A stretch of 64,000 nt of DNA, from positions 230,888,001 to 230,952,000 of the forward strand of contig OZ024741.1 in the NCBI GenBank assembly GCA_964016885.1, given 5' to 3'. The stretch comes from Eledone cirrhosa. Taxonomy: Eukaryota. The notes beneath the pieces are model-generated. The model made no database searches. It saw only the letters and a program-made list of their open reading frames with translations, and had not been told where the DNA came from. The position numbers were made by a program, and so were the translations under genes. Shown in pieces: positions 1-64,000 of the stretch. Each line of letters begins with the position of its first letter. Position 1 is the stretch's first letter.

Positions 1-164
1 CATAAAGCTCGTAGGGAAGACCATTCAAACCTGGCGATTTACCCTTCGTGCAGTCAGACATCGTTCCGTATTTCAGCGGCGGTTATCGTCTTTTCGCAGG
101 ACTGCGCTGCGGTCGTCGACAGCTGCGACAGTCCGTCGAGGTATGCACTGAAGTTCATACTCCG
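1..164 (-). mobile_element. 5'-truncated Tx1/L1-clade LINE fragment (ORF2 linker region, family C-like), continues off the window
   Basis: Translates to MNFSAYLDGLSQLS..CEKTITAAEI..KSPGLNGLPYELY, homologous to ORF2 at 42440-42600; begins next to an AAT-rich run at 165-190. Confidence 0.85.
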
Positions 165-190
165 AATAAGAATAATAACAATTTTAATAA

Positions 191-2656
191 TGCTTTCTTT
201 ATTAACCACTCGGGTTGACATGAAGTATACCATTAAGGAGAGCACAGGTCGGTACAGGGCGAGACAAATGGGCATTTCTGCGTATAGAGAAAAAAACAGT
301 AACAATGGAAATGACAAAAAAAGAAACAAAGAAAAATTCCCCAATAAGCGGGGATACTTCCGAAGGACACTCGTGGAGAAGGCCCATTAAAAAAGCCACG
401 GTGACCTTTGCCACAATTGCATTTGCCCTCTCCCAGTTCTCCACTTCCAATCTACAGGCACATACTCAGACCACACCCATTCACCCGGGCCATGCTTGCC
501 TCTCATACCAGTCTTTCAACAAATTGCTGGGAACAGAGCATTTCCCTCTCAAACCAGATTTTCCTTTTCAAAGGAAATGTGAAAATGCTAATCTGGGCAT
601 CACCGAAGAGGTAAGTGCTCGTCTTCAGCCATTTCAAACGTGTCCACCACACCACCTCTTTCGCCCTGGCCACTAGGCAGATACAAATTGCCTGCCCTTC
701 TTGACTAAAAGAAGGTGGCTGGATAATGTTGGAAGAACATCCCAGGCCACGTACATTTAAACTGCCTATTCTAAGTAAGCCCATGTCGGACTGCATGAAG
801 TCTGGGATGGGGTTTGAGCAGCAGGGCTGTTGGAGGTGGTAGTGATACCGCTCCTGCGTCTTGTCACCGGTACAGCTACTGCGACTGTTGATGTTGCCGC
901 CACTGCTGCCGCTGTTTTATTTGGTCGTGGGCTTGGTATGAGTGCCACGGCCGTTGCCCTCCTACTCAGCGCAGAAGGACCTGACACCTCTGCTGCCTGC
1001 CCTGTTCCTGGTAGCAGCGGACCAGGCTACGGAAGTAGGGAGGTCTTGTTCTTTGTGTTATTGTTGGTGTTGTTTGTGTTAGAACCTTCTGCATGTTTTA
1101 AGTCTGAAACAATATCATTAATAATGATAATATTTTTCTCAATGGACTCAGGTGATAAACGAATGTGTCCTACACATGACAGCAGGTGTTCGACATAAAC
1201 CCACAAGTCAGCAATGCTGGGACACTGGATGATTGCTTGCAGGACGGTTTTGTGGCCCTTCCTGCGTGCATCTCGCAGAGGCTCGTCTGACAGCACTTCA
1301 TGTCTGTAGATTTTATCTCGAACTAGCAAGACTTCTCGGTTTACTGCCATGCCAGGGATTTCTGGAAATTATCCATGGACCTGGAGCGAAAGTCCTTTCG
1401 AAAGAGTGGTTAATTGATTTTTGTCAGTGTTTAGACTTACCCTAAGAATGTAGTCTCTTGTATCTGCCACTAACTCTCTATAGAACGCCAAGTTGGTGTT
1501 TCCACCGATCATATTGTTCGATTGTTGAAGGGCTGTAAGTGTCAGTTTCTCCCTCGGTCTCCTCTTGACCCAGGACAGTAGCTCCGTTAAGGATAAGAGC
1601 TGAAGGTACGTGCATCTGGTGAACAGTGACGACACCTCTTCACTGTTAAGGAAGAGATAGAAATATCGTAGTCTCAGCGTATGTTTGCATATCATCAGGC
1701 ACGGTATTCCGAGTCCTCCAAGCGGGGTTGATGACAGCAGATGGATCGCCTCACCATCGGAACGAGTTCTTTCCACAAAAATAGGAAGAACAAAGGGCAC
1801 AGTACATTTAAACGTTGCTTGGGACAAGGCATGACGGTCAAGCGGTAGTAGATGACGGACGCGATGGATGTGTTCGCTACCTCTGCTCTACCTTTCAGGG
1901 ACAGCTTTCTCTCAGCCCATTTCTGGGTGAGATTGGCCAATCTGTTCGTCACCTCTTCCCAATTTCTGTATATCTGTAGGTCAGGACCAAACCAGATCGC
2001 AAGTAATTTATCCGGCCCACCCGTCCAGTATCCGAAGACACTGTTAGCCGACATGGACTTGTTCCTCTATGTGCTGAGGTGTAGGCCCATTGGATGTTCC
2101 TTGTTGAATCTTGCTCCTATTAGCGCTTCGTATTCCTTCAGAATAGTTCCGATCACCTTAATCTATTTCGTGTTCGATATTACGACTGTGACGTCATCGG
2201 CATAAGGCGACACAGATCTTCCATGTCCTAGTTCGCGCGGGATTCCCCTCATATCTCTAATCTCTGTAGTAGTGGCACTTGATTCAATATATTTAGGCAA
2301 GAACGAGAGCGGACAGCCCTAGCTGACCGAAAGCATGAACTTGAACGGTTCCGAAAGGTGACGGTTCAATGACCATAGAGCAAATGTCACTATAATGCAT
2401 AGTAGCTATCCATCCTCTGAAAACCGTCCCAAAGCTCTCTGTATAGATGAACGCCGCCAAATATCGATGGTCAACCCTATCTAACGCTTTTGATTGATCC
2501 AAGTTTGGCAGTGCCTCGCCAGTGTCTTGTTCGCTAAACACCTTTTGTGCCTCCCCTTCCTGACAACCAATGACAAGCGTCAACCTGGCTGCTAACACTT
2601 TCGTCATAATTATGTACTCTGAATTTAGCAGAGTTACGGACCTAAAATAATCCATC
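191..2656 (-). mobile_element. 5'-truncated, decayed Tx1-clade LINE (family A-like 3' end) carrying an internal ~400 bp insert
   Basis: RT motifs NLDQSKALDRVDH and YADD (2192-2203); C-terminal VVWWTRLK; 3' UTR and end (GTGGTTAATAAAGAAAGCATTATT) match 20695-20720. Confidence 0.9.
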
Positions 2657-2751
2657 ATTATATAATAAAGAGAGGAGTGCGGGACTGAGTCCTGATATAT
2701 TTTTTTATCCCGTTAGTAAGTAGAAACACTTATTTACTTTGAGTAAATAAG

Positions 2752-2938
2752 TGTTTCTACTTTTTGGCACAAGGCCAGCAATTAACCAGTGCATTACTGG
2801 TACTTTATTTTATCGACCCCGTAAGGATGAAAGGCAAAGTAAACCTCGGCGGGATTTGAACTCAGAATGGCAAAGGCCGTAACTCTATGCGTCAAAGCAT
2901 GGCGTGCGACCCTCTACCGATACTGCCAATCCACCGCC
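2752..2938 (-). mobile_element. tRNA-derived SINE with Nin/Deu-like core; an extra 3'-tail fragment follows at 2957-3014
   Basis: Pol III A-box-like TGGCAGTATCGG, B-box GAGTTCAAATCC, core CTTTGCCTTTCATCCTTACGGGGTCGATAAAATAAAGTACCAG, tail GTGCCAAAA(A)GTAGAAAC; multiple copies in window. Confidence 0.88.
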
Positions 2939-3505
2939 ATTAGTAAATGAGTAAATAATTGTTTCCACTTTTGGTACAAGGCCAGTAATTATCCCAGTGT
3001 ATTACTGGTACTTTGAGTAAATAATGAATGCACATTACATAATTTAAGTACTAAATTTCGTAGCTGTTGATTAAACATAAATATTCATATATATAATGGT
3101 GGCTTATTTTAAGATTGATTTCTTTTAAAATTTTAAAATGTCAGTACATCCGGTTATGATATAATGGACGCTGTATCATACCGCTTATATAAACGTTCAT
3201 ATATTTGCATCGTTATGTCATCCAGTTTATATTTCCGTCGCTAAATTTCTCCTTTTTCGTTTTCTTTACATTTCACCGTAATGCAGTTTATATATAATAT
3301 CGTCTTTTTAAAATGTATCATGGATTACTTTACGGATTTCAGAAGACAATGTAACACAATCTCTCTTCAGTTTCTGTGCATATTGTCAATTACGATTTTA
3401 TTCGACGTATCATATCTACATGCATGTATATTTTCCTATAACATCAATATACACACTATAGAAAACCACACGAAGGGTGATTTTTCTACTAGTTTTAATG
3501 ATAAT

Positions 3506-3685
3506 AATTGTTTCTACTTTTGGCAAAAGGCCAGCAATTATCCAGTACATTACTGATACTTTATTTTATCGACCCCGTAAGGATGAAAGGCAAAGTTAAC
3601 CTCGGCGGGATTTGAACTCAGAATGATAAAGGCCGTAACTCTATGCGTCTAAGCATGGCGTCCGACCTTCTACCGATACTGCCAA
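3506..3685 (-). mobile_element. Same SINE family, near full length
   Basis: Colinear with 2752-2938; 3' end abuts ATAATAAT. Confidence 0.88.
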
Positions 3686-3694
3686 AATGATGAT

Positions 3695-6660
3695 GATTCC
3701 TTTATTAGCAACATAGGGCTCATATTAAGGAAGCATTAAATATGATACACGACGATACAATGTGCGATTTTATTTGGGTAAAATATAATTTATAAATGAG
3801 AGAAAGAAAATAAACATTTAAAACAAACATAACAAATTCCACAAAAGTGAGAAGACTCTACGAGTCTCTTGTGTAGAAATCCCACTAAAACCACGGTCAT
3901 CCTGCCCGCTAGGGCAAAATGACATCTCCCAGTTGTTCTACTGCAATCAACAGGCGTATGCTGAAGGGCGGCCCATTCACACAGGCCGTGCTCATCACTC
4001 TCGTCCACCTTTCAACAAACTGGTTGGAAGGCAGCTCTTCCTTCTCCACCCTGATTTTCCTCTTCAAGTGAAATCTGAAAACGTTAATGAGCGCTTCACC
4101 AAAGCTTCTACCCATTTAAACGCGTCCACCACATGACCACTTTCGGTATGGCCACCAGGAAGATAAAAACTGCCTGTTCTGCCCCTAGAAAGGAGGGTGG
4201 TGGTGCAATCTTCACAATGGACTCAGCTGATGATCGGGTCCATCCTACACGTGACAGCATGTGCTCGACAAAAGCCCGTGGGTCAGCAATACTCGGACAG
4301 TCGACGAGTACATGCAGGATGGTTTCGTCACACAGCGCGCGCTTTAAAAATGCCAGACTGCCGGAACTTCCATGCCTGTATTTTTTATCCCGACCAGGAA
4401 AAGCTCCCTGGTAGCACTGCCAGGCAAATGTTTTCTGGAAATTATCCATGCGCTCTGGACCAAAAGCCCTCTGGAAGAGAGTGGATAGTTAATTTTAGTC
4501 ATCGTCCAGCGTCTCCTCAAGGATGATATAGATCTAACCCTCCACTAACCCTTTATAGAACGCTGAGGTGGATTTTCCACCAATGATACTGCCCGATTTT
4601 CTGAGGAATGTGATCGCTTGAAGACCTTTCATTCTCCAAACGCTCCCTCTTGGTCTTGCTTGACACAAGAGTGTAGTTCCATCAAGGAGATGAGCTGCGG
4701 AAAAACGTCTCTAGGGAACGGGGACCAAGCCTGACCACCATCTAGGAAAAGTTAGAGATGTAACCTCAGTGAATGTTTGCACAACATCAACCACAGCATA
4801 CCCAATCCTCAACGCAACGGGTGTTGACAGCAGATGGACCGACTACCAATGAAACCTGGCCCCTCCACAAAAAAGTGAAAGATTAGACGTTCCAGTGCAG
4901 TCAGACGTGGGCTAGGACAAAGCTCGACGGCCAGGTGGTAGTAGATGACGGACGCGGTGTAAGTGTTAGTCACCTCTGCCCGGCCTTTCGGGAATAGATC
5001 ACACTCGGTCCATTTCTGGGTGTGAGAAGCCACGTTGAACGTTACCTCGTCCAGGATTTTGTCCACGTGGAGGTCCAGTTAAAGCCAGACCTCGAGTAAT
5101 TTAACTAGTCCAGCGACCGACGACGCTGTTGGATGGAATGGACATGCCTCTCCAGGTGTGGAGCTGCAAGCCCACCTTTCGTAGTTGTTACTTGCCCCTG
5201 TTACCACTTCGTAATCCTTGAGAGTGCTACTGATCATCTCAATGTGTTTATTGTATGACACCACTAGCGATCCAGCTCCTGAAAACTGCTGATTTGAGGC
5301 AGGCCACAAAGTAGAATGGTCAATCATATCGAAGGGCTTTGATTGATCTAAATTGATCTAAGCCACACCCATGCAAGATTAGTTAGCCACACTCTTTATG
5401 ATGTATCGCAGGAGGTTGAGGTTGTTGTGGATGGACCTGTCCGGAATAGCATATATTTGCCGCTCCCCTACCAGATCATCGACAACAAACGCCAACCTCC
5501 GTGCTAATACATTGGCCAATATTTTAATCTGTATTCACAAGCATTGTGGGCCTGAAATTATCTAGTTGGTCCCCTTCGTTCTGCTCCTTTCTCAATCTTG
5601 TTACCGCCCATCGACTCACATAACTTGGTATTCTCCCGTTCTGCTGCCAGTTGACGTATACATCAGCAAAGATGTCGCCGAACAAGTCTGACATCTTTAT
5701 ATGTAAAGCCAGGTGATTTGCTGCTCGTGCAGTTTGGCATTGCATCCCATATTTCGTCGGCTGTTATCGTTTTTTTGCAACCTTTCACATCCCTAGCCGA
5801 CAGCCGTGGTAGGCCATCGAGGTAGGCTCTGAAATACATCCTTCGATCCAACCTGCCACTGCCCTCGAACATTGATTGAAGTGTTGCTCAAAGGGATCAA
5901 ACATCTGCTTAGAATCAAGCTCCGTGCGCCCATGCTGGTGAACCAAAATCGTATTGTAGCTTAGTTGCCACACCACGCCTCCCCCATTCGTGCCCATTGA
6001 ACGGCTCTCATCTCTTCATGTTTAAGATCACGTGCTTTTGCCCTAACAATGCAGCCTTTGCGCTTCGCATTGAAGAATTGTTTCTGGGCCAATCTTGCCG
6101 AATGGTCTTTGACTGTGATGCCTTTAATAAATGCCTTTTTTAGGTTTCCAACTAGATCTCCCTCTACCTTCTCTTTCATATCAGCCTTACTAAACCTCAT
6201 CGATTCTGCACTAATAGCCCTTTTCTAGAATGAACTACAATTTGTTGTTGACGATTGCTTCCATCAACGCTCGCCTAACTAATATAGTAAATGAGTCTTT
6301 GTAGTCTTTGCTCGCCGGGAATTACGCGTTTAGCTTGCAGTAATCAGCTCCCTGTTTATGAAGCCTACCTAGATTGACCACACAGATTGACTACACATTT
6401 GTGGTCTGTGTAATCGATTACTTTGAATTGTGGACAAATTATACTAGACATATCTATTTCCTTACAGAATAACCGAAACAGCACTGCAACTCCGCCTCCA
6501 GATCCGGCACGGCATGGAGATGCGTACACATCGGAGCTGCCGAAGATAGGTGCACAAATTCGTGCGTTGGAAGTTCTGGTCGCGCTGATGGCCACCACAT
6601 ATATATTTAGTGACCTGAAATCATTGAGCAGGGGACCCTACTTCCTAGATGATCCCCAAC
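3695..6660 (-). mobile_element. Older, heavily decayed Tx1-clade LINE (most of ORF2 plus 3' UTR)
   Basis: Fragments VAISATR (APE), DNFRPTMLVNTD, KGRAEV, WQCYQGAF, FHLKRKIRVE; 3' end CCCTATGTTGCTAATAAAGGAATCATCATCAT. Confidence 0.85.
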
Positions 6661-6982
6661 TGATGTCAATCAGTAAATTACACAGACAATCACACAGCGA
6701 ACACAAACAACTGTCCCAACCTATTCATCTAACGAAGCAACCACTGAAACAACTGTTTAAATATTCACTAATCTACCCACCTAACCAGACACCAAACCTA
6801 CAAGGAAACTATCCACCAAATCACCCAATAAAGTAGTTATTAAACTACCCATCAAATCACACATCTAACAACATCGTTAACCATGAAACCATGCTAACCA
6901 CCAAACCGCTAAAAAAATAACACCACACCAAATCACCAACAAAAGCTCACGATGTATACTTTTGTTTTCCTTTTTCTTTTAG

Positions 6983-7243
6983 TAAACATTGCCAAAGGTA
7001 GACCTACGACTCAAACCTCTACCTTTAGTAACAGCTCATTACTAATGTTTAACTCTACCGCTGAATGTAAGCCAAGCTTTACAGAAATGACATCTGACCG
7101 GGCAGTAGATGGGAATTTGGATCCCGAACCGAGACATGAGTCATGCGCGACTACAAATGAAGGAGTAAAGAATATCTGGCAAGTTAAACTTGACAAAAAA
7201 TACAACATATCTCAATTAAAGATTTACCAGAGAAACACAGAAA
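6983..7243 (+). CDS. Host-gene exon: N-terminal half of an F-type lectin (fucolectin/FA58C-like) galactose-binding domain
   Basis: Polypyrimidine tract plus AG at 6981-6982; open frame NIAKGRPTTQTST..SDRAVDGN..SCATT..WQVKLDKKYNISQLKIYQR; donor GTAAGT at 7244; phase 1/1. Confidence 0.85.
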
Positions 7244-7556
7244 GTAAGTTCTGGTATAATTTCTACATTGTTCTTCATTTATAATGAAAAACATTTAAGC
7301 CATGATCATCCAGCTTTTATTCAGCGGCATATACAATTTTCTTTTTAAGATGCTACGGTATGTCGTGTAGAATAACTGTTTCCTTTTAGAATACATACAT
7401 TCATATATACATTACTATTTCAGAGAACCTCACAAATTTATTTTAATAAATATATACGTGAAATATCGAGATAATTTCTAGATATTTCATCTGGAAAGTT
7501 GTTGCCAGATAGATTTAGATATTGACAGGTCTCTTTTGTCATTCTTCTATTATCAG

Positions 7557-7754
7557 AGTGGTGGAATCAATATTTTAGTGTTTCGGTTAACTCAGGTCCT
7601 AATGATACGCTAGTAGAACAGTATCAAAGTTCAGAGAATGAATACACATATGGACTCCTCAAAATTATATTTAACAAACCAGCCCTAGGTGATACTGTCG
7701 CCATCATTAATCACTTCGATTTCAAGCTTGCTTTGTGTGAAGTAGAGGTTATAG
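7557..7754 (+). CDS. Host-gene exon: C-terminal half of the same F-type lectin-like domain (absent from the ORF track)
   Basis: TCTTCTATTATCAG acceptor; phase-compatible open frame KWWNQYFSVSV..KPALGDTVAII..LALCEVEVIG (typical L-x-LCEVEV-x-G domain end); donor GTGAGT at 7755. Confidence 0.85.
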
Positions 7755-8414
7755 GTGAGTAAAACTCTATTAAATTCACCCGTTTAATCAACTAATCTGT
7801 CGAATATTGTTTTATTTTAAGAGGATTTAATCATTGGACATCAGTGACTAATAGGGAACACCAACATACAATACCAGTGTATATTTATATATGCTACTTA
7901 TTTTATAGATGTATATTAATGCATCGTAAAACTGGAGGGAGGGTAACTGAGAGGTAGGTTTCAGTGAGTGGGAAGGAAATTCCTTTACCCGGGCGACGAC
8001 CGATGTCGTATCTGTTTTTGTATCTAGACATCGGGCGGCATTTTTCTTGATTATTTATGCGTTTTATGCTTCACCACCAGGGTGTAATTTTGTTCATGAT
8101 AACAACTCTAGTATGATTATCAACCAAGAATAGCGATCTCGTCCTGCCCACGAAAATAGATGGTGCAGAGACAAAAAAACAATTAGTCGCTGAGGAGGTT
8201 ACAGAAAGTGAGGAAAGAGCTTTGACAATAAACAAACAAACAACCGTTTAATAAACCAACAAACCGGAAAATTTGTAATGAATTGAATGGAAATAAACAG
8301 GTACGTGTGTATGTATTTGCAGCATGACTCTTCAAAATTATAACAATAGCTGTTTCAACACACGTTTTCAGATAAGAAATCTTACAAAATAATACAAAAA
8401 TGAAATATATATAC

Positions 8415-8570
8415 ATATATCACACAAACACTCGCACACGCGCACACACACGTATACATGTATGCGTGTGTGCGTATTTTTGTTCGTGTGGTTGTATGTG
8501 TGTGTGTGTAAATGTGTGTATGTGTGTGTGTGTGTGTGTGCTGTATCTATGTGCCTGTGCATGTTGGTGC
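8415..8570. repeat. Imperfect (CA)n/(TG)n microsatellite
   Basis: Directly visible dinucleotide runs. Confidence 0.9.
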
Positions 8571-8816
8571 ACATGTGGGTTTTTAATTGTTATTTAGTAA
8601 ACTTTTCGCGTGTGTTTAGGCATTCGCATTCCCTTTGAAAGACAGTAGATTGTACAACGGTTTAAAGTCTGCAGAACGTTAATCTTGTTTGTGTCTATCT
8701 GAGAGACTTCTTCTCACGTAAAAGCCCTCAGTAATCATGGACTTTGACATGAGTTGAGCTTTTATCGTGCCCGAAAGCTATCCTTTCTAGCCTTGCAAAG
8801 GTTCCTTCTGAGGATC

Positions 8817-8819
<3 letters not shown>

Positions 8820-8869
<50 letters not shown>

Positions 8870-8888
8870 ATGTGTATTTGTATGTGTG
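8820..8888. repeat. (TA)n(TG)n compound microsatellite
   Basis: Directly visible. Confidence 0.95.
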
Positions 8889-9064
8889 AGAAGAACCACA
8901 AACCCTCCATCTCAATTCTACTTTTGAAAAGCACAAGAATTGCGAAACTGGTAAAGTAACCAAATAAATATATTTAAAAAAAAAGACTCCAGTTGCATTT
9001 TAGATTTCATCTTTTTTTTTTGTTATACTTTCACTCGGTATTTTTCATTTTGTAAAAAAACTTC

Positions 9065-9067
<3 letters not shown>

Positions 9068-9100
<33 letters not shown>
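9068..9100. repeat. (TA)n microsatellite
   Basis: Directly visible. Confidence 0.95.
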
Positions 9101-9102
<2 letters not shown>

Positions 9103-9531
9103 TGAATTAAATATATCCGTACACACATAAGTGAACATTAAAATGCATGAAAACTTAAATCTAGAGACCATCTGTACTAAATGTAAGATTACATAATTCG
9201 TTGTGTATCCTATTATATTTAATAGAAATATTAAAACAAAATACATGATAACGATAAATATATTTCCCTCATATGTAGTCTCCACAAAATCATATTACAT
9301 TTCACCAAATAACGGCGAAATTAGATATTTTGAAACGGATCATCAGTGAGGGAATTCCAAATCCATCTAATCTCTCCAATGCAAGGTTGAACGTGACTAA
9401 ACGCACATGGTATCAATGTATCAATTTAGCCGACGCGACGACATGAAAGGGTCACGTCTACTAGAAATAGCTGTCCAACATCGCGACATATTAATCAGCT
9501 CAACAAATAAGAAGCAAAAATATTATTATTA

Positions 9532-10777
9532 CATTCTCACACAGACATGGGCCGAGAGGAGGCTGTCCCTGAAAGATCGCGCAGAGGTGGCGAATGCATT
9601 CATCGCATACGTCATCTGCTACCGCCTAAAATGTGTGCCTAGCCCCGACCAAACTCTGACAAAAATGGAGCGACTCCTCTTCCATTTTTATGGAAGGGAC
9701 ATGCTCCCATGGTCAGGCGATCCATCTGCTGTCAACACCCGTTGTGTGGAGGACTGGGCATGCCGTGACTGATGACAAGCTGAGGCTGCGACATCTCTTG
9801 TGCTTCTTGACGGTGAACAGATGTGGTCGCCGTTTGCCATACGTGTTTTTCCCCAGCTCGTCTCATTAACGGAGCTGCAGTCCTGGATCAGGAAAAGACG
9901 GAGGGATAGCGCTTTGAAGCTGGCATGTCTCCAAGCGCTCACCAACTGGGCACCAGTATCGGTGGAACATCTACCTGGGTGTTCTATAGAGGGCTAGTAG
10001 AGGTGAAGTGCGAGGACGTTCTCGGGAAAACCTTGGCGTCGAAGACGATCAGCTGTTCGCTCTCTTCAAGAAAACGTTCAGCCCGAGGCCTGTGGATAAC
10101 TTACAGAAATCCCTGGTATGGCAGTGCTACCGGGGAGCGTTTCCAGTTCGGGATAACTCTACAGGCACGAAAGTGCCGTCAGCCGAACTTGTCCTAGATT
10201 CGCACAGAGCGACGAAACCGTTGTAAACGTACTTGTTCAGTGTCCGAGCAATGCTGACTTGTGGAGCTATGTCGAATATTTGCTATGACGGGTAGGACAG
10301 TATGGTGACAAAGTTGAAAGGATTGAAGACGGACACCTTCATCTTCGGCGAATCCCTGATTAACTTTTTCAAATTCCAATAGAAGAGGAAAACCAGGGTG
10401 GAGAGGCAAGTGTTGCCTTCTTGTAAGTTTGTTGAAAGGTGGGTGAAAGTGGTTAGTCTGGTCCGAGTGAACGGGCCCGCTCTGAGTATGCGCCTGTAGA
10501 CTGAGGAGTGGAAACCTCAGAGAGGGCGCTTGCCCTGGTGGTCAGGGTGGCTGTGGTCTTTCGTGTGGTTTTCGCTACACGTGACTCTTGGAAGTTTTCC
10601 CCCTATTGCGGAATTTTTGATATTTTTGATAATTTTTTTTATATTTCTATATTCTTCTTATAACCATTTTTACATGGCAAAAACGCACTATATATCGTCC
10701 TGTACCGTACTGTGCTGTCTGTAATGTTTTTTCTTCATATTAGCCCTTGTGGCCAATAAAGAAACCATTATTATTAT
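9532..10777 (+). mobile_element. 5'-truncated Tx1-clade LINE (family C 3' end)
   Basis: Starts after TATTATTATT; TQTWAERRLSLKDRAEVAN, SLVWQCYRGAF; 3' UTR matches 44482-44800; ends GCCCTTGTGGCCAATAAAGAAACC(ATT)n. Confidence 0.9.
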
Positions 10778-10778
10778 T

Positions 10779-13700
10779 GTTCTTTGAGTCATTGAATGTT
10801 ATTTAACTGGAAAGTTTGTTGCAATGAATATCAAGCCACTACCTGCAGACTCAGACATTCAGGACATATCGGAGGGATCTTGTGTTCCCAGCAATAATGC
10901 GTTCTAAGGTGTTCCAAAAAGGGCGCTGGACTAATAGTTTTTAACCATCCTTGGAAAATCTTTGAGATAGTACCTAGTGCGCCTATGACAATCGGGACGA
11001 CCTTGATTTCATGGCAGTTCCATTCTTTTTTAACTCCAATTTTAAATACTGCTATCAGTTAATTTTCTCCCTCTCCTTTTCTTGCACTCTCATGTCAAAT
11101 GGGCAGGCTACATTTACAATCAGGCACGATCTTCTTTCCTTGACCAAAACCACCGGGTCAGGCCTATTGTGTCCTGATTTCGTGTCCGTCTGTATCCTAA
11201 AATCACAAAGCACCTTCACCTGATCGTTTTCTATCACTGACGTTGGCTTATTCTCATACCACTTCTCAGAATGTGGTAAAGTGTTTAGTTTGCATAGATA
11301 CCAGTGGATCATCCTGCCCATCACATCATGTCTCCAGTCTTTATAGTGAGTCTGGGCTAGGTGTTTACACTCGGATACAATGCGAGGCACAGTCTCCTCA
11401 CTCTCTCCACAGATCCTACACAGTGAGCTAGTCCCCTCCTTGTCAATATGGTGTTTCACCCACTTGCTTCCGAGGGCTTGCTCTTTCGCAGCCATTAGCA
11501 TTCCTTCTGTAGCCTTTATAAGGTCTCCTCTTTTTAAACAGTTCTGTCTGTGGATCTCTAAATTCCGTTTTCTTAACGAAGCTGCTATAAAGGGATTTTT
11601 TATGAAGGTTGCTCTTCCTCCATGTTGTTATTTCCCCCTTGGACATCCCCTGGTCTATTGTCTTCTCCTTCAGTACAATTTTGAGCATTGGTTCTCTACT
11701 GTCAGCCACATATATGTGTAGGCTGGTTTTCTCCATCTGAAAACAGTCCTCTATGCTGATAAGACCTCTTCCACCATCAGATCTCTTTAAGTAGAGTCTA
11801 TCAACATCACTCCTCTTGTGGAACATGTTGTAGATAGTCATTAGCTTCCTAGTCTTTCTATCCATTTCTTTTTGTGCAGCAACATTCCATTTCAGAATTC
11901 CCGCACTGTACCTAATAATAGACACAGCTCGGGAATGTTCTGCACTTATGATATTCCTACTATTTAGATGTGATTTTAGTATGTTCCTTACTCTCCTAAT
12001 GTACACTGATCAATTCTTTCATTTTTTTTGTTCTTGATATCATCTGCTTCCAGAAAACCTAAATATTGGTATGCTTCTTCAGTGTCAGTTTCCTTTATAA
12101 TCTCACCTGTTGTTACCTGGATTCGGTTGCTTCTGCTCAATTTACCCCTCCTCATCACTAGGACTCCACACTTATTAATACCAAATTGCATACATATATC
12201 ATTGCTGAAAATACGGACAGTGTCAACAAGTAATTCCAGCACCTTCTCACTCTTCCCAAAGAGTTTATGATCGTCCGTGAAGAGGAGGTGATTGATGGTA
12301 AGCTCTCTTTTTCCAACTTGTATCCTGCTCTCACTTTTCGCAGTATAATGGTCAGGGGTATCAGGGCAAGGAGGCAAGGACAAACAACAGAGGGGACAAA
12401 CTATCTCCCTGGAAGATACCTCTCTTGATCTTCACGCCTGCCATGGATTTTCCACCCGATGTTAACTCTGTTTCACACGACTTCATACTCTTGCTCAACA
12501 ACTGTCTGATGTTATCTGCCACCTTGAATATCTCTAGTCTTTTGGTTATCCAAGAATGAGGTACCATGTCGAATAACTTTTTGTAATCTATCCATCGCAT
12601 GGCAAACCATTTTGTCTCCTCTTGCAATTCCTCATTACCATCTTATCAATAAGTAACTGCTCTTTTGTACCACGGGACTTCTTTCGGCATCCTTTCTGTT
12701 CGTCCGGTAACAAGTTGTTTATGTGGAGGTGATGGTAGATTTCCTCAGACTCAATGCTTGTTAACAGTTTCCACATTACGGACAGACATGTGATAGCTCT
12801 ATTGTTTGTAACATTATTACCCTTGCCAAAAGTAGAAACAATTATTACCCTTGATTCGGTCTTTCATTAGCAGAACTCTGGTACCTTTGTCAACCATTCT
12901 GGTACCTCACCCGACATCAAGCAGTCATTGAACATGGTTGTCAGTTTCGGCCTGGTGATTTCCAGTTGGTTAGGTTTTTGGCCAGCCCTATAAGAGTTTC
13001 AACTGTGATACAGTTTGTTGGTGGGCCTGTTCACTAATCTCCTTTTGTACTGTCTCAATCCACACTGCCTGATAATTATGTTCAACATCCTGCTCCCATA
13101 TTCCTCTCCAGAATGTCTTTGTCTGTTCCGCCTCAGGGATCAAGTCGTTGCCTCTTTCTTTCCCTTGAAGCTGTCCAAACAACAACTACTGGTTGTTGTC
13201 AAACTTACGGTTCTGTCTATACTGACTGACTCTGCTCTGATATCGCCTAATCTTTGCACTTTTTGCTGTTTCTTATAACTTTTTCCTGTCTACAAATCTT
13301 AGGTTCATAGGTTTCCCACTATCATTGGTCATTTCATCTACCACTAAGTTTAGGATATAAACCAAATATTGTCTTAGTCCGTCAGCATTCATTTCCTCAA
13401 TGGCCGTATCTTTGTTCCAGATGTTATTTATTTCAGCATTCAGATCATTGTCTGCTTCGGATGTTTCCACCGTTCTCTCAACCTCTTCACCTTCATTTAC
13501 CACTGGCTCGTTTGTCTGGCACACTCCACTCTCCATTTCTAACCTAATCTCTCTGCTCAGTTCCTCCAGTTCCAACTCGCTTATCCATCCATTACTTCTT
13601 ATTACCCGAGCCTGCCCGGCCAATTTTTGTTTATCTAATTTAAATAGTCCAATCTCGTTCCAGATGTTATGCATCCGTTTTTCCAGATGTTATGCATCCG

Positions 13701-13939
13701 TTTCCTATAGCATTTTTCCATGGGGTACTCTTCAGGTAACATTACATGACAGTTCTATACAATTCTTTCGTCCAGGTGGTTCTTGTCCATTTCCTTCTTA
13801 TTCTTCCTTCAACACCAGCAGTACTTGGATGACAGCCAGATCCCTGCTGCTGGGCCAGGGAGCACTTGCTGGGTGAGAGTCTGTCACATGGCGTTCCAGT
13901 CTCATTTTCACCGTTATTCGAACTGTTTAGGTTCGACAT
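10779..13939 (-). mobile_element. R4/Dong-clade non-LTR retrotransposon (Dong-A), decayed, near full ORF with internal deletion
   Basis: IFQGDSLSPLLF, HLLFTDDHKLF (RT), CRICGESEETVPRIVSEC (CCHC-like), RHD..RPD..IVNVACPFD (restriction-like endonuclease); 3' end runs into (AAT)n. Confidence 0.9.
12826..12840 (+). mobile_element. 15-nt SINE 3'-tail insertion with 13-bp target-site duplication inside Dong-A
   Basis: ATTATTACCCTTG-CCAAAAGTAGAAACA-ATTATTACCCTTG; the paralogous Dong site at 58181-58204 is uninterrupted. Confidence 0.85.
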
Positions 13940-14860
13940 TTAAACACTCTTATCGAGGATTGGTGAATGTATGGTTACATAACCACCGGTGATTTTAGCG
14001 TGGCACCATCACGCTGTAGACGAACATAAATAAATAAACAAACAAACAGATACAAACTTTGAAAAATAAACATAAGTTTCATTGTAATGTTTGAATGGCT
14101 GACTTAGTTCTTTTGTTTGTTTGTTTTTTCCTTTACGTTTTTCGTTTTTCGAGGCCCATATCATTGGTTACTAGTGTTGTTGCGTTCAAAACATTTGAAA
14201 TGTGTTTTTTTTGTCTGTGTTCTGTCCTATAATCTTTCGACTTGTTGCTTATTATTATTATTATATTTTAGTTTAGATTTGACATCGTTTAAACTAAATA
14301 TTTTGAGAGAGTTTAGAGTTTAGAGATACAACAACAATAATTATTTTGGTGTTGTTGTTGTTAGCTGTTTGACCGGGGCACTAAATCAGTCTAGTTATAT
14401 CTTTCGATGCCTTCCTCGCTTATTCATCATGTGTGTAGTGGCACTACTACCACCCCTCTCGTAACAGGAGGTAGTGGGGGAATAGTGGTGGCAGCGATGA
14501 TGCAGTGGTGGCGGTGGTGATGGGATAGTAGTATTATAGTGATAGTCTTGCCGTAGCCTGGCTAAATTTTTGTGGTAGTGGAGATGGTGGTGGCGGCGGT
14601 GGTGGTGGTGTTCATGGTGAAATTATTTGGCTGTTGTTCGTAACTATTTACTTTTTTGACTACAACATTTCTGATACAAAATTAAATATTAAATATTGGA
14701 ACCATATGCCATAATGTGATACGTCGCCACTTCTGAGAGTATAAACTGGTATCTTATGTTCCATTTGTAATAAGAATTATTCTATCACAATTGTTTTAAA
14801 TATATAAAAAATCAAAACTTACGGGGACAATTCCATAACACTCTATCCACCATGTGCGTA
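13940..14860 (-). other. Non-coding module upstream of Dong-A ORF (putative long 5' UTR/promoter)
   Basis: Homologous blocks at 37387-38985, 55996-56739 (inverted, proximal part) and 62075-62855 (inverted, distal part). Confidence 0.6.
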
Positions 14861-15111
14861 ACTTCATTTTAATATTATTATTATTATTATTATTATTGAC
14901 GACCTACGTAGGAAATCGTATCATCGTGAGCTCCGCAAAGGTTTGTTGTTTTCGTTTGTTTAAAATTGCCATTTATGGAAAATTTGTGTTGTTAACCATT
15001 TATAAGGTGACACAATTTGCTTTCGGAAAAGGACACTCAAAAAGATTGGGGCCTTGAGCCCAAAATTTAAACATTTATAATTATCAAACAACAATATTTC
15101 TTTGAAAAATC

Positions 15112-17008
15112 ATGAAAGATCCACAGCCACACCTTCCTCACAAACTAACACCTCATACCGACACCACCATTGTAAATATTACTACGTTTGCCAACATTAA
15201 AAATATAAGCAGAAGCAATAATTTAAATTTGTCTCATGAAGACATTCATTTCCCGCCATTACCAATGACGGCAGGTGTTGAAGCCGCCAGCCCCACCACC
15301 ACCACAGCGACAACAGAAACAAAAGAAAAAAAAAATTATCTCGTGACATCGAAATGGATTCACCCAGAATGGACTCTTCCACACTGAACACCACTGACGC
15401 CACCACCACCACAACTGAAACTAAAAATAACGATAACAACAACAGCAACAACAACAATGAGAATAAGAAAACCACCCTGTCTTTTGCCAGAGTAGCAAAA
15501 AAGTGCGAAGCAATCCAGGTAACCCAGGAGGAATTAGATGAAGCCAAGAGAATGGTAAAGAAAGATGGGTACAGGGTCAGCCCCCCCCCCCCCCACACCT
15601 AATAAAATGGAGCATTGGCGCCTATGCACCGTGTCTTATCGGATGATTAACATAAAATCGCGGCGACTGGAACGAGCATACGAGTCCCAAATCCAAAAAA
15701 TCCCACATCAGACGTTGGCAGAAATATTATAGCGTGGACGTGTTCTTTGGAACACCACATGAGACCAGAGAACACTCCATGGCCCCATTAAGAAGTGACC
15801 ACTTCACACTCGTCCCAAGCTATTGTGGCCAGAGACTCGTGAAGATCAGAGTGACCTACGTTCCACCGTCCATCGAAATTCCCTGGCTAATGGCTGCCGT
15901 ACTCACCGGCATCAAGGCCAACACCAAGATAATCGAAATAGCGAAAGAAAAGCAGGAGAACTGGTCCCAATCTGGGATGGAGCTCCTGATCCAAGCGGAC
16001 CAAAAAGCATTGAGGAGATACCAGAGGTATTAGACCTCACTGACGGCAGTCACCTCACCGTAATCGTCGAGGGCAGAAGACCTAGGTGTGTCATTTTTGG
16101 TGAAGGAACCCACCTAAGGGCTTTCTGCCCTCAGGCTAAAAGGTTGAGGCCTCCTCTCTTACCCACCCCAGTGACTCAACCATCAACACCACCAGCAGAG
16201 AGATGGCAGCAACGACTATAGCAGCAACAACAGAAGCAACTGTGACAGCAACAACCCCAGCAACGGTAGCAAAACCAACACCACCACAACGCAACGCGCC
16301 AGAACTAGCACCAGTGCATACACCATTCACCATGCCACAACCAAAACCAACGCCTGTGGAGGATTTTCCACTCTCCAACCTATCGCAACTGGAGACAGAT
16401 TGTGACAACGAGGAGTGGGAAACAGTATCAGGAAAAATGAAAGAAAGAAAAAGAAGCCAAATAAGAAAAAAATCCCCTTCCTTCCCACTCCAAAAACAAA
16501 ATACAGAGGGAAACAAATAAAGTATGAAACAAAAAGGTTAGGACAGCTATGCCACCATCCACACCAGCATCACCAACCCATCACCATAAACACCAACACT
16601 ATCACCATCATTAACCCTAACACCACCATTACCATAACCACAATAGTCACCAAAAAGCGAAGCAGAAACAAACCCACAACAAACGCAAACAAAACAAAAA
16701 ACTAAAAGGATACACACTACACAGCATTAAATTTGAACAACAACCAATTATTACACTACATCCAACACAACACCAGCATCACAGAAAAAGACTACACAAC
16801 ACCCCAAAGGTTCACACCACCTCCACACATACAAATCACTCGCATCACACAGAAAACGTACACGACACTAAAACAAAAATTCTCCAAAGACATCGGAGAC
16901 TTCCGACAAGCACTCTCCAGGAGGATTTATAAGGTCATCCTTCCGGAGGAGGCCACAAGCAGTGAAAAGGATGGAGAAACCATCCCTCCTCTACGAGAAG
17001 TAAGGTAA
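15112..17008 (+). pseudogene. Tx1-A ORF1 (RNA-binding/Gag-like, degenerate zinc knuckle), disrupted
   Basis: IVEGRRPRCVIFGEGTHLRAFC knuckle; T/P-rich linker; several frameshifts; paralogue at 53786-55736. Confidence 0.8.
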
Positions 17009-17042
17009 GTGGTATTTCCGATCTTTTCCAATGTATTTCAAC

Positions 17043-20000
17043 ATGACCTCACTCAGAATAGGCAGCATAAATGCGCGTGGCTTGGGGTCGTCATAGAAGC
17101 AGGGCCACCTGCTCAACGACCTCAGGTCAGGTCACTAAACATAGATGTAGTGGCCATCAGCGAGACCAGAATTTCCGAAGCACGGGCCTTCACACCGATC
17201 TTCGGCGGTTACGATGTGTACGCATCTCCCAGCCATCCTGAATCGGGGGGAGGAGGTTTTATGCTTTTTAGAGAAGTTTGGAACTCGCCATACGGGACAT
17301 ATTCCTGGATCCAGAAGGTAAGGTGATGGTGCTGGACGTGACCAGCGGAGACCGGCAAGCTTTCAGGCTAGGGGCCGTCTATGCCCCGACAGGAGCAGGG
17401 CGGCCTGATTTCTCCCGGCGTCTGGAGACCTTTCTTGGAACGTCCCGCTCTTTAGTGTTAGTGCGCGACTGGAACGGGATCTTAGATGCACGCTGGGATT
17501 CTTTGGGATTAGCGGATAGGGCAGGAGGCTGCAAGAGACTCACCAACCTGCTCAGGCATTTTGAACTGTCTGACAGGTACCTATTGGATTTCCCGAATGT
17601 GCCAATGTGGACTTGGACAAACCGCATAGGGTCATCATGATCATATCTAGATAGAGTATTTTGTACGGAAACAGATAGGTCTAGTATAGGCTGTCCACAA
17701 TTCAAGATAGTCAGCTACACGGACGACAAATTCGTGATCTGTGTGCTTGACTTAGATAGGCTTCATAGACGAGGACCCGGCTACTGGAAGCTAAACGCGT
17801 CCTTACCAGCGCGCAAGGCCTACAGAGACCGGATTAGCGAACTAGTTAAGCGGGCGTTGACGAGGGCCAACGTCAATAACAAGTGGTGCTTTGGCCTGAA
17901 AAGAGCGATTAGAGTAGAGTCCATTAGGTTTAGTAAGCCTTTAGCAATAGAGAAAAATAGAGCAGAGAGAGAACTAGTTAGAAAATTAGACGAGGCGCTT
18001 AGTAAAGGCATCGCGACCGACGTACTTGCAGCGAAATTGGCCCTTGATCAATTCTTCAATGCAAAGAACGAAGGCTGTGTTTTCAGAGCTAGCGTGCGTG
18101 CTCTCAGACACGAGGGGCGAAAGTCATTCAATGGGCCCGAGTGGCGGAGGCGCGTCGTGGCAACAAAGCCACGGTCCGGTCTTTGGTGGACCTCGACGAG
18201 CGCATGCTACTCGATCCTGGGCAAATGTGTGAAACTTTTCAGTGACATTTCGCTCAGCTGTTCGGGGGCAGCGGCGGGCCGGGTCAAGGGATGGACTTTA
18301 GTGTCTACTTCGACGGACTGCCGCGGCTCTCGGGCACTGAAGCGGAGTTTTGCGAAAAGCTGATAACAGCCACTGAAGTATGGGAGGCAATGACTGGCTG
18401 CACAAGGGGTAAATCGCCTGGTTTGGATGAACTGCCCTATGAACTTTACGTACAAATGCCAAACTTGTTCGGAGGCCTCTTGCCGGACGTCTACTGCAAC
18501 TGGCAACAGAACGGGAGAATTCCCAGCTATGTGAGCCGAGGAGCGGTGGCGCTGCTGAGAAAGGATCTGAACAAATGGGGATAACATTGATAATTTCAGG
18601 CCCATAACTCCACTAAACACAGAGTTCAACAGTTTGGCCAATGTTCTAGCAAAGAGGTTGGCGCTTGTCGTTGGTGGTCTGGTGGGAGAGGCGCAGACAT
18701 GCGCCATTACCGACAGATCCATCCACAACAACCTCCATCTCATACGAAACATCGTAGAGAGTGTAGCTATGGAACCTGGCACGGGTGGGTACTTGATCAA
18801 TTTAGATCAGTCGAAATCTTTCGATAGGGTCGACCATCTTTACCTAGCGGCAGTCCTGGGGGTGGCTCGCTTTGGGCCCGTCTTCAGAGGCTGGATCGCT
18901 GCCATGGACAACGGCATCTGCTCTGTGGTGAGAGGGATCGGTCACCTTTCGGAACCGTTGAACATGATGTGATCGGTCCCCCAAGTATGTCCCCTCTCGT
19001 CCCTCTTTTACTTATTGACTCTCGAGCCATTACTGCACAAACTGGAGACGTTGAGGCGGCCCCGCGCGAACTAAGATGCGGAAGATCCGTGTCAGCATAT
19101 GTGGACGATGTCACCGTAGTGGTGTCGAACGCCAAATACATCGAGGCGATCGGCACTACACTAAGAGAATACGAAACGGTGACAGGAGCAATGATTTACC
19201 AGGAAAAGTCAGTGGGCCTGAAGCTCGGCACCTGGAGAGTCAAGTCCATGCCATCCAACAGTGTTATCGGGCGCTGGAGGTACGGGCCGGTTAAATTGCT
19301 AGCGCCTGGTTCGGTCCGGAACTCCATGCGGACAAAATCTGGGACGTGGTGACGAGCAGGGTGGCTTCTCTCACCCAGAAATGGGGGGAGAGGAAGCTAT
19401 CCTTGAAAGGTCGAGCGTAGGTGGCTAACGGTTACATCGTGCTCGACATCTACTACCGTGTGACCGTCGTACCTTGTCCTAAGCTCTGCCTGACTGCGGT
19501 GGAGCGTTTGCTCTTTCGCTTTTTGTGGAAGGGATGAGCTGGGATGGTCAAGCGGTTCATTTGCTGTCAACACCCGCTACGTGGAGGGCTGGGAATGCCG
19601 TGGCTGATAATGCGCAAACACGCTCTCAGGCTACGACATCTCCACCTCTTCCTCGACGGTAATGAGGTGAGGTCACCGTTTGATAGACACGTCTTTCCCC
19701 AACTCGTCTCCTTGACGGAGCTGCAAACCTGGGTCAAGCGAAAACAGAGAGGGAGCGCTTGGAGACTGGAATGTCTTCAGGCGCTCACAGCTCTCGACCA
19801 ATGGGGCAATGTGATCAGTGAAAACTCCAACTTGGCGTTCTATAGAGGATTAGTAGAGGGGAAGAGCGACGATGTACTTGGGGAAACTCTAGGCGTCGAC
19901 GAAAATAAACTAGCCAATCTTTTCGGAAGAACTTTCGGGCCGGGGCCTATGGGCAACTTCCAGAAATCCCTGGCCTGGCAGTGCTACCGAGGAGCTTTGC

Positions 20001-20464
20001 CAGTTCGGGATAAACTCTACAGGCATGTAGGTACCGTCAGCCGGGCATGTCCGAGATGCGCGCAGGACGACGAAACCGTCCTGCACGCACTCGTCCAGTG
20101 ACCGAGCATTGCTGACTTGAGGTTTTATGTCGAACACCTGCTGTCGCGTGTAGGACGGATCCAGCTATCAGCTGAGTCCATCGTGAGGATTGCCCCGCCA
20201 TCTTCCTTTAGCCGGGAAGGGCAGGCAGTGTTCATCTGTCTGATGTCCATGGCGAAAGGGATAGTATGGTGGACACGTTTGAAAGGGCTGAAGACGAGCA
20301 CTTACCTCTTCGGTGATGCCCTGATTAACTTTTTCAAATTTCATTTGAAAAGGAAAATCAGGGTAGAGAGGGAAGCGCTCTCTTCCCAGCATTTTGTTGA
20401 AAGGTGGGTGAGAGAGGCAAGAATGGCCTGAGTGAATGAGCCTACTCTGAGTATGTGTCTGTAA
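17043..20464 (+). pseudogene. Tx1-A ORF2 (APE endonuclease-RT-CCHC), disrupted
   Basis: MTSLRIGSINARG, AISETR, VYAP, DWN, PGYWKLN, NLDQSKSFDRV, YVDD, CPRCAQDDETVLHALVQ. Confidence 0.9.
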
Positions 20465-20729
20465 ATTAATGGTGGAAAACTGGGAGAGGACACTTGCCCT
20501 GGTGGTCACGGTCACTGTAGCTTTTTATAGGGCTTTCTCCACGAATGTCCCTCAGAAGTCTCCCCCCTATTGGGGAAATTTCTTCATTGTTCTATTATTA
20601 CATCCTCTGTTTCTTGATTTTCCAAGCAGAAATGCCCTTTTGTACCGTCCTGTATTGTCCTGTACTGTCCTTAATGTCTACTTTGTGTAAACCCTTGTGG
20701 TTAATAAAGAAAGCATTATTATTATTATT

Positions 20730-23700
20730 GGTCTAAGCTGACGTATTTTGCTCGCTCACAGTAAGTCCCTTTATTTGCCTGTTAAAATTATTTGTTAAAT
20801 ATTTCTTGTTGTGTAAGGGATATAAGACCTTAGAATTTGCCCCGTGAAGGGGAAAGTTTAATATTTGGGCCTTTTGGCCCAAATATTTGAACTTTTTTTT
20901 TACATGTTAAAGCATTTACAAAAGAAAAAGAAACATGGCTGAGCCACGCCCACCAGCGATATGTCGGCTGTCGTGCGACAACGACGTAGACCATGAGAGG
21001 AGCACTACAGCGAAATTAAAACACATTGATAACACAAACACCACCACAAACAAGGTAAACAAAGACACCAATGATACCAATAAGAACACTAATTTAGAAA
21101 AAAAATGACAGTAACAGCGACAACGAAAATACAGATAACAAAAGAAAATAACAAATACAACAACAATATCAACGCCATTAACATGAAAACAAATAGCGAC
21201 AACACCAATAGCAACAATACCAACTGCACCGAGAATAACGGTGGCAACAAAGACAACAATGATAACAGCGACAGTGCTAACAACAACACCAAAAAGAACA
21301 ACGACAACAAAACCCCCAACGAAACAAAGGAGAACACTTTCGCTGTGGCAGCAGCAAAAAAGAGGACATGCATCAACATGGACCTATCAAACAAAGATGA
21401 AAAGTTGGTCCCAGGCGTGGAAGCTCATCAAGCAAGAGCAAACTTGGGCCAACTTAACTGTTCCGGTAGAAGCTATTGAGGCAGTGGTGCGCAAAACGGT
21501 GCAATATAGATGCATCTCAGCACAAACCAAAAGGGCAGCTTTAATCCCACAAGAAGATGTCGAAGTCACGCTGAGTTGCATCAGAGAAGACACCCAGTAC
21601 ATAGAGAGGGGCAGACAGTACGGCACTATTTCGGTGTTGTTCAAGTCAGAAGCCCTCGCTATGAAACACACTATGACTCTTTGCAAAACCAGCAAGGTCA
21701 TAATGTACCCCTCCCTCATGGGAAATAGAACTGCCCGGCTCCGCATTCCCAGAATCCCACCAGGACTTGACATATGGTGGCTTCTGGGATGTGTGATTGT
21801 GGAGGGGACGGATACAGTCCCTATAGAAGTGACCATAACGGCCAGAGAGGACTGGTCCGGGTTTGACCTGGAGATCCTTCTCCAGATCAGATCCAAAAGG
21901 CCGCCTTGTTTTGTTTGTGGGGAAAAAACCTATTTGCGAGCCTTCTGCCCTCAACTGCTGAAAGAGGCAAGGGGTCGAAAGGCTCCACTGCTGCAGACGC
22001 CGGGGTGAGGACCACAACCAACACTAGCACCGGCAAAACCACCAACAACACCAATAGAAAAACCACCACCAACATTGACCACCCAGGGGGGAAACGAGGA
22101 AAGGTGTCAAATTCCCCCTCCCCCCAAAATACACACACCAATAAAACGATAAACATACATACAGACACATTTACAGACACAGGCCCCTCATCTACCAGTA
22201 GTGAAAATGAGGGAAATCCAAAATCCTCCAAAATACAAAAAAGGAAACAAAAAGAAAAGGAAAACTCAACAAAGCACAAAATCACCCACAATAAAAAACG
22301 CAGACACCACCCACGGAAACATCTCTCCAATAACACCAACATCAACACCACCATCACCATCACCAGAATCCCCCAAACGCAAACAACCGAAACAGACGCA
22401 AGAACAAATATACACACAAACATCTGAAACCACAGACACCGCACTCACAACAAATACAGATACAACCGAAACAATACCACCAAAACCATCACCACCACAG
22501 CCACGCAAACAAATAAAATCACACCAACAAAACATACAAAACTTCGTGCTCGTCAGGAGGGCCAACAAGGAACTGTTGGCCCTCGTAGCACGAAGTGAAA
22601 ATATACAAAAAGAGGGGGAATTTGTTAAATCGAGCACATTTCGCGTGCCGGAAGATTTGGTGCGAATGTCGCTCGACATATTCAAAGAAATACGAGACAC
22701 CTTTCCTCGGGACGTGGGAACACCGAACGTAAAACCCAATTCAAGACTTTTAAAATGGTTCCCAAAAGAAACCCCACTAACTATGGAGGTCGAACAACCC
22801 GACCTTCACAAGAGCCCGGAAGGTAAGTAAACCTTCCTCTCTCTCTGTTTAACCTGCCAACATGGCCGTATTAAGAGTAGGATGTTTAAATGTTCGAGGC
22901 CTGGGATCGACCTGGAAGCAGAGTCACCTGCTCAACGACATTAGGTCTATAGACATGGATGTAATTGCAGTCAGCGTGACCAGGATTTCCGACACGCGCG
23001 CACTAGCCCCCATGCTCCACGATTATCAGATCTTTGCATCTGTTAGCCGGCCGGGAATGGGAGGCGGGGTGGCAGTGCTGTTTAGGAAAGGCCTGGATCT
23101 CGAGGTAAGGTCAATCTTCCGGGACCTGGACGGGAAGTTGGTTGTCCTGGACGTGAACAATAATGAAGGGGGTGCCTTTAGACTAGTGGCCGTCTATGCT
23201 CCTACTGGTGTAGGACGGCCGGACTTCTTTAGACGCCTGGAAGCCTTTCTGGGTACGTCTCACCCTTTACTGTTAGCGGGGGACTGGTACGGCATATTAT
23301 ACCCATGCTAGGACTGTGTGGGAGTATCCGATAGGAACGGGCGTTGCAAAAGCCTCAAGAACCTGATCAGTCATTTCCAACTGTCTGACAGGTACCGACT
23401 AGATTTCCCTAATGCGCCAGTGTGGACCTGGGCTAACCGCATAGTGTCATCTAGATCGTATATATTCATCGTATATATTCATTAGGAAAATAGTCAGAAA
23501 TACTGTAAGCTGTCCACGCTTTGAAACGGTCGCCTATTCAGATCACAAGTTTGTGATCTGTATAATCGACCTAGATAAGACGCGTAGGTTAGGACCTGGT
23601 TACATGAAGCTAAACATGTAATTTCCGGCACGTAAGGCTTACAGGGACCAGGTCAACAATTTAGTTAAGAAAAGGTTGACAGGGAGAGTCGTCAACAATA

Positions 23701-26582
23701 GATGGCGGGGGGGGCTCTCAAAAGAGAGATTATAGTAATGTCGATAGAGTTTAGCAAAGAAGTAGCATTAGAGAAAAATAGAAAGGAGGAAGAGTTGGTA
23801 GATAAGTTAGACGAGGCTATTGGTAGTGGCATTGCAACTGATGGGCTAGCGGCGAGAATGGCATTAGAACATTTCTTCAATGCGAAACACGAAGGTTGCA
23901 TTGTCAGAGCTAAGACGCATGCTCTGAGAAACGAGGGAACCAAAGCTGTTCTATGGGCCCGCGTGGCAGAGGCGCAGCTGGGTAATAAAACCTCGATTCG
24001 GTCTTTGACAGACCGAGACGGGCACGAGCTGAGCGATTCCAAGAGGATGTGTGAAGCCTTTCGCCAACATTTTGCTCGGTTGTTCGGAGGAAGTGGCGGG
24101 TCAGAGGCGGTGGTGGACTTTAGTCCCTACCTCGATGGCTTGCCGCAACTCTCGACGGCTGACGCTGGGCGCTGCGAAAGGCCAATTACTTCAGCCGAGA
24201 TTCAGGATGCCCTTGTCAGCTGCATGAGGCGCAAGTCACCGGTTTGTGATGGTCTGCCCTACGAGCTTTACGTAAATATACCAGACTTGTTCTCCAATCT
24301 CCTCGAAGTCCTCTACTGCAACTGGCAGCAAAACGGGAGTAATTCCAGTTCTGTGAGCCGGGGTGTAGTGACGCTGCTAAGGAAAGACGGGAACAAGAGG
24401 GACACATTAGACAATTTCAGGCCCATAACTCTGCTCAACACAGAGATTAAGATTTTTAGCGAAGAGGTTGGCGCTTGTCGTCGGGGATTTGGTTGGGGAG
24501 GCGCAAACTTGCGCAATCCTCACCAGGTCCATACACGACAACCTCCACCTAATGCGATACATCATAGAGAGGGTAGGGTGTAAACCTGGCTTCGCTGGGG
24601 CTCTGATCAATTTAGATCAATCGAAAGCATTCGATAGGGTCGACCATCGGTACCAGGAGGCTGTCCTCAAGGCGGCTGGCTTCGGCCTCGTCTTCAGAAA
24701 ATGGATCGCTGCAATGCACAGCGGCACCTGCTCGAAGGTCAAAATTAATGGCCACCTCTCGGAACCGTTTCAGGTCTCCCGATCGGTCCGTCAAGGGTTC
24801 CCTCTCTCCTCCCTTCTGTACGTATTGACTCTCGAGCCTTTACTGCGGAAGCTGGAGCTGTTGCAGGGCATCGCGCTCGAACCGGGACGCGGAAAGGCTG
24901 TGTCGGCTTATGCGGACGACATCACCGTGATGGTGTCGGACACCTCAGAAATCGAGGAGGTCGGCAACTTATTGGAGGAATATGAAAGGTTGACGGGAGC
25001 AAAACTTAACCCGGAAAAGTCAGTGGGCTTGCAACTCGGCACCTGGAGAGTCAAGTCCATGCCGTCCAACAGCGTCGTTAGGCGCTGGACGGAGGGACCG
25101 GTAAAGTTGCTAGGGGTTTGGTTCGGGCCAGACTTCCAGGTGGATAAGAATTGGGACGAGGTGACGAGCAGGGTAGTCAGTCTGACCCAGAAATGGGCTG
25201 GGATGAAGCTATCACTGAAAGGTCGGGCGGAGGTGGCGAACGCGTACATCGCGTCCATCATCTACTACCGTCTGACTGTCGTCCCTTGCCCTCGTTCGCG
25301 CCTCGCCATCTTGGAGCGGCTCCTCTTCAAATTCTTGTGGAGGGGACAGGTTCCACTCGTGAGGCGGTCCATCTGCTGCCAGTACCTTCTACGTGGAGGG
25401 CTGGGCATGCCGTGGCTAATGATGCGCAGGCACGCGCTGTGGCTGCGGCATCTCCAGATATTCTGCCTAAACGGTGAACAGGTGTGGTCGCCGTTTATCA
25501 GACGGGCTTTTCCACAGCTCGTTTCTTTGATGCAGTCCTGGTTCAAGAAGAGACCGAGACTGGGTGACTGGAATCTGGATGTTGCCAGGCACTCACTGCC
25601 CTCTACCAGGCGGGAAATGTGGTCAGTGGAACTTCCACTCTCGAGTTCTATAGAGGATTAGTGGTGGGCAAGTGCGACGACGCACTCGGAGAGGCTCTGG
25701 AAGTCAGCGAAGTCGAACTAACCTGTCTGTACCGGAGGACTTTCGAGCCGGGGACGATGGATAATTTCCAAAAATCCCTCGCTTGGCAGTGCTACCGGGG
25801 GGCATTGCCGGTTTGAGATAAATTCTACAGGCACGGAAGTGCTGTCAAACGGACCTGCCCGAGATGCGCGCAGAGCGACGAAACCGTTCTGCACTCACTC
25901 GTCCAGTGTCCGTGCATTAGTGACTTGTGGAGTTATGTTGAACAGCTGTTGTCGCGTGTAGAACGGATCCGGCTATCGGCCGAGTCCATAGTGAAGATCG
26001 ACCCGCCGCCTTCTTTTGGCCCGGAAAGGCAGGCAATTTTCCTCTGTCTGGTGGCAGTAGCGAAAGAGGTTGTATGGGGGACGAGGTTGAAAGGACAGAA
26101 GACAGACACTTTTCTCTTCGGCCAATCCCTCATCAACTTTTTTAAGCTTCACTTGGAAAGGAAGGTGAGGGTGGAGAGAGAAGTGCTGCCCCCCCCCCCC
26201 CAGGACATTTGCTGAAAGGTGGGTGAATGTGGCGAGAATGGCCCGTGTGAGTGGGCCTACTCTGGTCATGCGGCTGTAGGTAGGTAAATTTGAAGAGGAG
26301 AGGGGGTGCCCTTCCAGGGTGCTCTCGAAGCGTCGCGTCGTTCAGGACTGGTGGGGTACCTGAGCGAACCCTAGGTGGTCATCCCCCCCTATTGGGGAAT
26401 TTGTTCTTGTTGTAATTTTATTGTTACTTTATTGTTAATTTGTTATTGTTACTTTGTTATTGTTATTCATATTGTTTACTCGATTTTTCTGTAAAACCCC
26501 ACTGTCCCAGTTTTTGTATTGTCCCCTCTATGTCGGCCCTTGTGGCCAATAAATGAAATCATCATTATTATTATTATTATTA
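20730..26582 (+). mobile_element. Full-length Tx1-clade LINE family B, head-to-tail behind family A
   Basis: Starts GGTCTAAG immediately after the A tail; ORF1 20935-22830 (MAEPRPP.., CFVCGEKTYLRAFC); ORF2 22862-26279; (ATC)(ATT)n tail. Confidence 0.93.
22862..26279 (+). pseudogene. Tx1-B ORF2 (APE-RT-CCHC), disrupted
   Basis: MAVLRVGCLNVRGL, VYAP, LAGDW, SDHK, LINLDQSKAFDRV, VRQGFPLS, AYADD. Confidence 0.9.
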
Positions 26583-29372
26583 CAGTTACATTTATATCTC
26601 TTTATGTCCATACGAGTTATCACCAAGTTACAAACAGTGACGTCGAGAGACAACAGGTCAGCCATGTTCAAGAAAGAATATACATACACACACATGCATC
26701 TTTAGGTGTTTAGACTTGTGATTTACTTATATTGACATAATCTTCCTTCGTATATGGGCAATTCCCATTAGTACTATCTTTTGTATTTCTCCTATACGCG
26801 GGTTTCCTGGTATTTGCGATAAGAAATCATTAGACCCCTTTGGTACAGCGCCTACAACCACTGGTATTCTTTTATTTCTCAATTTCCACATTTTACCAAT
26901 TTCTAACTCCAGGTTCTTATACTGGCTCAATTTTCCAAATGGTTCTATAGATACATTCTTGTCTATTGGAACGGACATATCAATTAGCAGGCATACCATC
27001 TTTTTAAAGCCCTTCAGTATTATATCAGGTCTATTTGCAACTATTTTTCGGTCTGTTTGTATGCTAAAGTTCCACAAGATTGAGATGTGATATTTTTCAA
27101 GTATGGGAGGTGGTTGATGCTCCCACCAATTCTTTTGATGGGGCAGGTCAAAATTCTTACACATTATCCAATGTATGTATTGTGCAGCTCTGTCATGCCT
27201 GTTTAGTTATTCGGTTGGAGCTATAGGACTGCACATTGAAATGATATGATCAATGGTCTCTGGTTGTTTTTTGCATACACGGCATAATGGGTTGCATCCA
27301 TTTCTTATTATGTTGGCTTGGTAATTGTTTGTTGGCAGACACTGTTCTTGTGCTGATATAATTAGTCCTTCAGTCTCCGATTTCAGTCCAGAGGATGCCA
27401 ACCACTGATGGGTTAAAGTTTTGTAAATATCAGGATTGTTAGCTCGTTCTGGGTATTTTCCATACAGAGGCTTTTCTTGCCATTTCTTAGCCGGTTTCTG
27501 TAGCAGTTCTTTCTTTGCAGTTACTTTTACCTGCTTTGTTTTTTCTGTGTTTTTCATTTTAGCAGTAAATCGAACTTCTGAAATTTGTGTCCATTACTGT
27601 ATCTTTGTACATCTTGTGTAATGGAGTATGATCTTTTGATGCTTTCGTGTTTAAAAACGAGTTTGATCATCCAATCATGTGATTCCCTTAGATATGTAGA
27701 TAATCCAATTGTTGCAGTTTTCAACGCAAAATCTGGATTAACCCACGTCCTCCTTCTTTCCCAGGGAGATATATTCTATCTGCCTTAGGGTGAGGCATTC
27801 TGTGCATGGTTAAGTATTTTCTAATTTTTGTATCCAGCCTACGGATCTCTATGATTGACCAGTTGATGACATTGTAACTGTAGGTTACTACAGGTGTGGC
27901 AAACGTGTTTATGGCATCGATCATATTCTTGCATTCAATTCCGCTTATAATATTGCTCTTACTCTGCGGTAACATTCCTTCCTTATCCTTTCCCTCATTG
28001 TCGAGTGCTTGATTCCGTCTCCTTCAAAGACACTTAGATATTTGTATGTTTCTTCTTGAACAAGTTCTCTTATCACATTCTCCCGATCAAGATTAAAGTC
28101 TGAACTTTTCAGCAGCTTTCTTCTAGTGAACGTTGCTTTGGCGCATTTATCTAGTCCAAAGTCCATTTTGATGTCATCACTGAACCGCCCCACTGTGGAT
28201 AATAGCCCTTGAAATTGTTCATCCTTATTTGCAAATAGTTTCAGGTCATCCATGTAGAACAAGTGATTAATGGTTTTGTTATAGACTTTATATCCATGTT
28301 TTGTTTCATTGAGCATTTTATTTAATGGTATAAATGCGATGCAGAATAAAAGCGGTGATAAAGAGTCACCATGAAAAATTACACAATTAATATTAACTTC
28401 TCCAGCTTCCAGTGATTTTTTTTTCACTATTCAAAAGGAGTGTCGTTTTCCATGTCTTCATACTGAATGACAGGAACCTCCTGACAAGGGGAGATATTTT
28501 GAAAATCTCTAAACATTTTTCAATGCAAATGTGTGACAAACTATTGAATGTTTTTCATAATCTATCCAAGCAATTGATATATGTGTGTGTCTATTATGAG
28601 CCTCGTTTACACCCTTTCTACTCATTGGGAAATCGATTATTTGTTATCAGGTGGTCATATGTATATTCAGTTGGGACTGATGTTAACATTTTATACATTG
28701 TGGTCAAGCAAGTTATCGCTCTTTAATTTTTGGGATTGTTTGTCTCATCACTCTTCGGATGTAGGAATGTAATGCCGTTAACTAGCCATGATGGTATCTT
28801 TTCTGGCTCCTTAAACATTTCATTGTAAATTTGGACTAACAGCTCATGAGACTCTGTGAAGCCATTTATCCAAAAAATTGGTATTTTGTCTTTTCCTGGG
28901 GATTTCTATTTGTTGGTTTTTCTAAGAGCCAAACGCAACTGTTTAACTGTTATACTGGTATATTTTCCCATGTTTGTTCATTAAGATGAGCTGTATCTTT
29001 CATTTGTCTGTCTATCTTTGGGGCATGTATATTATGAACTTTTTCTTCGGCCCAGATCTTTTCACAGAATTATTGCACTTCCTCCTTGGGTGGTATTGAT
29101 TTAGCAGTTATTGTTGACTTGCCAATTTTTCTGTAGAAGTTTTTTTGGTTGTTTTGGAACATATTATTGTCCTTATATAATCTAGATCGTTTTTCAAAGC
29201 GTCTTATACGAGCAGCTTTGGCCGACACTTTTTGCTTGATTATTTCTATCAGCAACTCTATGTCACTTGTTGATTTTATACTGTATTTTTTTTTTCAATT
29301 TTCTAAATTTAGTTTGTATTAACATGTTCACCTACTTTGTAGTTTGTTAAAAACTCTGTCAGATCGGAGAAT
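26583..29372 (-). mobile_element. 5'-truncated R4/Dong-clade element, second family (Dong-B)
   Basis: IFHGDSLSPLLF, HLFYMDDLKLF, FGLDKC, CRVCKKQPETIDHIISMC, ANRPDII..LIDMSVP; clearly divergent from Dong-A; both ends abut (ATT)n runs. Confidence 0.9.
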
Positions 29373-29386
29373 GTATTATAATTATA

Positions 29387-29425
<39 letters not shown>

Positions 29426-32400
29426 GGTCTAAGCGGACGTATTTGGCTCGCTCAGAGTAAGTCGCTTTATTTGCCTGTTAAAATTATTTGTTGTTAAATA
29501 TTTCTTGTTGTGTAAGGGATATAAGCCCTTAGACTTTGCCCCGTGAAGAGGAAAGTATAATATTTGGGCCTTTTGCCCAACTATTTTAACTTTTTTTTAA
29601 ATGTTAAAAAATTTACGAAGAAAAAAAAACATGGCTGAGCCACGCCCCCCAGCGATATGTCGGCTGTCGTGCGACAACGACGTAGAAGTTGAGAGGAGCG
29701 CTACAGCGAAATTAACACACATTGATTACACAAACACCACCACAAAAGAGGTAAACAAAGACACCAATGATACCAATAAGAACTGTAGAAGACACCCAGT
29801 ACATAGAGAGGGGCAGACAGTACGGCACCATTTCGGTGTTGTTCAAGTCAGAAGCCCTCGCGTTGAAACACGCCATGACTCCATGCAAAACCAGCAAGGT
29901 CATAATGTACCCCTCCCACATGGGAAAAAGAAAGGCCCGTCGCCGCATTCCCAGAATCCCACCAGGACTTGACATGTGGTGGCTTCTGGGATGTGTGATT
30001 GTGGAGAAGACGGATACAGTCCCTATAGAAGTTACCAGAATATCCAGAGAGGACTGGTCCGGGGTTGACCTGGAGATCCTTCTCCAGATCAGGCCCGAGA
30101 ATGTGAAGACAATCCCAGACCATATCCGACTTCAGAATGGGACTGTCATTCACATTATGACCGAAGGCAAAAGGCCGCAGTGTGTTATTTGTGGGGAAAA
30201 AACCCATGTGCGAGCCTTCTGCCCTCAACTGCTGAAAGGGCAAGGGGTCGAAAGGATTCACTGCTGCCGGCGCCGGGGCGAGGACCACAACCAACACCTG
30301 CACCGGAAAAACCACCAACAACGACACCAATAGAAAAACCACCACCAACATTGACCACCCAGCGGGGAAACCAGGGAAGCTGTCAAATTCCCCCTCCCCC
30401 CCAAAATACACACACCAATAAAAACTTAAACGTACATACAGACACACTTACAGACACAGACCCCTCATCTACAAGTAGTGAAAATGAGGTAAACCCCAAA
30501 TCCCCCAAAATACAAAAAAGGAAACACAAAAGAAAAAAAAAACTCAACAAAGCACAAAAGCACCCACAATAAAAAACGCAGACACCACCCACGCAAACAT
30601 CTCTCCAATAACACCAACATCAACACCACCATCACCATCACCAAAATCCCCCAAACGCAAACAACCGAAACAGACGCAAGAACGAATATACACACAAACA
30701 TCTGAAACCACAGATACCGCACTCACAACAAACACAGATACAACCGAAACAACACCACCAAAACCATCACCACCACAGCGACGCAAACAAATAAAATCAC
30801 ACCAACAAAACATACAAAACTTCGTGCTCGTCAGGAGGGCCAATACGGAACTGTTGGCCCTCGTAGCACGAAGTGAAAATATTCAAATAGAGTGGGAATT
30901 GTTTAAATCGAGCACATTTCGCGTGCCGGAAGATTTGGTTCTGGTGCGAATGTCGCTCAACATATTCAAAGAAATACGAGACAGCTTTCCTCGGGACGTA
31001 TGAACCCCGAACGTAAAACCCACTTCAAGACTTTTGAAGGGGTTCCCAAAAGAAACCCCACTAACTATGGAGGTCGAACAACCCGACCTTCACAAGAGCC
31101 CGGAAGGTAAGTAAACCTTCCTCTCTCTCTGTTTAACCTGCCAACATGGCCATATTAAGAGTAGGATGTTTAAATATTCGAACCTGGGATCGTCCTGGAA
31201 GCAGGGTCACCTGCTCAACGACCTCAGGTCTATAGAAATGGATGTAATTGGAGTCAGCGAGACCAGAATTTCCGACACGCGCGCACTAGCCCCCATTTTT
31301 GACGACTATCAAATCTTTACATCTGTTAGCCAGCCGGGAATGGGAGGCGGGGTAGCAGTGCTGTTTAGAAAAGGCCTGGATCTCGAGGTAAGGTTGATCT
31401 TCCGGGACGCGGACGGGAAGTTGGTAGTCCTGGACGTGAACAATAATGAAGGTGGTGCCTTTAGACTGGTGGCCGTCTATGCTCCTACTGGGGAAGGACG
31501 GCCGGACTTCTTTTGACGCCTGGAAGCCTTTCTGGGTATGTCACGCCCTTTACTGTTAGCGGGGGACTGGAACGGCATCTTAGACGCACGATGGGACTGT
31601 GTGGGAGTATCCGATAGGAGCGGGCGTTGCAAAAGCCTCAAGAACCTGATCAGCGAGTTCCAACTGTTTGACAGGTACCGACTAGATTTCCCTAATGCGC
31701 CTATGTGGACCTGGGCTAACCGCATAGGGTCACCTAGATCGTATATAGACAGGATATTCATTAGGAAAATAGACAGAAATAGTGTAAGCTGTCCACGTTT
31801 TGAAACGGTCGCCTATTCAGATCACAAGTTTGTGATCTGTATGGTCGACCTTGATATCACTCGTAGGTTAGGACCTGGTTACTGGAAGCTAAACTGTCAT
31901 TTCCGGCACGTAAGACTTACAGGGACCAGGTCAACAATTTAGTTAAGAAAAAGTTGACAGGGGAGTCGTCAACAATAGATGGTGGGGGGCTCTCAAAAGA
32001 GAGATTAGAGTAATGTCGTTAGAGTTTAGCAAAGAAGTAGCATTAGCGAAGACTAGCAAGGAGGGAGAGTTGGTAGATAAGTTAGACGAGGCTATTGGTA
32101 GTGGCATTGCAACTGATGTGCTAGCGGCGAGAATGGCATTAGACCATTTCTTCAATGCGAAACACGAAGGTTGCATTGTCAGAGCTAAAGCGCGTGCTCT
32201 GAGAAACGAGGGAACCAAAGCTGTTCTATGGGCCCGCGTGGCAGAGGCGCAGCGTGGTAATAAAACCACGATTCGGTCTTTGACGGACGGAGGCGGGCTC
32301 GAGCTGAACGATTACAAGAGGATGTGTGAGGCCTTTCGCCAACATTTTGCTCGGTTGTTCGGGGAAAGTGGCGGGTCAGAGATGATGGCGGACTTCAGTC

Positions 32401-34713
32401 CCTACCTCGATGGCTTGCCGCAACTCTCGACGGCTGTCGCTGGGCGCTGCTAAATGCCAATTACTTCAGCCGAGATTCAGGATGCCCTTGTAGGCTGCAT
32501 GAAGCGCAAGTCACCCGGTTTGGATGGTCTGCCCTACGAGTTTTACTTAAATATGCTAGACTTGTTCTCCAATCCCCTCGAAGTCCTCTGCTGCAACTGG
32601 CAGCAAAACGGGAGTATTCCTAGTTCTGTGAGCCGGGGCGTAGTGACGCTGATAAGGAAAGACGAGAACAAGCGGGGCACATTAGACAATTTCAGGCCCA
32701 TAATTCTGCTCAAAACAGAGTTTAAGATTTTGGCCAGGGTGTTAGCGAAGAGGTTGGCGCTTGTCGTCGGGGATTTGGTTGGGGAGGCGCAAACTTGCAT
32801 TCAATAGGGTCGACCATTGGTACCTGGAGGCTGTCCTCAAGGCGGCTGGCTCGGCCCCGTCTTCAGAAGCTGGATCGCTGCAATGCACAGTGGCACCTGC
32901 TCGATGGTCAAAATTAATGGCCACCTCTCGGAACCGTTTCAGGTCTCCCGATCAGTCTCCTCCCTTCTGTACGTATTGACTCTCGAGCCTTTACTGTGGA
33001 AGCTGGAGCTGTTGCAGGGCATCCCGCTCGAACCGGGACGCGGAAAGGCTGTGTCGGCTTATGCGGACGACATCACCGTGATGGTGTCGGACACCTCAGA
33101 AATCGAGGTGGTCGGCAACTTATTGGAGAAATATGAAAGGTTGACGGAAACAAAACTTAACCCGGAAAAGTCAGTAGGCTTGCAACTCGGCACCTGGAGA
33201 GGCAAGTCCATGCCGTCCAGCAGCGTCGTTAGGCGCTGGACGGACGGACCGCTAAAGTTGCTAGGGGTTTGGTTCGGGCCAGACCTCCAGGTGGATAAGA
33301 ATTGGTACGAGGTGACGGGAAGGGTAGTAAGTCTCACCCAGATATGGGCTGGGATGTAGCTATCACTGAAAGGTCGGGCGGAGGTGGCGAATGCGTACAT
33401 CGCGTCGGTCATCTACTACCGTCTGACTGTCGTCCCTTGCCCCCGTTCGCGCCTCGCCATCTTGGAGCGGCTCCTCCTCAAATTCTTGTGGAGGGGTCAG
33501 GTCCAGCTGGTGAGGCGGTCCATCTGCTGTCAGCACCCTCTACGTCGAGGGATGGGCATGCGGTGGCTAATGATGCGCAGGCACGCGCTGTGGCTGCGGC
33601 ATCTCCAGATATTCTGCCTAAACGGTGAACAGGTGTGGTCGCCGTTTGTCAGACGGGCCTTTCCATGCTAGATCCTTTGACTGAGTTGCACTCCTGGGTC
33701 AAGAAGAGACCGAGAATGGGTGACTGGAATCTGGATGTTGCCAGGCACTCACTGCCCTCTACCAGGCGGGCAATACGGTCAGTGTAACTTCCACTCTCGA
33801 GTTCTATAGAGGATTAGTGGTGGGCAAGTGCGACGACGCACTCGTAGAGGCTCTGGAAGTCATCGAAGTCGAACTAACCAGTCTGTACCAGAGGACTTTC
33901 GGGCCGGGGACGATGGATAATTTTCAAAAATCCCTCGCTTGGCAGTGCTACCGGGGGGGGGGGGGGGACACTGCCGGTTCGAGAATAACTCTACAGGCAC
34001 GGAAGTGCTGTCAAACGGACCTGCCCGAGATGCCCGCAGAGCGACGAAACCGTTCTGCGCTCACTCGTCCAGTGTCCGTGCATTAGTGACTTGTGGAGTT
34101 ATGTTAAACAGCTGTTGTCGCGTGAAGAACGGATCCGGCTATCGGCCAAGTCCATAGTGAAGATCGACACGCCGCCTTCTTTTGGCCCGGAAGGGCAGGC
34201 AATTTTCCTCTGTCTGGTGGCAGTAGCGAAAGAGGTTGTATGGTGGACGAGGTTGAAAGGACTGAAGACAAACACTTTTCTCTTCGGCCAATCCCTCATC
34301 AACTTTTTCATGTTTCACTTGGAAAGGAAGGTGAGGGTGGAGAGAGAAGTGCTGCCCCCCAGTACATTTGCTGAAAGGTGGGTGAATGTGGCGAGAATGG
34401 CCCGTGTGAGTGGGCCTACTCTGGTCATGCGGATGTAGGTAGGTAAATCTGAAGAGGAGAGTGGTGCCCTTCCAGGGTGCTCTCGAAGAGTCGGGTCGTT
34501 CAGGACTGGTGGGGTACCTGAGCGAACCCTAGGTAGTCATCCCCCCTATTGTAATTTTATTGTTACTTTACTGTTACTTTGTTATTGTTACTTTGTTTAT
34601 TCATATTGTTTACTCGATGTTTCTGTAAAAGTCCACTGTCCCAGTATTTTGTATTTTCCCCTATATGTCGGCCCTTGTGGCCAATAAATGAACTCATTAT
34701 TATTATTATTATT
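29426..34713 (+). mobile_element. Second Tx1-B copy, both ends intact, ~500 bp deletion in ORF1
   Basis: Highly similar to 20730-26582; ORF1 ATG 29631, ORF2 31146-34438; flanked by (ATT)n on both sides. Confidence 0.93.
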
Positions 34714-35056
34714 GGACTTTGAGTCTCAGTCATTGATGATATTTAACTGGAAAGTTTGTTGAAATGAATATCAAGCCTCTACCTGCAGTCTCAGATATTC
34801 AGGACGTATCGGAGGGTTCTTGCTGTTCCCAGCAAGAATGCCTGTTGAAGTGTTAAAAAAAGCGGGGCGGGACCCATTCTCTTTAACCATCCTTGGAAAC
34901 TCTTTGACATAGTATCTAGTGTGCCTATGACAATCGGGACCACTTTGACCTCATGGGTGTTCCAAATCCTTTTTACCTCCTACTTCAAGTCCTGGTATGC
35001 GTTAATTTTCTCCCTCTCCTTCTCTTGCACTCTCGTGTCGAATGGGCAGGCTACAT
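34714..35056 (-). mobile_element. Short 5'-truncated Dong-A 3' fragment
   Basis: VACPFDTRVQEKEREKIN to 3' UTR; ATT-rich runs on both sides. Confidence 0.88.
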
Positions 35057-35076
35057 ATTATTATAACTATTATAAT

Positions 35077-37386
35077 TGTTCTTTGAGTCTCACTCATTGA
35101 TTTTATTTAACTGGAAAGTTTGTTGAAATGAATATCAAGCCGATACCTGCAGTCTCAGATATTTAGGATGTATCGGAGGGTTCTTGCTGTTCCCAGCAAC
35201 CATGCCTTTTGAAGTGTTCCTAAAGCGGTGCTGGACTAATCATCCTTAACCATCCTTGGAACCTCTTTGAGATAGTACCTAGTGCGCCTATGACAATCGG
35301 GACGACCTTGATTTCATGGCAGTTCCAAATCCTTTTTAACTCCCACTTTAAATACAGCTATCGGTTAATTTTCTTCCTCTCCTTTTCTTGCACTCTCGTG
35401 TCAAATGGGCAGGCTACATCTACAATCAGGCACGATCTTTTTTCCTCGTCCAAAACCACCAGGTCAGGCCTATTGTGTTCTAATTTCTTTTCCGTCTGTA
35501 TCCTAAAATCCCATAGCACCTTCACCTGATCCTTTTCTATCACCGACTCTGGCTTATGCACATACCACTTCTCAGAATGTGGTAAATTGTTTACTTTGTA
35601 TAGATGCCAGTGGTTCACCCTTCATAAAACATCATGTCTCCAGCCTTTATACTGAGTCTGGGCTAGGTGTTTATACTCAGATACAATGAGAGGCACAGTC
35701 TCCTCTCTCTCTCCACAGATGCTACACCTGTGAGCTAGCCGCCTCCTTGTCAATATGGTGTTTCACCCATTTCGTTCTGAGGGCTTGCCCTTACGCAGCC
35801 ATTAGCATTCCTTCCGTAGCTTTTTTATGGTCTCCTCTTTTTAAACAGTTCCATGTCTGTGGATCTCTAAATTCCGTTTTCTTAAAGAAGGTACTATGAA
35901 GAGATTTTTCATGAAGGTTGCCCTTCCTTCAGGTTGTTATTTCTTCTTTGGATTTCCCCTGGTCTATTCTCTTCTCCTTCAGTACAATTTTGAGCATTGG
36001 CTCCCTATTGTCAGTCACATATTTGTGCAGGTTGTTTTTCTCCATCTGAACACAGTCCTCTATGCTGAGAAGAACTCTTCCACCTTCAGATCTCTTTAAG
36101 TAGAGTCTATCGACATCACTCCTCTTGTGGAACATGTTGTAGATAGTCAATAGCTTCCTAGTCTTCCTATCCATTTATTTTTGTTCAGCAACGTTCAATT
36201 TCAGAATTGCCGCACTATATCTAATAATAGACACAGCTCGAGAATGTACTGCACTTATGACATTCCTACTATTTAAATGTGATTTTAATAAGCTCCTTAC
36301 TCTCCTTATGGACTCAGATCTTATCAATTCCTTCATTTGTTTTTGTTTTGATGTCATCTGCCCCCAGAAGATCTAAATATTTATATGCTTCTTCAGTATC
36401 AATTTCCTTTAACATCTCACCTGTTGGTACCTGGATTCCGTTACTTCTGCTCAATTTCCCCCTCTTCATCACTAGGACTCCACACTTATTACTACCAAGT
36501 TCCATAAATATATCATTGCTGAAAATACGGACACTGTCAACAAGTACATCCAACTCATTCTTACTCTTCCCAAAGAGTTTAAGATCGTCCATGAAGAGGA
36601 GGTGTTTGATGGTAAGCTTTCTTTTTCCCAACGTGTATCCTGCTCTCACTTTTCGCAATATAATAGTCAGGGGTATCAGGGCAAGGACAAACAGCAGAGG
36701 GGGCAAACTTTCTTCCTGGAAGATACCTCTCTCTCAAGGTATGGGATGACTTTGTTTATCTTAGCTGTTGTTTCTTTTAACTTTTTCCTGTCTACACATT
36801 TTAGCTACATGTTTTCCACTATCATTGTTCATTTCATCTACCACTGAGTTCAGGATATCAACCAAATATTGCTCTAGCCCGTCAGCATTCATATCCTCAT
36901 TGGCCGTATCTTTGTTGCAGATGTTATTTATTTCAGCATTTAGATCATTGACAGCTGCGGATGCTTCCTCAGGTCTCTCAACCTCTTCACCTTCATTTCC
37001 CATTGGCACCTTTGCATGACATACTCCACTCTCCATTTCCAACTTAATCCCTCTGCTCAGTTACTCCAGTTCCAACTCGCTTATCCATCCATTAGTTCTT
37101 TGTGTTCATCTAAATTAAAAACATCAATCTCGTTCAAATGTTATGCATCCGTTTTCCTATAGCCTTTTTCTACGGGGTTACTCTCCAGGTAACATTTCAT
37201 GATAGTTCTATTCAATTCTTTCGTCCAGTTGGTTCTTGTCCCTTTCCTTCTTCCTCCAACACCAGCAGTATTTGGATGCCTGCCAGGTCCCTGCTGCTGG
37301 GCCAGGGAGCACTTGCTGGGTGAGAGTCTTTCACATGACTTTCCAGTCTCCTTTTCACCGTTAATCGAACTGTTTAAGCTCGACAT
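35077..37386 (-). mobile_element. Dong-A copy with large internal deletion (junction near 36730)
   Basis: N-terminal MSSLNSSINGEKE..WTKELN, HLLFMDDLKLF, endonuclease RPDLVV; the region between RKKLKE-like and RGIFQ is missing. Confidence 0.88.
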
Positions 37387-37780
37387 TTAAATACTCATAT
37401 CGAGGATTGGTAAGTGTATGGTTATATAACCACCGGTGATTGTAGTGAGGCACCATCACGCTGCAGACGAACATAAATAAATAAACAAATAAATAAATAA
37501 AAACATAAAAAATAAACATATGCTTCATTGTAATGTTTGAATGTCTGACTTAGTTTTTTTTTTCTTTTTGTTTTTCAAGGCCAGTAACATCGGTTACTAG
37601 TGTTGTAGTTGCTGCTGCTGCTGTTTTTGATTTTAGCTACGCTGAACTCGTAGTCATAGCAACGAGTGAGGTAGGGGGTGTTGCGTTCAAAACTTTTGAA
37701 ATTTGTTTTTGTTTTGATGTTGCGCTGTTTCTGTCTGTGTTCTGTTCTGTAAATTTTCGACAATTATTATAAAGTACCAG

Positions 37781-37967
37781 TGGATTGGCAGTATCGGTAG
37801 AGGGTCGGACGCCATGCTTTCCAGCATAGTTACGTCCCTTTACGATCTGAGTTCAAATCCCGCCGAGGTTGACTTTGCCTTTCATCCTTACGGGTTCGAT
37901 AAAATAAAGTACCAGTAATGCACTGGGTATTTGCTGGCCTTGTGCCTAAAGTAGAAACAATTATTAT
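37781..37967 (+). mobile_element. SINE copy inserted in the Dong-A 5' module
   Basis: A/B boxes, core and tail as in other copies. Confidence 0.88.
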
Positions 37968-38277
37968 AAAGTACCAGTAATGCACTGGATAATTGCTGGC
38001 CTTGTGCCTAAAGTAGAAACAATTATTATAAAGTACCAGTAATGCACTAGGTATTTGCTGGCCTTGTGCCTAAAGTAGAAACAATTATTATAAAGTACCA
38101 GTAATGCACTGGATAATTGCTGGCCTTGTGCCTAAAGTAGAAACAATTATTATAAAGTACCAGTAATGCACTGGGTATTTGCTGGCCTTGTGCCTAAAGT
38201 AGAAACAATTATTATAAAGTACCAGTAATGCACTGGGTATTTGCTGGCCTTGTGCCTAAAGCAGAAACAATTATTAT
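37905..38277 (+). repeat. Six tandem copies of the 62-bp SINE 3' tail
   Basis: G(T/C)AGAAAC recurs at 37951, 38013, 38075, 38137, 38199, 38261 (period 62). Confidence 0.95.
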
Positions 38278-38284
38278 TTGACAT

Positions 38285-38391
38285 CGCCAAGGTTAACTTT
38301 GCCTTTCATCCTTACGGGGTTGATAAAATAAAGTACCAGTAATGCACTGAGTAATTGCTGGCCTTGTGCCAAACGTAGAAACAATTATTAT
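38285..38391 (+). mobile_element. 5'-truncated SINE
   Basis: Core plus tail, ends in ATTATT. Confidence 0.85.
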
Positions 38392-38985
38392 TCGGCATCG
38401 TTTAAGATAAACATTTTGAGAGCGTTTAGAGATACAACGACAATAATAATTGTTATTATGGTGTTGTTGTTGCTATGTCTGACCGAGTCACTAAATCAGT
38501 CTATTTATATCTTTTTGTAGCTATCTCCTTTCTAGTCATGTGTAGTGGCACTACTAACTTCCCTCTCTTAACAGCAGGTAGTGAGGGAATAGTGGTGGTA
38601 GCGATGATGGAGTGGTCTCGGTGAGGATTGTGTAGTAGTACTCTAGTGATGGTGTTGTTGCTGCTGTGGGTTTGTCTCTAGCTAAATTGTGTGGTAGTGG
38701 TGGTGGTGGTGGCGGTGGTGATGGTGGTGTTGGTGGTGAAATTATTTGGCTTTTGTTTTCTTCTATTTGTCACCATTTTCTTTTTTGACTAAACTTTCTG
38801 ATGAAAAATTAAATATTTGAACCCTATGCCAGAGGGTTAATGGTTGTCACTTCATGAGAGTTAAGACTAGTGTCTTAAGTCACATTTGTAATAAGAATTA
38901 TTCTATCACAATTGTTTTAAATATGTAAAAAATCAAAAGATTACGGGAGCGATTCCATAACACTCTATCCACCATGTTCGTATTC
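38392..38985 (-). other. Second copy of the distal Dong-A upstream module
   Basis: Colinear with 14280-14860 (CTAAATCAGTCTA, GTAGTGGCACTACTA, TTCCATAACACTCTATCCACCATG). Confidence 0.75.
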
Positions 38986-39018
38986 ATCCATATTATTATT
39001 ATTATTATTATTATTATT

Positions 39019-42000
39019 GAAGGTGAAGCCACGCTTCTTATCGGCTCCGTTTTTTTTTCAAAAGTATACCTCGTTTTCGACCGTTCGTAACCGTTTATCC
39101 AAGTTTTAACTTAATAAATGTTTAGAAGAATTGGCCCACCCAATGCAGGGCTTCACCCGCAAATAATACGGCACCTCTTTATGGTGTGTCGTATTGTGTA
39201 AAAAATGATTTGAAAAAGAAACAAATTTATTTCAACATGGATAAGCCAAGAAAGAGAAATAGTACTGTAAGACAAGACAGAGAGAGACTGTGTCATCATG
39301 TCAACAAGACATCGTTCTAGCCAAGGTAAATATTAAAGAAAATATTATGAACGAAAAGAGGAACAATATTATTTTTAATGATACTGTTACAGATTTAAAA
39401 TTACCAAATATTACTAACATAAACAACACCAACAATAACACCACCAACAACACCATCAATAACAACAGCAACAACAAAAATAACAACGGTAAGGTCGAGG
39501 AAGACAATAACAATGACAATAACAACGGCCACAACAACAATAATAGTGGAAACAGTATCAACGAAAACAACAACAATGTCAACAATAACAGCAACAATAG
39601 TACCAACGAAAACATCAACAATGACATCAATACCAGTAACAGCGATCTCAGTAGCACCAGCAAGACCAGTAGGAGCAGCAATAGTGGTGCCGCTGAAAAA
39701 GGGGCCACTTTTTTTGCAGGTGTGGCCCGAAATATCGAAACAGTGCTAGTCACAGAGGAGGAGATGGCAGTCGCAAGGGCCATGGTGACAAGAAATGCCA
39801 ATAGAGTTTCCCTGAAACCTACACCTGATTTTTTCAAGAACCAGCAGCTACGGACGATGACTTACCGCACCGTAAGCAAAATGTCACAACGGGTGGAGAG
39901 AGCCACGGAGGGCCAAATCCAAAAGGCCTTGGGGTGCATCAGGGCGTGCAAAACCCACATCACTCGAGGCAGAAAGTATGGCACAGTAAACGTACTGTTC
40001 GTTAGCCCCAAAGAGGCGAAGTCTCGCACTTTGAAAACCCTAAAGAGTGAGGAGATAGTCTTGGTGCCCTCCTACTGCGGGTAGAAAATCGTGAGGGTCA
40101 AATTGACCCAGGTCCCACCCGGCGTGCCCATACCTTGGCTGGCTGCGTCTGTCCTTGCTGGAATCGAGGACAGGACGAACATGCTGCAAATAGAGAAAAT
40201 AGGGAGAGAGAAGTGGTCAGTTATAGGCATGCAAACCGACCAGCAGTGAAAATAAACTGACCATGAGTGCATCGACGCTATCCCCGATATCGTAGACATC
40301 GAGGAAGGACTCCAACTCCCTAAAAGTGTGGAAGGAAGACGCCCAAAATGTTATCTTTGTGTGTCAAAGCGTCACCTCAGGGCCTTTTCCCTCAGAAGAC
40401 AGCGAAGAAGTCCCCTCCTTCAAATGCCTGGTCCGCTGCTACCAAGAGCAGGGCAGGCAACAAACGCGCACGACCCTTCCAGGGGGAGTAGGAGCGCAAC
40501 ATCCGTGGCCACCGTAAAAAGGCCAGGGACAAATAAAACAGCAGCAGCAGTGGCGGCAACAACAGTAGCTACATTTGCTGTAAGAGCACCAGGAACAAAA
40601 TCGCCGGAGAGGGCTCCACTACCACCACCAACAGCCGTGTAGCACATATCCCTCCCATACGCCACGGAATCCGACATGGATTCTGAGGCGGGAGTGAAGT
40701 GGCGTACGGTCGCCCACCAAAAGCGAAGGCAAACAAAGAGGGGTAAAGGCTGCAAGGAGACTCGTAGAAAGGCCACCACCATCTCCAACCAAGAAACAAT
40801 ACACCACCATCACCAGCATCACCATAAACATCAACTTCGAAAACACAAGACAAACATACCAAGCAACAGCGACAAGAAAACAGCAACAAAACAAAACCAC
40901 CCCAAAACATTACAGAGCCATAAACATGGCAAATAAAGAACTATTAGAACATATAAAGCAGCAGACATATTACGGACACAAATTATTACACCCCAACACC
41001 AAGAACTCTCCCGAAAAATATAAACATTATTGAAATTAAAATAGAACATTATAAACATTTAAAAGAAAAATTCCCCAACGCAGTTGGAGACTTCAGTGAG
41101 TCAGTTACCTAAAGGATATACACCGACATCATCTTGGAGACACCCATAACCAGCCAAAGAGACGGTTCAACTGTTCCTTCCCCACACGATCAAGGTAGGT
41201 GATCCTTTGTCACTTACTCCATTTCTCACCCAACATGGCCTTACTTAGAATAGGAAGTATAAATGTACGTGGGCTGGGGTCATCTTGGAAGCAGGGCCAC
41301 CGGCTTAACGATCTCAGGTCACTAGACATAGATGTGTTGACCTTCAACCAGACTTGTCACCGATCTTCGGCGGCTACGATGTATTCGCATCTCCCAGCTG
41401 CCCGGGAGTGGGGTGTGGAGTTGCTGTGCTTTTTCAGAGAGGTTTGGATCTCGCCATACTGGTCATCTTTCTGGACCCAGAAGGTAAGTCGACGGTACTG
41501 GACGTGACCGCCAGTGAAGGCAATCCTTTCAGGCTAGTAGCCGTTTACGCCCCAACAGGGGCAGAGCGGCCAGATTTCTTCAGACTTCTAGAAACCTTTC
41601 TTGGAACGACCCGCACTTTAGTGTTAGTAGGTGACTGGAACGGTATCTTAGATGTACGCTTGGAATATGTGGGGCTAGTAAATAAGGGAGGAGGATGTAA
41701 AAGCTTCACCAACCTGCTCAGATGTGTTCAACTGTCTGGATTATCCGAATGTGCCACTGTGGTCATGGGCAAACCGCATCAGGTCATCCAGATCGTATCA
41801 AGATAGGGAATTATGTAGGGAAACAGATAAGACTAGCGTATGTTGTCCACAATTTACAGTAGTCGGCTACTCGGGCCACAAATTTGTGATCTGTGAATTC
41901 GACGTAGATAGATTTCATAGGAAAGGACCAGGTCACTGGAAGCTGAACGCGTCGTTCACGGCGCGCAAAGCTTACGGATAACGGATAACCGAATAAGTTA

Positions 42001-44435
42001 AGCGTGCGTTGACGGGTGCGATCGTCAACAACAGGTGGTGGTTTACCCTGAAAAGGGAATTAGAGTAGCATCAATAAGGTTTAGCAAATGAGTAAAGATA
42101 GAGGTAAATAGAGTAGACGGAGAGCTAGTTAGAAAGCTAGAAGAGGCGTTTAGGACAGGCATCGCAACCGATGTGCTTGCGGCAAGATTGACACTCGACT
42201 AATTCTTCAATGCAAAACACGAAGGCTGCGGTGTCAGAGCTAGAGCGCGTGCTCTGAGGCAAGAGGGGACAAAAGCTGTCCAATGGGCCTGGGTGGTGGA
42301 GGCGCGACGTGGCAACAAAGACACAATTCAATCTTTGCCTGACCAAAACGGGCGCACGTTACTCGAACCCGAGCAGATCTGTGAGGCTTTTCAGCAGCAC
42401 TTTGTTCAACTGTTTGGGAGCGGCCATGGGCCAGATTGGAGTATAAACTTCAGTGCATACCTCGAGGGACTGCCGCAGCTCTCAGCGACCGCAGTGCAGT
42501 ATTGCTAAAAGCCGATAACAACAGGTAAAATACGGGAAGTGATGTCTGACTGCCCGAAGGGTAAATCTCCAGGTTTGGATCGTCTGCCCTACGTGCTTTA
42601 TGCGTACATACCAGACGACTTCGGCCACCTTTTGGCAGACGTCTACAGCAACTGGCAGCAGAACGGGAGCATTCTAAGTTTTGTGAGCAGGGGAGCTGTG
42701 GAGCTGTTTAGAAAAATCCCAAACAAAGAGGATGTTGTAGACTACTTCAGGCCCATAACTCTGTTCAACACAGATTTCAAGATGTTGTCCAAGCTGATAG
42801 CAACGAGATTGGCGCTTGTCGTCGATAATCTGGTAGAAGAGGCGCAGGCATGAGCCATTCCAGGCAGATGATCCACGACGACCTTCACTTTATGGGATAC
42901 GTCAGAGAGAGGGCGGTTAAGGAACCTGACACGGGTGGGGCCCTGATTAACTTAGACCAATCTAAAGCATTTCATAAGGTCGACCATCGCTACCTGGCGG
43001 CGGTCCTCGCGGCAGTTGGTTTCAGGCCCATTAGGGGCTGAATCCCTGCGATGCACAGCGACATCTGCTCAGCGGTGAAGGTGAACGGTCATCTGTCACA
43101 GCGTTTCAGCATCATGCGCTCGGTCCGTCAGGGTTGTCTCATCTCGTCACTCCTGTGCGTATTGGCCCCAGAGCCGTTACTGCACAAGTTGGAGGCGATG
43201 AGAAACGTCCCACGCGAACTGGGATGTGGGAGAACCGTATCGGCTTAAGCCGACGACGTCACCGTCGTGGTGTCAATCGCCAGACATGTCCAGATGCTTG
43301 GCACCGTTCTCAAGGAATATGAAGCAGTGGCAGGAGCAACTTTAAACCAGGTAATGTCGGTGAAATTGCAGCTCGGCACCTGGAGAACAAGTCCATGTAG
43401 ACGTGGGGAAAGTGTATGTGTCCTGGGGCGCTGGATGAAGGACCGGTTAAATTGCTCGGGGTCTGGTCCTGTCCGGACCTCCAGATGGAGAAGCGACTGG
43501 AGCGAGGTGACGAACAGGGTTGCCTCTCTCACCTTCGAAGGGGAAACTGTCCCTAAAAGGTCGGGCAGAGGTGGCGAATGCGTTCATCGCATCCGTCATC
43601 TGCTACCGCATAACCGTTGTGCCTTGCCCTGGCCACATCTGACAACAATGGAGCGCCTCCTCTTCCGCTTTTTATGGAAGGGAGGTGCTCCCATGGTCAG
43701 ACGATCCCTCTGCTGTCAACACCCTTTGCGTGGATGGCTGGGCATGCTGTGGCTGATGATATGCAAACACGCGCTGAGGCTGCGACATTTCTGGTGCTTC
43801 CTTGACGGTGAACAGGATTGGTTACCGTTTGCCAGACGTTTTTTTCCGAAACTCGCCTCATTATCGGAGCTGCAGTCCTGGATCGGGAAAAGACCGAGGG
43901 ATAGCGCTTGGAAGCTGGAATGTCTCCAAGTGTTCACAGCCTTCTACCAGCTGGACACTAGTATCGGTGGAAGATCCACATCAGCGTTCTATAGAGGACT
44001 AGTGGAGGCGAAGAGTGACGCCGTTCTCGGGGAGACCCTGGGCGTCGAAGACGATCAGCTTTTCGCTCTCTTAAAGACAATTTTCAGCCCGAGACCTATG
44101 GATAACATCCAGAAATCCCTGGCCTGGCAGTGGTACCGGGGAGCATTGCTGGTTCAAGATAAGTTCGACAGGCATGGAAGTGCTGTCAGCTGGACCTGTC
44201 CGGGACGCGGACACAGTGAGGAAAGCGTTGTACACGCATTAGTTCAGTGTCCGAGCATTGCTGAACTGTGGAGCTATGTCGAACATTTGCTGTCACGTGT
44301 AGGACGGATTCGGTTATCGACTGAGTCCTTTGTGCAGATAGCCATGCCGTCCAACTTTAAGGAGGAGGAAGGGCAGGCAGTTTTCATCTGCCTGGTGGCC
44401 ATGGCGACAGAGATTGTATGGTGGACAAGGTTGAG
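39019..44435 (+). mobile_element. Tx1-clade LINE family C, 5' intact, 3' end lost
   Basis: Starts after (ATT)n; ORF1 ATG 39237 (N-rich, RGRKYGTVNVLF, EGRRPKCYLC); ORF2 ATG 41235 (MALLRIGSINVRGL); breaks after VWWTRL. Confidence 0.9.
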
Positions 44436-44467
44436 AAAAACTGGAGCCGATAGGAAGCGTGGCTTCA
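44436..44467 (-). mobile_element. Remnant 5' terminus (~32 nt) of an oppositely oriented Tx1-C
   Basis: Reverse complement TGAAGCCACGCTTCCTATCGGCTCCAGTTTTT matches 39024-39055; abuts (AAT)n. Confidence 0.8.
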
Positions 44468-44481
44468 ATAATAATAATAAT

Positions 44482-47400
44482 GATTTCTTTATTGGCCACA
44501 AAAGGGCTGACATCAAGAAAAATATTACAGACGGCAAAGGACGGTACAGGATGGTACGAGTGGGATTTGGGCGTGTAAAGATATTTATTATTTATATAAG
44601 AAACGAAAAAGAAAAAAAGACATAGAAAGATATATATATATATAGTATAAACAATAACCATGAAAATTGAAACAATAAAAAATTCCCCAAAAGGGGGGAA
44701 ACCTCCGAGATTTACTCGTGGCGAAAACCACACAAAAGACCACGGCCAGCCTGACCACCAGGGCAAGCGCCCTCTCTCAATTTTTCCCATTCCTCAAAAC
44801 TACAAGCATATATTCAGAGCGGTCCCGTTCACTCGGACCATTCTCGCTACATTCACCCTCCTTTCAACAATTTTCCTCTTCAAGTGAAACTTGAAAAAGT
44901 TAATCAGGGATTCGCCGAAGAGGAAAGTGTCTGTCTTTAACCCTTTCAATATTGTCCACCACACAATCTCTTTTGCCATGGCCACCAGGCAGATGAAAAC
45001 TGTTTGCCCTTCCTCCTCGAAGAAAGACGGCAAGACCATCTGCACGATGGACTCAGTCGATAACCGGATCGGTGCTACAAGAGACAGCAACTGTTCGACA
45101 TAGCTCCACAAGTCAGAAATGCTCGGGCACTGAACGAGTGTGTGCATGACGGTTTCGTCGCTCTGCGCACATCTCGGACAGGCTCGGCTGACGGCACTTC
45201 CAATCCTGTAGAGCTTATTTCGCACCCGCAAATTTCCCCCGTACCACTGCCAGGCGAGGGATTTCTGGTAGTTATCCATAGGCCCTCGGCTGAAAGTTCT
45301 CAGGAAGAGAGCAAACAGCTGATTTTCTTCGACGCCCAGGATCTCTCCGAGAACGTCGTCGCTCTTCCGCTCCACTAGTCGTCTATAGAACGCCGAGGTG
45401 GATGTTCCACCGACACTGGTGCCCAGCTGGCAGAGGGGAGTGAGCGCCTGGAGACATTCCAGTTCCCAAGCGCCATCCCTCGGTCTTTTCCTGACCCAGG
45501 ACTGCAGCTCCTTCAAGGAGACGAGCTGTGGGAAAACGTGCCTGGCGACCGGCGACCACACCTGTTCACCGTCAAGGAAGCACCAGTGATGTCGCAGCCT
45601 TAGCGCGCGTTTGCGCATCATCAGCCATGGCATGCCCAGTCCTCCACGCAACGGGTGTTGACAGCAGATGACGTCGGCCAATAGGTCGCCGAATAAATCT
45701 GGCATGTACGCACAAAGCTCGTAGGGCAGACCATCCAAACCTGGAGATTACCCCTCGGGCAATCAGACATCGCTTCGCGTATTTCACCTGCTGTCATCGG
45801 CTTTTCGCAACACTGCACTGCCGTCGCCGAGAGCTGCGGCAGTATTTCGAGGTATGCACTGAAGTTCATACTCCGATCTGACCCGCCGCCGCTCCCAAAT
45901 AGTTGAGCAAAGTGCTGGTGAAAAGCGTCACACATCTGCTCGGGTTCGAGTAACGTGCCCGTTTTGGTCAGGCAACGATTCAATTGTGGCTTTGTTGCCA
46001 CGTCGTGCCTCCACCACTCAAGACAATTGGACAGCTTTTGACCCCTATTGAGTCAGAGCACTTGCTCTAGCTCTGACAACGCACCCTTCGTGCTTTGCAT
46101 TGAATAATTGATCGAGTGCCAATCTTGCCGGAAGCCCGTCGGTTGCGATGCCTGTCCTAAACGCCTCTTCTAGCTTTCTAACTAGTTCTCCTTCTACTCT
46201 ATTTTCCTCTATCTTTACTCCTTTGCTAATACTCTAATAGCCCTGTCAGGGTAAACCACCACCTGTTGTTGACGATCAGACGCGTCAACGCTCGCTTAAC
46301 TAATTCGCTAATCCGGTCTCTGTAAACTCTGCGCGCCGGGAGCCAGGCGTTCAGCATCCAGTAGCCGCGCCCTTGCCTATGGTGCCTATCTAAGTCAACT
46401 TCACAGATCACAAACTTGTGGTCCGTGTAGTCGACTACTTTCAATTGTGGACAGCCTCCACTAGCCTCATCTTTTTAACTACAGAATACCCTATCAAAAT
46501 ACGATCTGGATGACCTGATGCGGTTTTCCACATTGGCGCATTCGGATAATCCAGTCTATACCTGTCAGACAGTTCAAAACGTCTGAGCAGGTTGTTGAGG
46601 CTTTTACACACTCCTGCCCTGTCTACTAGCTCCACATAATCCCAGCATGCATCTAAGATACCGTTAGTCGCCCACCATCACTAAAGAGCGGGACGTTCCT
46701 AGAAAGGTCTCTAGATGTCTGAAGAAATTCTGGCCGTCCTGCTCCTGTTGGGGCGTAGACGGATACTAGCTTGAAAGTATTGCCTTCGCTGACGGTCACG
46801 TCCAGCACCACCGACTTACCTTCTGGGTCCAGGAAGATGGCAAGTATGGGTAGATCCAAGCCTCTCCGAAAAAGCACATCAACCTCTCCCACCGTCCCTG
46901 GACGGCTGGGAGATGCGTATACGCCGTAGCCGCTGAAAATCGGTGCGAATGCTCGTGCTTCGGAGATTCTGGTCTCGCTGATGGCCACTACATCTATGTT
47001 TAGTGGCCTGATGTCTTTGAGCAGGTGACCTTACATCCAAGATGACCCCAGGCCACGTACATTTATACTGCCTATTCTAACAACGACCATGTTGGATGAG
47101 AAACGGGGCAAATGAGAAATGATCACTTACCTTGATCGTGTGTTGAAGGGACAGTAGAACCGTCCCTTTGGCTGGTCATGGGTGTTTCCAAGAGGATGTC
47201 GGTGTATATCCTCTTGGCAACCGAACCTCTGAAGTCTCCAACTGCGTTGCGGAATTTTTGTTTTAAAAGTTTGTACTGTTCTATTTTGATTTAAATGATG
47301 CTTATGTCTGTCAGGAGAGTTCTTGGTGCTGGTGGGGTGTAGTAGGTTTTTTCTGTGATGTCTGTGTGCTGCTTTAAATGTTATATGAGTTCTTTATTTG

Positions 47401-49307
47401 CCATGTTTATGGCTGTGTACTTTTGGTGGGAGGGGGGATTTTGTTGCTGTTTATTTGTTGTTGCTGTTGGGAGTGTTTGTTTTGTTGTGTTTGCGATGTT
47501 GGTGTTTTTGGTGATGCTGGTGGTGGTGTGGTTGTTGTTGGTAGTCATGATTGTGGTGGTGATGGTGATTGTGGTGGTGTTGCTGCAAGTCTCCTTGCAG
47601 CCTTTACCCCTCTTTGTCTGCCTTAGCTTTTGGAGGGTGAAGCTAATGAGTTTTTCCTCTTTTGTTTTTTGTGGCAGACCGTTTGCCACTTCCCTCCCAC
47701 CTCATATTCCATGTCAGATTCCGTGGCGTCTGGGAGGGGTATGAGCTCCACTGCTGTTGGTGGTGGTAGTGGAGCCCACTCCGGCGATTTTGCCGCCGAT
47801 CTGGCTATTGCGACTGTTGGTGTTGCCACCACTGCTGCCGTTACTTTAGTTGTCCGTGGCCTTGGTATGGGTGCCAGGGACGTTGCCCTCCTACTCACCA
47901 TGGAAGTGTCTTCTGCCTCGATTACCTGCCCTGCTCTTGGTAGTAGTGGATCAGGCGTAGGAAGGAGGGGGAGCCCTCATCTTGGCTGTCTCCTGCCGGC
48001 AGAAGGCCCTGAGGTGACCCATCTGCCCACAGGGATAACACTTTGGGCGCCTTCCTTCCACACTTATAGGGAGTTGGAGCTCTTCTTCTAGGCCTATGAT
48101 GTATGGGATGGCCTCGATGCACTCCTGGTCAGTCTGTATTAGTATCTGCATGCCTATTCCTGAGCAGTTCTCTCTTCCCATTCTCTGTATTTCCAGTATG
48201 GTGGTCTTCTCCTCCATTCCAGCCAGTACAGACGCGGCCAGCTAACGTATGGCCACGTCGGGTGGAGCCTGGGTCACTTTGACCCTCACAATACTCTGCC
48301 CGCAGTAGGAGGGCACCAGGACTATCTCCTCACTCTGTAGGGTTTCCAAAGTGTGAGACTTCGCCTCTTTGGGGGTGGCGAAAAGTACGTCTACTGTGGC
48401 GTACTTTTTGCCTGGGTGATGTGGATTTCGCGCCCGGATGCACCCAAACGCCTTTTGGATTTGAGCTTCTGTGGCTCTCCCCACCTGATGTGACATTTTA
48501 TTTACGATGCGGTAAGTCACCGTGCGCAGCTGCCTGTCTTTGAAGAAATCGGGTAGAGGTTTCAGGGAAACTCTATCGTCGTTTCTCGACACCATGGCTC
48601 TTGCGACTGCCATCTTCTCCTCCGTGACTAGCACTGTCTCTATATTTCGGGCCACACCTGCGAAAGAAGTCGCCCCTTTTCAAGTGGCACCATTATTGCT
48701 GCCGCTACTGGTCTTGCTGTTGGTGCTGTTGTTGTTGCTACTGCTACAAACGGTGTTGTTGGTGTTGTTGCTCTTATCACTGTTGTCTAGTCGGTTGTGT
48801 TTTTGGTGCCACAGTTGTTGTTTTCTGTGCAATTTGTTGGTGTTCTCGTTGTTTATTTTCTTGTTAGTGGTGTTAATATCGTTGTTGCATTTGTTGTCAT
48901 TTTTTCTGTTGTCTGTATTTTGGTTGACGCCGTTACTCTTGTAGTTGGTGTGGTAAATTTTTCAAAATTAGTGTTCTCAGTGTTGTCTTTGTTCACGTTG
49001 TTTGTATTGGTGTCTGTTGTATGAGTTTCACTAAGCTTCCTCTCAACTTTTAGGCCGTTGTCACACAACAGCGGACACATTTCAGGTGGGCGTGGCTCAG
49101 CCATGTTTCTTTAAAAAAAAAAAAAATTCTAAAAGTAAAATGTTCAAATATTTGTGCCAAAAGTCCCAAATATTATACTTTCCCCTTCACAGGGCAAAGT
49201 TTAAGGGCTTATATCACTTACACAACAAGAAATATTTAACAACAAATAATTTTAACAGGCAAATAAAGCGACTTACTAGGAACGAGCAAAAAGCGTCCGA
49301 ACAGACC
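44482..49307 (-). mobile_element. Chimeric Tx1 LINE: family B 5' UTR and ORF1 N-terminus on a family C body; RT domain deleted
   Basis: 5' GGTCTG..GTAAGTCGCTTTATTTGCCTG and MAEPRPP (B); ARNIETVLVTEE and CYPCGQMGHLRAFC (C); ORF2 ATG 47090; LLADV fused to ICCQHPL near 45670. Confidence 0.88.
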
Positions 49308-49325
49308 GATAATAATAATGATAAT

Positions 49326-49513
49326 AATTGTTTCTAGTTTAGGCACAAGGCCAGCAATTATCCAGTACATTACTAGTACTTTATTTTATCGACCCCGTAA
49401 GGATGAAAGGCAAAGTTAACCTCGGCGGGATGTGAAACCAGAGTGTAAAGGGACGAAACTATGCTAGAAAGCATGGCGTCCAAGCCCCTACCGATACTGC
49501 CAATTCCCCACCC
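49326..49513 (-). mobile_element. SINE copy between two Tx1 elements
   Basis: Head, core and tail; AAT runs on both sides. Confidence 0.88.
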
Positions 49514-49532
49514 TTAATAATAATGATAATAA

Positions 49533-52500
49533 TGATTTCATTTAATTGCCATAAGGGCCGATATGTAAGGTACAATACAAAGACTCCGACAGTGAGGGTT
49601 TACAATAAGGTCGATTAAAAGTGCACAATGGCAAGACTAATTTAACAATGAAGATATAAATATATAAAATGAACTAATCATATATATAACAAAATAAATT
49701 CCCCTATAGAGGGTGGGCGACCGAGGGGTAACTCAGGTACCCCATCAATCCTGAACCACCCTGCGCTTCTAGGACATCTAGGGAGAGCACGCCTCTCCTC
49801 AAATTAGGTAGCCTATAGGCGCATGGTCAGAGTAGGACCATTCATACGGGCCATTTCGCCACATGCATCCACCCATTAGCAAATGTCCTGGGGAGAAGAC
49901 GTCGATGAGGGAATTACCGAAGGGTAAAGTGTCTGACTCCAGTTCTTTCAATCTGCTCCACCATATAATTTCTTTCGCAACTGCCACCAGACATAGGAAA
50001 ATTGCCTGCTCTTCCTGGCCAAAGGAAGGCGGCGGGTCGATCTTCACTATGGACTCGGCCGATAGCCGGATCCGTTCTACACGCCACAGTAGCTGTTCGA
50101 CATAACTCCACATGTCAGTAATGCACAGACATTGGAGAAGTGCGTGCAGAACGGTTTCTCCGCTCTGCGCGCATCTCGGACAGGTCCGTCTGACAGCACT
50201 TCCGTGCCTGTAGAGTTTATCCTGAACCGGCAGTGCCTCCCCCCCCCCCCGGTATCACTGCCAAGCGAGGGATTTCTGGAAATTGTTCATCGTCAACGGC
50301 TAGAAAGTCCTCCGCAACAGACTGATCCGTTCGACTTCGTCGAGGCCCAAAGATTCTCCGAGTGCGTCATCGCACTTGTCCACCACTAATCCTCTATAGA
50401 GCTCGAGAGTGGAAGTTCCACTGATCGCATTGCCCGCTTGGTAGAGGGCAGTGAGTGCCTGGCAACATTCCAGATTCCAGTCACCCAGTCTTGGTCTCTT
50501 CTTGACATAGGACTGCAGATCAGTCAAAGAAACGAACTGTGTAAAGGCCCGTCTGATAAACGGCGACCACACCGTTCACTGCTTAGGTAGAATATCTGGA
50601 GATGTCGCACCCTCAGCGCAGGTCTGCGCATCATTAGACACTGCATGCTCAGCCCTCCGCGTAGAGGGTACTGGCAGCAGATGGACCGCCTCATCAACGG
50701 GACTTGTCGTCTCCAAAAGAATGTGAAGAGGAGCCCTTCTAACGTGGCGAGGCGCGGACGGGGGCAAGCCACGATGGTCAGTCGGTAGTAGATGACGGAC
50801 GCGATGTACGCATTCGCAACCTCCGCGCGACCTTTCAGTGATAGCTTCCTCGCAGCCCATTTTTGAGTGAGACTGGCTACCCTGCTCGTTACCAAACCTT
50901 TTCCACCTAGAGGTCTGGTCCGAACGAAACCCCGAGCATCTTTACAGGTCCGTCCGTCGAACACCCCACGACGCTATTGGACGGCATGGACTTGCCGCTC
51001 CAGGTTCCGAGCTGCAAGTGAACCTGTCAACTTTTCAAATTCCTTCAATAAGGAGCCGACCACCTCCATTTCAGAGGTGTCCGACACCATCACGGTGATG
51101 TCGTCCGCATAAACCGACACAACCCTTCCACTTCCCGGTTCGAGTGAGATGCCCTGCAACAGCTCCAGCTGCAGCAGTAAAGAGTCGAGAGTCAATATAT
51201 ACAGAAGGAAGAACCGAAATAGTTCCGAGAGGTAGCCATTAACCATGACCACCGAGCAGGTGCCGCCGTGCATTGCACCGATCCAGCTTTTGAAGACAGG
51301 GCCGAAGCTAGTTGATTTGAGGCCAGCCTGCTGATACAAATGTTCGTCCCTATCGAATGCTTTCGATTGATCTAAATTGATCAGTGCCCCACCGAAGCCA
51401 GGTTTACACTCTACACTCTCTATGATGTATCGCATGAGTTGGAGGTTGTTGTGCATGGACCTGCCTGGGATTTCGCAAGTTTGTGCCTCCCCAACCAAAT
51501 CCACGACGACAAGCACCAATCTCTTTGCTAACACCTTGGCCACATTCTTAAACTCTGTGTTGAGCAGAATTATGGGCCTGAAGTTGTCTAATGTATCCCT
51601 CTTGTTCTCGTCTTCCTTATCAGCGTCACAACTCCCCTGCTCACAGAACTGGAAATACTCCCATTCTGCTGCCATTTGCAGTAGAGCGCTTCGAGGAGAT
51701 CGGAGAACAAGTCTGGCATATTTACGTAAAGCTCATAGGGCAAGCCATCCAATCCGGGTGACTTTCGCCTTATGCAGCCGACAACGGCGTCCTATTTTTC
51801 GGCTGAAGTAATCGGCCTTTTACAGCGCTCAGCGTCGACCGTCCAGATGCGCTGCAAGCCGTCAAGGTAGGGACTGCAATCTGCTACTCTCTCTGACCCG
51901 CCAATCTCCCCGAACAACCGAGCAAAGTGCTGGTTGTTCGCTTATCTCGTGTCCGTCTCGGTCGCCAGTGATCGAATTGTGGTATAATTACCACGCGGCG
52001 CTTCCTCCACGCTGACCCAGCGAAAAGATTTGGTTTTCTCGTTTCTTGACGCAGGCGCCTTAGCTCTGGCAATGCAACCTTCGTGTCGTGTTTCGCATTG
52101 AAGAAATGGTCTAATGTCATTCTCGCTGCTAGCACGTCAGTTGCAATGCCACTACAAATAGCCTCGAGTAACTTATCGACCAGCTCCCCCTTCTTTCTAT
52201 TTTTCTCTAACGCTAGTTCTTTGCTGAACTCTATCGAAGATACTCTAATCTCTCTTTTGAGAGCCCCCCACCATCTGTTGTTGATGATCCCCCCTGTCAA
52301 CTTTTACTTAACTAAATTGTTGACTCGGCTCCTGTAAGCCTTGCGTGTCGGAAATGACAGGTTCAGCTTCCAGTAACCCGGTCCCAACCTCCGCGTTTTA
52401 TCTAGGTCGACTATACAGATCACACATTTCTGATCTGAATAGGCGACCGTTTTAAAAAGTGGGCAGCCTACACTATTTCTATCTATTTTCCTAATGAAGA

Positions 52501-52872
52501 TCCTGTCTAAATTCGACCTACAAGACACTATGCGGTTGGTCCGCGTCTACACTGGCGCATTGAGGAAATCTAGTCGATACCTGTCAGACAGTTGGGACTG
52601 GCTGATAAGGTGCTCCCATCAGCTACTCCCAGACAATCCCAGCGTGCGTCTAAGAAACCGTTCAAGTCCCCCGCTAACTGTAAAGAGCGAGACGTACCGA
52701 GAAAGATGTTGAGGCGCCTAAAGAAGTACGGTCGTCCGCCCCCAGTAGGGGCGTAGACGGCCAGCAGTCTAAAGGCACCACCTTCACTACTGCTCACATA
52801 CAGGACCACCAACTTACGGTCCGGGTCTCTGAAGATCAACCTTACCTCGAGTTCGAGATCCAGGCCTTTCCT
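49533..52872 (-). mobile_element. Tx1-B-like ORF2 plus 3' UTR (diverged subfamily)
   Basis: LINLDQSKAFDR, VYADD, B-type 3' end CGGCCCTTATGGCAATTAAATGAAATCATT. Confidence 0.88.
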
Positions 52873-55800
52873 ATTGCTAAAGCCTTACTAAACCTAATGG
52901 ACTCTATTCTAATTGCTCTTTTCAGAGCAAACCACCATTTGTTGTTGACGATGGCCCACGTCAACGCACGCTTAACTAGTTCGCTAATCCGGTCTCTGTA
53001 GGCCTTGTGCGCTGGTAAGGACGCGTTTAGCTTCCAGTAGCCGGGTCCTCGTCTATGAAGCCTAAGTCAAGTACACGGATCACGAATTTGTGGTCCGTGT
53101 AGCTGAATATCTTGAATTGTGGACAGCCTATGCTACACCTATCTATTTCTCTACAACATACTCTATCTAGATATGATCTGGATGACTCTATGCGATTTGT
53201 CCAAGTCCACATTGGCACATTCGGGAAATCCAATCCGTACCTGTCAGACAGTTCAAAACGCCTGATCAGGTTGGTGAGGCTCTTGCACCCCCTCCCCTAT
53301 CCGCTAATCCCACACAGTCCCAGCGTGCATCTAAGATCCCGTTCCAGTCGCCCACTAACACTAAAGAGCGGAACGTTCCAAGAAAAGTCTCCAGACGCCG
53401 GAAGAAATCAGGCCACCCTGCTCCTGTCGGGGCATAGACGGCCACTAGCCTGAAAGCTTCCCCGTCTCCGCTGGTCACGTCTAGCACCACCAACTTACCT
53501 TCTGGGTCCAGGAAAATGGCCCGTATGGCGAGATCCAAACCTCTCCGAAAAATCACAGCAACTCCCCCCCCCCCCCGATCCCGGACGGCTGGGAGATGCG
53601 TACACATCGTAGCCGCCGAAGATCGGTGCGAAGATCTCGCTGATGGCCACTACATCCATGTTTAGTGACCTGATGTCGTTGAGCAGGTGACCCTTCTTCC
53701 GTGACGACCCCAAGTCACGCGCATTTATGCTGCCTATTCTGAGTGAGGTCATGTTTGAAATGGAGTGGAAGATGGGAAAGACCACTTACCTTACTTCTCG
53801 TAGAGGAAGGATGGTTTGTCCATCCTTTTCACTGCTTGTGGCCTCCTCTGGAAGGATGTCCTCATAAATCCTCCTGGAGAGGGTTTGTCGGAAGTCTCCG
53901 ATGTCTTTGGGGAATTTTTGTTTTAGTGTCGTGTCAGTTTTCTGTGTGATGCGAGTGATTTGTATGTGTGGAGGTGGTGTGTATTTTTTGGTTGTTGTGC
54001 AGTCTTTTTCTGTGATGCTGGTGTTGTGTTGCATGTAGTGTAATAATTTTTTGTTGTTCAAATTTAATGCTGTGTAGTGTGTATCGTGTTGGTTGTTTTG
54101 TTTTGTTTGCGTTTGTTGTGGGTTTGTTTCTGTTACGCTTTTTGGTGACTTTTGTGGTGTTGGTGATGGTGGTGTTGGGGTTAATGATGGTGATGGTGTT
54201 GGTGTTTGTGGTGATGGGGTTGGTGATGCTGGTGTGGATGGTGGCATATCTGTGTTAACTTGTTTGTTTGATAATTTATTTGTTTCCCTCTGTATTCTGT
54301 TTTTGGAGGGGAAAGGAGGAGAATTTTTTTCTTTTTTGATTTCTTTTTTTCTTTTTTCCTGATACCGTTTAACCACTCCTCGTCGTCACAATCTGTCTCC
54401 ATTTGCGATAAGCCGGGGAGTGGAAAAAACCTCCACAGGCGTTGGTTTTGGTTGTGGCGTGGTGGATGGTGTAGGCGCTGCTGCTAGTTCTGGCGCGTTT
54501 GGTGGTGATGGTGTTGGTTTTGCTACTGTTGCTGGGGTTGTTGCTGTTACAGTTGCTTCTGTTGTTGCTGCTACAGTTGTTGCTGCCATTTCTGCTGCTG
54601 GTGGTGTTGATGGTTGAGTCACTAGGGTGGGTAAGAGAGGTGGCCTCAACCTTTTAGCCTGAGTGCAGAAAGCCTTTAGGTGGATTCCTTCACCTCAAAC
54701 GACACACCTAGGTCTTCTGCCCTCGACGATTACGGTGAGGTGACTGCCGTCAGTGAGGTCTATAACGTCTGAGATTTCCTCAATGCTTTTATGGTCCGCT
54801 TGGATCAGGAGCTCCATCCCAGATACGGACCAGTTCTCCTGCGTTTCTTTCGCTATTTCAATTATCTTGGTGTTGGCCTCGATGCCGGCGAGGACGGCAG
54901 CCATTAGCCAGGGAATTTCGATGGCCGGTGGAACGTGGGCACCCTGATATTCACATGTCTCTGGCCACAATTGCTTCGGATGAGTGTGAAGTCGTCACTT
55001 CTTAATGGGGCCATGGAGTGTTCTCTGGCCTCCTGTGGTGTTTCAAAGAACACGTCCACGGTTCCATAATTCTGCCAACGTCTGATGTGGGTTTTCTTTG
55101 CCCACACATGTCCCAAAGCTTTTTGGATTTGGGACTCGGCTGCCCGTTCCACTCGGCGCGATTTTATTTAATTGTCCGATAAGACACGGTGCATAGGCGA
55201 TGTTGCTCCCTATTATTAGGTGTGGGGGGATGCTGACCCTGTACCCATCTTTCTTTACCATCCCTTTGGCTTCTTCTAATTCCTCCTGAGTTACCTGGAT
55301 CGCTAATCACGTTTTTGCTACTCTGGCAAAACTCAGGGTAGTTTTCTTAATTTCATAGTTCTGTTGTTGTTATCGTTATTTTTGCTATTGTTAATTTTAG
55401 TTTTAGTTGTGGTGGTGGTGGCGTCTGTGGTGTTCGGTGTGGAAGAGTTTATTTTGGTTGAATTCATTTCGATATCACGAATTAATTAATTTTTTTCTTT
55501 TGTTTCTGTTGTCGCTGTGGTGGTGGTGGGGTGGTGGCTGTCGCGGTGGTGGTGGTGGTGGCGGCTTTAACACCTGCAGTCATTGGTAATGGCGTGAAAT
55601 GAACGTCTGCCTGAGACAAATTAAAAATATTGCTACTGCTAACATTTCCAGTGTTGGCAAACGTAGCAATATTTACAATGGTGGTGTCGGTGTGAGGTGT
55701 TAGATTGTGAGGAAGGATTGACTCTGAGTCATCCATTATTTTTTGAAAGAAACATTTTTGTTGATAATTATAAAAAATTTAAATTTTGGGCTCAAGGCCC

Positions 55801-55959
55801 CAACATTTAAATTTTTTTGAGTGTCCTTTTCAGAAATCAATGTATGTGCACTTATATACAGTTAACAATAAAAAATTTCCATAAATGCCAATGTTAAACA
55901 ACTGAAAATAACAAACCTTTGCGGAGCTCACGATGATACGATTTACTGCGTAGGTCGCC
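52873..55959 (-). mobile_element. 5' half of Tx1-A (5' UTR, ORF1, endonuclease) joined directly to the B-like ORF2
   Basis: Colinear with 14898-17950; ORF1 ATG 55736, ORF2 ATG 53752; 5' end abuts (AAT)n. Confidence 0.9.
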
Positions 55960-55992
<33 letters not shown>

Positions 55993-56062
55993 TACTGTAT
56001 CTCTAAACTCTCTCAAAATGTTTAGTTTAAACGATGTCAAATCTAAACTATAAAATAATAAT

Positions 56063-56150
56063 AATTGTTTCTGCTTTTGGAACGGGGCCAGCAATTGACC
56101 CGGTGTGTGGCTAGTGCTTGGTTTTGTCGGCCCCGTAAGGATGAAACGAA
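56063..56150 (-). mobile_element. 5'-truncated SINE with A-to-G (plus strand) hypermutation
   Basis: Aligns to SINE tail/core with clustered A>G changes. Confidence 0.8.
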
Positions 56151-56163
56151 AAATAAAAATAAT

Positions 56164-56342
56164 AATTGTTTCTACTTTTGGCACAAGGCCAGCAATTACC
56201 CAGTGTATTGCTGGTGCTTTGTTTTATCGACCCCGTGGGGATGAGGGGCGGGGTTGACCTCGGCGGGATTTCACTCGGACTGTAGGTGGTCGTGGCTCTG
56301 TGCTTCAGGGCTTGGTGTCCGACTCTCTACCGATAATGCCAA
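56164..56342 (-). mobile_element. Near full-length SINE with A-to-G (plus strand) hypermutation
   Basis: CGTGGGGATGAGGGGCGGGGTTGAC versus CGTAAGGATGAAAGGCAAAGT(T/A)AAC at 2820, 3576 and 49396. Confidence 0.85.
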
Positions 56343-59300
56343 ATGATAAGCAACAAGTCGAAAAATTATAGAACAGAACACAGACAGAAGCAAACGCAAC
56401 AACAAAAACAAATTTCAAAACTGTTTAACACAACAACCTCTTCTTCCCATAGCAGCAGCAGCAGCAGAACACCAACACTAGTAACCGATGTTACTGATCT
56501 AGAAAAACGAAAAACGCAAAGGAAAAGAACAAACAAACAAACAAAAAACTAAGTCAGGCATTCAAACATTACAATGAAACTTATGTTTATTTTTTAAAGT
56601 GTTCATCTATTTTTAGTTTATTTATTTATGTTCGTCTACAGCGAAATATCCCCAAAGCAACAGCAAAATCACCGGGGGTGATGAAGTCACCGGTGGTTAT
56701 ATAACCATGCATTCACCAATCCTCAATATGAATGTTTAAATGTCGAACCTAAACAGTTCGAATAACGGTGAAGAGGAGACTGGAACGTCATGTGACAGAC
56801 TCCCACCCATCAGGTGCTCCCTGTCCCAGCAGCAGGGACCTGGCTGTCATCCAAATACTGCTGGTGTTGGAGGAAGAAGAAGAAGGAAAGGGACAAGAAC
56901 CAACTTGACGAAATAATTGAATACAACTTTTATGCAATGTTACCTGAAGAGTAACCCCAAGGAGAAAGGCTATAGGAAGCGGATGCATAACATCTGGAAC
57001 GAGATTGTTCTATTTAAATTAGATGAACAAAAATTGGCCGGGCAGGCTCCGGTATTACGAACTAATGGGTGGATAAGCGAGCTGGAACAGGAGGAACTGA
57101 GCAGAGAGATTAGGTTGGAAATGGAGAGTGGAGTATGCCAGGCAAACGAGCCAGTGGGAAATGAAGGTGAAGTGGTTGAGAGAACGGAGGAACCATCCGA
57201 AGCAGACAATGATCTGAATGCTGAAATAAATAATACCTGGAACAACGATACGGCCATTGCGGAGATGAATGCTGACGGGCTAGGACAAGATTTGGTTGAT
57301 ATCCTAAACTTAGTGGTAGATGAATTGAACAATTATAGTGGGAAACCTATGAACCTAAGATTTGTAGACAGGAAAAAGTTAAAAGAAGCAACAGCTAAGG
57401 TAAACAAAGTCAGCCCATACCTTGAGGCGAGGAAACTTCACCAATGCAAAAATATCCGCAAAGCAACGGCAAATACAGTGAGGAGATTACTTGGCATAAA
57501 AATGAGAGGAACCAACAAACAAGAAAGATCAGAGCATTGGTGGAAGAAACGACTGAATGGTCAAATCAGGGAAATGAGAAATAACATTGGAAAGCTTGAG
57601 TCCCTACTGAATGGGACACTACAAAACATAGACATTTAAAAATAGACTGGAAACAAAGTACAAAACTAGGAAGAAAAAGCTAAATATTATCATAGAGGAA
57701 CTGAAGCAACGCATTGTAGCAAAGAGTGCAAAGATTAGGCGGTATGAGAGCAGAGTCAGTCGGTATAGACAGAACCGCATGTTTGACAACAACCAGTTAT
57801 TGTTTGGGCAGCTTGAAGGGAAAGAAAGAGGAAACGACTTGATCCCTGAGGCAGAACAGACTAAGACATTCTGGAGAGGAATATGGGAGCAGGATGTTGA
57901 ACATAACGTTCAGGAAGTGTGGATTGAGACAGTACAAAAGGAGATTAGTGAACAAGCACACCAACAAACTGATTTAAGTATCACAGTTGAAACTCTTAAA
58001 GGGCAGGCCAGGAAACTAACCAACTGGAAATCACCAGGCCCAAATGTTGTGCAGGGGTATTGGATTAAAAATATAACATCCCTCAACACAAAACTGACAA
58101 CCAAGTTCAATAACTGCTTGATGTCAGGTGAAGTACCAGAGTGGTTGACAAAAGGTACCACAGTTCTGGTAATGAAATACCGAATCAAGGGTAATGATGT
58201 TACCAACTATAGACCTATCACATGTCTGTCCGTAATGTGGAAACTGTTGACAAGCATTGTGTCTGAAGAAATCTACCATCACCTCCACATAAACAACTTG
58301 TTACCGGACGAACAGAAAAGATGCCGAAAGAAGTCCCGTGGTACAAACGACCAGCTACTTATTGATAAGATGGTAATGAGGAATTGCAATAGGAGACACA
58401 CTGGTCTGGCCATGGGATGGACAGACTACAAAAAGGCATTCGACATGGTACCTCTTTCTTGGATAACCAAAAGCCTAGAGATCTTCAAGGAGGCAGATAA
58501 CATCAGACAGTTGTTGAGCAAAAGTATGAAGTCCTGGGAAACAGAATTAACATCAGCTGGAGAATCCTTGTGAGGCGTGAAAATCAAGAGAGGTATCTTC
58601 CAGGGAGATTGTCTGACCCCTCTGTTGTTTGTCCTTGACCATTATATTGCGAAAAGTGAGAGCATGATATAAGTTGGGAAAAGTAGAGTTTACCATCAAC
58701 CACCTCCTCTTCATGGACGATATTAAACTCTTTGGGAAGAGTAAGAATGAGTTTGATGTACTTGTTGACACTGTCCGTATTTTCAGCAGTGATATATGTA
58801 TGCAATTTGGTATTAATAAGTGTGGAGTCCTTCTGATGAAGTGGGGTAAATTGAGCAGAAGCAACGGAATCCAGGTACCAACAGGTGAAGTGATAAAGTA
58901 AATTGACACTGAAGAGGGATACAAGTATTTGGGTGTTCTTGAGGCTGATGACATCAAGAACAAAAAAATGAAGGAATTGATAAGATCTGAATACATTCGG
59001 AGAATAAGGAGCGTATTAGATTCACATCTGAACAGTAAGAATGCCATAAGTGCAGTAAATTCCCGAGCTGTGTCTATTATTAGGTACAGTGCGGGAATTC
59101 TGAGATGGAATGTTGCTGAACAAAAAGAAATGGATAGGAAGACTAGGAAGCTATTGACTATATCCAACATGTTCCACAAGAGGAGTGATGTCGATAGACT
59201 CTACTTAAAGAGATCTGAAGGTGGAAGAGGTCTTATCAGCATAGAGGACGACTGTATTCAGATGGAGAAAAACAACCTACACAAATACGTGACTGATAGT

Positions 59301-59580
59301 AAGGAGCCAATGCTCAGAATTGTTCTGAAGGAGAGAATAATAGACCAGGGGATGTCCAAGGAGGAAATAACAACAAGGAGGAAAACCAACCTTCGTGAAA
59401 AATCCCTTCATAGTACCTACCTTGAGAAAACTGAATTTAGAGATCCACAGACATGGAACTGGTTAAAAAGAGGAGACATTAAAAAGGCTACAGAAGGAAT
59501 GCTAATGGCTGCGCAAGAGCAGGCACTCAAAACGAAGTGGGTGAAACACCATATTTACAAGTTAGAGGCTAGCCCACTGT
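56343..59580 (+). mobile_element. Dong-A with proximal 5' UTR and most of ORF (ATG 56740); 3' end lost
   Basis: WKSPGPN, NYRPITCL, DYKKAFDMV, IFQGD, FMDDIKLF, EGGRGL; stops just inside the CCHC finger. Confidence 0.9.
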
Positions 59581-60405
59581 GGATTTGGGATACGGATGCC
59601 CGTTCCAGTCGGCGCGATTTTATGTTAATCGTCCGATAAGACACGATGCATAGGCGCCGATGCTCCATTTTATTAGGTGCGGGGGAGGGGGGCTGACCCT
59701 GTACCCATCTTTCTTTACCATTCTCTTGGCTTCATCTAATTTCTCCTGAGTTACCTGGATTGCTTCGCACTTTTTTGCTACTCTGGCAAAAGACAGGGTG
59801 GTTTTCTTATTCTCATTGTTGTTGTTGGTGTTGTTGTTTTCGTTATTTTTCTTATTGTTATTTTTAGTTTCAGTTGTGGTGGTGGTGGTGGCGTCAGTGG
59901 TGTTCGGTGTGGAAGATTCCATTCTGGGTGAATCCCTTTCGATGTCATGAGATCATTTATTTATTTTGTTTCTGTTGGCGCTGTGATGGTGGTGGTGATG
60001 GGGGGGGGGGGGGGGGGGGTCAGCACCTGCAGTCATTGGTAATGGCGGGAAATGAATGTCTGCATAAGACAAATTTAAATAATTGATACTGCTTATATTT
60101 TTAGTGTTAGCAAACGTAGTAATATTTACAATGGTCGTATCGGTGTGAGGTGTTAGTTTGTGAAGAAGGTGTGACTGTGAGTCGTACATGATTTTTTTCA
60201 AAGAAACTTTTTTGTTTGATAATTATAAAAGTTTAAATGTTGGGTTCAAAGCCCCAATCTTTTTGAGTGTCCTTTTCCGAAAGCAAGTTGTGTGACCTTA
60301 TAAATAGTTAACAACACAAATTTTACATAAATGGCAATTTTAAACAAACGAACACAACAAACCTTTGCGGAGCTCACGATGATCCGATTTCCTACGTAGG
60401 TCGAC
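59581..60405 (-). mobile_element. Tx1-A 5' UTR plus ORF1 N-terminus, 3' part lost
   Basis: Colinear with 14898-15695; TTLSFARVAKKCEAIQVTQE. Confidence 0.9.
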
Positions 60406-60486
<81 letters not shown>

Positions 60487-60489
60487 GAG
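60406..60489 (+). repeat. (AAT)n(GAA)9GGAG compound microsatellite; left target-site duplicate
   Basis: Same structure at 61971-62066. Confidence 0.85.
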
Positions 60490-61965
60490 TTGGATGTGCT
60501 TGTTGACACTGTCCGTATTTTCAGCAGTGATATATGTATGCAGTTTGGTATTGGTAAATGTGGAGTCATTGTGATGAAGAGAGGTAGGTTGAGCAGAAGT
60601 AACGGGATCCAGATACCAACAGGTGAGATGATAAAGGAAATTGACTCTGAGGAAGTATACAAGTATTTGGGCGTTCTGGAGGCTGATGGCATAAAGAACA
60701 AAAAAATGAAGGAATTGTTAAGAACTGAATACATTCGGAGAGTAAGGAGCGTATTGAAGTCACATCTGAACAGCAGAAATGCCATAAGCGCAGTAAATTC
60801 CCGAGCTGTGTCTATTATTAGGTACAGTGCGGGAATTCTGAGATGGAATGTTGCTGAACAAAAAGAAATGGATAGGAAGACTAGGAAGCTATTGACTATC
60901 TACAACATGTTCCACAAGAGGAGTGATGTCGATAGACTCTACCTAAGGAGATCTGAGGGTGGAAGAGGTCTTATCAGCATAGAGGACTGTGTTCAGATGG
61001 AGAAAAACAACCTATACAAATACGTGACCTATAGTAAGGAGCCAATGCTCAGAACTGTACTGAAGGAGGGGACAGTAGGCCAGGGGATGTCCAAGGAGGA
61101 AATAACATCAAGGAGGAAGAGCAGCCTTAAGGGAAAATCCCTTCATAGTACCTGTTTTGAGAAAACTGAATTTAGAGATCCACAGACATGGAACTGGTTG
61201 AGAAGAGGAGACCTCAAAAAGGCTACAGAAGGAATGCTAATGGCTGCGCAGGAGCAGGCCCTCAAAACGAAGTGGTTGAAGCACCATATCTACAAGGAGG
61301 AGGCTAGCCCACTGTGCAGGATCTGTGGAGAGAGAGAGGAGACTGTGGCTCAGATTGTGTCCGAGTGTAAACACCTAGCCCAGACCCACTATAAGGGCTG
61401 GAGACACGATGTGATGGGCAGGGTGATCCACTGGCACCTGTGCAAAGTAAACAATTTACCACATTCTGAGAAATGGTATGAGCATAGGCCAGAGGCGGTG
61501 ATGGAGAACAATCAGGTGAAGGTGCTGTGGGATTTTAGGATACAGACGGACAAAAAACTGGAACACAATAGACCTGACCTGGTGGTTGTGGACAAAGAAA
61601 AAAGATCGTGTCTGATTGTGGATGTGGCCTGCCCGTTCGACACGAGAGTGCAAGAGAAGGAGAGGGAGAAAATTAACCGATACCAGGACCTAAAGTGGGA
61701 GGTGAAAAGGATTTGGAACTGCCATGAAGTCAAAGTGATCCCGTTTGTCATAGGCGCACTGGGGACTATCTCCAAAAGTTTCCAGGGATGGTTAAAGAGA
61801 ATCGGCCCCTTCACGCTTTTTGGAACGCTTCAAAAGGCATGCTTGCTTGGAACAGCAAGAACCCTCCGATACGTCCTGAATATCTGAGGCTGCAGGTAGT
61901 GGCTTGATATTCAATCCAACGGACTTTCCAGTTAACCAACATCAATGACTGAGATTCAAGGAATA
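60490..61965 (+). mobile_element. Young 5'-truncated Dong-A copy; uninterrupted 465-codon frame (RT C-terminus, CCHC-like finger, restriction-like endonuclease)
   Basis: YKYLG, EGGRGL, CRICGEREETVAQIVSEC, RHD, RPDLVV, IVDVACPFD, KINRYQDL, IGALG; 3' UTR runs into (AAT)n. Confidence 0.93.
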
Positions 61966-61970
61966 ACAAC

Positions 61971-62051
<81 letters not shown>

Positions 62052-62066
62052 AAGAAGAAGAAGGAG
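61971..62066 (+). repeat. (AAT)n(GAA)13GGAG compound microsatellite; right target-site duplicate
   Basis: Mirrors 60406-60489. Confidence 0.85.
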
Positions 62067-62074
62067 AGGGAAGG

Positions 62075-62855
62075 AGACGCACTTGGTGGATAGAGTGTTA
62101 TGGATTCGCTCCCGTAATGTTTTGATTTTTAACATATTTAAAACAATTGTGACATAACTATTCTTAGTACAAATGTGACATAAGGCACTAGGCTTAACTT
62201 TTAGGAAATGAAGACCAATAATATCCTGTTATATCGCTTAAATATTCAATTTTGTATTATAAATGTTATATTCAAAAAGGCAAATTGTTATAAATGGAAG
62301 AAAATCCCCTCTGTCTACACTATATGGAACAGCCAAATAACGGCAATTTCACCACCACGACAACCTAGATACACCACCCATCCCACCACCCCTCGGTGTA
62401 CACTAAATACAGCAGCCAGAGAACGGCAATTTCACCACCACCACCACCAATTCCAGAATAATAATAATAATTACTATTATTGTATCTCAAGTTTTCTCAA
62501 ATTGTTTCACTCAAATATTAGGCAAATAAGTCAAATAGGCAACAAACCTCATAGATATACAGATCAAACAAACGCACACTAGTTAAAGTCTATTCACCAA
62601 AACCCAGTAACGACAACGCGATAACTACATTCACCGCCGCCGCCACTCCATCATTGCGACCACTATCCCATCACCGCCGCCACTACCCCACTACCTTCGG
62701 GTTAACTTAAGAAAAGGGAAGGTGGCAGTATCACTACACAAGGCTAGCAAAATATATAAATAGATTAGCAAAATATATATATATAGACTGACGGTATCAC
62801 AAGACAAGGCTAGCAAAAGATATAAATAGACTGATTTAGTGACCCGGTCAAACGT
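62075..62855 (+). other. Third copy (inverted, with insertions) of the distal Dong upstream module
   Basis: GGTGGATAGAGTGTTATGGA..AAAACAATTGTGA..ATAGACTGATTTAGTGACCCGGTCAAAC matches the reverse complement of 14365-14855. Confidence 0.75.
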
Positions 62856-62979
62856 CAACGACTGAGGCACTGCTGGATCCCCCCTTCCCCACCAACAATA
62901 GAAAAAGCCCCAGCACCACCACCGAGATAGCCAACAACAACAACAGGCAACTTCAACAAAAAGTATATTATATTATTAA

Positions 62980-63164
62980 GGATTGGCAGTATCGGTAAAG
63001 GGTCGGACGCCATGCTTTGCAGCACAGTTACGTCCCTTTACGGACTGAGTTCAAAACGCGGCGAGGTTAACTTTGCCTTTCATCCTTAAGGGGTCGATAA
63101 AATAAAGTACCAGTAATACACTGGGATAATTGCTGGCCTTGTGCCAAAAGTAGAAACAATTATT
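62980..63164 (+). mobile_element. SINE copy
   Basis: Head, core, tail; flanked by ATTATTAA on both sides (possible TSD). Confidence 0.88.
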
Positions 63165-63259
63165 AATAGTAATTGCCTTCTTAAGCCACGCAGTGCTCAC
63201 ATTAAGGAAGCACTCATGATAATAACAATTTAAAAAACAAACAAAAAAAAAGAAAACCC

Positions 63260-64000
63260 CGTGACCAAGAAATACCGGGATGGCGGCCGTCGGGGAATAG
63301 CCGTGTATCTAGGGGAGGAAGACACCTCTAGACTTGGTTGACACTCGTCCTAGGAGTGGTAACACGAAATGATTACCCCTTGGCGGTTAAGGATAAAACG
63401 CAACAAAATAAAGTAAATGTCAAATGATAAAATCTCATACCGGATCGGCAGACACCCGGGATTAAAAAGAGCCGCGTCCATCAGAGAGGAACCAGACTGG
63501 GGTTGAAAAATCAGCTAATGGTTCAAACCTCCCCATCAATTCGGAGCTGGAGACGTCTAATAACCGGAATACTCCTACTGTTGGCCCTCCATGCTCACCA
63601 CCAAGAAATCCAAAGAAAAAGAGAGAAAAATGGTCAAGGGAAGACAATAAATCAGTCCTTGAGACTTTCTACACTGCCATGTACTACCCATCAAATACAT
63701 CGAATACAGAACAGACATATATTAACTGGAAAAATAAACTTCCCGAAAACAGAGGCTATATTGACTGTAACAAACTAGCCAATATACGAGGAAATATTGT
63801 TTAAAAATAGATACTAACTGATATAGAAATTGATCAGATCAAGCAATCAGCACAAAGTCAGCGAAGGGAAAATGAAACATGTGTCAGTGAAAACGAGGTA
63901 AATTGTAGCACTTCGAATCCCAGGGTTGGGGCGGAATCACTGACAGCAGAACAAATTAATGAAAGGATCGAAAAAATGGAGGAAGTGCATTATCGAGATG
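63260..64000 (+). mobile_element. Probable 5' end of another R4/Dong-clade element, continues off the window
   Basis: Frame reads KKKREKWSREDNKSVLETFY..TYINWK..KLANIRGNI..LTDIEIDQIK, paralleling the Dong-A N-terminus (RTNWTKELN..KLAGQARVI..ISELELEEL); contains stops. Confidence 0.6.

What the first reader, a model, noticed from the sequence alone, without database searches (positions are those of the whole stretch)
9520..62070. A multi-family retrotransposon community sharing one (ATT)n niche with strict strand polarity
Seen: over more than 50 kb almost every intact element boundary is an (ATT)n/(AAT)n run (9521, 10767, 14873, 20715, 26560, 29375, 34697, 35057, 38990, 44467, 49309, 49515, 55960, 60406, 61971). 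Tx1 families and the SINE read into ATT, whereas Dong families read into TAA. As a result Tx1 and Dong meet tail-to-tail (10778, 26583, 34714) or head-to-head (14880, 29400, 39000, 55970), and Tx1 copies stack head-to-tail (20730). Established: Bombyx Dong targets TAA repeats and several Tx1-clade families are microsatellite-specific. Inference: APE-type and RLE-type endonucleases converged on opposite strands of one repeat. Each insertion regenerates target via its tail and TSD, giving a self-propagating safe-harbour cluster, possibly inside a host intron.
Basis: partly seen in the sequence, partly recalled or inferred. Interest (0 to 1): 0.75.

Follow-up and report, generated by a model that had tools for sequence, protein, structure and literature searches.

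The report
Opposite-strand retrotransposon nests in ATT repeats
In this animal genome two unrelated kinds of jumping gene and a small hitch-hiker element sit in the same three-letter ATT/TAA repeat facing fixed, opposite ways and pile up in long nests, likely because they cut opposite strands of the repeat and each insertion copies the landing site for the next one.

Summary
Confirmed and genome-wide. Three Tx1-type (APE) LINE families and a Tx1-tailed SINE read into ATT; two Dong/R4-type (RLE) families read into TAA. Dispersed full-length heads follow a same-polarity run in 82/86 Tx1 and 25/29 Dong copies, 5'-truncated copies in 18/28 and 41/57, never the opposite run; background 0.15%. 124 of 127 neighbour pairs obey the polarity. 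SINE target duplications (mostly 12-21 nt) start at pyrimidine|ATTAT, pointing to the endonuclease rather than tail pairing alone. Corrections: polarity is local (it flips at a broken joint, 44436); the SINE needs only ATTAT; the nest runs on to about 114 kb, largely in a predicted 85-kb intron. Additions: Dong-A carries its own (TAA)5 in its 5' UTR, filled by antisense SINEs in 17/27 copies; two such SINEs here are A-to-G hypermutated on the Dong strand and inherited (likely ADAR); a sister Tx1 lineage uses (ATCT)n. Precedents: Dong/TAA, Kibi/Koshi, TRAS1/SART1 on opposite telomere strands. Nicking is untested. This scan noted the same pattern several times elsewhere in this genome. New variant of a known kind.

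The parts
6983..7243 (+). Predicted host exon, F-type lectin / F5-F8 type C domain, first half
   Evidence: Pfam F5_F8_type_C_2 E=9e-07; AG/GT ends
7557..7754 (+). Predicted host exon ending in LCEVEV; its donor opens a predicted intron of about 85 kb that holds the nest; next EGF-like exon at window-coordinate 92415, same phase
   Evidence: no Pfam hit on its own; no RNA
1..6659 (-). Older, more diverged Tx1 and SINE pieces in the preceding predicted intron, AAT-on-plus polarity
9532..10766 (+). 5'-truncated Tx1 (C family) with ATT runs on both sides (9521-9531, 10767-10778); left edge of the nest
10779..14872 (-). Dong-A, near full length; includes the 608-nt leader (14265-14872)
14249..14264 (-). 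Internal (TAA)5 of the Dong-A 5' UTR, empty here: built-in target
   Evidence: leader + run + body contiguous in dispersed copies
14898..20714 (+). Tx1-A, full length, ATT on both sides
20730..26563 (+). Tx1-B, full length; APE domain 22853-23308, RT 24429-25658
   Evidence: Pfam Exo_endo_phos 6.6e-06, RVT_1 2e-21; human L1 endonuclease E=3e-04
26583..29374 (-). Dong-B, 5'-truncated, TAA runs on both sides
29426..34695 (+). Tx1-B second copy, 92% identical, internal deletions
34714..35056 (-). Dong-A 3' fragment
35078..38990 (-). Dong-A whose internal TAA site is filled by SINEs
37775..38383 (+). SINE plus tandem 62-nt repeats of its 3' end and a second truncated SINE, antisense to Dong-A
39019..44436 (+). 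Tx1-C, 3' end lost at the polarity switch
44437..44466 (-). 30-nt head of a second Tx1-C facing the first; repeat-free broken joint where polarity flips
   Evidence: not verified by reads
44482..49308 (-). Tx1 with C-type body and B-type head, internal deletion at 45670
49329..49514 (-). SINE inserted at the C|ATT joint of a Tx1 tail with a 19-nt target duplication
49534..52870 (-). Tx1-B-like 3' part, joined without repeat to Tx1-A
52867..55959 (-). Tx1-A 5' part
55993..59581 (+). Dong-A, truncated in the leader, 3' end lost at 59580
56066..56157 (-). Truncated SINE in the Dong-A leader, 10 of 26 A changed to G on the Dong strand, 0 of 28 T to C; same pattern in 29 other places
56167..56342 (-). 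Near full SINE in the Dong-A leader, 19 of 48 A changed to G on the Dong strand, 0 of 45 T to C; core pattern in 10 other places
59580..60405 (-). Tx1-A head fragment
60487..61970 (+). 5'-truncated Dong-A with open RLE end (zinc-knuckle-like motif, RHD, RPD, D..K); (AAT)17(AAG)n on both sides
   Evidence: R2 RLE structures E about 1e-03
62064..64000 (+). Dong-B 5' part (continues to window-coordinate 67132)
62980..63158 (+). SINE in sense to Dong-B, at an internal short ATT-frame site of its leader

Best explanation
The window is part of a nest of Tx1-type and Dong-type LINEs and a SINE that share one microsatellite in fixed opposite orientations, likely because the Tx1 APE endonuclease nicks the AAT strand and the Dong RLE endonuclease the TTA strand to prime reverse transcription. 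Shown: orientation rule, 5' and 3' repeat flanks across the genome, target duplications, nesting. Inferred from the TPRT model: the Tx1 machine, also used by the SINE, cuts 5'-ATAAT|R-3' (top strand Y|ATTAT); the RNA's repeat tail likely pairs with the freed end; each event duplicates 12-21 nt of target and adds a tail, and Tx1 tails end in C|ATTAT, the preferred site, so old copies become landing sites. Dong-A also exports a (TAA)5 site in its own leader; SINEs land there antisense, and when such a copy transposed again the SINE part had likely been A-to-I edited by ADAR as double-stranded RNA, so the edits were inherited. Later deletions and a duplication broke some joints and fused nests of opposite polarity.
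For: Heads (queries without repeat): same-polarity run >=9 nt within 35 nt in 27/28 Tx1-A, 28/29 Tx1-B, 27/29 Tx1-C, 25/29 Dong-A, opposite 0; 127 of 173 ends abut another member, 124 in the predicted orientation. 5'-truncated tail-intact copies: Tx1 18/28, Dong 41/57, opposite 0 (18 and 7 rows dropped as internal deletions). Background 30 of 20000 random 35-mers. Ends beside runs in 171 dispersed loci: Tx1 189/189, Dong 179/182, SINE 75/76. SINE duplications: 116 of 210, 88 of the 101 informative ones 12-21 nt; base before the duplication C 41, T 21, A 5, G 1 of 68 (33 rows beside SINE tails or ATT dropped) against 18% C and 64% pyrimidine before ATTAT in random DNA (p 8e-15 and 2e-07), although the SINE RNA has A there. 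Sister Tx1 lineage (separate side of a 100/100 branch) has (ATCT)n upstream in 20/29 and ATT in 0/29: target is family-encoded. Leader trap: 17 of 27 intact Dong-A leaders hold antisense SINEs. Editing: 5' neighbour T/A in 23/29 edited versus 20/43 unedited A (p 0.007); inverted SINE pair at L297 with both arms A-to-G on one strand (15 and 20 changes; 5' G in 1/46 versus 20/60).
Against: No biochemical nicking. 10/28 Tx1 and 16/57 Dong truncated copies lack the upstream run; 3 neighbour pairs break the rule (L186, L199 and one Dong-B tail). The SINE is not confined to microsatellites: only 10 of 36 random-region copies have an upstream run >=8 nt. No base-level target consensus could be derived for Dong; only L198 and the 60406/61971 pair suggest Dong duplications. 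Searches return the 40 best of 386-3413 candidates, so samples lean to young copies; the Tx1-A tail query contained the repeat, so its 29/29 is biased. Most leader SINEs (12 of 17) are unedited and the double-strand partner of the edited ones is not identified.
Confidence: 0.8

Rival explanations
1. Tail pairing sets the polarity: both endonucleases nick AT-rich DNA loosely and only nicks whose free end pairs with the RNA's AUU or UAA tail are used.
For: Tails match targets in every family, also the ATCT lineage; 3'-end annealing helps SART1 start accurately (PMC7265360, passages); SINE sites need only ATTAT.
Against: The base just outside the duplication is C or T in 62/68 although the SINE RNA has A there; endonuclease swaps transfer specificity between SART1 and TRAS1 (same paper). 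No such test exists for Dong here, so this rival stays open for Dong.
Confidence: 0.15
2. The repeats are only tails, and nests arise by random insertion followed by retention in gene-poor or intronic DNA.
For: Tx1-like DNA is 6.4%, Dong 1.2%, SINE 2.0% of random samples; TE hotspots are reported in Octopus vulgaris (PMC13282606, passages).
Against: Base-precise ATT|G joints at young heads; 23 of 86 Tx1 heads have no member upstream yet nearly all have the run; zero opposite-polarity runs.
Confidence: 0.02
3. The pattern comes from duplication or co-transposition of a few composite arrays, or from misassembly.
For: A duplication of about 24 kb lies at window-coordinates 80-114 kb; SINEs are co-transposed inside Dong leaders; could not bridge the 44436 joint.
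Against: Upstream neighbours of one head type are Tx1 tails of several families, SINE tails, Dong ends at many truncation points and unrelated DNA, on many contigs; copies in the window differ by 8-30%.
Confidence: 0.03

Closest known systems
TRAS1Bm and SART1Bm in silkworm telomeric (TTAGG)n (PMC7265360, passages read)
   Same: Two LINE families enter one short repeat in opposite directions; endonuclease is the main determinant, RNA 3' pairing assists.
   Different: Both are APE elements (R1 clade, recalled) at telomeres; here an APE and an RLE element plus a SINE share a dispersed microsatellite that their own tails and duplications supply.
Dong / R4 clade: Bombyx Dong, DongAg, DongBg, ostracod Dong (PMC3812793, PMC7998251, passages)
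   Same: RT plus C-terminal RLE; (TAA)n target read TAA in element sense; said to be usual in insects, molluscs and cnidarians.
   Different: Dong-A carries an internal (TAA)5 in its leader that traps SINEs; no HDV-like ribozyme found at the head, unlike Bombyx Dong (PMC3774820, passages).
Kibi (TC)n, Koshi (TTC)n, crocodilian Tx1 in (TTCC)n/(TTTC)n; Tx1-Mar with SINEU (PMC4494074, passages)
   Same: Tx1-clade microsatellite targeting; a SINE sharing the Tx1 target, with tandem insertions sandwiching a duplication.
   Different: Target words ATT and ATCT are not among those listed; sharing with an RLE element on the other strand is not described there.
Edited retroelement copies in DNA: APOBEC G-to-A in LTR elements (PMC4866542, passages), ADAR-edited inverted Alus in 3 of 235 L1-made insertions in cultured cells (PMC11702581, passage)
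   Same: Clustered one-way deamination fixed by reverse transcription; ADAR neighbour bias (low 5' G, PMC2873906 passage).
   Different: Here A-to-G on the carrier's sense strand, inherited in the germ line and amplified as LINE sub-lineages in an invertebrate.

Membership tests
Tx1 clade | N-terminal APE endonuclease in ORF2 | tested here: met
   Exo_endo_phos 6.6e-06; L1 endonuclease structures E=3e-04
Tx1 clade | RT followed by C-terminal zinc-binding domain | tested here: met
   RVT_1 2e-21; zf-RVT in four copies, one above the Pfam cut-off
Tx1 clade | RT groups with Tx1 references | tested here: inconclusive
   Named hits include Transposon TX1 149 kDa, YTX2, tx1-3 aae at 29-34%; no Repbase set, no clade tree
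Tx1 clade | ORF1 with zinc knuckle | tested here: inconclusive
   Motif search found none in the three decayed window copies searched; a CCHC-type motif is readable by eye in the sister copy L164
Tx1 clade | Target preference (more than 20% of flanks, criterion of PMC4494074) | tested here: met
   82 of 86 heads
R4/Dong clade | RT with C-terminal restriction-like endonuclease, no APE | tested here: met
   RVT_1; RHD, RPD, D..K motifs; only structure matches are R2 RLE domains; no APE hit on Dong ORFs
R4/Dong clade | (TAA)n target in element sense | tested here: met
   25/29 heads, 41/57 truncated copies
R4/Dong clade | N-terminal divergent SANT/Myb domain (PMC7998251) | not tested
   No Pfam hit on 56917-57636; no profile comparison was run
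R4/Dong clade | RT phylogeny with R4/Dong references | not testable with these tools
   453 homologues, none named as a clade among the 120 listed
R4/Dong clade | HDV-like ribozyme at 5' end (Bombyx Dong; not known as universal) | tested here: inconclusive
   No Rfam match; own descriptor found none in 12 heads but had no positive control
Tx1-dependent SINE | Tail like the partner LINE, same target and polarity, target duplications | tested here: met
   3' ends compared; 75/76 ends conform; duplications
Tx1-dependent SINE | tRNA-derived head | tested here: inconclusive
   ARAGORN and Rfam found nothing; likeness to octopus OK SINE is recalled only
ADAR hyper-editing fixed in DNA | One-way, one-strand A-to-G clusters with 5' G depletion, confined to double-strand-forming sequence | tested here: met
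   only 2 further clusters in 505 LINE alignments, both A-to-G on Dong sense
ADAR hyper-editing fixed in DNA | Same sites edited in RNA | not testable with these tools
   no RNA run listed

The most novel reading that the evidence does not exclude
A self-building retrotransposon guild: a Tx1 lineage moved onto the opposite strand of Dong's ancient TAA target, so APE and RLE elements manufacture each other's landing sites; Dong-A even ships a landing site in its own leader, which by the polarity rule loads its mRNA with antisense SINE, turns it into an ADAR substrate in the germ line and writes RNA edits into heritable LINE sub-lineages.
Probability: 0.4. Interest if true: 0.72.

Novelty: new variant of a known kind. 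Interest (0 to 1): 0.5.

Why it matters
It gives a natural test set for how LINE endonucleases choose and switch targets: sister Tx1 lineages on ATT and ATCT with thousands of copies, a base-level site consensus from a partner SINE, and an unrelated RLE on the other strand of the same word. It offers a mechanism for the TE hotspots reported but not explained in octopus genomes (PMC13282606) and for introns swollen by tens of kilobases. The leader trap links target choice to inherited A-to-G editing.

Tried and rejected
Own-genome searches with the Dong-A 3' end and the SINE returned nothing because very common words are skipped; no conclusion drawn. One search used an internal, not a head, query for the ATCT lineage; heads were recovered from the flanks. 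No RNA holder listed. Contigs of X1-X3 were too short to bridge the 44436 joint. Homologue search with the lectin exon found nothing. Atlas look-ups gave no result. HDV-ribozyme search negative without control. A clean inversion as cause of the 9521-44436 block was considered and rejected: its left edge is an intact ATT joint; deletion between two opposed nests fits better but is unproven. Twin priming at 44436 rejected (no tail-bearing part). In the tree automatic tail labels failed for 33 of 44 rows; sides were assigned and one row (L141) has no known tail. L326 edits (8/48 and 10/29) are weak and not counted as support. Xiong and Eickbush 1993, Kojima and Fujiwara 2004 and the first TRAS/SART papers were not seen; Repbase entries and supplements were not read and may already list ATT-specific Tx1 families. 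Ten paper searches showed no report of Tx1 and Dong sharing ATT/TAA on opposite strands nor of inherited ADAR-edited SINEs in LINE leaders.
Full report
Setting. The window is G000:C2:230888001-230952000 of a 3.0-Gb animal genome. It is likely an octopod: the SINE resembles octopus OK SINE (recalled), Dong-R4 and L1-Tx1 are among the recently active LINEs of Octopus vulgaris (PMC13282606, passages), and earlier scan notes say so; I did not test this.

Observation. ATT/AAT runs lie at all listed places. Runs of 12 nt or more number 14 in 64 kb against 16 in 400 kb of evenly spaced samples. Self-comparison and mapping resolve three Tx1 families (A, B, C), two Dong families and one SINE. Tx1 ORFs carry APE, RT and zf-RVT and have Tx1-named homologues. 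Dong ORFs carry RT and an RLE end whose only solved relatives are R2 proteins. In the window plus flanks 59 of 60 ends beside a run obey the rule. The rule is local: runs read ATT on + up to 39018 and AAT on + from 44467; the switch is a repeat-free break at 44436 joining two Tx1-C copies that face each other. Two more breaks lie at 52867 and 59580. The nest goes on to about window-coordinate 114 kb, with a second nest at -74 to -27 kb and a duplication of about 24 kb.

Queries without the repeat fetched the best 30 of 563-1936 candidates per head. A same-polarity run of 9 nt or more lies within 35 nt upstream in 27/28 Tx1-A, 28/29 Tx1-B, 27/29 Tx1-C and 25/29 Dong-A heads, an opposite run in none (window copies left out). 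Truncated copies with intact tails, which cannot carry a 5' repeat of their own, show it in 18/28 Tx1 and 41/57 Dong, opposite in none; 18 and 7 rows were dropped as internal deletions. Random 35-mers show it in 30 of 20000. Of 173 sampled ends 127 abut another member, 124 in the predicted orientation, 3 not. Over all runs in 171 dispersed loci Tx1 conforms 189/189, Dong 179/182, SINE 75/76; in the random samples 6/8, the exceptions lying at AAT/ATT turn-points or an internal Dong-B site. So the repeats are targets, not only tails.

Mechanism. In TPRT (established for R2 and L1) the nicked strand is the one antisense to the new copy, so Tx1 and SINE would use the AAT strand and Dong the TTA strand; this step is inferred. 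The SINE gives base-level data because it also lands on short sites (only 10 of 36 random-region copies have a run of 8 nt upstream): 116 of 210 tail-intact copies have a duplication, 88 of 101 informative ones of 12-21 nt, starting ATTAT; the base before it is C 41, T 21, A 5, G 1 of 68, against 18% C and 64% pyrimidine before ATTAT in random DNA. The SINE RNA has A at that place, so pairing does not explain the bias; an L1-like cut at T|purine does. Tx1 tails end in C|ATTAT, the favoured site, and the SINE at 49329-49514 sits exactly there with a 19-nt duplication that repeats a diagnostic ATC unit. For Dong no such consensus was obtained; L198 and the (AAT)17(AAG)n pair around 60487-61970 suggest duplications. 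A sister Tx1 lineage met in random samples has (ATCT)n upstream in 20/29 and ATT in 0/29 and falls on the other side of a 100/100 branch (unrooted), so the target word is family-specific and has switched once in an unknown direction.

Built-in target and editing. The 608-nt piece at 14265-14872 is the Dong-A leader: leader, (TAA)5 and body are contiguous in dispersed copies. Of 27 intact leaders 17 hold one to three SINEs, all antisense, 9 are empty, 1 holds something else (my count). In the window one is empty (14249), one filled (37775-38383), one filled by two hypermutated SINEs: 10/26 and 19/48 A-to-G on the Dong strand, no T-to-C, with T or A 5' of 23/29 changed versus 20/43 unchanged A. 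The first pattern recurs in 29 of 29 other loci fetched with it, the second in 10 other places, so edited copies kept transposing. None of 68 random-region SINE hits showed five or more such changes. A sense SINE fragment in the Dong-B leader, shared by L034, L148 and a flank copy, has 5 A-to-G on the carrier strand (weak). L297 holds an inverted SINE pair with both arms A-to-G on one strand, folding as a long hairpin: the ADAR signature. 12 of the 17 filled leaders are unedited, and the pairing partner of the edited ones is unknown.

Host gene. Predicted + strand exons: EGF-like at -74093 and -1413, F-type lectin at 6983-7243 (Pfam 9e-07) and 7557-7754, EGF-like from 92415 on, phase-compatible. 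The nest would fill an intron of about 85 kb. No RNA confirms this.

Comparison. Dong on TAA (PMC3812793, PMC7998251), Tx1 on microsatellites with a partner SINE (PMC4494074) and two LINEs on opposite strands of one repeat (TRAS1/SART1, PMC7265360) are all in print; I read passages of each. Not found in ten searches: ATT-targeting Tx1, APE/RLE sharing on opposite strands, a target inside a LINE leader, inherited ADAR-edited SINEs in it; Repbase and closed journals were not seen. ADAR-edited insertions made by L1 are reported in cultured cells (PMC11702581, passage). Earlier notes of this scan describe the polarity rule, the ATCT lineage and edited SINEs in other pieces of this genome; I reached each by my own calls before reading them, and they are not independent support.

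Verdict. Real, strong and general; a new variant of known target-specific retrotransposition, with a testable endonuclease model and a link to heritable RNA editing. Interest 0.5.

Noticed in passing
L297 1500-2106 (G000:C1 near 356649600): Inverted SINE pair plus a third fragment, all A-to-G hypermutated on one strand, outside any Dong; how the edited RNA returned to DNA is unexplained.
   Followed up: partly
L128 7532-7651 (window-coordinate 81532-81651): A further, independently hypermutated antisense SINE (17 of 35) in a Dong-A-type leader just beyond the window.
   Followed up: partly
L326 991-1168 and 2351-2470: Two SINEs in inverted orientation with modest A-to-G excess on the same strand; second may be an older subfamily.
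   Followed up: partly
L163, L164, L328-L356: Sister Tx1 lineage stacked head-to-tail in (ATCT)n; no Dong-like partner seen upstream in these loci.
   Followed up: yes
window 14820-14872, 29426-29480, 49250-49308, 62064-62130; L331: Heads of Dong-A, Dong-B, Tx1-B and the ATCT lineage share a GCTC...GTAAG-like motif 30-55 nt from the 5' end, possibly a common promoter element or splice donor; 44482-49308 has a B-type head on a C-type body.
   Followed up: no
window 60406-60486 and 61971-62063; L198, L195, L042, L060, L220: (AAG)n recurs between the AAT run and Dong 5' ends or beside Tx1 heads; possible long Dong duplication or repeat conversion.
   Followed up: partly
window 37904-38277: Six tandem 62-nt copies of the SINE 3' end, a minisatellite born from the SINE tail and its duplication.
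   Followed up: no
window-coordinates 80-114 kb (L128-L131): Duplication of about 24 kb including nest and an EGF-like exon; a Dong-B tail ends about 30 nt before the acceptor of the exon at 114085.
   Followed up: partly
window-coordinates -74 kb to 121 kb: Host gene with EGF-like and F-type lectin exons; outside 9521-44436 Tx1 copies, whose tails carry AATAAA, lie mostly antisense to it, which selection against early polyadenylation could explain.
   Followed up: no
L194 1496-2102; L059 1-420: A-to-G clusters on Dong sense outside SINE sequence (12 of 15 and 8 of 11 mismatches).
   Followed up: no
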